DNA from: Malacoraja senta
Taxonomy: Eukaryota
Direction: 5' to 3'
DNA length: 64,000 nucleotides
Assembly: GCA_038087875.1 (NCBI GenBank)
Contig: CM075990.1
Span: 4,776,001 to 4,840,000 of the forward strand
A program made the position numbers and the translations under genes. The notes under the pieces are model-generated. The model searched no databases, had not been told where the DNA came from, and saw nothing but the letters and a program-made list of their open reading frames with translations. Each line of letters opens with the position of its first letter. Within the stretch, counting starts at the first letter, position 1. Shown here piece by piece: positions 1 through 64,000 of the stretch.

Positions 1-187
1 GAAGATTATACAGAGACTTTGGTGGGTATCTCTCCAGTGCTCTGAGGTGTCTGTTATAGTCTGAGATGAACAAGTGGTGTGGATCACTGCTGCCCAGTAC
101 ATCATGAGATTTGACTATGAAGTCTTGATCTTTCTGTGATGGAACACTGAAAGCAATGATGATTTTCAACATCAATGTCTACCTTTG

Positions 188-500
188 TTAGTTTAGTTTA
201 GAGATACAGCGCGGAGTTAAGAGTCCCATCAGGTCCGCATCGACCTGAGATCACCACACACTAACACTATCCTACACCCAGTAGGGACAATTTTTACATT
301 TACCAAGCCAATTAACCTACAAACCTGTACGTCTTTGGAATGTGGGAGGAAACCAAAGATCTCGGAGAAAACCCACGCAGATCACGGGGAGAACGTACAA
401 ATTCCTTACAGATAGCACCAATAGTCAGGATCGAACCCGGGTCTCCGGCGCTGCATTCGCTGTAAGGCACCAACTCTACCGCTGCGCTACTATGACTGCC
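188..500 (-). mobile_element. tRNA-derived V-SINE (HE1-like), near full length
   Basis: Reverse complement has a tRNA-like head with B-box (GGGTTCGATCC), the V-domain-like core GGTTTCCTCCCACA..CCAAAGAC and a (TAAAC)n tail; matches copies at 15415 and 50265. Confidence 0.85.
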
Positions 501-847
501 AAAAGGTGACTCGCAAGATATAAGGAGCAGTCCGTGATTTACAGGGCCTTATCATGCATCTTTATTGTTAGAATGAAGTATTGTACAGCGGGGGCAGATT
601 GGCAGAGGACCTTTAGAACATAGAACAGTGTAGTTCAGAAGCAGGACCTCCAGTGTCTGTGCACAGAGTATGTGCACAATGTCTGTGCCAAACATGATGC
701 TAAGGCCAACTCTTATCTACCTGCACAGAGAACATAGAACAGGGCCTTCAGCCTACAAGGTTCACTCTATATGATGAAGGGCTACTAGGATTCACTGTGT
801 ATGATTGTATTGTTCTGGGATTCACCGCACTGTGTCTTGTGTTTCAG

Positions 848-1027
848 GGGGACTCTGGTGGCCCACTTCTCTGTCAGCATGGCTCGGATAAGTGGGAGGT
901 TCACGGTGTGGTCAGCTTTGGGCCCACTGGCTGCATTGTTGAAAATAAGCCCAGTGTATTTACCAGAACCACTGCCTACTTCCCCTGGATTGAGAAAACA
1001 AGGATATGGGATTACTTCTTAGACTGA
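848..1027 (+). CDS. Terminal coding exon of a chymotrypsin/elastase-family (S1A) serine protease, CELA2A/CTRC-like
   Basis: Acceptor tgtgtttcag (AG 846-847), phase 0, then [59 protein letters not shown]. Contains the catalytic Ser motif GDSGGP; upstream exons lie outside the window. Confidence 0.92.
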
Positions 1028-1072
1028 AGATAAGGCTAAAGATACCTCCGTTCTCAATTCAACTTTATTCAG

Positions 1073-1103
1073 AATAAAAAGAACTGTTTTACATAAAAAT
1101 AAA
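1073..1103 (+). terminator. Polyadenylation signals of the protease gene
   Basis: AATAAA at 1073-1078 and 1098-1103, followed by GT-rich sequence. Confidence 0.7.
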
Positions 1104-2020
1104 AGCTTTTGAAGGAAACATGGCTGTCTTTGAATGTAGTGAGCTGTGGGTGTATATTGAAAGCTTGAAGGAAGGGTGAATGTACGTCAAGGGAAAGAAC
1201 GACATTGATGGATCAAAACACTTTACAACCAAATAAGTGTTCAGAAATAGTCACATTTGTAATATTCGAAAGTTAACCAAAGGGACAAAGAATCAGTTGG
1301 TTGCAATTAATTTGGAGAATCTCAAACCAGCTCTTAATATTTGCAAACCAGTCGTCATAAAATTAGACTCTACCTCACACATGATCCAATTTGGATCTAA
1401 TGCAAATATGATACAACACACATAACAAATTGTAAGAGAAGCCATCTATGTTTGGTGATAAAATGGTTTGTTATTAATGGCCACTAATAACGTTGCACTC
1501 ATTTTATGTTGCTTTATGCAGCAAATCTTTTTGCAGCAAATGCAAAGTTTTGTGTTAGGACCTCCAGAAATTATTAAAATCAGTCTTGTAGCCACAAGAT
1601 ACTCCAACTAACAATGTAGGGATCGTCGTATGATGTTAATCCATCGGCATTCATTGCAATACAACCTTCCCAGTTACCACATTGCACACATGAGCTGTAA
1701 AGTCGCCATTTTGAGTGATACTTAAAGGCAGCCTGCAATTCCTAAATAGGTGGTGCAGTGCGGCTGCAATAAATGGTGAAAAGCTGCAATAAATTGGGAA
1801 GTGAATTTGTGCTGAGATACTGAACAGTGATTGAACTCGCAAGTGTTCACTGATAGTGCATTGGGTGCATTAGTTGCAAAAATTTGGAAGATGAGGGAAC
1901 TTTTGTATCCACAGCAAGACAGACGTACAACCAAACAGCATTAGAAATAGGTACCAGTGGAGCTCATTGGTGGTAATGTATCTGCAAGTAACGGAATTCT
2001 CTTCAAGAAATTGTTTAAAA

Positions 2021-2315
2021 ACTCCAATATTTTGAATTCAGTGCAAGATTCCAGCATCTGCTGTTTCTTGTGTCTTGAATTTAATGAATTACTGATTTGA
2101 TACTGACTGTTGGTGGATGGTAATGCGAATTTACTCATAGTAAGTGATGCAGTTGGTTTAATTTAAGAGGCACATCCCACCAACTGCATCACTTACTATG
2201 AGTAAATTTGCATTACCATCCACCAACAGTCAGTATCAAATCAGTAATTCATTAAATTCAAGACACAAGAAACAGCAGATGCTGGAATCTTGCATGGAAT
2301 TCAAAATATTGGAGT
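2021..2315. repeat. Near-perfect inverted repeat, 137-bp arms, 21-nt spacer
   Basis: 2021-2157 is the reverse complement of 2179-2315 with 3 mismatches. Confidence 0.95.
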
Positions 2316-4041
2316 AACTCAGCAGGTCAGGAAGCATCTCTGGGGGACATGGATAAGTGACATTTCGGGTCTGAGCCTGGAAGGGTCCCAATCCCAAGCA
2401 TTGTCTATCCATGTCCAAAAGAGATGCTGTCAAACCTGCTGAGTTACTCCAGCACTTTGTATTCAATTAATTTACGTTAACTTGTCCTCATATAAAGCTC
2501 TGTTGCAAGCCTTGGACCTACAACTCAACACACAACCATATGCCTTTGATTGCTAGTCAATGTTGTTCATATTTTGCTCGGAGGATGTATGGTGCCTCTG
2601 GCAATCAGGATTCAGTGACAGGGCCTTCTGTGAGCTTTGGAATTGTTCCCTGCAGGCATATGGGAAACAAGGCTTTTCGCTCCTCGCCTATTCCCACTTT
2701 CCCTCCTCCTAAATTCAGTGTTTTTGTTTCATTTTCCTCTGGTTTCTGTTCATTCTTCTGGTTATGTTCATATCCCCAGAGGAAACCCTTCCTGCTACAG
2801 ACAAGCCTTGACAAGAAATAAAAATCTAAATACTGTAAATGCCGGCAATCAAATAAAAATAGAAAATGTTGGAATCACTCAGCATGCCAGGCAGAATCTT
2901 AAGAAAGAGAAACAAGAGTTAATATTTCAGGTCAAATGCTCTGCATCAGATCTTCTGTCAGGATTCTCAACCTAAAATGTTAACTCTGTTTCCTTTCCCA
3001 CAGATGCTGCCTGACCTGTTGAATGTTTCCAACATTTTCTGTCTTTATGCTTGTAAATAACTTGTTTCAAAGTTAGCCTTTAAAAATATTTCAAAATATA
3101 TTCAATAGTATACTATCCAATTACAGAAAACTGCCACCATTATGAATTTCACATACCACTTCACAAAAGAATACAATAATGGCCAAAGGTCTGCAAATAT
3201 TGATTTTGTTTTTAATCTACAGACACTTCAAAGGACAGAAGGGTCTGACCCAAAATGTAATCTGTCCATTCCCTGCCTGGCCTGCTGAATTACTCCAGAA
3301 CTTGTTTTGCTCAAGATTCCAGCATCTACATTTCTTTCAAATGGCAGAAACCAAAATAAAGCAAGTAGTGTCCCATATTCTGACCCTAAACTCAAGAGGA
3401 ATTGTTCACAAGATTTACTGGCAACATCTTCAGAACAGCTTGATGTTTTTATGTAGGCAGTGAGGCCTCAAATGAAGGGAAATTAATTATTGCTTCCAAT
3501 TTGCCTTTGATGTTACAGTTGATGTTTATTGCCGGTAACTCGGTTTTAGTTGAGGCAGGGATAAACCTGCAAACTGCATTCTTTATGCTATTAAAGAACT
3601 GCCTAGCAATGCACCAACTTCATCTTAATTGCTTTATTACGTAGTCAATGGTGAATGCAAATGTATTCAGCAAGCGAGAACAGATGCAAATAACCATATT
3701 TTGATGTTCTTATGAAACATTTTGCTATTTTCTATTGGACTTTTGAAGTATTTATTGGACTTTTTTTTTCTTCCAGCCTCCCTGCACCTTTCTTTGTATT
3801 TGGTCCTTCAGGTTTCATTTTATTTGTCCTGCTATAATTTTAGTCATAAAATCAGAGTTTCCAAGTCCCAACTGTAGAGATGTGTGTGTATATTGTGCAG
3901 AGTACCTTAAAAATGTAATCAAATCAAACACATCTTACAATTAAAAATAACTGACATTATTGTATATGGCTTCTGAATTTTTTTAAACTTTCATGATAAA
4001 CGATGAGTAAACAACTATTTGTCAAATAATGTGTCGGGAGA

Positions 4042-4575
4042 TTATGATTATCAGAACAAACCACAAACCTTACGATAAGCCAGAGGCATTTTCTTGATTA
4101 CAGTTTAATAACTGCGAAAAAATGAATACTTAAATTTTTGGGGAAAAACAGCAACCCCCACAATTAAAATGTGGACTACTGAAATGACCGAGACCTTGCA
4201 TTTGGAAAAAATAAGATTTGTATTAATTGACAAACCAGAATTATTTTCTAAAATATGGTCTCCATTTATTGAATTTTTAAAAAAGTAAATTGGTTTAACA
4301 CAAAATTAAAGTCACAACTTGAGTTTAGGGTTGGATGAACAACTATACTAAATCCCCGGATCTATCTCCACAATCTTTATATTTGTAATCTCCTTTCTTT
4401 CCTGCTTTTTTTTTCTCTCTCTTTTAGTTTATAGTTTCTCTTATCTCTTTCTTTCTCTATTTCTTTTCTTTAAAAAAAACGTTAAAAATTGAAGCTATGT
4501 AAGAACTTTGTAACTAGTTTGTCATTTATTACCATTTGTACATATGCTTTTAATTATTTTTTTTAAAATAATAAT
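4042..4575 (+). mobile_element. 5'-truncated L1/Tx1-like LINE 3' end
   Basis: Degenerate ORF2 C-terminus (PTIKMWTTEMTETLHLEKIRF...FSKIWSPFIEF), (AAT)n tail, 17-bp TSD AATAATGTGTCGGGAGA at 4025-4041 and 4576-4592. Confidence 0.8.
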
Positions 4576-4580
4576 AATAA

Positions 4581-6290
4581 TGTGTCGGGAGAAACTGCAG
4601 ATGCTAGTTTAAAACAAAGACTGACACAAAAAGGGTAACTTAGGGGGTCAGGCAGCATCTTTGGAGAAAAGGAATAGGTCAAGATTCGGGTCAAGATCTT
4701 CTTCAGATTGAGAGTCTGGGGAAAGGGAAACGAGAGATATTGACGGTACGTAAGACAAATTAATGGAAGATATGCAGAAAGCAACAATAATCAAGGAAAT
4801 GTGGAACCTACAATGGTACATTGTTGGCTGTGGGATAGGTGATAACGAGCTATACTGACAGTGAAACTCAGCAGGCCAACAGTGAAACTGGTAAGACGAC
4901 TGGGGTGGTGATGGGAGAGAGTTACTTGAAGTTAGAGAAAAATTCATACCGCTGGATTTTAAATAATGTGTAGGAAGGAACTGCAGATGCTAGTTTACAT
5001 CGAAGATAGACACAAAATGCTGGAATAACTCAACGGAACAGGCCTCTGGAGAAAAGGAATGGGTGACGTTTCGGGTTGAGACCCTTCTTCAGACTGAGAG
5101 TCAGGGGAGAGGGAGACTAGAGATATGGAAGTTGGAAGGGTGTGAAAATGACAGATCAAAGCAGTCGATGATCATGGAAATGTACGATGGTTGTACAATT
5201 GTTGGCTGGGGGGGGGGGGGCAAGGTGTCAACGAGGCATACAACCAGTAACATTAATCAGGAGGACAGTGAAGCTAGTCGGAGAACTAGGGTTGGGGAGG
5301 GAGTCCACATCTCTGAGGATATGACATGGACATCACACGCTGCAGCACTCGTGAGTAAGGCAAGGCAGCGCCTTTACCACCTCAGGCAATTGAGGAAATT
5401 CAGAGTGTCTCCGAGGATCCTCCAGTGCTTCTACTCAGCGGCTGTGGAAAGCATCTTGTCTGGAAATATCACAATCTGGTTTGGGAATTGCTCTGCCCAG
5501 GACAAGAAGGCTCTGCAGAGAGTAGTGCGTTCGGCCGAACGCACTATGGGAACTTCACTCGCCCCTCTGCAGGAACTATACATCAGGAGGTGCAACTCCA
5601 GAGCCAATAAGATCATGGGAAACCCCTTCCACCCCTGCAACGGACTGTTCCAGCTGCTACGGTCAGGCAAACGCCTCCGTTGCCATGCTGTGAGAACGGA
5701 GAGGTTGAGAAGGAGTTTCTTCCCAGAGGCCATTAGGACTGTAAACTCCTATCACACCAGGGACTAACTTTACTGTACCATTCTACTGGGGTTTTTTTAA
5801 TTGTTTTTTTTCCCCCCTTTTTCCTTCCGCCCACAATATTTAATATGTAAAAGAATATGTGATTCTGTTCCATTCTGTTTGTTTGTTTTTTGCACAAAGT
5901 CCGCTAGCATTGTCACTTTTCATTTCACTGCACATCTCGTATGTATGTGACGAATAGACTTGACTTGGATGGAGAGAGGGAAAGCAGGGTTAAATGAAGT
6001 TGGATAAATCAATATTCATACCGCGGGGGTGTAAGTGAAATATGAGGTGCTGCTTTTCCTCCAATTTGTGCTGGGCCTCACTCTGACAGCGGAGGAGGCC
6101 CAGGACAGAAAAAGGTCGGTGTGGGAATGGGAGGGGACCGGAGTTAAAGTGTTTAGCAACCGGGAGACCTTAGTATGAAAGTCTACTCCTCCGATGTCCT
6201 TCAAACCTTCACCTTGTGATATGAGTTACTAGGAGTTAAAGTGTTTGGCAACCGGGAGATCAGGTAGGTTTTGGCGGAATGATGCGCTGT
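4581..6290 (-). mobile_element. Two tandem 5'-truncated Penelope-like elements (terminal repeat plus endonuclease C-terminus), the second interrupted by a LINE
   Basis: Repeat units start near 4581 and 4968; 5990-6170 on the minus strand encodes a frameshifted HFN..SHSHTDL.VLGLLRCQSEAQHKLEE..HLIF..PRGMNID tail of a PLE GIY-YIG domain; hammerhead-like motif at 5065-5092. Confidence 0.8.
5302..5967 (+). mobile_element. Rex1/Babar-like LINE 3' end (RT C-terminal region), nested in the Penelope-like element
   Basis: GVHISEDMTW...ARQRLYHLRQLRKF...FYSAAVESILSGNITIWFG...LQRVVRSAER...SFFPEAIR; (GACTT)n tail. Confidence 0.85.
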
Positions 6291-6334
6291 TTAGGTGTTT
6301 TAAATAAATAATAATAATGTGAGCTGATAAACCT

Positions 6335-6720
6335 CACCGTCATGGCGTCGAGCGGGGTGGCAACGGGCTCATCACGTGACGCGCGCCGGAAAGCGCGAGC
6401 GCCGGGCTGCTGCAAAGTGTCGCGCGGACGCTGGTTGCCATGGTTTGACGGGCCGGTCGGTCGGACGGACGGACATTGCGGCTCTCACCCGCCCCTCACC
6501 CAGCTCGACAAAATGGACAACTCGGGAACCGGCGGAGGCCTGCGGGCCGGCTTCGGCCTCTTCGGCGGCGGTGGCGGAGTAGGAGGTGGTGCGGGAGCGG
6601 CCGGCGGCTCGGTGTCAGATTATTCGCAGCCCGACCTTTCCCGTGTCCCCTGTGAGTATGACGCTGGCTAGGCCCGAGGCGCCGAGCACCAACTCGGCAC
6701 CGTCTTCGTCCTCGCTTAAA
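6335..6720 (+). promoter_or_regulatory. TIMM23: TIMM23 CpG-island promoter and first exon region
   Basis: CpG-dense; E-box/CLEAR-like TCACGTGAC 6372-6380, ETS-like CCGGAAA 6386-6392, X-box-like GTTGCCATGG 6434-6443, YY1-like CATGGCG near 6341. Confidence 0.75.
6513..6651 (+). CDS. TIMM23: TIMM23 coding exon 1 (mitochondrial inner membrane translocase subunit Tim23)
   Basis: AAAATGG Kozak context; MDNSGTGGGLRAGFGLFGGG...DYSQPDLSRVP; donor GTGAGT at 6652, phase 1. Confidence 0.93.
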
Positions 6721-6737
6721 GGGGCATGTCATTTGTA

Positions 6738-6980
6738 GATTAGATTAGATTTTATTTGTTGTCATTTGAATCCAGAGGTTCAAACGCAATTTGGTTTCTG
6801 CAGTCATACAAACAGGAAGAAGAACCAAGACACAACACAATTTACAGAAACATCCATCACAGCGAATTCCTCCTCACTGTGATGGAAGGCAAAGTCTTAT
6901 CTCCCCTGCACTCCCCATTCTCCTCCCGATGTCAGAGTCAAAGCCCCCGGCGGGCGATGGTAAATAAGTCCCGCGGCCAT
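6738..6980 (-). mobile_element. 3' fragment of a GC-rich non-autonomous retroelement (same family as 23250 and 28593)
   Basis: Shared TCCATCACAGTG...CTGTGATGGA hairpin, AATAAA and (AATCT)n tail on the minus strand. Confidence 0.65.
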
Positions 6981-7151
6981 GTAAACAAATAAGTCAGTTA
7001 TAACTGCCATTAAGTACTGGGCCTCATGGTCTCGACCCGAAACGTCGCCTATTTCCTTCGCTCCATAGATGCTGCCTCACATATTTACAGCAAATAAGTC
7101 AGTTATAACTGCCTTTTGATCTTGACATTAAAAATACAGCTACTCACATTG

Positions 7152-7375
7152 TAGATAGACGCAAAAAGCTGGAGTAACTCAGCGGGACAGGCAGCATCTC
7201 CGGAGAGAAGGAATGCGTGATGTTTCCGGTCGAGACCCTTCTTCAGAAGAGCAGTCTCAAAGAGAAGTCTCGACCCGAAACGTCACCCATTCCTTCCCTC
7301 CAGTGATGCTGCCTGTCCCGCTGAGTTACTTCAGCATTTTGTATCTACGGTGTAAACCAGTATCTGTAGCTCCTG
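7152..7375. mobile_element. Inverted pair of Penelope-derived terminal repeats (hairpin element)
   Basis: GCTGGAGTAACTCAGCGGGACAGGCAGCATC ... GATGCTGCCTGTCCCGCTGAGTTACTTCAGC arms. Confidence 0.8.
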
Positions 7376-7908
7376 TAGGAAGGACATTATTGCCATAGAG
7401 GGAGTGCAGAGAAGGTTCACCAGACTGATTCCTGGGATGTCAGGACTGTCTTATGAAGAAAGACTGGATAGACTTGGTTTATACTCTCTAGAATTTAGGA
7501 GATTGAGAGGGGATCTTATAGAAACGTACAAATTTCTTAAGGGGTTGGACAGGCTAGATGCAGGAAGATTGCTCCCGATGTTGGGGAAGTCCAGGACAAG
7601 GGGTCACAGCTTAAGGATAAGGGGGAAATCCTTTAAAACGAGATGAGAAGAACTTTTTTCACACAGAGAGTGGTGAATCTCTGGAACTCTCTGCCACAGA
7701 GGGTAGTCGAGGCCAGTTCATTGGCTATATTTAAGAGGGAGTTAGATGTGGCCCTTGTGGCTAAAGGGATCAGAGGGTATGGAGAGAAGGCAGGTACGGG
7801 ATACTGAGTTGGATGATCAGCCATGATCATATTGAATGGCGGTGCAGGCTCGAAGGGCCGAATGGCCTACTCCTGCACCTAATTTCTATGTTTCTATGTT
7901 TCTATGTT
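7376..7908 (+). mobile_element. CR1/HER1-type LINE 3' end, young copy
   Basis: QRRFTRLIPGMSGLSYEERLDRLGLYSLEFRRLRGDLIETYK; (TTTCTATG)n tail; near-identical to 54772-55260. Confidence 0.92.
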
Positions 7909-8270
7909 TCCTGCACATTTTGGTTTGAGTAAGATAAAACTGCTTCTTTGCCTTATGTTCTTTATCTTAAAAAATACAGCAACTCACATTGGCTACGAGT
8001 AGGTTGTACATGCCCTTCAACAATTGATGAATTTTGCTAATTGTGAATTAAGTCAAGTCAAGTGAATTTTATTTTTCACACACACATACAAGATGTGCAG
8101 TGAAATGAAAGTGGCAATGCCTGTGGATTGTGCAAAAACTACAGAACAGAATCAGTATTTACATGTTAGAATGTCATTAACTTTGTTCGTAGTTATATGG
8201 CAAAACTGTAGATTTGCCTGATATTCATCCCTGAAGCCTGATACAAGGGAAATTACTCAAGTTTTCAAAT

Positions 8271-8370
8271 TGAAGGTAGACAAAAATGCTGGAGAAACTC
8301 AGCAGGTGAGGCAGCATCTATGGAGCGAAGGAAATAGGTGACGTTTCGGGTCGAGACCCTTCTTCAGACT
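8271..8370 (-). ncRNA. Penelope-derived terminal repeat with an intact minimal hammerhead-ribozyme motif (core 8340-8367)
   Basis: Minus strand reads CTGAAGA-A-GGGTC-TC-GACCC-GAAAC-GTC-AC; activity not shown. Confidence 0.65.
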
Positions 8371-8721
8371 TTTTCATTAATTTTTCAAATTAATTGTTTT
8401 ATTATGTTTCATGCCTGTTCATCAGCATATATAGACATGGGGAACTGCAGATGCTGAAATCTTGTGGATGAAGACGATGAGGCCCAGTACTTAAGGGCAA
8501 CTGTTCTGAGAAATTGAAGTAGAGAGGTAGTTGAGATCATTTTTGACAATCCAGCAACAACCGATTTATAATATGTATTTTTCAGAGAGGGATGGTCAGA
8601 GGTGGGGGTTTGGGATTGATGGGATTGAGAATAAGTTGTAGATGCAGAAGTGATTTGGAACATAGTCTAAAGTAAACACAAAACCGTACACCACAGGAAC
8701 AACAACATATCCCAATTTTAC

Positions 8722-9170
8722 GAGTATCCAGGACTAGAGGGTCTGAGTTATAGGCAGAGGTTGAGTAGGCTGGGGCTCTATTCCTTGGAGCACAGGAGAA
8801 TTAGAGGTGATCTTATAGAGGTATATAAGATCATGAGAGGAATAGATTGGGTAGATGCACAGAGTCTCTTGCCCAGCATAGGTGAATCGATGACCAGAGG
8901 ACATAGGTTTAAGGTGAAGGGGAAAATATTTAATAGGAATCTGAGGGGTAACTTTTTCTCACAAAGTGTGGTGGATATATGGAATAAGCTGCCAGAGGAG
9001 GTAATTGAGGCGGGGATTATCCCAACATTTAAGATGCAGTTGGACAGATACATGGATAGGACAGGTTTGGAGGGATATGGATCAAATGCTGGTAGGTGGT
9101 AATAATGTAGCTCAGACATTTGGCCGGTGTAGGCATGTTGGGTAGAAGGGGCTGTTTCCACACTATGACT
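8722..9170 (+). mobile_element. CR1-type LINE 3' end
   Basis: RLGLYSLEHRRIRGDLIEVYKIMRG...TRGHRFK...FFSQSVVDIWNKLP. Confidence 0.88.
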
Positions 9171-9780
9171 TTATGGTCCAAATATCTGAATCCCTGTCCC
9201 CTGCACCAATTCCTCAGTAATGCATTCATCAGTCCTATCCTATTGCTACCCTCATTAGCAAGTGGCAGCAATAGTATTCCAGAGATTGCCACCCTTGAGG
9301 TTTTCCATTTTAACCGTTAGCCTAGCTCCCTATATTCACTGCTTAGGACTTCATCCCATTTCCTATCTATGCCGTTTGTGCTGATGTGCACAATGACTTC
9401 TGGCTGCTCCCCCTCCCCCTTGAGAATGTTCTGCAGCTGCTCAGAGACATCCTGGACCCTGGCAAAAGGGTATAGCTGTTTTGCAGGGGAATGGCCAGAG
9501 GTGATTCCTCTCTGCCTATTCCCTTTCCTGATGGTCACCCATCTATTCTCTGTCTGTACTTGTGTGTGACCACCTCTCTAACCCCTATGTATGAAATTCA
9601 TCGCTCTCCTGGACGAGCCTGAGGCCATCCAGCTGCAGCTCCAGTTCCCTAACACGGTCTTTAAGGAGCTGCACCTGAATGCACCTCCTGCAGATGCAGT
9701 CCTCAGGGACACTGGTCATCTTTCTGAGTTCCCACATCCCACAGGCCGAGCACCCCAATAGCTTCCATCTCGCACACACC
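9171..9780 (-). mobile_element. CR1 ORF1 remnant (Cys-rich finger, coiled coil, SGNH esterase)
   Basis: CSACGMWE...CICRRCIQVQLLKDRVRELELQL; PEVIVHISTNGIDRK; ISGILL...MNALLRNWCRGQGFRYLDH. Confidence 0.8.
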
Positions 9781-11560
9781 AGTACCAAGTTGCACTCTGA
9801 AACAATCAAAAAATATTTGTTGCTTTATAGTATTTTGCATGGTTCAATGTGATTATGGAGGAAAAAAGTCTTGGGAGGAAAGAAGTGTTGTAGAAGTTTC
9901 TATTTTTGTAAGATAAGCCTTAAGTGGATAAGTTTAATATGGAGCTGGTGCTTGAGCAATGCAGCTCAGAGCCAAGGACAAGGGTAACGTTATTGTTTTG
10001 TCGATGTGCAGCCAGAGGAATTTTAAGTTGCATTTTCAACAAGGGAATTCTTTTATATCCATAGGCAGTCAATATTGAAAATGTATGCAATCGTTCTAAA
10101 GATAATTCACGGTGCAAAAGATAACTGTCTATCTTGGTTTTGATTTAATGTTTTGTGGGTTGCAGTAAGTATAAGTATTATTTATAGATAAAAGCCATCT
10201 CTGAATTCTTTTTAGGAAGTATTTCTTGGTAGGCATAAAGCAGAAATTCTGGGAATAGTCAGCTTATTTGATAGTTTCCACACAGAGTTTCAGAGTTTCA
10301 AATTCATGATCTTTCATTGCATCTGGGGAAAGGTGGAAATGCAACAGGTTTTGAGCAGCTGCCAAAGATGCTTCCTGTCCTTTGGTGTTTTATATTATAT
10401 ATATTTAATTTTTTTGATTTCCACCCTCTGGAGTATTTCACTTTTGGAATGTTGATATGCAATTCTGGAAGGTTTTGTTACTGGTCATTTTGTTTTCCAA
10501 ATCCTAAGGAGTCTTTTGTACTGGTCTGGGGAGACCTGCAGTGTTTTGATTTAAACTACCCTGTTGTGCTGCACAGTCCACTAGTTCAGAGGCTTCTCTC
10601 CTGCCTCTCTGGCTTATAATTGTTGTCAATGTTGATTTTTGCATGGTGCCACAATTAGTTGCTTTGTGGATTAGCATTTGGATGCTACTGCTAACATCCA
10701 GGTAAGATGGACAGTAAATGCTAAATTAAACCATTTGGAGATAAAAGGCCAAATGCCAACTTAAAAATACAAGGCCTTGGGGGCAGATGGTATCACTAAT
10801 GAAGTTTTAAAACTCAACAGTGAAGGACTTTAGTCTTTAGACTTTAGAGAAAGTGCGTGGAAACAGGCCCTTCGGCCCACTGTCGCAATCGCCCCATGGA
10901 ATAGCAATATCCTACACACTAGCGACGATTTACAGAAGCCAATTAAGCTACAAACCTGTATATCTTTGGAATGTGGTGGAAACCGGAGCATCAAATTTGA
11001 GTGGGAACTCAAATTTCACTGTACCTTAATTGGTACATGTAACAATAAACTGACCTTGAGACCTTGAAATCTGGAGAAAACCCATGCAGTCACAAGGAGA
11101 ATGTACAAACTCCATACAGACTGCAGCATCATCCACCATACATGACTGTTTTTGCCTGTTTACCAGGTTTAAACAACCCTAACATTGTATTGAACTTTTT
11201 GCCAATTTTACATTTTGTTTTGCAGGCAACCAATTGAGCATTAGTGCCAAGTACATTTATGATTTAGTGCAGCAAAATGGGTGTCATTAAATTCCACTCC
11301 GCAATGAGCACAAAAGCGGGTCCCTGTCTAGCACGTCGAGATGATCTGGAAACCACTCTTGAAAAGTGGACTTTCTCAAAGGAAATGTGTGAAAGCTATG
11401 GATTCTTTAAGTGAAATGTCATTCAACAATTTCTAGGCGTGAGTGCGAATGAAAGAAATACATGCGTTGGTGCAGAGAGGGAGGGTCAGGTTGTGCTTGA
11501 GAGGAAAAAGAGAATGAAGAATGTTGCTGGGACTAACTGTTGCTGTTTTGCTGCTTTCAG

Positions 11561-11619
11561 TGACTGGAATGAGCCCTCTGTCTCCATACCTGAACCTTGA
11601 TCCTAGATATTTGATTCAT
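11561..11619 (+). CDS. TIMM23: TIMM23 coding exon 2
   Basis: tttcag / (L)TGMSPLSPYLNLDPRYLIH / gtgagt; 59 nt. Confidence 0.96.
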
Positions 11620-14600
11620 GTGAGTAGAAAATGTTTTTTTGTGATATATTTTAAGCTCTGTCATGAATGGAGCGTGTCATATGTTTTATGAGTGAGACAG
11701 ATAGAATAGCGTATGCTTTCATACAGGATACAGCTCAGATTAGTTTGCAGCATGGTTGTACAATTCTCAATTCTGTATTTCATTAATTAGCTTTTATTCG
11801 GTTTTTGAAATGTGGGCAGTGCTGGGAAGACCAGCCGTTATAGTCTGTACCAGTTGGTCTTGAGAATGTGGTGCTAAGCCGCCACCTTGAAACAGTGTAA
11901 TCCTTCTGGCAAAGTTGCTGTTGTGTAGGGTGGGGGTGTGGAGTTCCAACTAAAGGGAGGTGGGTATAGCTAGCTGCAGCCTCATAAGTTCATAAGTGAT
12001 AGGAGCAGAATTAGGCTGTTTGGCCCATCAAGTCTGCTCTGCCATTCAATCATGGCTGATTTATCATTCCCTCTGAAACCCATTCTCCTGCCTTCTCCCC
12101 ATAACTCCTGACACCTGTACTAATCAAGCATCTATCTATCTCTGCCTTTAAAATATCCATTGATTTGACCTTGTTCTCATAATCCTCTGGACCCTCTCCA
12201 GCGCCAGCACATCCTTCCTCGGATATGGTGCCCAAAATTGCTCACAATACTCGCAGCTCCAGCGACCCGGGTACAATCCTGATCCCATTTCCATTGGAAA
12301 TGAACTGCTTGTCCAATGTCTCCTGCTAGCCACAGAGGAATGGTCTGTGTTTCTTTTAAGTTGGCAATAGGAAAGTATTGGTAGGTGGAAAATACAATAC
12401 AGACTTTACTTTGATGCTAATGCAAAGCGAGTGCTGTCAAATCCAGCAGTGGGAATGCCGCTGCCAAGTTTGTGAGGTTTTGTACAACTCCTTAAAACTG
12501 GGTTCAACACTTTGATGGACCCAACCTCAATTTTAATCTCCTGTGGGTTGGGTGCCAGATCAAAGCTGGCCTCAAGTGTGTTCTGTCAAAAAAGCTTTCT
12601 AGTGCCATACATACCTAATTGGGTGGGCGCCATATCTTTTAAGAGAAGTTGGCTAATTCTGTTGGGTTGAGTATAAACTAGCTTAGCCGGGAATGGGAAC
12701 CTGGTGACCATTGTGGAAGAGAGAGAGACAAAATTGGTTATGGAAGGTAGGGATTTAATAAATGAGTCTAGTCAGAGGTATGAGTTGGAAAGCAGAGGAA
12801 GAAAGACTGGAAGTGTTTAATTGTGTGTTTAATGCAATGCAAGAGTCATGTGAAGAGAGGCAATGAACTGAAGGCATGGAAATACTGTGGGAATATGATC
12901 TAGCCACTTCTGAAACTTGGATTAAAAATCAGTGTGGATTATAAAGTCTGAGGCAAGATGGTTTAAGGAAAAGGGGGGTCGGCAATATTGTTGAAGGAAA
13001 GTTACAGCTGTGAGATGAATGATCTGTTCCAAATCCACAAAATAAACCACATGAGATAAGGAGAAATCATTGGGATCACCAAACAGGAAGATGAAGATGA
13101 ACAATACCTATTTTTTTTCATTGTTCTGAGAAATGTAACAACAATTAGGCAGAAATTTCAACTACATATAACGTTATTGGGGTCATCGACGGAGTAAAAG
13201 ATGTAGAAGGCACAGAATTCTTGAAATGCATTCGAGAGTATTATCTTAAATCGGAAAGCGAGGCTATGGTGCTGGGTTTAATTTTAGGTAAGCATTGGTC
13301 CTCCAAATAGATGGTAATGTTAGAGTGAAGACTATGACTTAATTAGATTATCATAAGGACATGGTCATAATGAAGCCATGGTGAAATCGCATTTAGCACA
13401 ATGCTGGTGCCGCATAACAACAATATACATGGCCTTTGAAGAAGTAAACCTTCATGAAGGACTGCAATATTTACTTTTGCCTATTGTGACCATATTCTTA
13501 TTCAGAATGTAGATTGATGAGATCGAGGTTAAGTCATTTTCCTCGATGTTATTTCCCTTGACACCTGCAACAAATGTAGTCTGTTAGTAACCAGCTGTGT
13601 TCTTCAGGCTTCAGCCAGTTCAATAACTGATGGTACTACCAGACTGATCATGGCATGTGTGCTACGCTGATGCAGACTAAAGCACTGCAACATAGAGTAG
13701 TACAGCTCAGGAATACACCATTTTGGCCCACATGTCACTTCTGGTGCTTCTCCATGTTGAACATCACCGTGGAACATTATCTCCAATTGAGCGATGGTAG
13801 CAAACAGTCATCTACTTGATGACATGGTGTGCAATATTACACAACTTTTTTCTCCCATACCTGTCGTACTTCCGTGTATTCAATTAAAAAAAAAATCTAA
13901 ACTGGTTTAGAGCATGTGAGTTGCTTGTGTACCTGGGATTTTGAGGGACAGCTTTAGTTTAAAATAATTTTGCCAAATGGTGTATGATATTTTTGTTTTG
14001 CTTATGGCCATTTCTTGCTGGGGTAGGGGGAAAGATGGTGAGGGCAAACCTATGTTTATTTGGAAGGAGGGAAGAGTTGTTTTTTGGGTTTTTTTTTTGT
14101 GTGAACAAACATAACATGCCATCTAGTGCCAGAGTATTGGAACATCCGCACAAAAGCTACACAAATCTGGCATCCTCAGGACTTTTTAGTCTGACTGGCA
14201 GATTTTCTGGATTCTTGGAAATTATTCTTATTAGTATCCCAATGTTCTTTCAATTAATTTTTAAGATTTTGCATAGTAGTTAATACACTTTAAACCCAAT
14301 GAGTTTAAAGGGAGCGCACAAAATGCCCAGCGTGCCAGGTGCTGAACCATCCGCATTTCCGAATATCGTGGATTATCAATTTTGCTGTAATGGCCTTGTG
14401 ATAGCCATTTCATCTCACAGTTTGGTTGATCTTAGTTCTTTCTGTTGTTTCCATAGCAGGTCCATCACTGTATTCAATTAGATTCTAATTAAAATCAATG
14501 CAGCTGCATGCACTGCTATTTGGTAGATATCTAAATGCATATTGTTGCTACGCAAATGGTGGATAATTGTCTCATTATGTCTACGACAGATCCCAACAGA

Positions 14601-14919
14601 TCTTTTCACTGTACGTCAGTACACGTGACAATAAACTAAATTGAACTTTTCCATTCTCCTGCTCTTTGCATCAGAGCCCCATGACTAATTTTTCTTGAAA
14701 TGCGTATCCAATTTTCTTGAAGTTGTTGATCAATTCTATACCCGCTACATCTACAGCCACTGTATTTCAGATCACAACTACTGATGAAAATGACTTAAAT
14801 CTGGCATTTTCAACACATGATGCTGGGCGGGATGTGATGTCGGCATTGTGGCAGATCAGAGAGAGATGCATCATAAGATTATATAAAAACGAATTCTCAT
14901 TTTTGCTTCTCTTTTTCAG

Positions 14920-15013
14920 GATAATGATGAATTTATATTACCAACAGGAGCAAATAAGACCAGAGGAAGATTTGAACTGGCATTTTTTACAATTGGTGGC
15001 TGCTGTATGACTG
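14920..15013 (+). CDS. TIMM23: TIMM23 coding exon 3
   Basis: tttttcag / DNDEFILPTGANKTRGRFELAFFTIGGCCMT / gtatgt; 94 nt. Confidence 0.97.
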
Positions 15014-15414
15014 GTATGTTTGGATTTTGTCATTAGAATAATCATGCCGTGCAAATTAAAGTTTAATAGACTCTCAATTTCACTGGTAGATGAGACCTTA
15101 CAAGCAAGTTAAGATCCAGAATTGAGAGATTGGTGGTGGTGGGAGGTGATTGAGGGGGGGTGGAAATGTAAGTCATGGGCAGATACACAGTGGTGACAAA
15201 CTCAATATTGTTGAGTTAGAACATAGAAGACTTTGATCAAATTGGACCTTTATTGAAACTAAGAGGTTCATGGTACATTGAGAGAACAATGGTATACTTG
15301 TGTGAGAATGCCTGGTAGATATTTAGTTTACTTGATGTTACTTGATCTGGAGCTGTGTTACTTGGTCAGTTACAATAGTTAATCTCATTCTTAATCTCCC
15401 AAACAAGAAGTCAA

Positions 15415-15729
15415 GGGAGGCACGGTGGTGCAGCAGTAGAGTTGCTGCCTTACAGTGCTTGCAGCGCCGAAGACCCGGGTTCGATTCCGACTGCGGGCGC
15501 TATCCGTACACAGTTTGCTTTCTCCCCGTGACCGCGTGAGTTTTCTCCGAGATCTTCGGTTTCCTCCCACACTCCAAAGACATACAGGTTTGTAGGTTAA
15601 TTGGCTTGGTATAAGTGTAAAATTGTCCCTAGTATGTGTAGGATAGCGCTAATGTGCGGGGATCACTGGTTGGTGCGGACTCGGTGGGCCGAAGGGCCTG
15701 TTTCCACGCTGTATCTTTAAACCAAACTA
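15415..15729 (+). mobile_element. tRNA-derived V-SINE (HE1-like), full length
   Basis: GGCACGGTGGTGCAGCAGTAGAG head, GGGTTCGATTCC B-box, core GGTTTCCTCCCACACTCCAAAGAC, CR1-like tail GGGCCGAAGGGCCTGTTTCC. Confidence 0.9.
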
Positions 15730-16252
15730 GTAATTTAATCTATGCAGATAATTCATTTTGCAACATTTCCTACTGACTAATAGTAAGTTTAATTGGAGGT
15801 GTCAGGTCACTGGAAGTGGAGGGAAATTTTTCAACTCTGTGTGGAGCCTGGAAGAGATGTGCATTTTTCTTGCAAGTATGAGTGAAAAAATGCTGATGAG
15901 CATTCCACTGTTTCTGACCAATATAGGCAAGCCAAATCAATGTAACCTTGATCCACTTGGAATTATTTCATAATGGCTCCTCATTTAGTTAATATTTAGG
16001 GTTACATACTGACTCCTTAATGTGGAAATGTATGCATCAGTAAAACAACAGATGAATGTTTTTTCATTGAATCTAACTATTTGAATGGAGCATGTAACAC
16101 GGCTTGCTCGCCAGTATTAAGACTAATTCATCATGTGTCTATAATTCACTTCATATACATGTTATTAATTGAGAATTTGCACCGGTTTCTTCAGGAAAAA
16201 GTCAGTCGTTCTTTTTTAAACCTGGAATTTTCTGTATATTTTGTTTCGTCAG

Positions 16253-16337
16253 GTGCTGCTATTGGTGCAGTAAATGGCTTGCGTCTGGGCTTGAAGGAAA
16301 CTCGGGATATGAATTGGTCAAAACCTAGAAATGTCCA
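16253..16337 (+). CDS. TIMM23: TIMM23 coding exon 4
   Basis: tcgtcag / GAAIGAVNGLRLGLKETRDMNWSKPRNVQ / gtgagt; 85 nt. Confidence 0.97.
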
Positions 16338-19300
16338 GTGAGTATTTGTTCAATGCAGACTCCTTTCCCAATTCTATAAAGAGCAAGGAAGGCTATAGAT
16401 ATATAAACCATAGAATTTTGTAATCAATGTAAAGCTAAATTGATAAAGCGTGTAGGTGGTATGAAACAGAGGGACCCACTAGTGTTTTTCTCCCAAACTA
16501 GGTTTAATGAAGGGCCTTGGCCCAAAATGTCACCTATTCCTTTTCTCCGGAGATTCTGCCTAACTCCATCTAGAAGAAGCACATGCCATATTCAGATTTA
16601 TTTTTGTGAAAATCTATTAGTAAATCAAGAAAGGACATTGTGTGTGCATTTATGTTTGGATATTTTCAAGATAAATAAATCAATTGGTATTCCAGTGACT
16701 AAAAGTGGTTTCAGTGGCGCTCCTCTATATATTTAGACACTTTGATAATGCAAAATCTATAATTATACATTTTAACCATGTACGATACTATATCCTATTC
16801 ATGTAGATGCAACCATGTATAAGTTGCAGATTTTCGATACTGTATAAATCTGTAACCTATACCTGTTGCATGTATGTACAAGTCTGCCATTTAGAGGATA
16901 GGCGTTTTACATAAAAGCCTTCCTTAAATTGAAAATGCACATAACTTCCTTACCTCGTCCCCATCCATAACATTTGGATTAATAGTGTGTGTTTGGCTTG
17001 CATTAGTGGTAGGGAAGTTGCTGCCTGTTACGTATTACTCCATGAGGGGGAGTTGCACTTGTGTGCTGTCATTCTCACAGCTGGTGAATCTGGGTTCCTC
17101 TCTAAATCTGAAAGCTCCGAGTCAGAGGAAATGCCTTGCATGGATTTCAAGGGTGCAAATTCCATACTAAGCACAGATTTTCTGTGGGGCATGAAGATGT
17201 GATTATTCTTATTGGAGTAAATCGGTGTCATGGAGCTAAATTCTATTACGTAACCTATTGGGCTTGCAAACTGTTCCCGAAGTACTAATCATTATAAATG
17301 TAACCATAAAGCTCCATAGTGGAGATGGAAATGTTATAGTGAAATTAGGCAGTTCAAAACACTTGCATCTGAATGTATTTATGACCTTTTTTTTACGTTG
17401 TCCAAATGCAAGTTTGTTTTTGTATCAGCAGGGGTTGTCGTATGTGTTCTATTGCCGATGAATTAGTTTTGAAAAGTTATATCTAGTTGGAATAGGGAAA
17501 TGTCATGAGTAACAACTCTGGTAGACAGGCATATAATTATTTATTATTAGATGAAGGTTGTCGGCCAAATTGGCAGAATTCCCAGAGACTGAGCAGTCTT
17601 GAATGATCACTTGAACCACAGTAACGGGCAAATCTTTGCTCTAGGTTTATCATTTGGTACTGAAAGATTATATGTTGAGCAATGCAATCTTTTTACTGCC
17701 GAGTATTAACCTAAATCACGCAATCCAAATTCTATTGGATCCAAAATCATCTGACACGAAGGCCCACGTTTTTGGCTATTTGGCATACAACATTTGTTGC
17801 TTCAATAACATTCAATGGCACCTGTGACATAATATTGAGAGCTGAATCAACTTGGCTGTGTTTTTGACCAGTTAAAATATATTCCTCATTTCCAACTTTT
17901 TGAAGCCTGGATTGGTGCATTTTTTTCTTTTGCATATTACTTACACTGATAATATCATTGTATATTGCACTTAAATACCACAGTGTCCAAGGTGTGCATT
18001 CCTATGAGGATGCAGATTTTGAAGAAGGGTTTCGACCCGAAACGTTGCCTATTTCCTTCGCTCCGTAGGTGCTGCGCACCCGCTGAGTTTCTCCAGCATT
18101 TTTGTCTACATAAATAATAAGGTTTTGTTTCAAACATTGATGACTGAGAATAGCTTGCTTGCTCTCTGTGCTTGGTGCTGAGAAGCCCTTGGGGTGGGGG
18201 AAACAATGCATGTAATGTGTGAGAGGAAAAACATGAAGGTTGGAGCAAATGAATTTTGAGATGCTTTAGTAGAGCTTTGATCAGCATGGTTTTTGTACCT
18301 TGATCTCTTTCTTGCAGTGTTGCTGAGCTGACAGGTTCTTTTTTGATTAGATTAGCAGTTAATTGTGACACAGGCACAAGATGTTTCATTAAAAATACCC
18401 CCCACCTTCCATTAAAAAGCTGGCAAATCCATTCAGCTGAAACTAGGGGAGGCTTGTGACTTCTGAGTGGAGGCTAAAGTCCATTGTAGTTAAGTGCTGG
18501 AGTCGGGTTAACTCCACTGTTCAAATTGGTAGCATTGACTGGTTCCCAGCAAGGCAGAGAAATATGACCACTAATGCCTATGGAGCAAGTCTTCAGCTCC
18601 ATTGACATTGGGAGAATGGTTGGGGGTTGGGTGTGGGTGGGTGTGTGTGTGTGTGTGTGATCTCTCTTTGGTTTAATTCAATTTATGTTTTTTTAATTTA
18701 TGTCATTGCACAAATGTTGTACAAGTGTCAACATTTGCGTCCATTGAATCTAGATGCTGTCTTTTGCCAGTGAGCCTGTGGGCAGGATCTTGAAGACTAT
18801 CAAGACAATGTACCTGTGCTATGAGAAGCCTGGTGGTCCACTGGGCCTCTGGTCAGGCTCAAGTAAAAGTGTGTATGGGGAAACAATGAAATAAGGGGCA
18901 GGTGATTGGATTTGAGCAGCTTTGTTTCCCTGCCACTCCACTGAACACATTAATTTTCCTGTTTCTGCATTACGCAGAATTGGACAAAAGGTGAATACAG
19001 GAAATGGTTTGGGACGAGACAGGATGGTAAAATAGACAAGTAGTGATAGATTACATTTAATACAGCATAATATGAAATACTGAATATTTGGGGATGAAGC
19101 TAAGAGGCAATACAAATTTAAAAACAAACTGTTGAAGGAACTCAGCCGATCAGGCAGCATCTGTGGAGGGAATGGACAGATTACATTTTGCATTTGGATC
19201 TTTCTCCAGATTTTTTTTGGGGCGGGAGGTGGAACTAGGCTGGAAGTATGAGATGGTGGTGGAGTAAGACCTGGTAAGTGATAGATGTATACCAGGGCTC

Positions 19301-19984
19301 TCGCTTAACTTTTTTTCCCTGTTGCCAGCCGGGCAACCTTGGCAGCTTTTTAGGTTGCCAAATGACAGTTTAGGTGGTCATTTAAGATGGCTTGCATGAC
19401 GCGTGCGATAATGTGCTTGGACGAAGTGCGTAGTTACCAGTCGGAATTATACTCAATGAAGCATTCACATATTATTTCTGCTTCAAAAAAAGTCACAAAC
19501 TAAACATATTCACCAATCAAGACATGATATATCCCACAATGACATGCAGCAAAATTATAAGGCAGTATCTCAACTCTTTTTACACATTGCAATTAATGCA
19601 ATTTCTATTAGTTCTTTCCACTTCCACTTCCAAACAAAAATGTGGTTCGATTATTCAGCATATGATCAACCTGTGTCAATAAATCCTGGACCATGGTAAC
19701 ATATATGCGTACGTATAGTTGTGAATGTTGTTCATTAAATAACTACAGTACTGATATTCCATATTAAGAGCATTGATTTGCTGTTAAAATGAATTCTGTA
19801 GTAACGTGTCAACGGCAGCAGTGACAATCGAACACTGCGGTTTTAATGTTTCACGTGTTCACAATTTAATTAATCCATCTTTATGGATTAAAACAAATAA
19901 TAACATTGAGAATTAAAAAAAATGTGATTGCATTCCGTTATCAAACATATTCAATGTTCGCTCTGAAGACATTTCCAGCACAAT

Positions 19985-20830
19985 AGGGTCAGGGAGGGGT
20001 GTGTGTGAATCAGTGCGGGGTGGATAGATGGCGGGGGGGGGGGGGGGGGAGGGGAGTTGGAAGGCAGTCGGTGCAGAATGGATGGATTGAGGCAGGTGAA
20101 TTAGTACGTTTTGGTTGGAGTAGGTAAAATTGTGAGGGGAGAGCACCGGGGATGTCAGTGGTGTTGAATGGGGGGTTCAGTACGGGATGGATGGGGGTAG
20201 ACAAAAGTGCTGGAGAAACTCAGCGGGTGAGGCAGCATCTATGGAGCGAAGGAAATAGGCAACGTTTCGGGTCAAGACCCTTCTTCAGACTGTTCCCCCC
20301 ATTCTTCTTGAATGGGAGGATCAGTACAGGATGGATGGGGGGTGGGGAGATCAGCGCAGGATGAATGGGGGGGAGTCAGTACAGTGTGGATCGGAGGGTC
20401 TGTGCAGGATGAATGGGCGATCATTACAGGATGAATGAGGGGAAGGTGCAGGGTAAATGGAGGGTGGGTCAGTATGGGATGAATGCGTGGATTAGTACAG
20501 GATGGATGGGGGATCAGTACAGGATGGATGGAGGAGAAGTGCAGGATGGATGGGAAAGGGGTAAGTACAGATTGAATTGGGGAACGAGTGTAGGATGTAT
20601 GGGGGGGGGGGTGGCAGGAGAATGAATGCGAGGTGGATAGGGTGATCAGCGCAGGATGAATAGATGGGGGGGGTAGATGGGGAGGGGAGCACAGGGGATG
20701 TCAGTGAGGACTGAATAGAGGCGGGAATGGGGATCAGTGCGGGATGGAGTGGAGGGGTCCCAGGATTAATGGGGGGGGGGTGGAGGGGGCGTACAAGAGA
20801 GAGAGAGAGAGAGGGAGAGGGAGCTAGGTG
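19985..20830 (+). repeat. G/purine-rich degenerate minisatellite (GGATGAATGGGGGATCAGTACA-like unit)
   Basis: Recurrent GGATG(A/G)ATGGG / ATCAGT(A/G)CAGG units and long G runs. Confidence 0.75.
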
Positions 20831-20994
20831 GTGCGGAAGGAAGGTCAGCGCTCCTCGGACAACATCGCTCCGCTGCCTTGGCCGTTGGGAACTCCTCGCC
20901 ACCGCCTCCTCCGCCAGCCGACAGCAAGGTGCGGGGCCGGGCGGTGCAGCTCAGAGATCGTATAGCTATAGGATCTTTGGTGCAGCTGCTTCAG

Positions 20995-21425
20995 ACGTGA
21001 CGTTTCGTGTTGGCGGCTGTTGTGCGGGGCAAAGATACTAGGTGCGGGGTGTCGAAGGGTCGGAGCGAATGACGGGTCCCGCACAGCGGCCGCGACAGCA
21101 GCTCCATCTCCTCCTCCTCCCGCCCCCCGCCCGCCCTGATAAGGGCCTCTGCTTGTAAATCCGCTAACGGGCTTTCAAAACAAACTCTCCCGCACTCCGA
21201 GGCTTCCCCCTCCCTCCCTCCTCCCGGCCTGGGAGTGCGGGAGAGTTTGTTTGAAAGCGGTTATCGCCGTTAGCGGGTTTACAAGCAGAGGCCCTTCTCA
21301 GGGCGGGAGGAGGAGGCAGTGGCGCTGCTGCCGCTGTTCGGGGCCCGTCATTCGCTCCGACCCTTCCTCACCCCGCACCTAGTATCTTTGCCCCGCACAG
21401 CCGCCGCCGACACAAAACGTCACGT
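20995..21425. repeat. GC-rich imperfect palindrome with ~200-bp arms
   Basis: 20995-21203 pairs with 21227-21425, e.g. TGTGCGGGGCAAAGATACTAGGTGCGGGGTG / CACCCCGCACCTAGTATCTTTGCCCCGCACA. Confidence 0.93.
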
Positions 21426-22404
21426 TCCTTTTCTCCAGAGATGCTGCCTGACCTGCGGAGTTACTCCAGTTTTTTGTGTCTATCTTCGGTACAAACCAGT
21501 ATCTGGTTGCCAAGCCGGGCAAAATGACTCGGTGTTTAGGTTGCCCGGCGGCGCTTTGAGTGGTCAGTGGCACCCGGGCAACCGCTAATTTCGAGCCCTG
21601 TATACAGGTGAGGGGTTGATTGGCAGATGGGTAGAGATAGTGACAAGCTCTGAAGGAAATCAACAATCTGAAACATTTCCGCCTCTTTCCTCTCTCCACA
21701 TTTGTGTGTGTTTTCACAATTCTCATCGGCAGTGTTTTGCTTCTCAGTTCTAGCGCTGTCTTTTGATGTCCATCTCTGCTTGCATTCCCTTTACTTACAT
21801 CAAGATCATCTGAAATTAACTGGTCAACCATCTTCCCCAAGTCAGCACCACCACTACCACTTATCAGTCAGTCTCTCCTGACCTCCACCCTATCACAGAA
21901 AGGGGGGGGGGGGGGAGAGGGGGGGTCTTCTTTCCACTCCACTCCTTTTTTTTCTGTAAGTTAAAGCATGCTTTATGATGAGTTCTGACGAAAGGTCATT
22001 AACCCAAAATGTTAATCTGGTTCCTCGCCACATTTGCTGCATGACTCGGAGTATCTCCAACATTCTTCATCTTTGTCTCCCATTAATCTTCAATGAAATA
22101 CATGTTCCCCGCATGCTGCAAGACCCGCTGTGGCTTTTGATGTTCAGTGTCAAAATCATTTATTTCCCTTTAGTGTGAAACCAAATCATGTCGATAAACA
22201 CAATTAAGACAAATGCCTCTTCATCTGCTTGAAATGACTCCCACTGTCAGTAATCCATTTTGTGTAGCTCACTTCAAACAGGACCTCAGTCTGGAAGGAT
22301 TAATTGTATAATTACATTGCCTGGTACTTTAAATGGTCACATTGATATAGCCCTATGGTTGCATTAATTAAATCCTTTGATAATTACCTAATTTTATTTT
22401 TGTG

Positions 22405-22560
22405 TAATATTAGCTCTTTTCAATGTTTTTCACAGCCTCAAGTTGTCCCAATGCATTTTACAACCATTAGGTACTTTTCTATGAAGAGTAGTGACTATGG
22501 TATGTCGTAAATAATTTGTGTACAGGAGGTACACAGTAATGTGAACAGTAATGCAAAATA
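22405..22560 (-). mobile_element. Degraded Deu-domain SINE (SacSINE/AmnSINE-like) 3' part
   Basis: Resembles the recalled consensus CCTCAGGACGTCCCAAAGCGCTTTACAGCCAATGAAGTACTTTT...GTAGTCACTG. Confidence 0.5.
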
Positions 22561-23249
22561 GTTTTCAATCACTGCTGATCCATGATGTCTGACTTTTTGG
22601 CTACTTTTGCAGATACAAATTAAGGTCAAAATTAAATGCCCAGTTTGCTGTTTTGTTTTCCTCTTTCCACCCATCTTTATTGGCTTCCAGTTGAACGAGA
22701 ACAACAATCCAAAAGACAACAGTGCAGGCTCTTGTAGAGAAGAACCTGATGAGCTACTTGGGGGAAGCTGATTTTTAATGGTATCTCGCCATCAGTTACT
22801 CTCACTGAACATTTGGAACAACACTACGTTTAGTAAATGTTGACCTCCACAGTTACTGACTTTTCATTATCTGTAATTTCCCCAAGGTCGCCTAACTTTT
22901 CGTCACGTCTTATCAATAGTTGTACAGCTGTTTCAGCGAGTACGTGTTATTAGTCTGATCCACCAAGCCCAGAAGATCGCTTATCTTTTTTTTCAGGAAT
23001 GCTGCATTTATTGCAGAGAAATATCTTGTTTGTCCCTTTTTTTCTCCCAACTGAATTTCATCCTAATTTATTACAGTTCTAGAAATGTAATGGTACTGCA
23101 GTGATGAGCATTTGATATTCAAAGTTGAAACATCAATTAATAATCCTGCTTTAACAATCATGTATAATCAACAGCATTGGTGAATCGATGAAAAAAATAT
23201 GTTGTAAACACTTTAAAAATACAATTTCTACTAATTATGGTACTATTGA

Positions 23250-23923
23250 CGAGTGGCGCCGCGAGTAGGCAGCCTCGCCAGCAGCTGTTCGTCCTTTCGA
23301 CTTTTTTTGTTTTTAGTATGTCTAAAAGTATGTTTTAATGAGTGGGGGCGGGGGGGGGGGGAACTGTTTTTCAGTCACTTACCTCGGTGGAATGTGACTT
23401 TTCTCCTAGTCGCATTTTCGCCCTTCCTCGCGGCCTAACAGCTTGGATTGGTGCGGCCTCTCCCGGAGTCGGGCCCGGAACTTCTAGCCGTGGGCGCGGC
23501 GTGGAATTTTCATCACGGAGCCTGGGAGAAGAGCTCCGACCACCGGCCTGCGGCCCATAACATCGTGAAGCAGCGGTCGTAGGAAGCAGTGAAGCGGCCG
23601 ATTCGGGACATCCGAGCCGCGGAGTGTCCGTCCGCCCTGACGTCGGAGTTTTGATCATCCCGCCGAGAGAGCCTGTACATCGGGCCGTCCGTAGCGGCGA
23701 CTGCGGTGGGTTCATGGCCGCGACCACGGATGAACAAAGGGGGAGGACTGACTGAACGTTATTGCCTTCCACCACAGTGAAGAATGTTGATTCCACTGTG
23801 GTGGATGTTCATGTTGTATTTTATTGTGTATTGTGCTCTTTGTGATTGTATGGCTGCATGGTAAATCAAATTCCATTGTACCTTAATTTGTGCATGTGGC
23901 AATAAATGTGAACTTGAACTTGA
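23250..23923 (+). mobile_element. GC-rich non-autonomous retroelement
   Basis: GTGGCGCCG 5' end, CpG-rich body, 12-bp stem TCCACCACAGTG/CACTGTGGTGGA, AATAAA then (GAACTT)n tail. Confidence 0.7.
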
Positions 23924-26689
23924 TTATCCCATTTTCTACTACATCAGTTTAACATTTTCATTTAAATAACTATTGTATTTACTTCAATTTACTCAAGCTG
24001 ATGATTCCAAGTATTTGGAAATTTGTTCTGACATCGACCCTAAAATTCCAAAAGCAAATGCTACAGCTTAAATGTGAATGGTTCCTTGAATATTTGAAAT
24101 CGGGTGACTTTATTTTGCAACGGTCCATGTTTGTGCAGCTGTGTTGGTTTGTGTACTGCTCATCTTATCAGTCTGAATGATGCAAATGGGGAATAATTCT
24201 TTGGACCAAGTGTATGGGTTTTATGCTGCGACCCTGCATTTTACACGTCCCAATATGTGTGCTGAGCATCTGAATAATGCAACAGTGAGCAATGTATTTG
24301 AACAAATAAGCTGTTTAAAAAAAAAAAAATTTCACCCTCCTCCTCACTACTGCAAAGGCCACAAGATAAAATTAAAACCACAGCATACTTTAAAATCCTA
24401 TTGGATTTAATGTTGAATAATTGTGATCAGAGTAAGCACAATGTTCTGTTTAATTAATTATGTAACTTAAGTGATATAACTTCCAAAGACGTACATGTTT
24501 GTAGGTTAATTTGGCTTTGGTAAAATCATCCCTACCGTGTAGGATAGTTCTAGTGTACAGGGATCGTTGGTCTGTATGGACTCAGTGGGCTGAAGAGCCT
24601 GTTTCCGTGCTGTATCGGTAAATTAAAAAAATAATAATAATTTCAATGAGTGTTTAAACATAAATCCCTCTGGAAGTTTATGAGTTTTTTTTATCAATAT
24701 CTTCTCAGTAATACAATGTGTGTACTTCAGACCAAGTGCAGATGTAACTTGGATTGGTAAAACAGAACAAATGTGCTTTGACATTCTGTTTTTGGAAAAT
24801 ATAAGTCGATCCTGAGGCTTATCTAGCCCTTGATGTAAAAAGGTCCGTCGCTGAAGCTTTGGAGAGGATGCTGATTCCTGGAGGCCTCAGTTCCTCCTGG
24901 CATCGGTAAAATTGTCCCTATTGTGTTGGATTGTGCTAGTGTACAGGCCGCCTCCTTTAGCTACTGATCGGGTGAAGTGGTTCTGGTTCATAACGTACTT
25001 GCTGCAAGGACCTTGGCTCCAAATGTGAGTTTTCGGAATCAAGTGGCAGCTTTTTAAAATTTTTTACTTGATTTGGAACCTCGAAAGTATGTACTTTTTA
25101 TACAGCCATTTATTTAACCTGTTTAAAGTGGATTTCTTGACTGATGTTAATGATATTTTTTCCCTTTATCCTTAAGCCCATTAACTTGCTGACAAATGCT
25201 TATTATTTTATATAAAGTTGGTACAAAAGACATTTGTATTTTTTAGCATATCAACAGTTCCACTGGAGATTTGGGCAGAAAGTTTAGGTTGACAGCTTGT
25301 AGCAGTGCTAAAGAAAATCTAGCACTAGTCTCGTTGGTATGCTTTAGTTTCGCTGACACTTAAAAAATAAAAGGTTCCATGTGCCCTTTTGGTTGTGGGC
25401 AAAGCACAAACTCAGCACTATTTTGTCTATTCTGTTTCCTACATAATAATGTTTACACAAATGAAAATTTCAGTGGATTGCAAAGTGCTTTGGGATATTT
25501 GGTCACTAAGAACATTACAGAAATACATCTGTCTGTACCATTATATTTGCTATAGGAAACATGAGGGCTCAGAATTCATTTTAGTAGCCAGAGTGTATTA
25601 ATTCCAAGTAATGTATAGAAACATGGATGAAACGGTTTCAACAGCACTGCAGTTAATTATCCCTGGGTGCGTGACAAGTTTTAGGAAAAGGCCATTGATG
25701 AATGAATAAGTTTATTGGCCAAATATTCACATACAAGGAATTTGCATTGGTGCTCTGCCCGCAAGTGACAACATGACATACAGTGACAGTTAGGAATGAC
25801 ACACAAAACATTAAACATTAATAATAAACATTATTGATTAAGCATGTGAATTAAATAAAATACCAGAGCAAAAGGAGGCTACAGATTTTTGGTTATTAAG
25901 TAGAGCTACCACTCATGGGGAAAAAAGCTGTTTTTATGTCTGGCTGTGGCAGCTTTGACAGTCCCGGAAGTCTATTCCTGCCTGATTAAGTTGAACCTGA
26001 GCTTTCTAATTATACCCCTCCAATCCATTTTTTTCTTTTATTAGTTGCACTTGGAACTCATTGTTACCACCTGTTTCATTGACCTTGATATTTTTGCTGA
26101 CAATCTCCATACTCCACCCGTTTAGAATAGCTCTTATTCCTTTGATATAATCTTTTTTATTAAATGCCATGCACTGCCTACCACTAGCTGTATAAAATTT
26201 AGTGCATTGAATTATCAGAATAATTGCTGCCAGTTTTACTGCTGCCTTTAGAAATATTTTTTAATTACTTTATAGAGCCTTGTTTTATTTCTCTGGCTTG
26301 TCCATAGTCAAGACAATTTCAACAGCTCCATTGCAGTGTTTCTTTAATGTATTTTGTTTCTAAACCCAACCCATGCAAAACTTTGCTAACACCCCCAGCT
26401 TATGACTCTGGACAATCATTTCAAAGAATCATATTTCAATCTTTCCCACAGTCTTGCTCCACTGTTTTGCACCACCTTCCCACAGCTCTATGACCTCCAT
26501 GATCCCTCTGCTCCTCATTCCCACCTTCAATCCCTCAGTCAGGTTTTGAAAGAAATCCCAATCCCTAAAGAAAATTATGTACAAAGGAGCTGCAGATGCT
26601 GGTTTACACTGAAGATAGACACAAGCGGGACAGACAGCATCTGGAGAGGATTGGGTGACGTTTCTGGATAAGGCCCTTCTTCAGGCTAC

Positions 26690-26975
26690 TTATCATAGAA
26701 TGATACAGTGTGGAAACAGGCCCTTCGGCCCAACTTGCCCACACTGGCCAACAATGTCCTTGCTACACTAGTCCCACTTGCCTGCGCTTGGTCCATATCC
26801 TTCCAAGCCTGTCCTATCCATGTACCTGTCTGTCTCTTAAATGATAGGATAGTCCCAGCCTCAACTACCTCATTTGGCAACTTGTTCCATACACCTACCA
26901 CCCTTTTTGTGAAAAAGTTACCCCTTGGATTCCTATTAAATCTTTTCCCCTTCACCTTGAACTTATGTCCTCTGG
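26690..26975 (-). mobile_element. CR1 3' end lying between inverted Penelope-derived repeats
   Basis: SRGHKFKVKGKRFNRNPRGNFFTKRVVGVWNKLP. Confidence 0.85.
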
Positions 26976-27231
26976 ACTTCTGAAGAAGGGTATCAACCCA
27001 CATGATCGCCCATTGCTTCTCTCCAGAGATGCTGCCTGTCCCACGGAGCATTGTGTGTCTACCCAAGGAAAATTACTTGGCCACATTTCTCATCTTACAC
27101 TGATCCCCTCTTGGTTGATCTGGATCCCACCTTCTAAAATGTGATGGAAATCCTGCTAAGTTTCAATGTTTTTAAAGACATAATGCCAATATTTATAAAT
27201 GAGTGCTCTCAAAGCTTGTCTTATTTTGCAG

Positions 27232-27290
27232 AATCCTGAACATGGTCACGAGGCAAGGAGCTTTGTGGGCCAACACATTGGGCTCCTTGG
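27232..27290 (+). CDS. TIMM23: TIMM23 coding exon 5
   Basis: ttttgcag / ILNMVTRQGALWANTLGSL / gtaagt; 59 nt. Confidence 0.97.
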
Positions 27291-28592
27291 GTAAGTGTGT
27301 ACTTGTGTTTGTGAATAGTTAGTTCAGATATTGGTTGGGGGGGGGAAACAGTTTCAATTCTTGCCCAATAAGCATTTCTTGGCAGAATTGATGGTTCGTT
27401 CAATGGTACTTTATTGTCACATGTACTGAGGTACAAAAGAGAGCATTCATTTTTCTCTGCATCAATTCTTTTGAAAACATTTCACTACTAAGATTCACAC
27501 AATTATGGTTATTTCATCCGCCCACTTTTATACCCCAACTTCAACAACCCACACATTTGAAGGTTGGAGGTTTGGCTGTTTTTTGATTCATGCTACAAGC
27601 TTTTGCTTTTTTTTTCCAACCGTGACTGCAAAGTGTCAACTTTTAGAACAGGATTCTGCAGGTAGCAGTGACCCTCCAGTACTTTCCCGGGAGGCAGCGA
27701 GTCTTGGTCTGTGTTACCTTGCTATGGGTTGCTGACATGCCACTGCTCAGTGGGCTCTAATCCCATCAAGTAACCTCAGTGTCATGGCACCTGTAATCAG
27801 GAGCAAGATCTTTATTCCGTCTGACCTTTCCTTCTCTATCGTGCCTCGCTCTGCTGCCGCATCAGTCTGACAAGACATACTCGAGGAGGAAATGAAATTG
27901 AAACATAAAATGGTCGGCACACTCAGCTCGTTAGGCAGAGACAAACAATGTTTCAGGTCAATCATGGGACACACTGATGAAGGGTCATTGACCTAAAAAA
28001 ATGACTGTTTCAGTTAATATTAGTAAAAGGAAGTGCTGATGGAATGCATTGCATTGAAAGCTGATTCAATCCCCAGGGCAAGCACAGTAGTTCATTGTCA
28101 ATCCCTGGAACTCGGATTCATGCCTGGTAACTTCAGAAGGCTATGAGGAGTCAACCTCCTTGATGAGGAGCTAGAATTACACACAAGGTGATGAAATGAA
28201 CAATGATACATTATTGTACCTAAGGAACATCAGTGAATGTGTGCTGTGCAATCATTTGTAGGAGTAAAAGCTTTTAAAAACTTTTCCAATATTTTTTTAA
28301 ACTGATTTAAAGTCCAAAGGTTACAAAAGAATTCCATGCTGGAGTGACATTATTCCTTGAACTTACCAAACCAAGTCTCTGACTTGGCCTCATAACTACT
28401 ACCCCAGAGCACATTTGTACTGCTTTGTGTTTGTATTGCCCATGGATCAACTTGTGATTTGTGTACCATGACATCTTGTTTTCCATGCCTCGAGCACCTG
28501 TGTGTAAACCTCAGATAGACACAAAAAGCTGGAGTAACTCAGCGGAACAGACAGCATTTCTGGAGAGAAGGAATGGATGACATTTTGGGAAT

Positions 28593-29355
28593 CCGGAAGT
28601 GGCGGCGCTGTCGAACAGCAGCGGCTCGCCTGCAGTCCGTCTGTTTTTACTTTTGTTGTTTTCTTTTGTCCTGTTTTAGTTAAATTTTAGTTTATTGGGT
28701 TGTGTATGTGTGGGGGGGGGGGGGGGGGTGAAATGATTTTTGTCTCTTCCTTCGGGGGAATGCGACTTTTTCTTGTCGTATCCCCCTTCTCTGCCTCCGT
28801 CTGCGCTGAGGCCTAATGGCGGAGCTGCCGGCCTCCAACTGCGACCGACCGACCTCGAGGCTCCAAAGGCAGAGCGAGGACTTACCAGCGCGAGGCTGGC
28901 CAACTTCGGGGCTGCGGTGGCATTCCGGCAGTGGCAACCTGAATCTGGAGGCTCGGCCGCGGGCCCAGTGGACGACATCGTCGGGAGCTCGCACGTCACA
29001 GGTGGGTGACCTGTTTTTCTGGAGCTCCCGCAACTACAGCTGCGTCCGCTGGACTGGAAGGCGGCAGCTTCGGCAGCTTTGACCACCCCGGGCCGCGGAG
29101 TTTGAACCGGCCCGTCGCGGAGCACGGATTCAGCCGCGGGACTGACTTACCATCACCCAGCGGGGCCACAACAGCAGAAGCCTGGATCGCCTCAGCGCAG
29201 AGGAAGAACAAAGAGGGAAGAGACAGAGACTTTAAGACTTTTGCCTCCATCACAGTGCCTGGTGAACTCACTGTGGTGGATGTTAATTTGTGTTTATTGT
29301 GTGTTTTGTTATTTATTATTATATGTATGACTGCAGGCAACGGAATTTTGTTCTA
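28593..29355 (+). mobile_element. GC-rich non-autonomous retroelement nested in a Penelope-derived hairpin (28513-29447)
   Basis: Starts CCGGAAGTGGCGGCGCTG; CpG-rich; TCCATCACAGTG/CACTGTGGTGGA stem near its 3' end. Confidence 0.7.
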
Positions 29356-29508
29356 ATCTCTCTCTAATGCTGCTTGTCCCGCTGAGTTACTCCAGCATTT
29401 TGTGTCTATCTGAGGTTTAAACCAGCATCTGCAGTTCCTTCTTACACATCTTGTATGTTTAAACCTCACTGTATGACCACATCACTTACACCTGACTTGT
29501 TTATGCAG

Positions 29509-29619
29509 CTCTCCTGTACAGCACATTTGGTGTTGTGATCGAAAAGGTTCGCGGTGCAGAGGATGACCTGAACACAATGGCAGCGGGGTCCTTAACTGGT
29601 TTGCTGTACAAATCTACAG
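29509..29619 (+). CDS. TIMM23: TIMM23 coding exon 6
   Basis: ttatgcag / ALLYSTFGVVIEKVRGAEDDLNTMAAGSLTGLLYKST / gtaaat; 111 nt. Confidence 0.97.
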
Positions 29620-29980
29620 GTAAATCCAATGGGGTTCAAGGTTTCATTAGGTTAAAACCTGCTGGTCAGCTGTCTGGTTATTGATCGTAATCTATTACTG
29701 TCACGGGTACTCTGCTAGTGAAAATCTTTGCATGTTATCCACTCAACTCAGCCTATACACGAGCACTATCAATACATACTCGAATACAACAGGTAGTGCA
29801 AAGAAAAATATACCAGAGTGCAGAATATAGTGCTGCAGTGTTATAGCATTATTGTTACAGTGAAGTGCAATTTTTTTTAAACTACAAGGTCTGCGATGAA
29901 GTAGGTTGGGAGATCAGGACTACACCCTAATTTATGGGAGACGGACTAAACTCTAGTTTGTGAGAGGACTGTTCCATTAG

Positions 29981-30081
29981 TCATGAGTCTGAAGAAGGGT
30001 CTCGATCTGAAACGTCACCCATTCCTTTTCTCCAGAGATGTTGCCTGACCCACTGAGTTACTCCAGCATTTTGTCTATCTT
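29981..30081 (+). ncRNA. Penelope-derived repeat with a minimal hammerhead motif (29983-30022), 12-bp TSD
   Basis: ATGAGT-CTGAAGA-A-GGGTC-TC-GATCT-GAAAC-GTC-ACCCAT; TSD CTGTTCCATTAG at 29969-29980 and 30082-30093. Confidence 0.6.
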
Positions 30082-30587
30082 CTGTTCCATTAGATACTGC
30101 TTCAAATTTATTGAGTTGGAGATATGTTTGTGCACATTGGGTTTAAAAAAGGCAAACTGAAATAATTAAATGAAAAATGACAGAACGTGCTTAATGGACT
30201 GATTACCTTGAACTGTTTCTATGTACACACTGTGAAGTGTTTCATTAGGTTTGAAAGAAGTTTTAAGTACATTGCATAATTTAGTTTTTGTGTTCGTAAA
30301 ATATTGCTAGGTAAGTCCAGCTAGTTATTTTGGACCAGTTTGAAACACGCTGTAATTCTCCCGACATTCATCCATCCATCCTACAAATAGTTTGAGGTCT
30401 AGTTTCACTATATTAGGCTAAACTTTTATTTTAAGCTCCTTTCTTCACAGCTTATGCTCACTGATAATATTATTGATCTGCCTTGCTATAATTTAGCTGA
30501 AGAGCTAGTGTATCAGAAAACTCTGTGAAGACGTTCTGTAGACTACATGCAGTGTAACCTTTTTCTCCCCTTGTTTCTTTACCCCAG

Positions 30588-30703
30588 CTGGGCTTCGTGG
30601 GGCTGCACGGGGAGGATTTATCGGTCTAACTCTGACTGGACTCTACGCTCTCTATAACAACTGGGACCATATAAAGGGCTCGTCTGTGCGACACTCCCTC
30701 TGA
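30588..30703 (+). CDS. TIMM23: TIMM23 coding exon 7 (last)
   Basis: accccag / AGLRGAARGGFIGLTLTGLYALYNNWDHIKGSSVRHSL*; spliced CDS 663 nt, 220 aa. Confidence 0.97.
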
Positions 30704-31660
30704 GGCTACACTGGAATTTGTGTGAGAAGAGTCAAGGTGACATCTGAATAGGAAATAAGTGAATGAGACCTAACATCTGAGTTGCATCAGCTTTTAAAAA
30801 AAAAAAATTAAATACTTTATCCTTTTTCTTTGTGATTTGATTTGGAAAGCACTCGCACATTGTGAGTGGAGCGTATTGTTGTACTGGCTGATTCATCCCA
30901 ATCTCACTGTGACAGTGAAATGAGCAGAATCAGAACAATTCCAAATTCCACCAGGCAAGGCTTTTGAGATTAGCAGCAATCCCAAATAGAACGGATCAGT
31001 GTAGAAGGACGCTCCATTGGCAGAAATTGGAGACTGCACGAGCAATGAGCAGAATGATGCAACAAACATTGGATTAGAATCTCCATGCCATTCTAACTGT
31101 TGGGTCATTGCCATCAGACCCCATCCCTCTCAAATGTTTTCAATGGCCAATTTTGTTCTTTAGTTGTATAATAATGTCTGGATCAGTTGGAGATATCAAT
31201 ATATCATGGACTGCTCTTGACGTCCGTTCTATATTAAATTCTGGCATTGGGCATCTCTCAACCTCTGCAGTGGTATAGACCTGACAGCATTGGTGCCTTT
31301 ACCCAGACCAGTGTGTCTGATATATATGAGCAGCAACCTCATGGACTGCACCGATTGTCCACACACTGTTCTGTTGGTCTCTGACGCAGCCAATTTGTCT
31401 GCTCTGACATAATTATGGCAAAGGAGCTGATCAGATGGTTTCCTCTCACTTCCTCTACTGTGTAGCACTTGCTGAGAATGGACTAGCTAACCTCTTGCCT
31501 TTGTACAGTTCAGCCCAGTTCTGTCTGGTGTTGTGGCTTCGTGGAATGCTTCACTCATCAGCATTTATAATTGTGTTGTGGGGGTAGTAACAAAGTGCCA
31601 CAGCTGCTCCTACCTACTTGTCTTTTTTTTTCTTATCACTTCAGAATCAAGTTTCTTCCC

Positions 31661-32075
31661 AATAAAACAGAAAATGTGCATGCAATCAGTTTTATTGGTG
31701 TACTTCCCTTTAAATAAAGCGGTGTAAATACTCAGTAATTATGTATATGGACATGCTTTAGAAAAAATGAGCAAGTTGTGAAGAAAATGGTGACCTGCAA
31801 AGGGAAAACCAAGGTTAACAACTGAAAATAAAGATGTTGAGAATGGATGTCAAAGAGGGAAATTGTCTTCTGATCACTTTGGAATCCAGAGAAAGGTGCA
31901 CAGGGACTCGACAACGAAAGACCTTGTGGGCTGCTCCTTGAATTGTTACTAGTTATTTGGGTCAAAGACTCCATCCCTTTTTAACTGTTCTATTTGTATG
32001 TTTTGTTTTAATCAAATGTATTCTATCACGAGGAATCTAGTCACAAACTGTATGGCAAACACAGCACAGAATAAA
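31661..32075 (+). terminator. TIMM23: Candidate TIMM23 polyadenylation signals
   Basis: AATAAA at 31661, 31713 and 32070; which one is used cannot be told from sequence. Confidence 0.55.
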
Positions 32076-33357
32076 GGAAAGATATTTATTGTGTAAAAAA
32101 ACATGTTCTGATTCTACTTAATAGTGTTCACTAATGCATGCCGCTTAGTTAAAAAAACTATTTGTTTAAACCATCTCAAAACTGTAGAGCACATTTTGAA
32201 TTGCTTTGAGAGATAGAGGTACTGTGTATATTTGAAAACAAAGTGTAACCATTCTGAGACCATGGTTCTGTACTGTGAGTAGTTTTCCTGATTGTAAAGA
32301 CAGCAAGAGATTTTTCAACAGTAAGGTAATTGAGGGCTATGGGTTTAATGCAGGCAAGTGGTACTGAGGTGAAAGATCAGCTCTGCTCTTAAATGGTGGT
32401 GCAGGCATATGGGAGCAATGCCTGCTTCCATGTCTTTATGTGCTTATCAAAACATTTTCAGGTCCTCCCATAGTCACGTACTTCCCTTGGTCTTGAAACC
32501 TTGATCCACCTGATCTTACAAATCAGATTATGTTTCATAGAATTATTGCAGCAGAGAGGAAGACTTCATTCTTGGTAATTCCAAATGGAATTTAAACTGG
32601 AGGTTATCAACCCACCTGATAATGCTGTCCTAGTTGAGCAATCTGCTCGGATCTTCCATTCCCCGCAGAATATTTTCCACCACCCTTATTTTCTACATAA
32701 AAGGACTTTTTTCATCATAGCTCCTTGTTTGAATTATTTGACATTTCTGGTCATTGAATTATTTATTAACGGCGCAACTTCCCTTACTTTACCTTGCTCT
32801 GCTCTTGTACACCTTTCTCAAAGTTCTCTCAACCTTTGATATTCAAAGGATGAAAATGCAAGTCACAAATTAATAGGGTGACCAGTGGAATACTGTGATC
32901 TATTTGTGGGATTGCTTTGATAGTTTACACTTGATTATTTTGCCAGGCTAGTTCCTCATTTTAGGTAGACCAGTGCTGCTGTCGCCATATCCTTTGACAT
33001 ACTTGAATAAACTAGAATTAGTTCCTTGCCATGACAGAGCAAGTGAGGTTCAGGACCACGCAGTGGAGTTCAGTTGCTGCTGATGGCTTGCATGCTTCCA
33101 CGCTACTCAATTTATAGCCAGCATGCTGGGTGTGAAACTCCTATGGTCATTATTAAAGTACTGCAACAAACAACTTTAGCACTTGTTTGTTCATTTGGCA
33201 CATGCTGCAAACCAGAAGCACCAGGTGATGGACATCCAAATTCCCAACCAAGCATGTATTCAATACCATATCATGCAACTTTGCAGTAGCAATGCAGCAG
33301 TTAAGGACTTATCAACCCATTTGATGTGCCAATACCCCTGTGTGGCTATCTTTTAAT

Positions 33358-33448
33358 CTGAAGAAGGGTTTCGACCCGAAACGTTGCCTATTTCCTTCGC
33401 TCTATAGATGCTGCTTCACCTGCTGAGTCTCCAGCATTTTTGTCTACC
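33358..33448 (+). ncRNA. Penelope-derived repeat with a minimal hammerhead motif (core 33358-33385)
   Basis: CTGAAGA-A-GGGT-TTCG-ACCC-GAAAC-GTT; 8-bp flanking duplication CTTTTAAT. Confidence 0.55.
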
Positions 33449-33963
33449 TTTTAATTAAGGCAGATGTTTTAAGCTACTTCCATAAACCAGGATGGGCAAG
33501 GACGGCAGATTTTCCTGAAAGACAGTGAACCAAATGTGCATTCCCAACTGACTGGCTGCTTCCTGTTTTAATTTCCAACTTAAATTCCACAGCTGTCTTG
33601 GTTGGATTTTCAAGGAACAGTGCTGGTTGTAGAGTGGGGAAACAAAATGTCAATTGAAACTGACACCAGGGTAGTCACAAAATGCTGGAGTAACTCAGCA
33701 TGACAGGCAGCATCTCTGGAGAGAAGGAATGGGTGACATTGTGTCTAAACCCTTCTTCAGACATCAGGGTAAAAATGAGCAGCCAGAGGTTCAATGGGAA
33801 TAGACACAACCCAAAAAAGTTAAGAGTGGGTCATAGTTTAACAAATAATTAACAGCCCACAGGCAGAGAACTTGATTACACACAATTTTATCTGAGCTTA
33901 ATTTAAAACAGATTTGTATAATATTTAATATAAAAACAGAGGCATTTAGTTTTGCTGCAGCAT

Positions 33964-34085
33964 TTTATTAAGATGATTACATTTAGAAACAAAATCCATA
34001 AATAAGAATGATTGCTGAAGCAATGTCAAGGTAGATTTTCAATGGAGAAGAAAATAAATGTAACTTAGTGTAGCTTCCATTTATT
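33964..34085 (-). terminator. NCOA4: Candidate NCOA4 polyadenylation signals
   Basis: Minus-strand AATAAA at 33964-33969 and 34080-34085, about 1.9 kb past the stop codon. Confidence 0.55.
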
Positions 34086-34668
34086 TTGATTACACAAAAG
34101 CAGTTGTGGTCGCAATAATGAAACAAAGAAGCTAATACTTAGGGACCAGAAAGGCTTGGAGAATCGCCTAAAGTCATATCACTGTAATTTAAGGACTTGA
34201 TAATGACCCATTACCCAGATCTTTACAATTTAAATTAAAACATAATGCCATCAGCAAAGTGAACTAATGTGGGGAAAGAGAAAAGGTGATCATTATACTG
34301 AAATTGGGAAGGATTTCATTAAAAACTGAATGAGTTATAAAAAGGACATGCCCACTGATGGGTGAGTTTTCTCAAGACCAGAGATGTTGATGCCCTCTAT
34401 GGCAACCTGATATTTTCACATTCCACTGGCCTGTGGCAAGGCAGCTGAGCTGTGCCTTCCATCACCATCAAGCACATCCATTCATTAGTCCTCAGCATAT
34501 TGACAGATCCATCCAGAGCCTTTCCAGTCTCTTTATGCAAGTCCTGATCTAATCATCAGGAGCAAACAGCACCTAAAAGAGGCCACACACAGAACTGGAG
34601 ATGTCAAATGCAACGTAAATGCTAAGCATGTAGGCAGATCATGACTGGCCTCGGTGAAACCAATAGAT

Positions 34669-34839
34669 CAGTGGTTCTTAACCTTTTTGGCACCAGTACG
34701 CGCATACGCAAACAAAATAATGTATGTGGTATGTACCTTTGTTAGATTCCTAAACATGGGCTCAACAAATTGATGTTATTTGTGTCCCCTTCATGACCCC
34801 CGGTAAAGACCCAAACGACCCCCAGGTTAAGAACCACTG
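34669..34839. mobile_element. hAT (Charlie-type) MITE, 171 bp
   Basis: Perfect 16-bp TIR CAGTGGTTCTTAACCT and perfect 8-bp TSD CAATAGAT (34661-34668 and 34840-34847). Confidence 0.95.
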
Positions 34840-35939
34840 CAATAGATCAATTGGTTGGTTGGTTCCAACAATGCAAGAGATCCTTCCTCCCTGGGTGCAA
34901 CTGATAATTCATCCATTAGTGCTAAAATAATACTGAATAGCACCAATCACTTTGTTAAAGATTACATTGAATTGTTTTTGACAAAACTAGTGTTAGAGGA
35001 CATCAATCGGTGGATGGCACTTTGGAATAGATTATCCCATGCTCTTTACTTACATACACAAGACTAAAGCTTTCATGGTGACTGGTCAACTTGTATTAGA
35101 CTGGTTTTGCAATTTTTTAAGAAGGAACTCAAACTGAAGCATTGATTTAGAAACGTCAAAACAACAGACCCAAAATATTTCAACCACCTAATGCCAACAT
35201 CTGCTACAAGTCAACTGTTTAACTGGACTGAACAACTCCACCTAACTCAAAGGCTGGCAAGGCAGCTTCAATATCAACACACCAACCTCAGAACAAAGTG
35301 CGTACTGATCTTCTCTGAGGACAGGTTATACTGCAGCCGTTTTATGGTCAATCACTGGATTGGGTAACTATCTTGCATGTTAATTCAAAATAACATTAAA
35401 TCCATTGCTTGATGAAATGTTAAATTTAGACTTGGCCTGTCAATATAGACTGCTGCACTATGTTCTCTGCTGCCAGCACTTGCTGTAACAATTCAAATGC
35501 CTAATGCAAGGCAACGAGGCTTAGGTTTCCAGCAGGGATTAACGTGTCAATTTAATTCACCACTCCCTTTACTAACACCGTAACCAGTAGTACTGCTAAC
35601 TAAATAGACTAGAAATCCTCCTATACAGGTCAAATCTAATGAACCTAATTCACCTCACCAGTAGCTATAATCTGTCTTGGAGGATGTTAGCAATGAGACA
35701 AGTTGCGTGATGCCTGGATTGAAAGTGGTCACCATGGGGAGGAGGGGTGGGAATGAAGGAATCTCAATAAAGATTTCCATAGCATGTTGATGCCACTCAG
35801 TTTCACAATACAACTCACACACAAAGGATTTGAACACAAGAGTGGTCTTCAAGGCAGAAGCAAGGAATTAATTCAGCAGAATTTCAGGTGGTAAATGTAT
35901 CTGACGCGAGTCAGCCAATTCATCTGTGACGCCAATGGT

Positions 35940-35945
35940 TCAAAG
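35940..35945 (-). CDS. NCOA4: NCOA4 last exon, coding part (Leu-stop)
   Basis: Strong acceptor ttttttttttctctttgtag / CTT TGA; mirrors the one-codon last exon of human NCOA4. Confidence 0.8.
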   Translation of the reverse strand, partial: L

Positions 35946-36959
35946 CTACAAAGAGAAAAAAAAACATTTAAATCAAACATAAAATAATCAGATGACCTTT
36001 ACTGGAAAGAAAACATTCAGCAACCTTCAACTACTCTGTTCCAGCTGACTGATTTTCCCATTACCTTCCATAAGTCATTCATGACAATCTGAGAACGTTT
36101 GCTAGGACCAGTGTAAAGGTCTGTGCCAAAACAAACAGATTGGGGCAGAAGGAAGGGTTGTTGGCCAACATGTTACAATGTTAACCTGCAATGATGTCAA
36201 GCAGCTGCTATTCAAGCTTTAATTATTAAAAGGTCACAAAACACACTTCAGGACTAGAGCATCCCGAAGATCAGCTTAAACTAGTTAAGACTTGGACTGA
36301 AATGTAATACGGACTTTCACCTGCTTGCTCATTAACTGAAAATTAAGGATAGTTAAAGGCTGACAATTAGGGATAGTTGGAAATGGGGTTTAGATCTTGT
36401 GCTAGGTACCACAGCAGATGTAAAAGTGAAGGTGTTCATTTTTCAACAAAATGTGGCAGCTACACCTGTGCTGTGGAGAGATAACCCGTCGTACAGATGA
36501 GAGATAAAGTAAAATACTCAGGAAAAGCAGCAAAGTTGGAAACTTGAGCTGTGAAATTCCAGGTAATTCCTTCACAGGCAACATCTTCACATTCCAGAAT
36601 TTTGCCAATGGATTTCAAAAAACTGTCAGAAATACAAGGTAGCAAATCAAATGGATGTGAATAATATACTAAGTTGATCAACCAAGATAATGGTCAAAGG
36701 GGCAGATTTAAGTGCAAGGAACATGGTAAAAGAATTGTATCACTGGCATGGATCCCAATATACAATTTAGTCAAAATCCTTACTTTGAAGAGCACTATTT
36801 ATTGATGGCTCCTACTTCAGCTAGAATGCAACAGAAACAGAGCAAACAAAACAAATGGCAGGCCAAGCAACATTTGTGGAGGTGAAGGGTCAATCCTTCA
36901 GTTCTATACCCTGCATCAGCACCGAGAATGTAGGTGGGGAGATAGTCGGGGGAGAAGTG

Positions 36960-37686
36960 TAACGGACATTACACCACTAATCATCGATGGGGACTGTGTG
37001 GAAAGGGTGGCGGATTTCCGCTTCCTGGGAATCCACATTGAGGAGGACCTGACTTGGAGCGTGAACACCTCTGCGCTGCTGAAAAAGGTCCAGCAGAGAC
37101 TGTACTTCCTGAGGGTGCTCAGGAAGAACAACATCACCCAGAGACTGCTGCTATCCTTTTATCGATGCTCAATTGAGAGCATCTTAACATACTGTGTATG
37201 CGTGTGGTACACCAGCTGCACAGCAGCTAAGAGGAAAGCGCTCCAGAGGGCTATTGACAACGCCCAGAAGATTATCGGCTGCCCTCTCCTCACCTTGGAG
37301 GACCTACACAGTTCCCACTGTCTCAAAAAATCGCAGATCATAAAGGACATTTTCCACCCCGGTCACTCCCTGTTTGAACTGCTGCCGTCAGGCAGACGGT
37401 ACAGATCAATGAGGACAAGGACAAACAGACTCAAAAACAGTTTTTATCCCACAGCAATAAATACACTTAATGTAGCCACCAAATGAGTACAGGTGTGCTA
37501 CACACCAAAGGGACTGTGAAATCGACAGAAGAATGTGTTTTTTTTTCATGTTATTTATTTTAGTTGTTTATCTTAGACTTTTGCTCTAAGAAAATGTGTG
37601 AACGGTGCACTGACTGGTTGGCATTTCTAATTTCGTTGTACATGTTTACATGTTATAATGACAATAAAGTATTCATTCATTCATTC
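36960..37686 (+). mobile_element. Rex1/Babar-like LINE 3' end
   Basis: VERVADFRFLGIHIEEDLTW...QQRLYFLRVLRK...FYRCSIESIL...LPSGRRYRS...RLKNSFYP; AATAAA and (ATTC)n tail. Confidence 0.88.
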
Positions 37687-40296
37687 AAGTGCGAGGGTGA
37701 GTGATGGGAGATTGATAGGGGATTGCTCTTTACCAGCTAGCCCCTCCCTTCTCCACACCAGCAGTCTTCCCTCGACACTCACTGCCCTGATGCTAGGTGT
37801 TGATTTGAAATTCCAAACACCATTCCTTTGCCTCCCTAGACAGCATCTGCAGTCTCTTGCCTATCCAGAAACCGGGGATCTGATTTACACATTGGTTAGA
37901 TGTGTTTAGGTATGCACTTCCTTTCACTGCATTAATTCTTTCAAATATTTGGCAGAATATTTATTAGTTTCACCAACTCCAGGCAGCTGATATCGACTCC
38001 ATTCGGGTTCAAACCCACAGAACACTGGTGCATAGGATTCCCATCATACCATAAACTCAAAAAGTTCCATATAAACCTTCTGCTCTACTTTATATTACAG
38101 AAAAGCATTGCAAAGAAAATACCAACCTAACTTAAGGGCTTCCAAATTCAGATCTCATTTGCCACCCTCCCATGGATTTACCTTTTTGACCAGTCTGTCA
38201 TCAGGTCATAAGTGATAGGAGCAGAATTAAGCCATTCGGCCCATCAAGTCTACTCCGCCATTCAATCATGACTTATCTATCCCCCTCCAAACCCCATTCT
38301 CCTGCCTTCTCCCCATACCAGTCACCATGTCTCACAATCCAGGCGGACTGCATCACCCTGCCCTCTGCATCATCCTTGTTATCTGCTCTAAAACCTCAGT
38401 CGAATTAATCAGTTACACCAACCTTCCTTAAATTCATAGCTCCCTCGATTTATGCCTTTTCAAACTGGCTTGTACTGTCAATCAGAATGGATTCCAATAA
38501 TTTACTGCCCCGTCATGTTTTTAAATAAAAACACGTTATTTTTCAGGATCTGTGAACTTAGGACAAAACCAATATTTATTGCCTATCCCTGGATGCCCAT
38601 GACAAGGAAGGGAAGAGCCGCCACCTTGAACCACTGCAGTCCTTTTGGTGTTTTTTTGGGACTTATTTGCCACTTTTCAATCCATGCCTGCATGTTATCT
38701 AGGAGTTCTTCCATGCAGGCATGGTCTCCAACATTTCCTGAAAAAATGTGAATGGAAATGTGCAAATATCACCAGTTCAGACCCTCTGGTGCAAAGAAGG
38801 TCATTAATGATGCAGCAACAGATGCCTGGTCCTACAATTCTGCTCTGACAAACACCTCTAGTTAGAATATTTATAGAGTCATTCAGCACAGAAATATGCC
38901 CTTTGGCCCAACTTGCCCATGCCAACCAAGATATCCCATCTATGCTAGTCCCACCTGCTCACATTGGCCCTCTAAACCTTTCCTAGCCACATACCTGCCC
39001 AAATGCCTCTTAAATATGCCCCTTGGGTTCCAATTAAAGAAATAGGAACCCCCAGCAACCACAGCCTTTTGATAGGTATGTCCCCAACCATTCAAGTGAT
39101 TTCTCCTTGATAGCCACTGACCAGTTTTACCCGGGTGCCTTGATGTCAAGGGCAGTCACTCTCATCCAGAATTCAGCTCTCCAGTCCATGTTTGGACCAA
39201 GGCTGTGATGGGGAACGGAGCCAAGTAAAACTCCAATTGGCCATTAACAAACAGGTTATGGGTGGGTAAATACTACTCGATACCACTGTTTTGCTACTTT
39301 ATCCCATCTTTCCTAGTTAAACAGTACACTGTAGCAGTGCTCCCATTTTCTGACTAATACTGCAACCTGGGAAGATTGAAAAAGTTCATGGTCAATAATG
39401 TTTCATACAAGCAGTCAGTTAGCCCAAAGCTATCACATTATTTAAGTAGACAAAAATGCTGGAGAAACTCAGCGGGTGAGGCTGCATCTATGGAGCGAAG
39501 GAAATAAGCAACGTTTTGGGTCGAGACCTTCTTATTTAAGTACATTAAGTACAAGTTATTTTCTTAATTTACCACCCTGGTTCCATAATCACAGCTCCCT
39601 TGCTAAACATTGTTACACTGCCTCCATCGAGCCACAAGCTGCCTTTTACTGTGATCTGCTTGTGCCCGCAATCACTGCTCACTTGCTGACTAGCCTTGCT
39701 GGGCTGACCAGTATCAGTGCCCACACAAGATAATGCAGTAGAAATCTATATTGCGTTGGTAATAATGGGTACCTACTCGAAGAGTTCATGCTGTGGTTTA
39801 TATCCCACAAAATTCATCATTGTTCAATTCACATTCCTCTACTGACCTGGTAAGAACCTTTGAATAGCCATTTCTCTGGAACAAAGGGCTCCTTATAGGG
39901 AGAAAACAGATCGTCAAATAATTTGGATTGATCCTACATGGAAAAGAAAAAATGCACAAATCAGAATGTGTTGTCAAGTTTATACAATTTAAGTGACAAG
40001 ATTGCACTCCAACTCTTAATAGGTGTCAACCTACACCAGATCCAATTCCTCCCAACTACAATAACAAAAAACAAGTGGCATGCCCCATCAAAAGCAGTGG
40101 AAGACAGGACTTCATTCCTCACCCCCACCCAAAGAACCACGAAGTTACCAGAGATCTTGCATTTTACAGATCAAGTGTAAGTTAGATTCCTATATACCAA
40201 AAGAAACCCAACTGCTAGTTTTCTTGTTTCATAATAAACAGCAACTATGAAGCGAGATATAACATTAACACATTTTTCAGACACACAGAACAAGTA

Positions 40297-40516
40297 CAGT
40301 GCACTCCATGTTTTTTATAACAAAGACCTATCATTTATTTATTTGCCTTTGTACTCCACAATTTGAGATTTGTAATAGAAAACATCATGTGGTTAAAATG
40401 CACATTGTCAGATTTTATTAAAAGCCATTTTTATACATTTTGGTTTCACCATGTATAAATTACAGCTGTATTTATACGTAGTCCCCCCATTTCAGTGCAC
40501 CATAATGTTTGGGACA
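40297..40516 (+). mobile_element. Solo Tc1-like terminal inverted repeat (IR/DR type)
   Basis: TA/CAGTGCACTCCAT start and inner direct repeat CAGTGCACCATAATGTTTGGGACA about 200 bp apart. Confidence 0.7.
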
Positions 40517-40563
40517 GTTAGGCGGTCCATTTGCATGAGTGACGCTATATCACAGATACTCAC

Positions 40564-40644
40564 CTTTACTGGAATCTTCTCCTGACCAACAGAAAGACTT
40601 AGATTAGAGAAAAGATTGGACACTTCAGGAATACCCTTCAGTCC
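40564..40644 (-). CDS. NCOA4: NCOA4 coding exon 8
   Basis: ttgttcatag / GLKGIPEVSNLFSNLSLSVGQEKIPVK / gtgagt; 81 nt; aligns to human YGLPAVCDLFACMQLKVDKEK. Confidence 0.85.
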
Positions 40645-42450
40645 CTATGAACAAAAACAGTAAATGGTTTATGAAACATCAGGGAACGTTGATTATTGAA
40701 TGCTGCAACTTAGAAAGATAATTTCCACTGTACTGCTTAAGCTGCACTGCACTAAACTCATGTTAACTGAACAGGGAATAGGTAAAACAGCCAACATGGT
40801 TAGAGACTAAGCATAGACTAGGCGACCGTTTCACTAAACACTAGGCCTGCCAATGCCTAGGCCTGACAATGCCTATTGGATCTCCCGGTTGCTAACCATT
40901 GACCTTTCTGTCCTTGGCCTTTGGAAACCAATGCCTGGATCAGAATGACAAAAAAAATGTACTGTGATACATCAGCCTCTTCTAATCCAGTTCAACTCCA
41001 AGGTGGTAAGTATAGAATCTCTCTGGAATCACCTATTGACTGTAGAAAAGCAAACTCTGATCGATGACATCTCCAACCATCAGCCAGTTTGTTTAATACT
41101 CTATCAGTAACGTGTAGTATGGCATGACGCATTCAATGTTTACATGCATGGTCTTGAAGAGGGCTGTTTAGTGAATGTGATGGAAAGTGACTAATATATC
41201 ACAAAAAAACTCATTGATATCAAATAGAGGTTAAGATCCCAGATAAATCATATCTAAGCAAAGGTCAAGTTCTAACCAAAGCTGTTCCCACATCCCAGCT
41301 CAATTAAAATAAAAACAAAGCCACATTTGCACAGCTGGCAAGCAATAAGAACCATCATTCCTCACGTCATCATTCTGTGGGTTTCAAGCTCAATTATTTA
41401 ATAAGCACAGCTTTCAATCATTGACCTGTAAAAAGGATACTAGTATTGTTACCCAAAACCGATATCCCATTTAATGGTTAATCAATGCTAGATAAACTAT
41501 AACGCCTTCATAACCTTTTTGCAAATATTAAACTAGAAACATAATGGCATATTACGTATATTAAATAAATAATACGTATATTGAATAAATTACGTGCCAA
41601 TGATCAGAAGTTTCCATTGTTCAATGTATCATTTTGGGACCACTTTTTTTCCAATAGCCTTTTCACAATTGGGGAATGAAAACATTAAAGTCTTATTTTC
41701 ACAACCTGGGGTCTTTAGTTTTCAATCCCAAAATGTAATTTCTTCTTGAAATCCCTCCTCTTCATAATAGTTTTAAATATAGATCTCACCTATCCTGACA
41801 TCACTCAATGTATCTCAGTGGCAATGCTTATGAACTGGATCACAATGTTTTCCCACATTAAAGTGCAACCTGGTGCGGAGACCAAGATGGGAATAGGGGA
41901 GCAGAAGCAGTTCCGCAAAAATAAAATCTTGAATCAATCGAGTCAAACAGCTCCCATCACATTTAAGACCGAGGATAAGACACAAAATGCTGGAGTAACT
42001 CAGCAGGTCAGACAGCATCTCTGGAGAAAAGGAATAGGTGACAATTTGGGTCGAGACTTCTTCAGACTGAGAGCCGGGGAGAGGGAAACTAGCTTTATGA
42101 AAAGGTATAAAGAACAAATGAATATCCATTAATATATGTTTGGCTTAAGATTCCAGCATCTGCCCTTACTTGTGTCTCCATCAATATCCACTAGAGTAGT
42201 AGGTCTCTTTCCTATAGTGGGGCCCAATATATGACCTGTTTCAGCAGTGGACATTTCAGAAAGTCAATAACAACACGATTAGGGCAGTACTCTGTTTTGC
42301 ACTTGCTATTGCTTTTCTCACCCAATATTGAATTAGTTACCTACAGAACCAAGTGACAAATATGAATAAATCTAAGTTTTACAAATAGTGACCGCTTTAT
42401 CATAGCTCAAGCTAGTTTCTGGAGCAGGAAGGGAGTGGAGAGATTCTTAC

Positions 42451-43650
42451 TTGTGCTTTCTTGCGCAACAAAAATTTATTTTCCACTTCAAGCTCTGCTC
42501 CCTTCTCAGGACCCGCGGGGATTTTGTGCATCCACTTATCCAGATTCATGGGCGTGGTGACTGGACTGTTTGACTTCAGGTCTTCAAGTGACTTCACGGG
42601 AACGTTGACAGAAGATTCCAGGGGTAGTAGCTCTCTTGCCGATTTTGTCAGGGGGTGCAACCACTGGTCTAACTCGCTCTTGTCTGGCGCTGTGATGCCT
42701 TTGTTTGGCTGACCCGTCTGCACTCCATTCTTGTCCTTCCCTCCTTGCTTGAGTAGCCACTCGTTGATGGCTTCCTTCTCGCAGCTCCGTCCACACACAC
42801 ACGCAGAGAAGCTGCTGCAGGGCTCGTTAGCCTTGCACACGTCTGCAACTTGAATTGGCAGCATTGACTGCTGAAGGCGCCGTGCTTCATTCGGTGAAGC
42901 TGGTGGCGACTTCTTGGCATTCTGGTGCTCACCCAGGCACTTCAGCTTTCCAAGGTTTTCAATTTCGATGGCTTTTGTTTGAACTCCACAGCAACTAATG
43001 CAGGATTCAGACTTGGACTTCAAAAGCCACTCACTGGCAATAAACCTCTCTCTGAATGGCTGGGTTATGGATTTCCACTTGCCTTTATCGCTGCTGTTAT
43101 CGCTCATTTTCTCTACACGCGTGTGCTTCACATTGGAGCCACTCGTCTTTGCATTAGGTGGCCTCTGCTCTTTCTCCTCTGTGTCCACAACCTCCATGTC
43201 AAATTGCTCTACTAGCTCAAAGGTGGAAGAACTACTGGATGACTCAATATGCTCACAAACAGGAGCTTCCTTGGAAGGATCAGATTTCTTCTCAACAGGA
43301 ATGAGCCAGTGCTCAAGGCCCTGACGATGCCCCCACGCCTGCAACCTGTAGTAACTCATGTCAGTGTGGTTCTCACGGGTTGAACTAAAGTATTGTCGTA
43401 CAGTTGGTTTCTCCGTTGCGTCATTCTTCTGCTTGCTGGGAAGCAGCCAATGCTCCAGGCCCTGCCGTTTACCCCAGGCCTGTTCTCTATAATAGCCTGG
43501 GTCCTTTGGTCCCAGGTTACAGCTGGTGGTGGTTTGAGTGGATTGTTGAGTCATGACGTTTTCAGTTAGGTTGTTCTTTTGGTTACTGGAACACAGCCAG
43601 TGGTCAAGGCCCTGTTGACATTCCCAAGCTCTCATGTTTGTTGATGAACC
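42451..43650 (-). CDS. NCOA4: NCOA4 large coding exon 7 (1200 nt, 400 aa)
   Basis: ttcccacag / GSSTNMRAW...[12 protein letters not shown]...[39 protein letters not shown]...KFLLRKKAQ / gtaaga. Confidence 0.96.
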
Positions 43651-44496
43651 CTGTGGGAAAATTAAATACCAGAGCTAATTAAAGACAATTCCAACTGCTT
43701 TACACCATACAATGAATCTTAACGCCACTCTGCAATCAATTACATTAAACTGATCAGGGATGCTTACATATGAACTAAGCTTCAAATGCCAAATACAGTA
43801 AAACTCCATTAATTCACATCGCGACTTACGGTCCTGGATGGGCAGATTTTCATACTATCGAATGTTGTTTTATTTATTCTAAAATATACTTATAATTTTT
43901 TTTTTTTAAATAACGTTACACAACATTTCAGTAACATCGAGGAGCACAGGAACCGGGGCCCAGGTGAGTGGCAAGTGCTAATGTTACCTGGTGAGGCTGA
44001 TAATAACCAAATGTATCTCCAACTGACCAGACAGCAGATTTTCAGTGCTATGCTGTAATCCACCTGTCCCACAACTCAATGCCATAATATGATCTGTTTT
44101 TCTTCTAGTGTTCCCTCCAACAAGCATCGTTGGTTTACCTATCGTTTTAGTGGATTCAATATCCACTATAGTTATCCATTTAGTTACCTATTGCCATTTT
44201 GGAAGCAGTAAATATTTTCAATTTCCACTATCCCTTGAAAATATTGAATTCACCTCTCCCCAATGTGCAACTCTTCTGTAAACTGATGATGTTCCCCCAC
44301 TACCTCAATAAAAGTAATCAAAAATTAATTTGAAGTTCCAATAGTTGCCAAATTTGATTGCCCCCTCTCTGTTGCGTACCTGTTGTGATAGATTCATTAC
44401 AGAGATGCAGCCCACATTACAAACCATCAAATATATTTTTATTAAAAAAAATATCAAAGTAACTAAAACCGGCTACCCAATTATGAATTCACTTTG

Positions 44497-44652
44497 GTAC
44501 ACAAAAATGCTGGAGAAACTCAGCGGGTGCAGCAGCATCTATAGTGCGAAGGAAATAGGCAACGTTTCGGGCCGAAACCCTTCTTCAGACTGAGGGATGG
44601 GAGGAGACAGACCGAGGGCTGAGGAAGGGGAGGAGACAGCAAGGGACAGCAA
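44497..44652 (-). mobile_element. Penelope-derived repeat with hammerhead motif (44561-44588) and 18-bp TSD
   Basis: TSD AATTATGAATTCACTTTG at 44479-44496 and 44653-44670. Confidence 0.8.
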
Positions 44653-45599
44653 AATTATGAATTCACTTTGTTTGGCATGGCTAGATCCTCACTATGCGTT
44701 TAATGTGATCTAATTAACATTGAGATTTGATAAAAAAATGTATTGGTAATTAATAACTAGATGGGTTAGAAATCAATTATAATCATTTTTTTATTATAGT
44801 TTTTTTAATTGCATGCTGATTACTATTTGAAATACCTGAACTCTGGCCTAGGTAGTCATTAATTACAAATACTTTTTATCAAATCACAATGTTACTTCAT
44901 CTCTTCCTATGCTGACTAAGAGTGAAACTTGGCTTATCATGCCTATTACACCAAGTTAAATCCAGTTTTACCTGTACCAACGCAAAAATATAAGGGCAAT
45001 GGTCCTCAATAGTTCTAAGTTATGCAATATAATAGCTGTCTCCTTCGTTCAAATGACTGACAGAGGTTGCTCAGCAATCATAAACAGTTTTCTCAACAAA
45101 GTTATATCCTCTAAATTTGTAAATAAAATGCATTGAATTGGAGAGATTACAAAACACTCCACTTCAATATAGACACGGGGAAACTACCGATGCTGGTTCG
45201 GGTCTCAACCCCTAAATTATGCCCATCCATGTCTTCCAGATATGCTACCTGACCTGCTGAGATACTCTGACTGCACTTCAATACCCAGTAGAGAGAGATG
45301 AACTAAACCACACATAAACCCAAGCCTTAAAACAAAAATGGAAACATTCCCATCACAATTATCCTGAGGCAGAAGGATCAAGATACCTCACACCGAATTA
45401 TTCATAACTAGGCAAAGTCAAGAAAGAATGTGTAATAAATGCCAATAAATGTCATCTCTTAAGAATCAGGATGTTGTTCAAACATATTTCCCTTTCAGCA
45501 TTCAAAGGGAACATTCGCTTCACTCGAATTTCCGTAGAACATTCTTGTATAACCACAAGACGTACAACTGATGCCGTTTTACTACTTCCTGCTCTCCCA

Positions 45600-45845
45600 T
45601 TATCTGGAGCACAAATTCTCATTCCAGGTGAAATGCCAATCAACTAGTATATGTAATTTGTGTGTCTGATTGTTCATAATGTCATCTCTACGTGGGAGAA
45701 GCAATGAGGAAACTGGGCAACTGTTTTGCAACCATGAATCCTGAGCTTCAAATCAAAAACCACTTTAAAACTTTATATGACTCTCCTCAGTCTCCTGGAC
45801 ACTCCAATCAAGCTCAAATATAACTGTGCTTAATTGAAGAGTGGG
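45600..45845 (+). pseudogene. Degenerate Penelope GIY-YIG endonuclease fragment
   Basis: FQVKCQ...C.*CHLYVGEAMRKLGNCFA...PELQIKNHF resembles the PLE motif CxxCxxLYIGETxRxLxxRFxEH...VAxHF; contains stops and deletions. Confidence 0.65.
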
Positions 45846-47153
45846 TCGCACGAGTTCCCGGAGCCACAAGAGCTGATCTTGTAGTCTGTAGTAAAAACAA
45901 AACCGGGGTCACTCGGCAGGAAAGGTAGCATTTGTGGAGGGAATGGGGTGGTTGGTATTTCAAGTCAAGACCCTGCCGGAGTGAGACAGCACAAGGTGAT
46001 TGTGAGGGCAAGGCAGGTGAGGAAAGAGGCAGTGTACAGATAGAGCCAGGTGGGAGAGAGGAATGTGGTGAAGTTGGGAGAAAGCAGGGTGATAGGTACA
46101 GACACAATGAGAAAGAAAAAAGTGGGGTCAGATAGAGCCAGAAATTGGAAGGTGGCGAGTGGAGACGAGAGACTGTGCATGCCAGAAAATGATAAGTGAG
46201 GCGATAAAGGTTTAGAACACTTTGAATGTATTGTGCTGGGTAATGGGCAGAAGCATCCTGGTGAAGGAGGGGAGAACTGGGAAAAAGAAAGGAGCACAGG
46301 GAGTAGTGAACCAGAAATAAGAAAAACCCTTCGATTGTAGACTGACCAGACATAACCATAGTCATAGAGTGTGGACGCAACTCGCCCACACCGGCCAACA
46401 ATGTCCCAGCTACCCTAGTCCCACTTGCCTGCGCTTGGTCCATAATCCTCCAAACCTACTTATTTGCAGCTACAGACACAGGTTAGCAGTTTTTTTGACA
46501 GAATACGCAGGTTACAAATACGGCTGCTTCTACTTATGGCCCCCCCCCCCCCTGTTTTTTGCCATGATCTATCACTATACCCTCGTCCCTTTTGATATTT
46601 CCCTTCTCCTCCTCTCTCACTGTATCGTAAAACTTTAGTTTTTATCTTGTCCTGACAAAAGGCCATCCCGAGAGTATTTTCTCCCACCACCCAGATACTG
46701 CCCAACCTCCTGAGCATTTCCAACAAAAAATGTTTCCACATTTGTAACAACCGCACCTTTTATTTCAAAGAATATTGAACTTTAAGGGTGGGGAAAGTTA
46801 TTTCATTGCAACACAGAGTTGCTGGTTGATGAACTCAAACTGCTTGAAGTCATGACTGGCACGATTAACAAGCTGTTTGGAGACAGCATCAACCATTCTA
46901 CCATATATAGAAATGTATAAATAATTGTCGCTTAACACAATTTTGTACCATCGGTGTGGAGTTTGCAAATCCTCCCGCCTTGACTAACTTCACCTTAAAA
47001 AGACACGTATTGGTAGGTTAATTGGCCATGGTATTACCCCTGGTAAGTAGTAGACGTGGGAAGGTGGGAGGAGCAGGGTAGCAGACACAGAATAGCAGGG
47101 AGCCCTTTTGCGGGTTTATGGCTCGACGAACCTACAGCTAAACTGATACCCAC

Positions 47154-47267
47154 CTGGCTGGGCTGCTTGAGTGGCCGATCTTGCATGTTAATGAATGGCA
47201 TCCGCACAGCAGGGGGGCTGCACAGCCAGTCAGCGAGCGGGCACTCGTTTCCATTGGGGATTGCCTT
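47154..47267 (-). CDS. NCOA4: NCOA4 coding exon 6
   Basis: ttttcttgcag / KAIPNGNECPLADWLCSPPAVRMPFINMQDRPLKQPSQ / gtgggt; 114 nt. Confidence 0.88.
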
Positions 47268-47486
47268 CTGCAAGAAAAGACCCAAGGTTAATGCAAAATA
47301 ACATAGGTGCTGCAAATACTGAAGTCAGCAATACTGAATGTTAAACAAAATATAAAGTACTGGAGAAACTCAGCGGGTCAGGCAGCATCTTGGGAGGAAA
47401 TGGAGAGATGACATTTTGGGCCAGCACTTTTCTTAAGACTGGTTTTTGTATTCAGATTTCAATACTAACTTTAACATGAATTATAT

Positions 47487-47900
47487 TTCATAGAACATAG
47501 AACAGTGCAGCACGGTAAATAGGCCCTTCAGCCCACAATGTCTGTGCCGAACATGGTACCAAGTTAAACTGATTTCATTTGCCTATACTTGATCCATATC
47601 CCTCTATTCCCCGCACTTCCATACACCTGTCTATAAACCTCTTAAACGTCACTATTGTATCTGCCTCCTCCACCACTCTAGGCATTGCATTCCATGCCCC
47701 CACCACTCTCTTGTACAAAACAAAACCTGTCCTGCACATCACCGATAAACCCCCCCCCCCCTTAATAGCTATGCCCTCGTGCTGGACATTTCCACCCTGG
47801 GAAAAATATTCTGATTGTCTATCTATGCCTCTCATAATTTTATGTACTTTTATCATGTCTCCACTCAACCGAACCTTCTAGGAAGAACAATCCAAGTCTA
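47487..47900 (-). mobile_element. Degenerate CR1 3' end
   Basis: GDMIKVHKIMRGIDR...RVVGAWNAMPRVVEEADTIVTFKR; (TTCTATG)n tail. Confidence 0.8.
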
Positions 47901-48588
47901 TCCATCAAACATAAATCAATAGCACACTTCAAATGTAAAGACATTCACACAGTGTACCTCTCTTATAATAAGAACATATTATTAATTATTAATACAGTTC
48001 ACATAAACTGATAAGTTTCATGATTTTAGTTTCAAAGAGATCACAAAGTGCAAAGTTACAACTAATAGCAGCCAAAATTAAGGTACATGATAATCAAAAG
48101 CAGATAAGATTTATAATATTTGTAATAACTGTGATCATTATGAATTATAACCCAATGTCCAACTCACTTATGAAACAGCTTATACCTCAGAAAAGGCCGC
48201 TTCACGTTTGAACAAATTGATTTATATGTTCAGCGATGGTCCTATTGGAATTTAGAATTTGAACCTTTGAGATCCAGTCTCTGAAAATCAAGGCTGTAAT
48301 CACCAACATTACTCAAGTTTATACTCAAATCCTGATGGAATACTTTCCAGTATCTGTGCATTCCTGATGAGTTCAGTAGCATTTAATAACTATGCCAATC
48401 CCAAGGCAATTTGTGGTATTCATTCAATAATTGTATAATTAATGTAGTTTGCACTTTGTGTACACATACCAGCAAACAAAGAATGAAAGAGGACAGCTTT
48501 TAAGCACAGATGAATCAAGATCAATAGAATCAACCCACTAGAAATACAAAGTGCAATGTGGCGCTCTGTATGTAAAAAGACAGTTTAC

Positions 48589-48666
48589 CTTTGTCAGCAT
48601 CGGTATTAAACAGTAATCCAGGTCAGCTGCCATGGTGCAAGAATTCCTGCAATCTCTTTCTGAACC
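48589..48666 (-). CDS. NCOA4: NCOA4 coding exon 5 (poorly conserved linker)
   Basis: gatgtag / GSERDCRNSCTMAADLDYCLIPMLTK / gtaaac; 78 nt, phase 0-0, open frame at the position expected from the human gene; weak pyrimidine tract. Confidence 0.65.
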
Positions 48667-49332
48667 CTACATCAGATCAGAAATTCATTTAATCAGTTGA
48701 TTTATGCAGCCAAAACATCAAGTCAATTAACATTGGTCACTGCCACCAATCTTAGACCCAGGGTTATACATGGCACGAACGCCAACTAATTCACTATCCA
48801 AAAACTTGGAACTCTATTTGGTCACCTGCCTTTTCCTTGAAAACAATTCAGCCCCAGAGACCAGATTGTTACATCTGTTAAGATAAACATGTAATTTCTC
48901 ATTGAGGTTTAGATTACAAGCCAAAAGTCTCAGAATTAATTCATAATTTCATTATGAGCATAGGCACTGTCACAATTTCTCCCCCACCACTTTGGTGATC
49001 AAAGCAGCTTTTGCATGGTAGAGATTATACTTCTCAAGTAACTGTGTCATGAAGCAATTCCTATTGACACCTTTTAACTCGGGTATGAAAGAAGAACATT
49101 TCTTTGGTAATAACATAACAAATGTGCACAATCTAAACGTACAAAGTTGCAGTTCTGATAGCAAGAAACTAAAGCTATTGGGGAACTCAGCGAGTCAGGT
49201 AGCATGTGTGAAGGGAAGTGGATAGATGATGTTTGGGGTTGAGACCCTTCCTCTGGGCTTACAAGAGACAGGACCTAGGTAGGTGTGGGAGTCGGTGGGA
49301 TTGTCATAAATGTCAGTGGATAGTTTGTCTAC

Positions 49333-49703
49333 TGATTCAAGATTCAATCTTTAATTGTCATTGTGCAGTGTACAGTACAGAGACAACGAAATGCAGTTAG
49401 CATCTCACCCAGAAGAGCGAACATAGAATAATGGAACAGCAAAATATATAAATGTACAAACGGTATCAGTAGTGCAATGTTTACTGGGGGAAGAAGTGTC
49501 CGGGGGGGGGGGGTGACTGGCAATCATCAAGGTGCAGAGTTAAGTAGTGTAACAGCCGCAGGGAAGAAGCTGTTCCTGAACCTGCTGGTCCGGCAATGGA
49601 GAGACCTGTAGCGCCTCCCGGATGGGAGGAGGGTAAACAGTCTGTGGCTGGGGTGAGAGCAGTCCTTGACGATGCTGTGCACCCTTCGCAGACATCGCTT
49701 GCT
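49333..49703 (-). mobile_element. Rex1/Babar-like LINE 3' end
   Basis: RCLRRVHSIVKDCSHPSHRLFTLLPSGRRYRSLHCRTSRFRNSFFPAAVTLLN; (TTGAATC)n tail. Confidence 0.85.
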
Positions 49704-50104
49704 GAGGAGTAGATAAAGGGATGAGGAAATGGGAGAGAATTGGTCCAAGTAAATTTGAGGGCGCCTGGAAGTTAGTGGTAAAGATGAAAAAGATGAAAAT
49801 CCTACGAAGGTTAAACTTACGATAATAGTCGGTGGTTTTATTCTACAAAATCTTGTTGGACCCAACCTGCACACTTACAACATCCAGTACAGAGAAGCAA
49901 CTTTTCTCAAAGATACCACAATGGTAACTTGCCAGTAAAGGCCTGAAGTACTGTGAAATAACACTTCATTCAATCTCATCTCAATTTATCCACCTATAAT
50001 CAAAAAATTAAGAAGCTTTGCTCCACTAATTTATTACAAAGATAAACTTCTCTTAGTTTAGTTTTTTTTTAAACTCTTATTGCAAGAAAGTTTAAGACTG
50101 TTAC

Positions 50105-50213
50105 CAGAGTTTTGATGGCCCCGAAGCTTGTGATGGCTTGGCGGAGTGAAGGGATATCGGCTTCAAAATTCAGGTCAGGAGATTCCTCTGGTTTTAGGGT
50201 CAGGTCCTTCAAT
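50105..50213 (-). CDS. NCOA4: NCOA4 coding exon 4
   Basis: tttccag / LKDLTLKPEESPDLNFEADIPSLRQAITSFGAIKTL / gtaaca; 109 nt. Confidence 0.96.
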
Positions 50214-50264
50214 CTGGAAATGAAGTGTCAATATCAATGAAAGGAGGTCTTTTTGCCTCTTTTC

Positions 50265-50550
50265 GGAAGCACGGAAATAGATCCTTCAGCCCACTGAATC
50301 CGCGCCAACCAGCGATCACCCCGTACACTAACACTATCTAATACACGAGGGACAATTTACAATTTTACCAAAGCCAATTAACCTGCAAACCTGTACGTCT
50401 TTTGGAGTATGGGAGGAAACCGGAACAAGCAGAGAAAACCCGCGTGGTCACAGGGAGAACGTACCAATTCGGTACAGATAGCACCGGTAGTTAGGATTGA
50501 ACCTGGGTCTCCAGCGATGTAAGGCAGCAGTTCTACCGCTGTGCTACCTG
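50265..50550 (-). mobile_element. HE1-like V-SINE
   Basis: Reverse-complement match to 15415-15729. Confidence 0.85.
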
Positions 50551-51067
50551 CACGTCTTCTTGATTATTTATTTAATATTTAATGTCGTGCCATTATTTAA
50601 GTCATTGAATCGAGATCCCTTAAGTCACATAGTCCCACTTTTCAGTTGTACTCAACTGTGCACTAAACAGAGCTTGCTTTCTTTGACACAACTCCCAATG
50701 GCCCCATTAGCTTTCTCAATTCCCTGCAATTTATTCCCACTCACATATCCATCAACACCCCTTTGATTCTTCTCCTGCTTCCCACTTGCCAGTTACAGTA
50801 ACAATTAATCTAACATACCCGTCAATTACCATTTTTACCTCTGGGATGTGGGGTGAAACTAGGGGGCCTCTGCATGCAAACTTCACTCAGACAGTAGGAG
50901 CCAGATCCCTGGAGTGAAGAGACAACAGCACTACTGTGCTGCTCCTGACAGCTACAGGTATTAAGCCTAAGAGAAAAGCCTACACTCCTCTATAGAGATT
51001 GATTTAGATACATTTCTATTTAAATATCAATAGCAAAGAAAAGTTGTCAGAATTTAAATCAACTCAC

Positions 51068-51156
51068 CTCTCCAGGCAGGCTGTAATTTGATTGATTGGC
51101 TGGTTATTCTGGGGATATTCCAATTGATGAATAAGGCAATTGAACTGGCCAAGCAG
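51068..51156 (-). CDS. NCOA4: NCOA4 coding exon 3
   Basis: ccctttag / LLGQFNCLIHQLEYPQNNQPINQITACLER / gtgagt; 89 nt. Confidence 0.96.
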
Positions 51157-52716
51157 CTAAAGGGAAATGAAAATTGCATTTACACAACATAAATTTGCAT
51201 TAACATGTATCAAACTAATTTATAGGATCTATTGGTAGCTCAATGATTATATTGAAGGACTGGTAATTCAGAGATCTGTCCAAATTATTTGGATAAGAGT
51301 TCAAAGTGCGCCACAGTTAGCTAATAAATGTTGCATCTAAATTTACTGTCTGTTATATGAAAGTACAGGATTTGCACAAACCGAATGAGTACATTAACCT
51401 CAATTTGAAACAAAGGGCAATTACCTGACCTCACACTGTTTAGTCTAGCTGCACACACTCTTTACACCCTTTGCACAAAAATGTAGTTAACCCTTAAGGT
51501 CATTCCATTCCTCAGCAATAAACAGGCATGCCAGTCTGTTCAAAGGCAATTTGTTATGAACAACAAATGCCAGAGGCACCCATTCCCCATGAATTATATT
51601 ATAAAAGATATTTTGTGCACGGGGACTAAATGAGGTTGCCAGCTTGCAGCAACAGTAACCTACAATTAACAAAGAGGAAGCACTAACTGGAGAAGGCCCA
51701 GCACACAGAAAGGACGTCCCCTTTGAATGGGGGAGTGGGGCTCATGGCATAAAGGACCACAGTTTAATGTCTCACTTCAATGGTCTCATCAGCAACAAGG
51801 CAGCACTATCTCACTATATTCCAGCCAAATTGACGCATGCACAACACGATGGAACTCCAGTTCAATTTTTGATTCAGAGGAAAGAACACTAATCGATTGA
51901 ACAAGCTGCAAGGGGAAGATTTGGTGTAGTTTTGCTCAGTGGCAAAAGCACATTTTCAGTATCACTACAAAACTAGATTTTCAGTTGCATCAAACCAGAG
52001 ATTCTAAGTGGCCACTCCTCACATGATCAAACTCAGTGATCACAACAATAACATACATTTCAAAATTCAAAAATAAAGTAAAACCAGGCATGGCAGAACT
52101 CCATCTCCATTTAGATGCCATCAGTGCAAAGAATAAACAATTGAGGCCAGGGGTCAATTAGACACCAAATGATAAAAACTGAGATCAAATGGGCTTTATT
52201 AAGGAGGTGCAAAACACGATTTAAAGGGGGGGGGGGGGTTAATGAAGAAAGAGAGCATAAATGGTTACAACATTAAACAGAGTTAAATATATGAAAACTG
52301 CAGAAATGTGGTGCATGGGATCCTGTGCGGATATGGGAATAAGAACAAAGATGTGTAAAATTCCAATGTTGGACCGACTTTGGAGTTAGTGTTGGTCAAT
52401 GGATGGTAAAATGTAATTTTCTGCCCGACAGGTGATGGTCAGCTATTTTGCACCAGATCATGTCCTATGGAGAAGAGGACAGGTCAGAGAAAACAAAATG
52501 CAATATTATAGGTGGAAGGTGAACACAGGAGGAAAACAATGGGGGAAAAAATGAACGATTTAATGGAGGATCAGGCACTGACCACTGCAGTCTGAAAGAG
52601 TCATTAGATTTAGCTTTTGATTTACACACTGGCTTGATTTATTACTACTAGTTGGATCTGTAAGACCTTTAATGCAAGAGTAATTTTATATAATGCAGCA
52701 TCTGGATTGGATTGGA

Positions 52717-53035
52717 CACGCTAGATGCAGGAAACATGTTCCCGGTGTTGGGGAGTCCAGAACCATGGGGCCACAGTTTAAGAGTAAGGGGAGGCCATTT
52801 AGAACTGAGATGAGGAAAAACGTTTTCACCCAGAGAGTTGTGAATTTGTGGAACTCTCTGCCTCAGAAGGCGGTGGAGGCCGATTCTCAGGATGCATGCA
52901 AAAGAGAGTTAGATAGAGCTCTTTGGGCTAGCGGAATCAAGGGATATGAGGAGAAGGCAGGAACGGGACACTGATTGTGGATGATCACATTGGATGGGTC
53001 GAATGCCCTCCTCCTGCACCTACTGTCTATGTATC
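52717..53035 (+). mobile_element. CR1 3' end
   Basis: GRPFRTEMRKNVFTQRVVNLWNSLPQKAVEA. Confidence 0.85.
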
Positions 53036-53115
53036 TTATCTTCATACCCTACTGAATGCAAAAGTTTACAATGAACAAAACTTTGCATGACCCCTCAAAT
53101 GGACCCAGCTCTTAC

Positions 53116-53256
53116 CCAGTAAAGCTGCTGAATTTGTTGGTGCAAGGATTCTTCTTTCAGCTGTTGAACAAGGTCAATCTGCTCCAAGAGACAAACCTCT
53201 CTACTCCGCAGGCATTCCATGTGACGGCTGATACAACTATGAATTTGAAATTTTAC
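53116..53256 (-). CDS. NCOA4: NCOA4 coding exon 2 (ARA70 coiled-coil region)
   Basis: cttttatag / VKFQIHSCISRHMECLRSREVCLLEQIDLVQQLKEESLHQQIQQLYW / gtaaga; 141 nt. Confidence 0.97.
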
Positions 53257-53344
53257 CTATAAAAGAACGAGAAACCAAACCATGGCATTCATTTCTCAAA
53301 AAATGTCAAACACCTATATTACAATGAAATGCTACAGACTATAG

Positions 53345-53722
53345 ATAGGGTATGTGGATAAAGAAGACAGGGTAAATGCACAATCTTTTATCCAGAGTTG
53401 GGGAATCGAGAACTAGGGGACATAGGTGGAATGTGAGGAGGGGAGGGGGGGGGTCGAGAAAAGATTTAATGGGAACCTGAGGAGCAGCATTTTTTTTCCC
53501 CAACACACAAAGGGTGGTAGGTGTATGGAACAAGCTGCCGGAAGTGGTAGTTGAGGCAGCTATTATCACATTGTTTAAGAAACATTGATGACAGGTACAT
53601 GGATGGGATGGGTTTAGAGGGATATGGGCCAAGCGCAGGCAGGTGGGATTAGTTTAGATGGGGCATTTAGGTCGGCTTGGGGTAGTTGGGTCAAAGGGCC
53701 TATTTTCATGCTGTATGACTCT
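53345..53722 (+). mobile_element. Degenerate CR1 3' end
   Basis: Nucleotide similarity to 8830-9170 (AGGGTGGTAGGTGTATGGAACAAGCTGCCGG). Confidence 0.75.
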
Positions 53723-53810
53723 AGACTATTGATTTACTTTGTGAAATTAACTTTATTGCATTTGCCAGTTAGTTGTTGCCCACCACTTATTATAGTACAA
53801 GTTATTTTAC

Positions 53811-53960
53811 CTCATGACTGTTTGCTTTCATTTCTTGTTCGGCCTGAATGATGGTGTTAATGGCCATTTCCAGATCTCGTTTGGCCTGCATACAGTTAGT
53901 TAACGAATCCTTGAATTGGATGTTGGTAGTTTCCCCACCTTGGGCGTGTGTTGGGTTCAT
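53811..53960 (-). CDS. NCOA4: NCOA4 first coding exon (nuclear receptor coactivator 4, ferritinophagy receptor); exon extends to 53971
   Basis: tttttttcag / ctaagaccaag ATG: MNPTHAQGGETTNIQFKDSLTNCMQAKRDLEMAINTIIQAEQEMKANSHE / gtaaaa; spliced product 655 aa. Confidence 0.94.
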
Positions 53961-54204
53961 CTTGGTCTTAGCTGAAAAAAATGGAAGTCACGATAAATTC
54001 AACTGCGGACGTGGGTGTGCAAGATTAGCAGGGAGGGTTTCACATTGAATCAACCCTCACCAAATTACAGAACTTTAAAAGCAGCTCTAGGTTAATCAGT
54101 TAACTTACAAATGGCATGTCGATGTTATTCCAAATTTTGTGCACGCAGGTTTTATTTCCAAAATGTGTATCAATAATCAAATATCTCAGAAAATTTTGCT
54201 ATTC

Positions 54205-54415
54205 AACTGCAGATGCTGGTTTAAACCAAAAATAGACACAAAAAGCTGGAGTAACTCAACGGGACAGGCAGCATCTCTGGAGAGAAGGAATTGGTGATGT
54301 TTCGGGTCGAGACCCTTTGGGTCTGAAGAAGGGTCTCGACCTGAAACCTCACCCATTCCTTCTCTCCAGAGAAGCTGCCTGTCCCACTGAGTTACTTCAG
54401 CTTTTTGTGTCTATC
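54205..54415. mobile_element. Inverted pair of Penelope-derived terminal repeats with central hammerhead-like motif
   Basis: ATAGACACAAAAAGCTGGAGTAACTCA ... TGAGTTACTTCAGCTTTTTGTGTCTAT; TGGGT-CTGAAGA...GAAACCTC-ACCCA at 54318-54355. Confidence 0.8.
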
Positions 54416-54771
54416 CTTGTTGAACAAACCGGTTGTAAAGTTTTGGATCACAAAAAGTTGTCACAAACTCATCGATTAACTTGAGAAACATTGCTGCTGA
54501 CATTTGCATGCACAAGCTAGGAGGAATTCCAATAATTCTGCATTTTAAATATCTTACATTTGCAGATCATTTACTATAGTCATCCCTCTGAAAATGACTT
54601 TGAAACTCTATTCTAAAAAATTTTAATTGACACAAAATCCCAGCAGTTGGATTACTGTACAGTGTATCACTCAATAGCACCGGCAGATTCTAAACATTTT
54701 CCGATACATTAGTACCTATCTGTAAATATAATATCTATACTGATAGAATATTAAAAGGTCTGAAAAAGGTT

Positions 54772-56230
54772 CATAGATACATAGAAAATAGGTGCAGGAG
54801 TAGGCCATTCGGCCCTTCGAGCCTGCACCGCCATTCAATATGATCATGGCTGATCATCCAACTCAGTATCCCGTACCTGCCTTCTCTCTATACCCCCTGA
54901 TCCCTTTAGCCACAAGGGCCACATCTAACTCCCTCTTAAATATAGCCAATGAACTGGCCTCAACTACCCTCTGTGGCAGAGAGTTCCAGAGATTCACCAC
55001 TCTCTGTGTGAAAAAGTGTTTCCCCCTTATCCTTAAGCTGTGACCCCTTGTCCTGGACTTCCCCAACATCGGGAACAATCTTCCTGCATCTAGCCTGTCC
55101 AACCCCATAAGAATTTTGTACGTTTCTATAAGATCCCCTCTCAATCTCCTAAATTCTAGCGAGTATAAGCCAAGTCTATCCAGTCTTTCTTCATATGAAA
55201 GTCCTGACATCCCAGGAATCAGTCTGGTGAACCTTCTCTGCACTCCCTCTATGGCTATAACGTCCTTCCTCAGATTTGGAGACCAAAACTGTACGCAATA
55301 CTCCAGGTGTGGTCTCACCAAGACCCTGTACAACTGCAGTAGAACCTCCCTGCTCCTATACTCAAATCCTCTTGCTATGAAGGCCAACATACCATTCGCT
55401 TTCTTCACTGCCTGCTGCACCTGCATGCCTACTTTCAATGACTGGTGTACCATGACACCCAGGTCTCGCTGCATCTCCCCATTTCCTAATCGGCCACCAT
55501 TTAGATAATAGTCTGCCTTCCCGTTTTTGCCACCAAAGTGGATAACCTCACATTTATCCACATTATACTGCATCTGCCAAACATTTGCCCACTCACCCAG
55601 CCTATCCAAGTCACCTTGCAGTCTCCTAGCATCCTCCTCACAGCTAACACTGCCCCCCAGCTTAGTGTCATCCGCAAACTTGGAGATGTTGCTTTCAATT
55701 CCCTCGTCCAGATTATTAATATCAATTGTAAATAGCTGGGGTCCCAGCACTGAGCCTTGCGGTACCCCACTAGTCACTGCCTGCCATTGTGAAAAGGACC
55801 CGTTTACTCCTACTCTTTGCTTCCTGTTTGCCAGCCAGTTCTCTATCCACATCAATACTGAACCCCCAATACCGTGTGATTTAAGTTTGTATCCTAATCT
55901 CTTATGTGGTACCTTGTCAAAAGCCTTCTGAAAGTCCAGATACAACACATCCACTGGTTCTCCCCTATCCACTCTACTAGTTACATCCTCGAAAAATTCT
56001 ATAAGATTCGTCAGACACGATTTACCTTTCGTAAATCCATGCTGACTTTGTCCAATGATTTCACCACTTTCCAAATGTGCTGCTATCCCATCTTTAATAA
56101 CTGACTCTAGCAGTTTCCCCACTACCGATGTTAGACTAACTGGTCTGTAATTCCCCGTTTTCTCTCTCCCTCCCTTCTTAAAAAGTGGGGTTACGTTTGC
56201 TACCCTCCAATCCTCAGGGACTACTCCCGA
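54772..56230 (-). mobile_element. 5'-truncated CR1/HER1 LINE with an open reverse transcriptase domain (ORF 54863-56122)
   Basis: QHGFTKGKSCLTNL, YLDFQKAFDKVPH, GVPQGSVLGP, KFADDTKL motifs; 3' tail intact; no endonuclease domain. Confidence 0.96.
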
Positions 56231-57099
56231 TGTTCTCGACCCAAAACATCACCCATTCCTTCTCTCCAGAGATGCTGCCTGTCACGCTGAGTTACTCCAG
56301 TATTTTGTGTCTGTCTATCATCGAATATTAAAACACTGCAGGTTTGAGGATTCACAACTAAAAGTTATTAAGCTATATCCTCGCATGCACACAAATTGCC
56401 TCAGTACAAATATTCAGAATAAACTTTCATCAATACTTCTTGGCTCCAGCCTTAAGTTGTTTATAGTTCATTTTCTGTCAGAATCCTGCAGAGGGTAATC
56501 ATATGAAGATAACAATAACCTAGATTAAAATCTTTTCGAGAATCCAACAAAGTATACTCGTCTAGAGATAACAAACAATCCGCTGAAGAAACTCCGCGGG
56601 ACAATAGCATGGGGGGTGGGGGGAGGAATGCAACTTTTCGGATCAAATCCTGCATCAGTCCAGACCCGCCGAGTTCTTTCGGCAGTAAAATGGAGACACA
56701 ATAAACTGCAATGCTGGAATCTTGAGCAGAAAACAAAGAGCTGGAGGAACTCCGCAGATTGTTTGCTGCTCCAGATTCCAGCATCTGAAGTCTCTTGATT
56801 CTTTATCTTCAGAGACGTTTGTTTTTCCATGCAAATAAAATATTTAGGTGGAATGGGACAACACATAACATTTCTTATGCTGCTGCACAAAGCTGGTGGG
56901 GCGGCATTCTTGTCCAACTCTCGTCTACCCACAGCTTCTTAACCCCAACTCACTTCCTTGACTTCACCCAACTGTCTGCTAGTATAAACTGAACACTTTA
57001 GGATGCTATGCAGGCACAATGCACGCCTAGTTGGAAATAGCTTCTGCTGGGAAGGAAGTCAGATCCCGTCGCCGATCAGTGCAGGCACAATGTACTTGC

Positions 57100-57575
57100 A
57101 TGCAACCCGGCAAAGCAAACGTGCGGCGTTCTCAGTTGACGAGGGACGGGCTCCTCTCTGGAGGAGCTGCTTCAGTCAAGGGCGGAGCAGTTGAGGGTGA
57201 GGGTGAGGGTGAGGGAGACGGGGGGACCCGGCGGTACCGGGGCCGTCGAACGTGGCACCGGCAACGGGCGCAGGCCCCGCGTGTGGGAGTCACTCCGGTT
57301 CCACAGGGGAAGGGGGTGAAAGTCCCTCCGAGCGCAGGCTGCGCACGACCATAGGCCAAGACCGTACCGGTGAGCAGGACGCCAGCAGTTACCCCGGTCA
57401 CGGTCACAGACCCCACTCCGACACCGTCTCCCTCACCTCCACCGTCGCCGCCGCTCCTCAACCGGACCGCCGCGGCTATTTATACCAGCACGCTGGCCTG
57501 CGCGCTGACGTCACGCAGACCCGGGCCACGCACATAACACGCAGTCCGCCACAGGCTGATCGCCGGCGTGCACGT
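57100..57575 (-). promoter_or_regulatory. NCOA4: NCOA4 CpG-island promoter and non-coding first exon
   Basis: CpG-dense; full CRE TGACGTCA 57506-57513; minus-strand TATAAATA 57477-57484; candidate donors GAG/GTGAGG (57437/57436) and GGG/GTAACT (57393/57392). Confidence 0.8.
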
Positions 57576-57793
57576 ACACACAGGCCAGGGGAACACTGCA
57601 GCAGCGTATCTCCAGCACACTGTATCACTGGCATACAGGACTGGGAGTGAGTGCACAGCTGCTCAGATAAGATTGACCAACTTTGCAAAATTTTCCAAAA
57701 AGAGGCAACTTCGACCATCCGCAATGCCACTTCAACAAAAAAAAGTATTTGACATTTAAATAAATCAGGTTAAGGCGAACAAACATCTCATGA

Positions 57794-57980
57794 AGTGTAG
57801 GAAAGAGCTGCAGATGCTGGTTTACACCGTAGACACAAAATGCTGGAGTAACTCAGCGGGACAAGCAGCATCTTTGGAGATGAGGAATGGGTGACGTTTC
57901 GGGTCGAGACCCTTCTTCAAACTGAAGGGTCCCATTCCTCATCTCCAGAGATGGTGCCGATCCCGCTGAGTTACTCCAGC
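57794..57980. mobile_element. Inverted pair of Penelope-derived repeats
   Basis: GCTGGAGTAACTCAGCGGGA / TCCCGCTGAGTTACTCCAGC arms; TCTCATGAA duplicated on both sides. Confidence 0.8.
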
Positions 57981-58788
57981 AAGTCTCATGAATTTATTCA
58001 CTCACCCCTTCTATCATCAATAACACAAAGGGGATAAGCACTATTTTATGCAGCATTTGCAAACATTAACATGAGCATTTAGGTGCAAGAACCAAGAAAA
58101 AGGCAGGTGCTGCCAAACAACCTAAAATTTTAATTTATCTGCATTCTTCACAAATCCCAACTTGCCTTGAAAGCTTCCTTGTTTTTTGCTTTCATTCCGA
58201 TGTGCAGGAAGCTGAGGGTGAAGCAAGCTTGCTGAGAGATATGAGATTTCAGAAACAAGGAACTACAGTTACTGGTTTACTAGAAAAGATCCAAAGGGCT
58301 AGATGGATAGGTGACGTTTTGCGGAGCCCTTCTTCAGACTGGGAGGGAGGGGGAGGGGTGGGAGGGAGAGAGAGCTGGAAGAGAGGGGATAGAGAAAAGC
58401 TGAAAGAGTTGGATAAGAGATTGTAGTTGTTCATGTGGGCGCTGACAGACGGTACTTAGTAGCACCAGCCTGCATTGTTCATCAAAATCATGGGAGGAAA
58501 TTGAATGCTTCCTCTGGCAACAATAGGAAGAACTTTAATTTTGAGTTGCAAGTTAGAAACAGGCCAAAAGAGGTTTACCAGAACGCTGCCTGGATTGTTT
58601 GTTACAATTAACTATCATGCGAGGTTGGACATTACTGTGCTCTCCTCCAGATTTGAGTCAATGCCATGTCCAGACTTACTCTTTTGCTCGATCCGTTATT
58701 CCTTCGTATTTGCTTGCCATGCCCGAACTACTAACATTTTTCGTAAAGAACACTAATTTCTTTCTGAAAACCAACATCTAATTCTCTC

Positions 58789-58936
58789 ATTTTATCTCTG
58801 TACTGCCCACTCCCCTGACATCAGTCTGAAGAAGGGTCTCAACCAGAAACGTCATCCATTCCTTCTCTCCAAAGATGCTGCCTGTCCTGCTGAGTTACTC
58901 CATTTTGTGTCTATCTTCGATCTGCAGTTTTCCTGC
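58789..58936 (+). mobile_element. Penelope-derived repeat with hammerhead-like motif (58826-58853), 15-bp TSD
   Basis: TSD ACATCTAATTCTCTC at 58774-58788 and 58937-58951. Confidence 0.75.
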
Positions 58937-60084
58937 ACATCTAATTCTCTCCTTCTATCTAAATATTGCCCCACTTCTCCATTCTTCTTACCAAAGTGGA
59001 TAATCTCACATTTCCCATCATTTTACAAACTCATTTAACCTACAAGTTTGCCATATATAAAACGATGAGGCATAGACTAGACTGGCATAACCTTTTAGCT
59101 GGGTGGGAAAAAGACTAGAGGGCACAGCAAGAGGGGCAAAGTTCACAGTGGATGTGTGGAGCTTTTTTTTAAAACACAGAGTGGTAGTACCTGGAATGAG
59201 CTGCTACTGATGGTGGAGGCAAATACAATAGTGGCATTTATGAGGCCTTCAGGTAGACACAAGGATATGCAAGGAATGGTGGTATATCGATCATATGCAA
59301 GCAGAGATTAGTTTAATTTGTTGTCATGTTTGGCACGAATATTGTGGGCTGAAGGGCCTGCTCCTGTGCTGTACTGTTTTGTGTTCTATCTTGCTTTGCA
59401 GACTGCTGGTGCTGCTGACCTCCAAGTTCTGCAGTAGATGGGTTCCTAGAAAACAATTAGTGGCATGCCTGAGCATGCATCAAGAAAAAGAGTTGGAAGA
59501 AAATAAGCTTCTTGTTTACTTTCATTCACATAAATTCCGTGGGAGTGAATCCTATATCCAGCTCAAATTTTTGGGTAATGATTCGTGAATTTAGTAAGGG
59601 TGAAATTCTAATATCAGAATGTCCTATTATATAGGTAATCTGAACATGCTAATGATTTTTCGTTACCAAATTTAATTCCCAAACCTCTTCATTTTCTTTG
59701 CTCTTGGTTACGTTATTAATGTTTTTAAGTTTTTAATGCAAAGTCCAACAAGATATTTGACTTAATTCCTTACAATCTGTTAGGTTACTAGCATTTTATT
59801 TACTTTATCTTTATCAATATTTCTAAATTCTCTCAAAATGTAGTTTTTTTGCAACTTCAATCCAATACCATCAATAACTTTTAATTAACCGATGATTGGG
59901 CAGTCATTGAGAATTGCTATATAGTTAGATGTTTACCACTATTTAACAATGTCATATATTTTAATCAACATTTCCCAATTTATCGTCCAACTCACATGCC
60001 CCCAACATCCAAACATCTACTTAATTGTATTTATTTAAATTTGACTTGTTTTGGGGAGGTTAGTCACTTAGAGTAGGTCGAGAG

Positions 60085-60929
60085 TAAACGAGAGTAAGTC
60101 TGAGGTCATCCTTCTCGGCCCCTCGGACGCAATCAAAATGATAGCAGGCAGCCTTGGAAGCCTTACCCCACGACTCAAACCTCATGTCAAAAACCTTGGC
60201 GTGATATTTGACTCAGCACTGAAATTTGACAAACAAATGGTAAAAGCTAGCTTCTTTCAGCTTCGGACGATAGCTAAAATAAAACAATTCCTCCAGTTTG
60301 ATGACCTCGAAAAGATCATCCACGCATTCATCTCCTCCCGCCTAGATTACTGCAACTCCCTTTACACTGGCATCAGCCAATCTTCCCTGTCCCGCCTGCA
60401 ACTGGTCCAAAATGCCGCAGCGAGACTCCTGACGGGCACCCGAAAAAGGGACCACATCACCCCGATCCTGGCCTCTCTCCACTTGCTCCCGTACAGTTCC
60501 GTATAAACTTCAAGATCCTCCTCCATGTCTACAAAGCCCTCAATGGGCTTGCCCCCACCTACGTAAAAAGTCTTCTCACCCACCACTCCACCTCCAGGCC
60601 CCTCAGATCGGCCGACTTGGGGTTGCTGAATATCCCACGGTCTAGGTATAAGCTCTGGGGCGACCGCGCCTTTGCGGTTGCAGCCCCTAGACTGTGGAAC
60701 AGCATCCCCTTTCCCATCAGAACTGCCCCCTCCATCGACTCTTTTAAGTCAAGACTAAAAACTTATCTATACTCCCAAGCCTTTCCTGACATCCTCTGAG
60801 TGAGGGCTACATGTATATATGTATGTAGTTTGTTTTGTTTATGCTATTTTTATAACAAATGTAAAGCACTTTGGCCAACGAGAGTTGTTTTTTAAATGTG
60901 CTATATAAATAAATGTGACTTGACTTGAC
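60085..60929 (+). mobile_element. L2-clade LINE 3' end
   Basis: VKNLGVIFDSALKF...HAFISSRLDYCNSL...LQLVQNAAARLLTG..KRDHITPILASLH; GDRAFAVAAPRLWNSIP; (TGACT)n tail. Confidence 0.92.
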
Positions 60930-61129
60930 TAGAGTAGCATAGTTTACTTCAAGGTATATTCATCTTTGGCCTTCAATCTCTTTGCAGAGATTATTCCTTT
61001 TCTTGACTAATTCCTTTTGTATCGTTTATTATTTGCCACGTGTACCAAGATAGGGTAAAAAGTTTTGTTTGCATGCTAATAGATAACAGGGATGCGATTT
61101 CGCTGGTTCTCCATTCGACCACTTAGACA

Positions 61130-62240
61130 ATAAGAACACTTACGTCAGGTTGTTATTCATCAACTACAGATCAGCGTTCAACACCATCACCTCCAAAGGT
61201 TATCAAACTGCGGGAACTAAGTGTAGGAAGGAACGGTAGATGCTGGTTTAAACCAAAGATAGACACAAAATGCTGGAGTAACTCAGCGGGGGCAGCATCT
61301 CTTGAGAGAAGGAATGGGTGACATTTCTGGTCGAGCCCCATCTTTGGACTGATCGGGACTGAGAGGGAACTAGGACTCTCATCCCTTTGCAACTGGATCC
61401 TTAATTTCCTCCTTGATAGACTATAATCAAAATGAATTGGCAACAATACTTTCTCCTCGATAACAAGCACCTCAGGGCTGTGTGATCAGTCCCCTGCTCT
61501 ACTCACTCGATACACATACACAGTTCCAACGCCATCTTAAAATATGCCGACAATATCACCATTGTTGGATAAATAACAGGTAACAATGAGTATAGGAGGG
61601 AGATTGAAAGGTGCAAGAACAACAATCAGCAAGACCAAGGAGCTGACTGTTGACTTTAGAACTTGACTTAATCGACAGGTTGGCAGTAGAAAGACCAGTT
61701 CAAGTTCATGGACGTGCACATCTCTGAAAATCTGCCCTGGTCCCTGCACAGTTATACAAGCAGAAGAAAGCCCATCAACACCTCTATTTCCTGAGAAGAT
61801 TGAGGAGATTCAGTACATCGGCAAAAACTCTCTTGAACTTTGTCGAGGTCTACGATACAGGGCATATTGACTGGTTGTATCACGGCCTGGCTCGGCAGCT
61901 TGAAAATCCATGATCAAAGGAAATTACAAAAAGTGCTGGACACTGCCATCATGGACATCATAGATACCAACTCCCCATCATCAAAGGGATCTACAGGAGA
62001 CACTGCCTCAATAAGGCAGCCAGTATCAAAGGCGCAAACCACCCTGGCCATGTTCTCATTTTACTCCTACCATCGGGAAGATAAGAGTTTGAAAACCGTG
62101 ACCACCAGGTTCAAGAATTGCTTCTTCCCAACAACCATCAGGTTCTTGAACACTACACAGTGCTAACCTCAGCTATGAACAATGGACCGTCTTTTGTTGC
62201 ACCAAGGACGTTGGTTTTTCTTGCATTATTCAATTTCAAT
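61130..62240 (+). mobile_element. Degenerate Rex1/Babar-like LINE interrupted by a Penelope-derived repeat (about 61221-61355)
   Basis: Fragments LKYAD, DVHISENLPW, LYFLRRLRRF, GILTGCITAWLG, TTRFKNCFFPTTIRFLN with frameshifts. Confidence 0.75.
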
Positions 62241-62521
62241 TCAACTTTAATGTCATTGCACAAATACTGAGTATGGGTACAACGAAATGCAGTTTTGCGT
62301 CAGTCCGTAGTATTGAGTATTAGTATTGAGATTATTAATTTATTGAATTTCTGTTCATAATGCAGTAAATTGGAATACAGGACTACGCCCTAGCTTATGG
62401 GAGGTCTGTGCAGTGGTCTGATAACAGCAGCGAAGAAGCTGCTGCTGAATCTGGTGGTTTGTGCTTTACCTGATTATAGTGCAAGACTTTTCAATGAGAA
62501 ACAACTACAACTGAAACTACT

Positions 62522-62675
62522 GTTTAAGAAGGAACTGCAGATGCTGGAAAATTGAAGGTAGACAAAAATGCTGGAGAAACTCAGCGGGTGAAGAAGGGTC
62601 TCGACCTAAAACGTCGCCTATTTCCTTCGCTCCATAGATGCTGCCTCACCCGCTGAGTTTCTCCAGCATTTTTCT
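62522..62675. mobile_element. Penelope-derived inverted pair with 17-bp TSD
   Basis: TSD CTACAACTGAAACTACT at 62505-62521 and 62676-62692. Confidence 0.8.
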
Positions 62676-64000
62676 CTACAACTGAAACTACTATTATGTC
62701 CAAATAATGACGCTGGAGTTTAAACTCCACACACAAAATCCACACATTAAGCTCCATAGATGCTGCTGCACCCGCTGAGTTTGTCCAGCATTTTTGTGTA
62801 CCTTAAACTCCACACAACCCTGTTTCCATCTGAAAACATCTAATCTGCCAGCATATATCTCTAATCTATTTTCTCTCATGTATATTTCTACTGCCCTTTA
62901 AATGTATCTAAAATAATCACCTCAACCAGTCACATGGCAGGAAGGTCCACATTTCTGCGATTTCTTCATGGAATTTGTGACTTTTACATGTATAGATCTG
63001 GGCCCCATGAGGAAAATCAGATTTAAAACCACCTTATTGAACACCTTCATAGTTTTACAATCTGCTAATTGGGTGAACCAACAGTCTTCTCTTCTCCATA
63101 GAAAGAAATCCATCCGTTTTAGGCTTAGGTACAACTAAGTATTACATTCTTGATGTAGTAAAGTAAGTGATAGCAGACAATTTTTCTCATCGACAATTGG
63201 AAATCTTTGTTTGATCTAAATACTGTAAAAACCTCTCAACCTCTCCCCACCCCACCCAAGCATTTAACTGCAAAAATACACAGTTTCTCAACAAAGGGAG
63301 TAGGTGGCATGACACAATCAGTAAATAACACAAGATCCCTTCCAGCTGGAAGGTAAAAGTTTATTTTTAAGACATGCTCAGCAAATTAGTTGGATTTTGC
63401 CCTCATCCACAATCTCCATTAGATTTAGAAGTTAATATTGTACAAAACAATCACTAACAACATGTTTAAATCCTTGTAAATAAAGGAACAGATATCCTTC
63501 ACAATCTGCTCAAGGAGGAAAGCATTTTATTTTATACATTTTAAAATGCAGATGATTCATTAGATTGTGTCTATTCATTATTTTGCATAGCCCAAATAAG
63601 AACCACAATGTGAAAATTCAGCACTAAATGCCAGCATTCTTGTGTACATCATGAATGGTGAAAATCTCATGTATAAACCATGCATCAGAAGGTTTTAGTT
63701 GAGATTTTAGATTAGTGGAACAATAAACCTCCAACATTTAATGTTCCACTCTGTTATCAGGCTAGGATACTGTCCAATTCACCTCTACCCCACTGCAGAC
63801 ATTGGACTTTGTCTCTGGAACTGGTGCGCCACAATGCTGAGAATTATATTCTGCACTCTTTATCTTTCACTTTGCTCTATCTATTGTACTTGAGTTTGGC
63901 TTGACTGCATTTATGTATGGTATAATCTGATTTTATTGGATAGAAGGCAAAACAAAGCTTTTCACTATACCTCAATACATGTAACAATAAACCTAAACCT

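Follow-up and report, generated by a model that had tools for sequence, protein, structure and literature searches.

An abundant repeat of Malacoraja senta is the 3′ end of a Penelope-like retrotransposon and probably carries a minimal hammerhead

Introduction

A 64,000-nt stretch of contig CM075990.1 of Malacoraja senta, here called the window and analysed at its whole length, harbours a short repeat dispersed on both strands. Which kind of element does the repeat belong to, and does it encode a self-cleaving RNA? A sequence-only reading had proposed a non-autonomous system of Penelope-like elements (PLE) bearing hammerhead ribozymes. Here, the copies were counted, traced to a coding element and compared with published hammerheads.

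Results

Copies in the window and in the genome

A search with a 3′-end profile of the element detected 45 copies between positions 2267 and 62807 (20 on the plus and 25 on the minus strand; Table 1). Together they occupy 4,626 bp (7.2% of the window), and 28 of them cover the whole hammerhead block. The 12-mer CTGAAGAAGGGT occurred 17 times on both strands when one mismatch was allowed (dinucleotide-shuffled control: mean 0.47, maximum 3). More than 20 copies on both strands had been claimed from the letters, which the profile bears out, but the claimed density of about one copy per 3 kb was too low: we found approximately one per 1.4 kb, or one per 2.3 kb for whole-motif copies. Some copies precede position 4676, where the family had been taken to start. 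Six pairs are arranged head-to-head.

The 27-mer of the copy at 8340..8367 had 20,906 exact matches in the genome and its reversed control none, in agreement with the very high copy number proposed earlier. A sub-lineage defined by a UUCG loop was present in 25,034 copies of its 25-mer pattern.

Table 1. PLE 3′-end copies and intact hammerhead motifs in the window
Feature	Position	Strand	Profile	Remarks
PLE 3′-end copy	2267..2373	-	287-396	head-to-head with 2374..2462
PLE 3′-end copy	2374..2462	+	271-361
PLE 3′-end copy	2832..2962	-	262-391	head-to-head with 2960..3044
PLE 3′-end copy	2960..3044	+	280-363
Older family C copy	3237..3339	+	278-398	GUA-type lineage, CpG-decayed
PLE 3′-end copy	4583..4731	-	253-402	tailed
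PLE 3′ UTR fragment	4870..4962	-	124-237
PLE 3′-end copy	4969..5113	-	254-402	tailed
Intact minimal hammerhead motif	5065..5092	-		GUC form; strict descriptor
PLE endonuclease C-terminus remnant and 3′ UTR start	5970..6208	-	1-187
PLE 3′-end fragment	7028..7080	+	283-334
PLE 3′-end copy	7146..7247	-	273-374	head-to-head with 7243..7373
PLE 3′-end copy	7243..7373	+	261-394
PLE 3′-end copy	8265..8370	-	271-376	lineage B
Intact minimal hammerhead motif	8340..8367	-		CUGAAGA-A-GGGUCUCGACCC-GAAAC-GUC; commonest genomic 27-mer
PLE 3′-end fragment	16502..16565	+	272-335	stem II GGGCC/GGCCC variant
PLE 3′-end copy	18019..18110	+	274-366	lineage B
Older family C copy	19111..19279	-	197-372
PLE 3′-end copy	20196..20294	-	268-366	lineage B, inside tandem array
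Intact minimal hammerhead motif	20261..20288	-		GUU form; strict descriptor
PLE 3′-end copy	21408..21505	+	288-387
Old diverged copy	21984..22081	+	273-366	CTGACGA variant
PLE 3′-end copy	26580..26687	-	271-400
PLE 3′-end copy	26979..27063	+	273-366
PLE 3′-end copy	28502..28589	-	291-378
PLE 3′-end fragment	29361..29447	+	314-403	tailed
PLE 3′-end copy	29980..30082	+	265-369	12-nt duplication CTGTTCCATTAG at flanks
PLE 3′-end copy	33355..33463	+	271-381	lineage B
Intact minimal hammerhead motif	33358..33385	+		GUU form, UUCG loop; copy has CTTTTAAT on both flanks
PLE 3′-end copy	33664..33762	-	272-372
Old diverged fragment	36858..36920	-	273-338	CTGATGCAGG variant
PLE 3′-end copy	39445..39533	-	277-366	lineage B, 11-nt duplication TACTTAAATAA
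PLE 3′-end copy	41978..42085	-	254-363
PLE 3′-end copy	44494..44610	-	251-368	lineage B
Intact minimal hammerhead motif	44561..44588	-		GUU form, U.G at 10.4-11.4, UUCG loop; strict descriptor
PLE 3′-end fragment	45200..45267	+	282-348
Old diverged copy	45891..45976	-	279-365
PLE 3′-end copy	47309..47443	-	268-391
Old diverged copy	49172..49254	-	275-354
PLE 3′-end copy	54204..54317	-	280-393	tailed; head-to-head with 54321..54419
PLE 3′-end copy	54321..54419	+	272-370
PLE 3′-end copy	56234..56326	+	285-373
Old diverged copy	56575..56659	-	273-359	stem II GGAU/AUCC
PLE 3′-end copy	57796..57925	-	269-402	tailed; head-to-head with 57920..57982
Inverted partial copy	57920..57982	+	290-354	folds with 57796..57925 as long hairpin
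PLE 3′-end copy and 38 nt of 3′ UTR	58788..58928	+	236-391
PLE 3′-end copy	61222..61360	-	257-402	tailed
Inverted partial copy	62522..62602	-	320-403	tailed; head-to-head with 62587..62680
PLE 3′-end copy	62587..62680	+	273-366	lineage B
PLE 3′-end fragment	62751..62807	+	314-371

The repeat terminates a coding Penelope-like element

A search of the genome for the GIY-YIG family led to a locus (L003) in which an endonuclease frame is followed by the full repeat. With its 203-aa endonuclease frame as the query for 30 fetched loci, the repeat was found on the same strand, 95-127 nt past the end of the endonuclease match, in 28 of them; counting obvious duplicates once, the number was 24 of 26, the exceptions being L018 and L021. 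Upstream of the endonuclease, L019, L042, L047, L049, L051 and L082-L087 showed reverse transcriptase (RT) homology, with 28-37% identity to a 759-aa RVT_1 and GIY-YIG protein of the same genome. L082 retains an open frame of 634 aa (RVT_1, E 7.4e-6; GIY-YIG, E 9.3e-4) with the CX4CX2C linker motif, a mark of the Neptune and Nematis clades (PMC8557442). Residues 562-633 of this frame matched the remnant at 5970..6208(-) in the window by tblastn (51% identity). The first look at the genome returned 107,298 candidates with the endonuclease query and 10,752 with the RT query.

The Penelope origin suspected from the letters is thereby shown directly, the repeat being the 3′ terminus of an element with RT and GIY-YIG domains. 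The window copies look like 5′-truncated insertions of this autonomous element, and since the same sequence terminates the coding element, the proposed non-autonomous system is not needed. Retrozymes were rejected, the copies being dispersed rather than tandem and representing the truncated termini of a family of autonomous elements.

Structure and ends of the copies

From 5′ to 3′, the unit comprises the endonuclease stop, a pyrimidine-rich 3′ UTR of about 105 nt, a conserved block (GACATCAGT followed by CTGAAGA-A-stem II-GAAAC-GTH), a body of about 65 nt and an optional 37-nt tail. Copies terminate at one of two sites, ...GTCTACC or ...TCTTACAC, and the 3′ ends of 202 copies were bimodal, with 100 at profile positions 355-381, 72 at 387-403 and 30 elsewhere. 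In agreement with this pattern, two earlier reports describe an optional tail of 30-40 bp and a pair of RT start sites (PMC8557442, PMC11167929). Hallmarks of Penelope are present, namely heavy 5′ truncation, seen in most copies, the optional tail, head-to-head inverted pairs and target-site duplications of variable length (8-13 nt); flanking repeats of at least 8 nt were found for 12 of 61 tested copies versus 12 of 300 random flank pairs. Partial tandems occurred at L082, L088 and L089. L084 and L087 open with tandem repeats of 28 nt, next to which no upstream copy lies, and no complete unit bearing the motif in each of its flanking repeats turned up.

The 5′ ends clustered 1-3 nt before CUGA, away from the predicted cut. 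Among 141 copies unlinked to coding sequence, 58 start at profile 265-282 (23 of these at 271-273), as do 25 of the 45 window copies, and only 4 of the 141 start at 295-306 and 1 at 300-304. No trace of cleavage was found in these 141 ends or in U6 junctions.

Such clustering would also result if a unit of about 100 nt were transcribed from its own initiator-like start, putatively TCAGTCT with its A at profile 271 and 3 nt before CUGA, and copied by the Penelope RT to that 5′ end, most copies then being full-length products of a dedicated, non-autonomous mini-element and not random truncations. We entertain this tentatively, as a possibility with the odds against it. Target-site duplications abut the starts at 29980(+), 33355(+), L087:1311 and L031:2654. 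The 9 nt preceding the motif are invariant between lineages and fit YYANWYY, the initiator consensus. Penelope of Drosophila virilis has an internal TATA-less promoter of the initiator type in its pseudo-LTR (PMC2377424), and its hammerhead lies shortly downstream of the promoter (PMC4209133). However, the starts are fuzzy (266-284) and at times carry extra bases, some of the clustered starts may reflect local alignments that halt at the variable 3′ UTR, the 9-nt block could be kept as a helix I strand instead, and the RT of an Anolis element requires sequence downstream of the start site (PMC11167929), which tail-less solo copies do not have. A mini-element of this kind is compatible with the Penelope origin of the sequence.

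The hammerhead motif

The motif CTGAAGA-A-GGGT(C)..(G)ACCC-GAAAC-GT(C/T) was present where the sequence-only reading had placed it. A strict descriptor required CTGANGA, no more than one additional base, a G-C-closed stem II with four or more bp, a loop of 3-8 and GAAAC-GTH. It was matched by five window copies, at 5092(-), 8367(-), 20288(-), 33358(+) and 44588(-). These are five of the seven copies previously singled out as best; the remaining two, 29989(+) and 58826(+), have decayed 3′ strands of stem II (GATCT and AACCA). The diverged forms CTGACGA (21985) and CTGATGA (27974) likewise exist, although the latter was missed by the profile at E ≤ 1e-3, and both look like older, CpG-decayed relatives. 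The variation noted in the stem II loop is real, the UUCG form characterizing the whole sub-lineage mentioned above. Position H17 was C in 118, U in 40, A in 4 and G in 1 of 163 copies, and a third, old lineage carries GUA.

The first 28 nt of the repeat agree, as had been supposed, with the design reported for the minimal type I hammerheads of Penelope elements (PMC4209133), with which they share an extra base after A9 (here an A between A9 and G10.1), the G10.1-C11.1 pair, the ACGU palindrome and C, U or A at H17; both core boxes are present. No Rfam hammerhead family matched at the gathering score in the whole window, nor at E ≤ 10 in 57700-59000. Helix I is, by sequence, weak, with two adjacent pairs (either U-A or U.G, plus G-C), a 2x2 internal loop and 2 further pairs.

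Between element lineages A and B, none of 37 columns differed (the 9 nt before the motif and the 28-nt motif), versus 5% over the final 150 nt of the coding region, 29% over the adjoining 3′ UTR, 12% in the body and 16% in the tail, and the motif is the best-conserved non-coding block between the two. A core conserved no better than its flanks had been named beforehand as evidence against a hammerhead; since the core is better kept, the comparison does not tell against it. The sole lineage-level change in stem II is A11.4 to G, by which the pair is kept as U.G and which was amplified to 25,034 copies. No two-sided covariation was found in this stem, the C-G form counting 108 copies, compared with approximately 850 that the U.G lineage would have at the T-to-C rate seen for U-A (1,524/44,987).

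Discussion

We consider it probable that the repeat is the 3′-terminal 95-135 nt of a Penelope-like retrotransposon encoding RT plus a GIY-YIG endonuclease at the C-terminus, and that its first 28 nt form a minimal type I hammerhead motif, predicted to self-cleave after GUC or GUU as a dimer or with the element's protein; any self-cutting would likely require a partner motif or assistance from protein.

That the conserved block serves mainly as a protein-binding or promoter element, for instance through the hairpin of GAAGAAGGGU with ACCCAUUCCUUC, the hammerhead being vestigial or inactive in this lineage, appears unlikely. For the surrounding 56 nt, this hairpin is predicted to be the fold of minimum free energy (-11.8 kcal/mol). 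It would sequester half of the hammerhead core, and its pairing survives the two differences between lineages on the 3′ strand. The weak helix I and the missing cleavage trace point the same way, as do the poor cleavage in vitro of Penelope minimal hammerheads (PMC4209133) and an insertion reaction that does not need cleavage in vitro (PMC11167929). On the other hand, two lineages, as well as 20,906 identical 27-mers, retain all core bases required for catalysis, G is avoided at H17, and the extra base, G10.1-C11.1 and ACGU are specific to hammerheads and not needed by this hairpin. Chance resemblance, an ordinary repeat in which CUGANGA and GAAAC happen to flank a small palindrome, is already very unlikely: copy number alone amounts to a single observation because all copies descend from a few master sequences, but 300 windows randomised by a first-order Markov model (19.2 Mb, both strands) contained no match to the strict descriptor, and the motif is located where Penelope elements are known to bear hammerheads, is the most conserved non-coding block and has four features beyond the core search.

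For the Penelope-derived hammerhead, a mechanism may be sketched by analogy with Poseidon of Anolis (PMC11167929). Binding of the element's RNA by its own RT likely involves the body and tail region, and cDNA synthesis on nicked target DNA likely starts at an internal position, one or the other of the two sites, and proceeds toward the 5′ end; use of both DNA strands may yield the inverted pairs. The RNAs copied into these insertions would, by the same analogy, be mostly uncleaved. Processing of multimeric transcripts of the element would fall to the hammerhead, two motifs pairing via the ACGU palindrome as helix III. A Penelope tail with a minimal hammerhead is of a known kind, and in M. senta it is very abundant and otherwise ordinary.

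Repeat copies in the window

With at most one mismatch allowed, the 12-mer CTGAAGAAGGGT occurred 17 times in the window, on both strands, compared to a mean of 0.47 in shuffled sequence. Read together with their flanks, the copies form a short repeat of about 95 nt that usually starts at or just before CTGAAGA and ends in ...CCAGCATTTTGTGTCTAC(C), with an optional extension of the 3′-end reading ...TTCGGTGTAAACCAGCATCTGCAGTTCCTTCCTACAC. A search profile built from genomic copies of the repeat, whose coordinates are used as profile positions below, identified 45 copies in the window, 20 on the plus strand and 25 on the minus strand, with a total length of 4,626 bp (7.2% of bases). The whole hammerhead block, the first 28 nt of the repeat, was spanned by 28 of them. 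A strict minimal-hammerhead descriptor fitted five window copies and matched nowhere in 300 window versions randomised by a first-order Markov model. The family of hammerhead-like motifs described in the sequence-only reading is by both comparisons real and far beyond chance. Its selection of seven best copies stood only in part, as the stem II strands had decayed in two of the seven. For the window, Tandem Repeats Finder listed no tandem array made up of the repeat, the profile copies being dispersed.

The density was 0.70 copies/kb in the window and approximately 0.29/kb in the other 330 kb sampled, the latter after removal of 60 copies that had been selected for. Extrapolation from these biased samples, which is not a count, gives a genome total of roughly 0.6-1.4 million fragments. 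Genome-wide, 70,129 copies matched a 25-mer pattern with the stem II pair 10.4-11.4 formed (hammerhead numbering). Summed repeat depth was very high in run contigs of three organisms, depth not being copy number.

Other features of the window and of loci fetched from the same genome (G000, with contigs as C and loci as L) are listed in the table. The identity of two old copies and their flanks with sequence about 52 kb upstream suggests that the window start lies inside a segmental duplication that is recent and spans roughly 50 kb. The 420-aa ARA70-like frame may be a host exon. The CR1-like LINE remnants comprise a 461-aa RVT_1 frame, two frames matching an ALKBH8_N-type domain and a 3′-end that carries (TTTCTATG)n.

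Features of the window and of fetched genomic loci, with genome-wide counts of hammerhead patterns
Feature	Location	Strand	Characteristics
Head-to-head inverted pair	2267-2462		
Head-to-head inverted pair	2832-3044		
Head-to-head inverted pair	7146-7373		
Head-to-head inverted pair	54204-54419		
Head-to-head inverted pair	57856-57966		
Head-to-head inverted pair	62522-62680		
Copies starting in the 5′-end pile-up (examples)	Window 8370, 18019, 20294, 29980, 33355; L087:1311; L031:2654		
Old repeat copies	3255-3274; 19167-19186		Identical with flanks at G000:C14:4726513 and 4743015 (L100-L103), ~52.2-52.7 kb upstream, same contig
Tandem array	20314-20577		Periods 22, 45 and 93 nt; host of lineage B copy 20196-20294
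Open frame	42412-43674	-	420 aa; weak ARA70 (nuclear coactivator) match, E 8.2e-5, just under Pfam cut-off
CR1-like LINE remnant	54863-56248	-	
CR1-like LINE remnant	54770-54860		
CR1-like LINE remnant	7883-7910		
CR1-like LINE remnant	4994-5767	+	
CR1-like LINE remnant	36806-37486	+	
Variable 5′ array of parent copies	L084:2750-3100; L087:2497-2930		28-nt units, ACCTCGCCGCCTCACCGGG...-type
Second Penelope-like family	L013 (G000:C5485:1-10000); L014; L015; G000:C14:18.24-18.41 Mb		Many identical 759-aa RVT_1 + GIY-YIG frames; tandem arrays, periods about 1.5, 5.3 and 6.9-7.5 kb
Host array with motif	L106, L107; G000:C1:3.87-4.04 Mb		Period ~2.45 kb; one solo repeat copy per unit, each strand, 11-nt duplication ACTCTGAAGTA
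Exact 27-mer	Genome		20,906 matches
25-mer, free loop, U-A at 10.4-11.4	Genome		44,987 matches
25-mer, U.G at 10.4-11.4	Genome		25,034 matches
25-mer, C-G at 10.4-11.4	Genome		108 matches
25-mer, C.A mismatch at 10.4-11.4	Genome		1,524 matches

The Penelope parent element

The window's own genome (1.94 Gb, 6,182 contigs) was searched for GIY-YIG endonucleases. In locus L003 an endonuclease frame (GIY-YIG 32.1 bits, above the cut-off) is followed about 105 nt later by a complete repeat, and with this frame as query the repeat was found 95-127 nt past the endonuclease match, on the same strand, in 28 of 30 loci. When duplicate loci were counted once the linkage was seen in 24 of 26, the exceptions being L018 and L021. 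The order in the alignment is stop codon, pyrimidine-rich 3′ UTR, hammerhead and body, after which some copies have the 37-nt tail and others pass directly into flanking sequence. RT homology upstream of the endonuclease was detected in 11 loci by comparison to a protein that is encoded in this genome and carries RVT_1 and GIY-YIG according to Pfam. The origin of the repeat from a Penelope-like element (PLE), which the sequence-only reading had proposed, is borne out by the linkage and the upstream RT homology.

A 634-aa open frame in L082 displayed RVT_1 (26.2 bits) and GIY-YIG (19.9 bits), both just under the Pfam cut-offs, and the CX4CX2C linker CNRKRCNTC approximately 38 residues ahead of the GIY-YIG block. 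Such a linker is a mark of the Neptune and Nematis PLE clades in the accessible part of PMC8557442, and on this motif the parent element is tentatively placed among them.

Two other candidates for the parent were rejected. The dominant GIY-YIG family, with its 759-aa frame and tandem arrays, is without similarity to the repeat, and the RT frame at 54863-56248, which is the window's only long one, belongs to a CR1-like LINE whose 3′-end lies well before the repeats at 54204-54419. The 759-aa family is a second, unrelated Penelope-like family that looks young and has a core-like motif of its own, CTGACGA-A-GCTA...TAGC-GAAAC, about 350 nt ahead of the frame.

Conservation of the minimal hammerhead

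Four features define the minimal hammerheads of Penelope elements (PMC4209133, Cervera and de la Pena 2014): the core boxes follow the type I order and helix III lacks a loop, a single base separates A9 from G10.1, G10.1 and C11.1 form a conserved pair, and 15.2-16.2 is palindromic. All four are present in the repeat. The non-CpG positions of the core boxes CUGANGA and GAAA were 93-99% conserved in about 130-165 copies, 134 of 140 copies had A as the extra base after A9, the majority bases at 10.1 and 11.1 were G and C, and the ACGU palindrome was the majority sequence with erosion at its CpG only. At H17, the base after which the cut is predicted, 163 copies had C (118), U (40), A (4) or G (1), and the old lineage termed family C has GUA; these counts fit the rule that H17 is never G (PMC4209133). 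The architecture had been recognised correctly in the sequence-only reading. The Penelope origin and the minimal-hammerhead architecture are both known biology.

Between lineages A and B, the two main subfamilies of the repeat, none of the 37 columns formed by the 28-nt motif and the 9 nt ahead of it had changed, compared to 5% in the last 150 coding nucleotides, 29% in the 3′ UTR, 12% in the body and 16% in the tail. The core is therefore better conserved than its flanks, and the outcome that would have refuted the sequence-only reading on this point was not seen. No other non-coding part of the element is constrained as strongly as the hammerhead block.

Exact copies of the 27-mer and the variants at 10.4-11.4 were counted genome-wide (table), and reversed-pattern controls gave 0 in all cases. 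The lineage-level changes in the helices were one-sided and kept the pairs, a U-A to U.G change in stem II and an A to G change at position 1.1. By the four pattern counts, the double change to C-G in stem II was rarer, with its 108 copies, than simple decay predicts. Covariation in helices is abundant within families of Penelope minimal hammerheads (PMC4209133).

Copy ends and rearrangements

PLE insertions are recognised by strong 5′ truncation, by partial tandem copies, by a neighbouring 5′-truncated copy in inverted orientation and by an optional tail of 30-40 bp (PMC11167929 and the accessible part of PMC8557442), as well as by two RT start sites (PMC11167929). First-look genome candidates numbered 107,298 with the endonuclease query and fell to 10,752 with the RT query. 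In a 394-kb sample with 202 copies the 3′-ends were bimodal and 37 nt apart, 100 at profile positions 355-381 and 72 at 387-403, with 30 elsewhere. Six head-to-head inverted pairs were found in the window, and partial tandems were present in L082 (a micro-tandem of 66-nt units), L088 (a 38-nt duplicate) and L089. Flanking duplications of 8-13 nt accompanied 12 of 61 copies tested versus 12 of 300 random flank pairs. The longest parent copies, L084 and L087, have tandem repeats of 28 nt at their start, and among the examined loci no full-length unit with the repeat on both sides was found.

The motif arrays on contig 1 were rejected as Penelope tandems, the repeating unit being of the host. Since every host unit carries one solo copy with its duplication, this array was amplified after the insertion.

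Copy 5′-ends and a possible short dedicated element

The 5′-ends of the copies were not smoothly spread: 58 of 141 fell at profile positions 265-282, including 23 at 271-273, which is the AGT directly before CUGA. In the window alone, 25 of 45 copies start at 265-282, and target duplications adjoin such starts in several copies. The predicted cut is not marked in this way, as only 4 of 141 starts of copies unlinked to coding sequence fell at 295-306 and 1 of 141 at 300-304. The distribution suggests that the RNAs copied into insertions were mostly not cut at the predicted site and that they often end 1-3 nt before the motif. The peak may be inflated by alignment edge effects at the variable 3′ UTR.

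The invariant 9 nt ahead of the motif contain TCAGTCT, which fits the initiator consensus. In the Penelope element of Drosophila virilis, the pseudo-LTR contains an internal promoter of the initiator type, and a hammerhead whose helix I has 2 bp follows a short way downstream (PMC4209133; Schostak et al. 2008, PMC2377424, accessible part). Based on this promoter, the pile-up, the abutting duplications and the invariant 9 nt, a template RNA starting at TCAGTC appears reasonable, in which case many copies would represent a short template in full and would not be truncated. According to the same sources, 46 nt and a 75-nt intron separate the D. virilis start from the hammerhead downstream, whereas the putative start here lies 3 nt upstream. 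The pyrimidine tract and CAG before the motif also recall the end of that intron, which abuts helix I. A reading of the tract as a 3′ splice site was set aside, for no copy lacked the 3′ UTR among the aligned loci.

The sequence-only reading had further proposed a non-autonomous system. Such a system is not needed, and it is the 5′-end pile-up that keeps a short dedicated element in play. We regard it as possible but unlikely that a mini-Penelope of about 100 nt, made up of the initiator-like start, the minimal hammerhead and the RT start module, propagates itself from its own TCAGTC start, is copied to that end by the Penelope RT and has reached roughly 0.6-1.4 million copies. If so, it would constitute several percent of a 1.94-Gb vertebrate-type genome and be among the most abundant carriers of a ribozyme motif known.

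Evidence against an active ribozyme

Helix I of the repeat has two contiguous pairs followed by a 2x2 internal loop and two more pairs; the 4-5 bp usual in Penelope minimal hammerheads, of which the D. virilis variant has a helix of 2 bp (PMC4209133), were not found in it. The local minimum-free-energy fold is another hairpin, of GAAGAAGGGU with ACCCAUUCCUUC, at -11.8 kcal/mol, in which half of the core is buried; the figure covers the local fold, the dimer fold being a non-nested structure. The lineage differences keep this competing hairpin paired as well. Rfam hammerhead models gave no match at the gathering score in the whole window and no hammerhead family at E <= 10 over 57700-59000, where three copies lie. 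The Rfam hits there were sub-threshold microRNA-like hairpins from the inverted pair at 57856-57966, MIR847 with 37.3 bits and mir-551 with 29.6 bits.

The junction of the 66-nt tandem in L082 (...CTCTGTG/AAACGTC...) lies away from the predicted cut. None of the best 30 U6 loci, from 48 U6 matches scored, had U6 fused to the repeat at its 3′-end, and no match was obtained with an exact pattern in which the post-cut sequence follows the U6 3′-end at a distance of 0-3 nt. Since the pattern was exact and 48 matches were scored, old or diverged chimeras would be missed.

Among the same 30 loci, three (L126, L128 and L129) have the U6 3′-end fused to the tail of a CR1-like LINE, ...GATGATCAGCCATGATC...TTTCTATG. 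They are U6-LINE chimeric retrocopies of the kind described for human L1. A-rich tails follow many of the other U6 copies.

Poor cleavage in vitro, and self-cleavage as a dimer or with protein, are described for Penelope minimal hammerheads (PMC4209133). In the Anolis element cleavage needs protein and is dispensable for insertion in vitro, and no RNA-seq read ends mark it (PMC11167929). The points against an active ribozyme here agree with this literature, and cleavage by the hammerhead of the repeat stays at the level of a prediction.

Comparison with known systems

Like the hammerheads of PMC4209133, that of the repeat is of type I and lacks a loop on helix III; it has the ACGU palindrome, the G10.1-C11.1 pair and one unpaired base separating A9 from G10.1, and it lies in the terminal repeat region of its element. 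In both cases the motifs are mainly single, dispersed and part of truncated elements, at times as near pairs on opposite strands. The two contiguous pairs of helix I resemble the D. virilis variant. Stem II is 4-5 bp compared to 7-8 bp in Schistosoma, the variability of the motif within the genome is far lower, and the 70,129 copies far exceed the roughly 4,000 in the coelacanth and 9,000 in Xenopus (PMC4209133).

The closest bench-studied counterpart is the Poseidon element PAc of Anolis carolinensis (Frangieh et al. 2024, PMC11167929), whereas the element here is known from sequence alone. Both have the hammerhead a short way upstream of the 3′-end of the insertion and a choice of two 3′-ends that differ by the 30-40 nt of the tail, and neither displays a sign of cleaved RNA as template. 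Use of both strands as in PAc would account for the inverted pairs (PMC11167929). The PAc hammerhead overlaps the start of the reading frame, whereas here it lies approximately 105 nt past the stop codon of the endonuclease and contains no frame start. By linker motif, the element here is of the Neptune/Nematis type and PAc of the Penelope/Poseidon type.

Non-LTR retrozymes are, in the accessible parts of PMC7229834 and Li et al. 2026 (bioRxiv 10.64898/2026.07.22.740005), likewise non-coding, carry type I hammerheads and are related to Penelope terminal repeats, but they form head-to-tail arrays with a hammerhead per unit and give circular RNAs, in contrast to the dispersed singles and rare micro-tandems here. 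A retrozyme identity was rejected since no head-to-tail array of the repeat is found in the window. The SINE-like hammerhead elements of Schistosoma (PMC6765202, accessible part) are also short, dispersed, very abundant and hammerhead-bearing; their hammerhead is canonical and makes tertiary contacts, and they carry a promoter of their own, whereas the unit here is the end of a coding element. A head derived from tRNA, 5S or 7SL was sought, and the window contained no tRNA-like gene and no Rfam match at the gathering score. An RNA polymerase III SINE identity was dismissed, as the copies lack a tRNA-type head and start at the hammerhead itself. A literature search, which makes no claim on coverage in print, found no paper joining the hammerhead ribozyme, Penelope and cartilaginous.

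Significance

Among retrotransposons, Penelope-like elements are to our knowledge the class that is understood least. Annotation is affected in that about 7% of the window is the tail of one element, and the inverted repeat pairs fold as long hairpins that mimic microRNA precursors and are a likely source of false microRNA calls. The genome holds an unusually large natural record, with 20,906 identical 27-nt motifs and approximately 70,000 copies that have both core boxes and a paired stem II. Two 3′ start sites separated by 37 nt are used in the insertions, which is also the case in the only bench-studied element. With templates that were not cut, the start of the template RNA and the timing of ribozyme action relative to copying become questions that could be answered in one organism.
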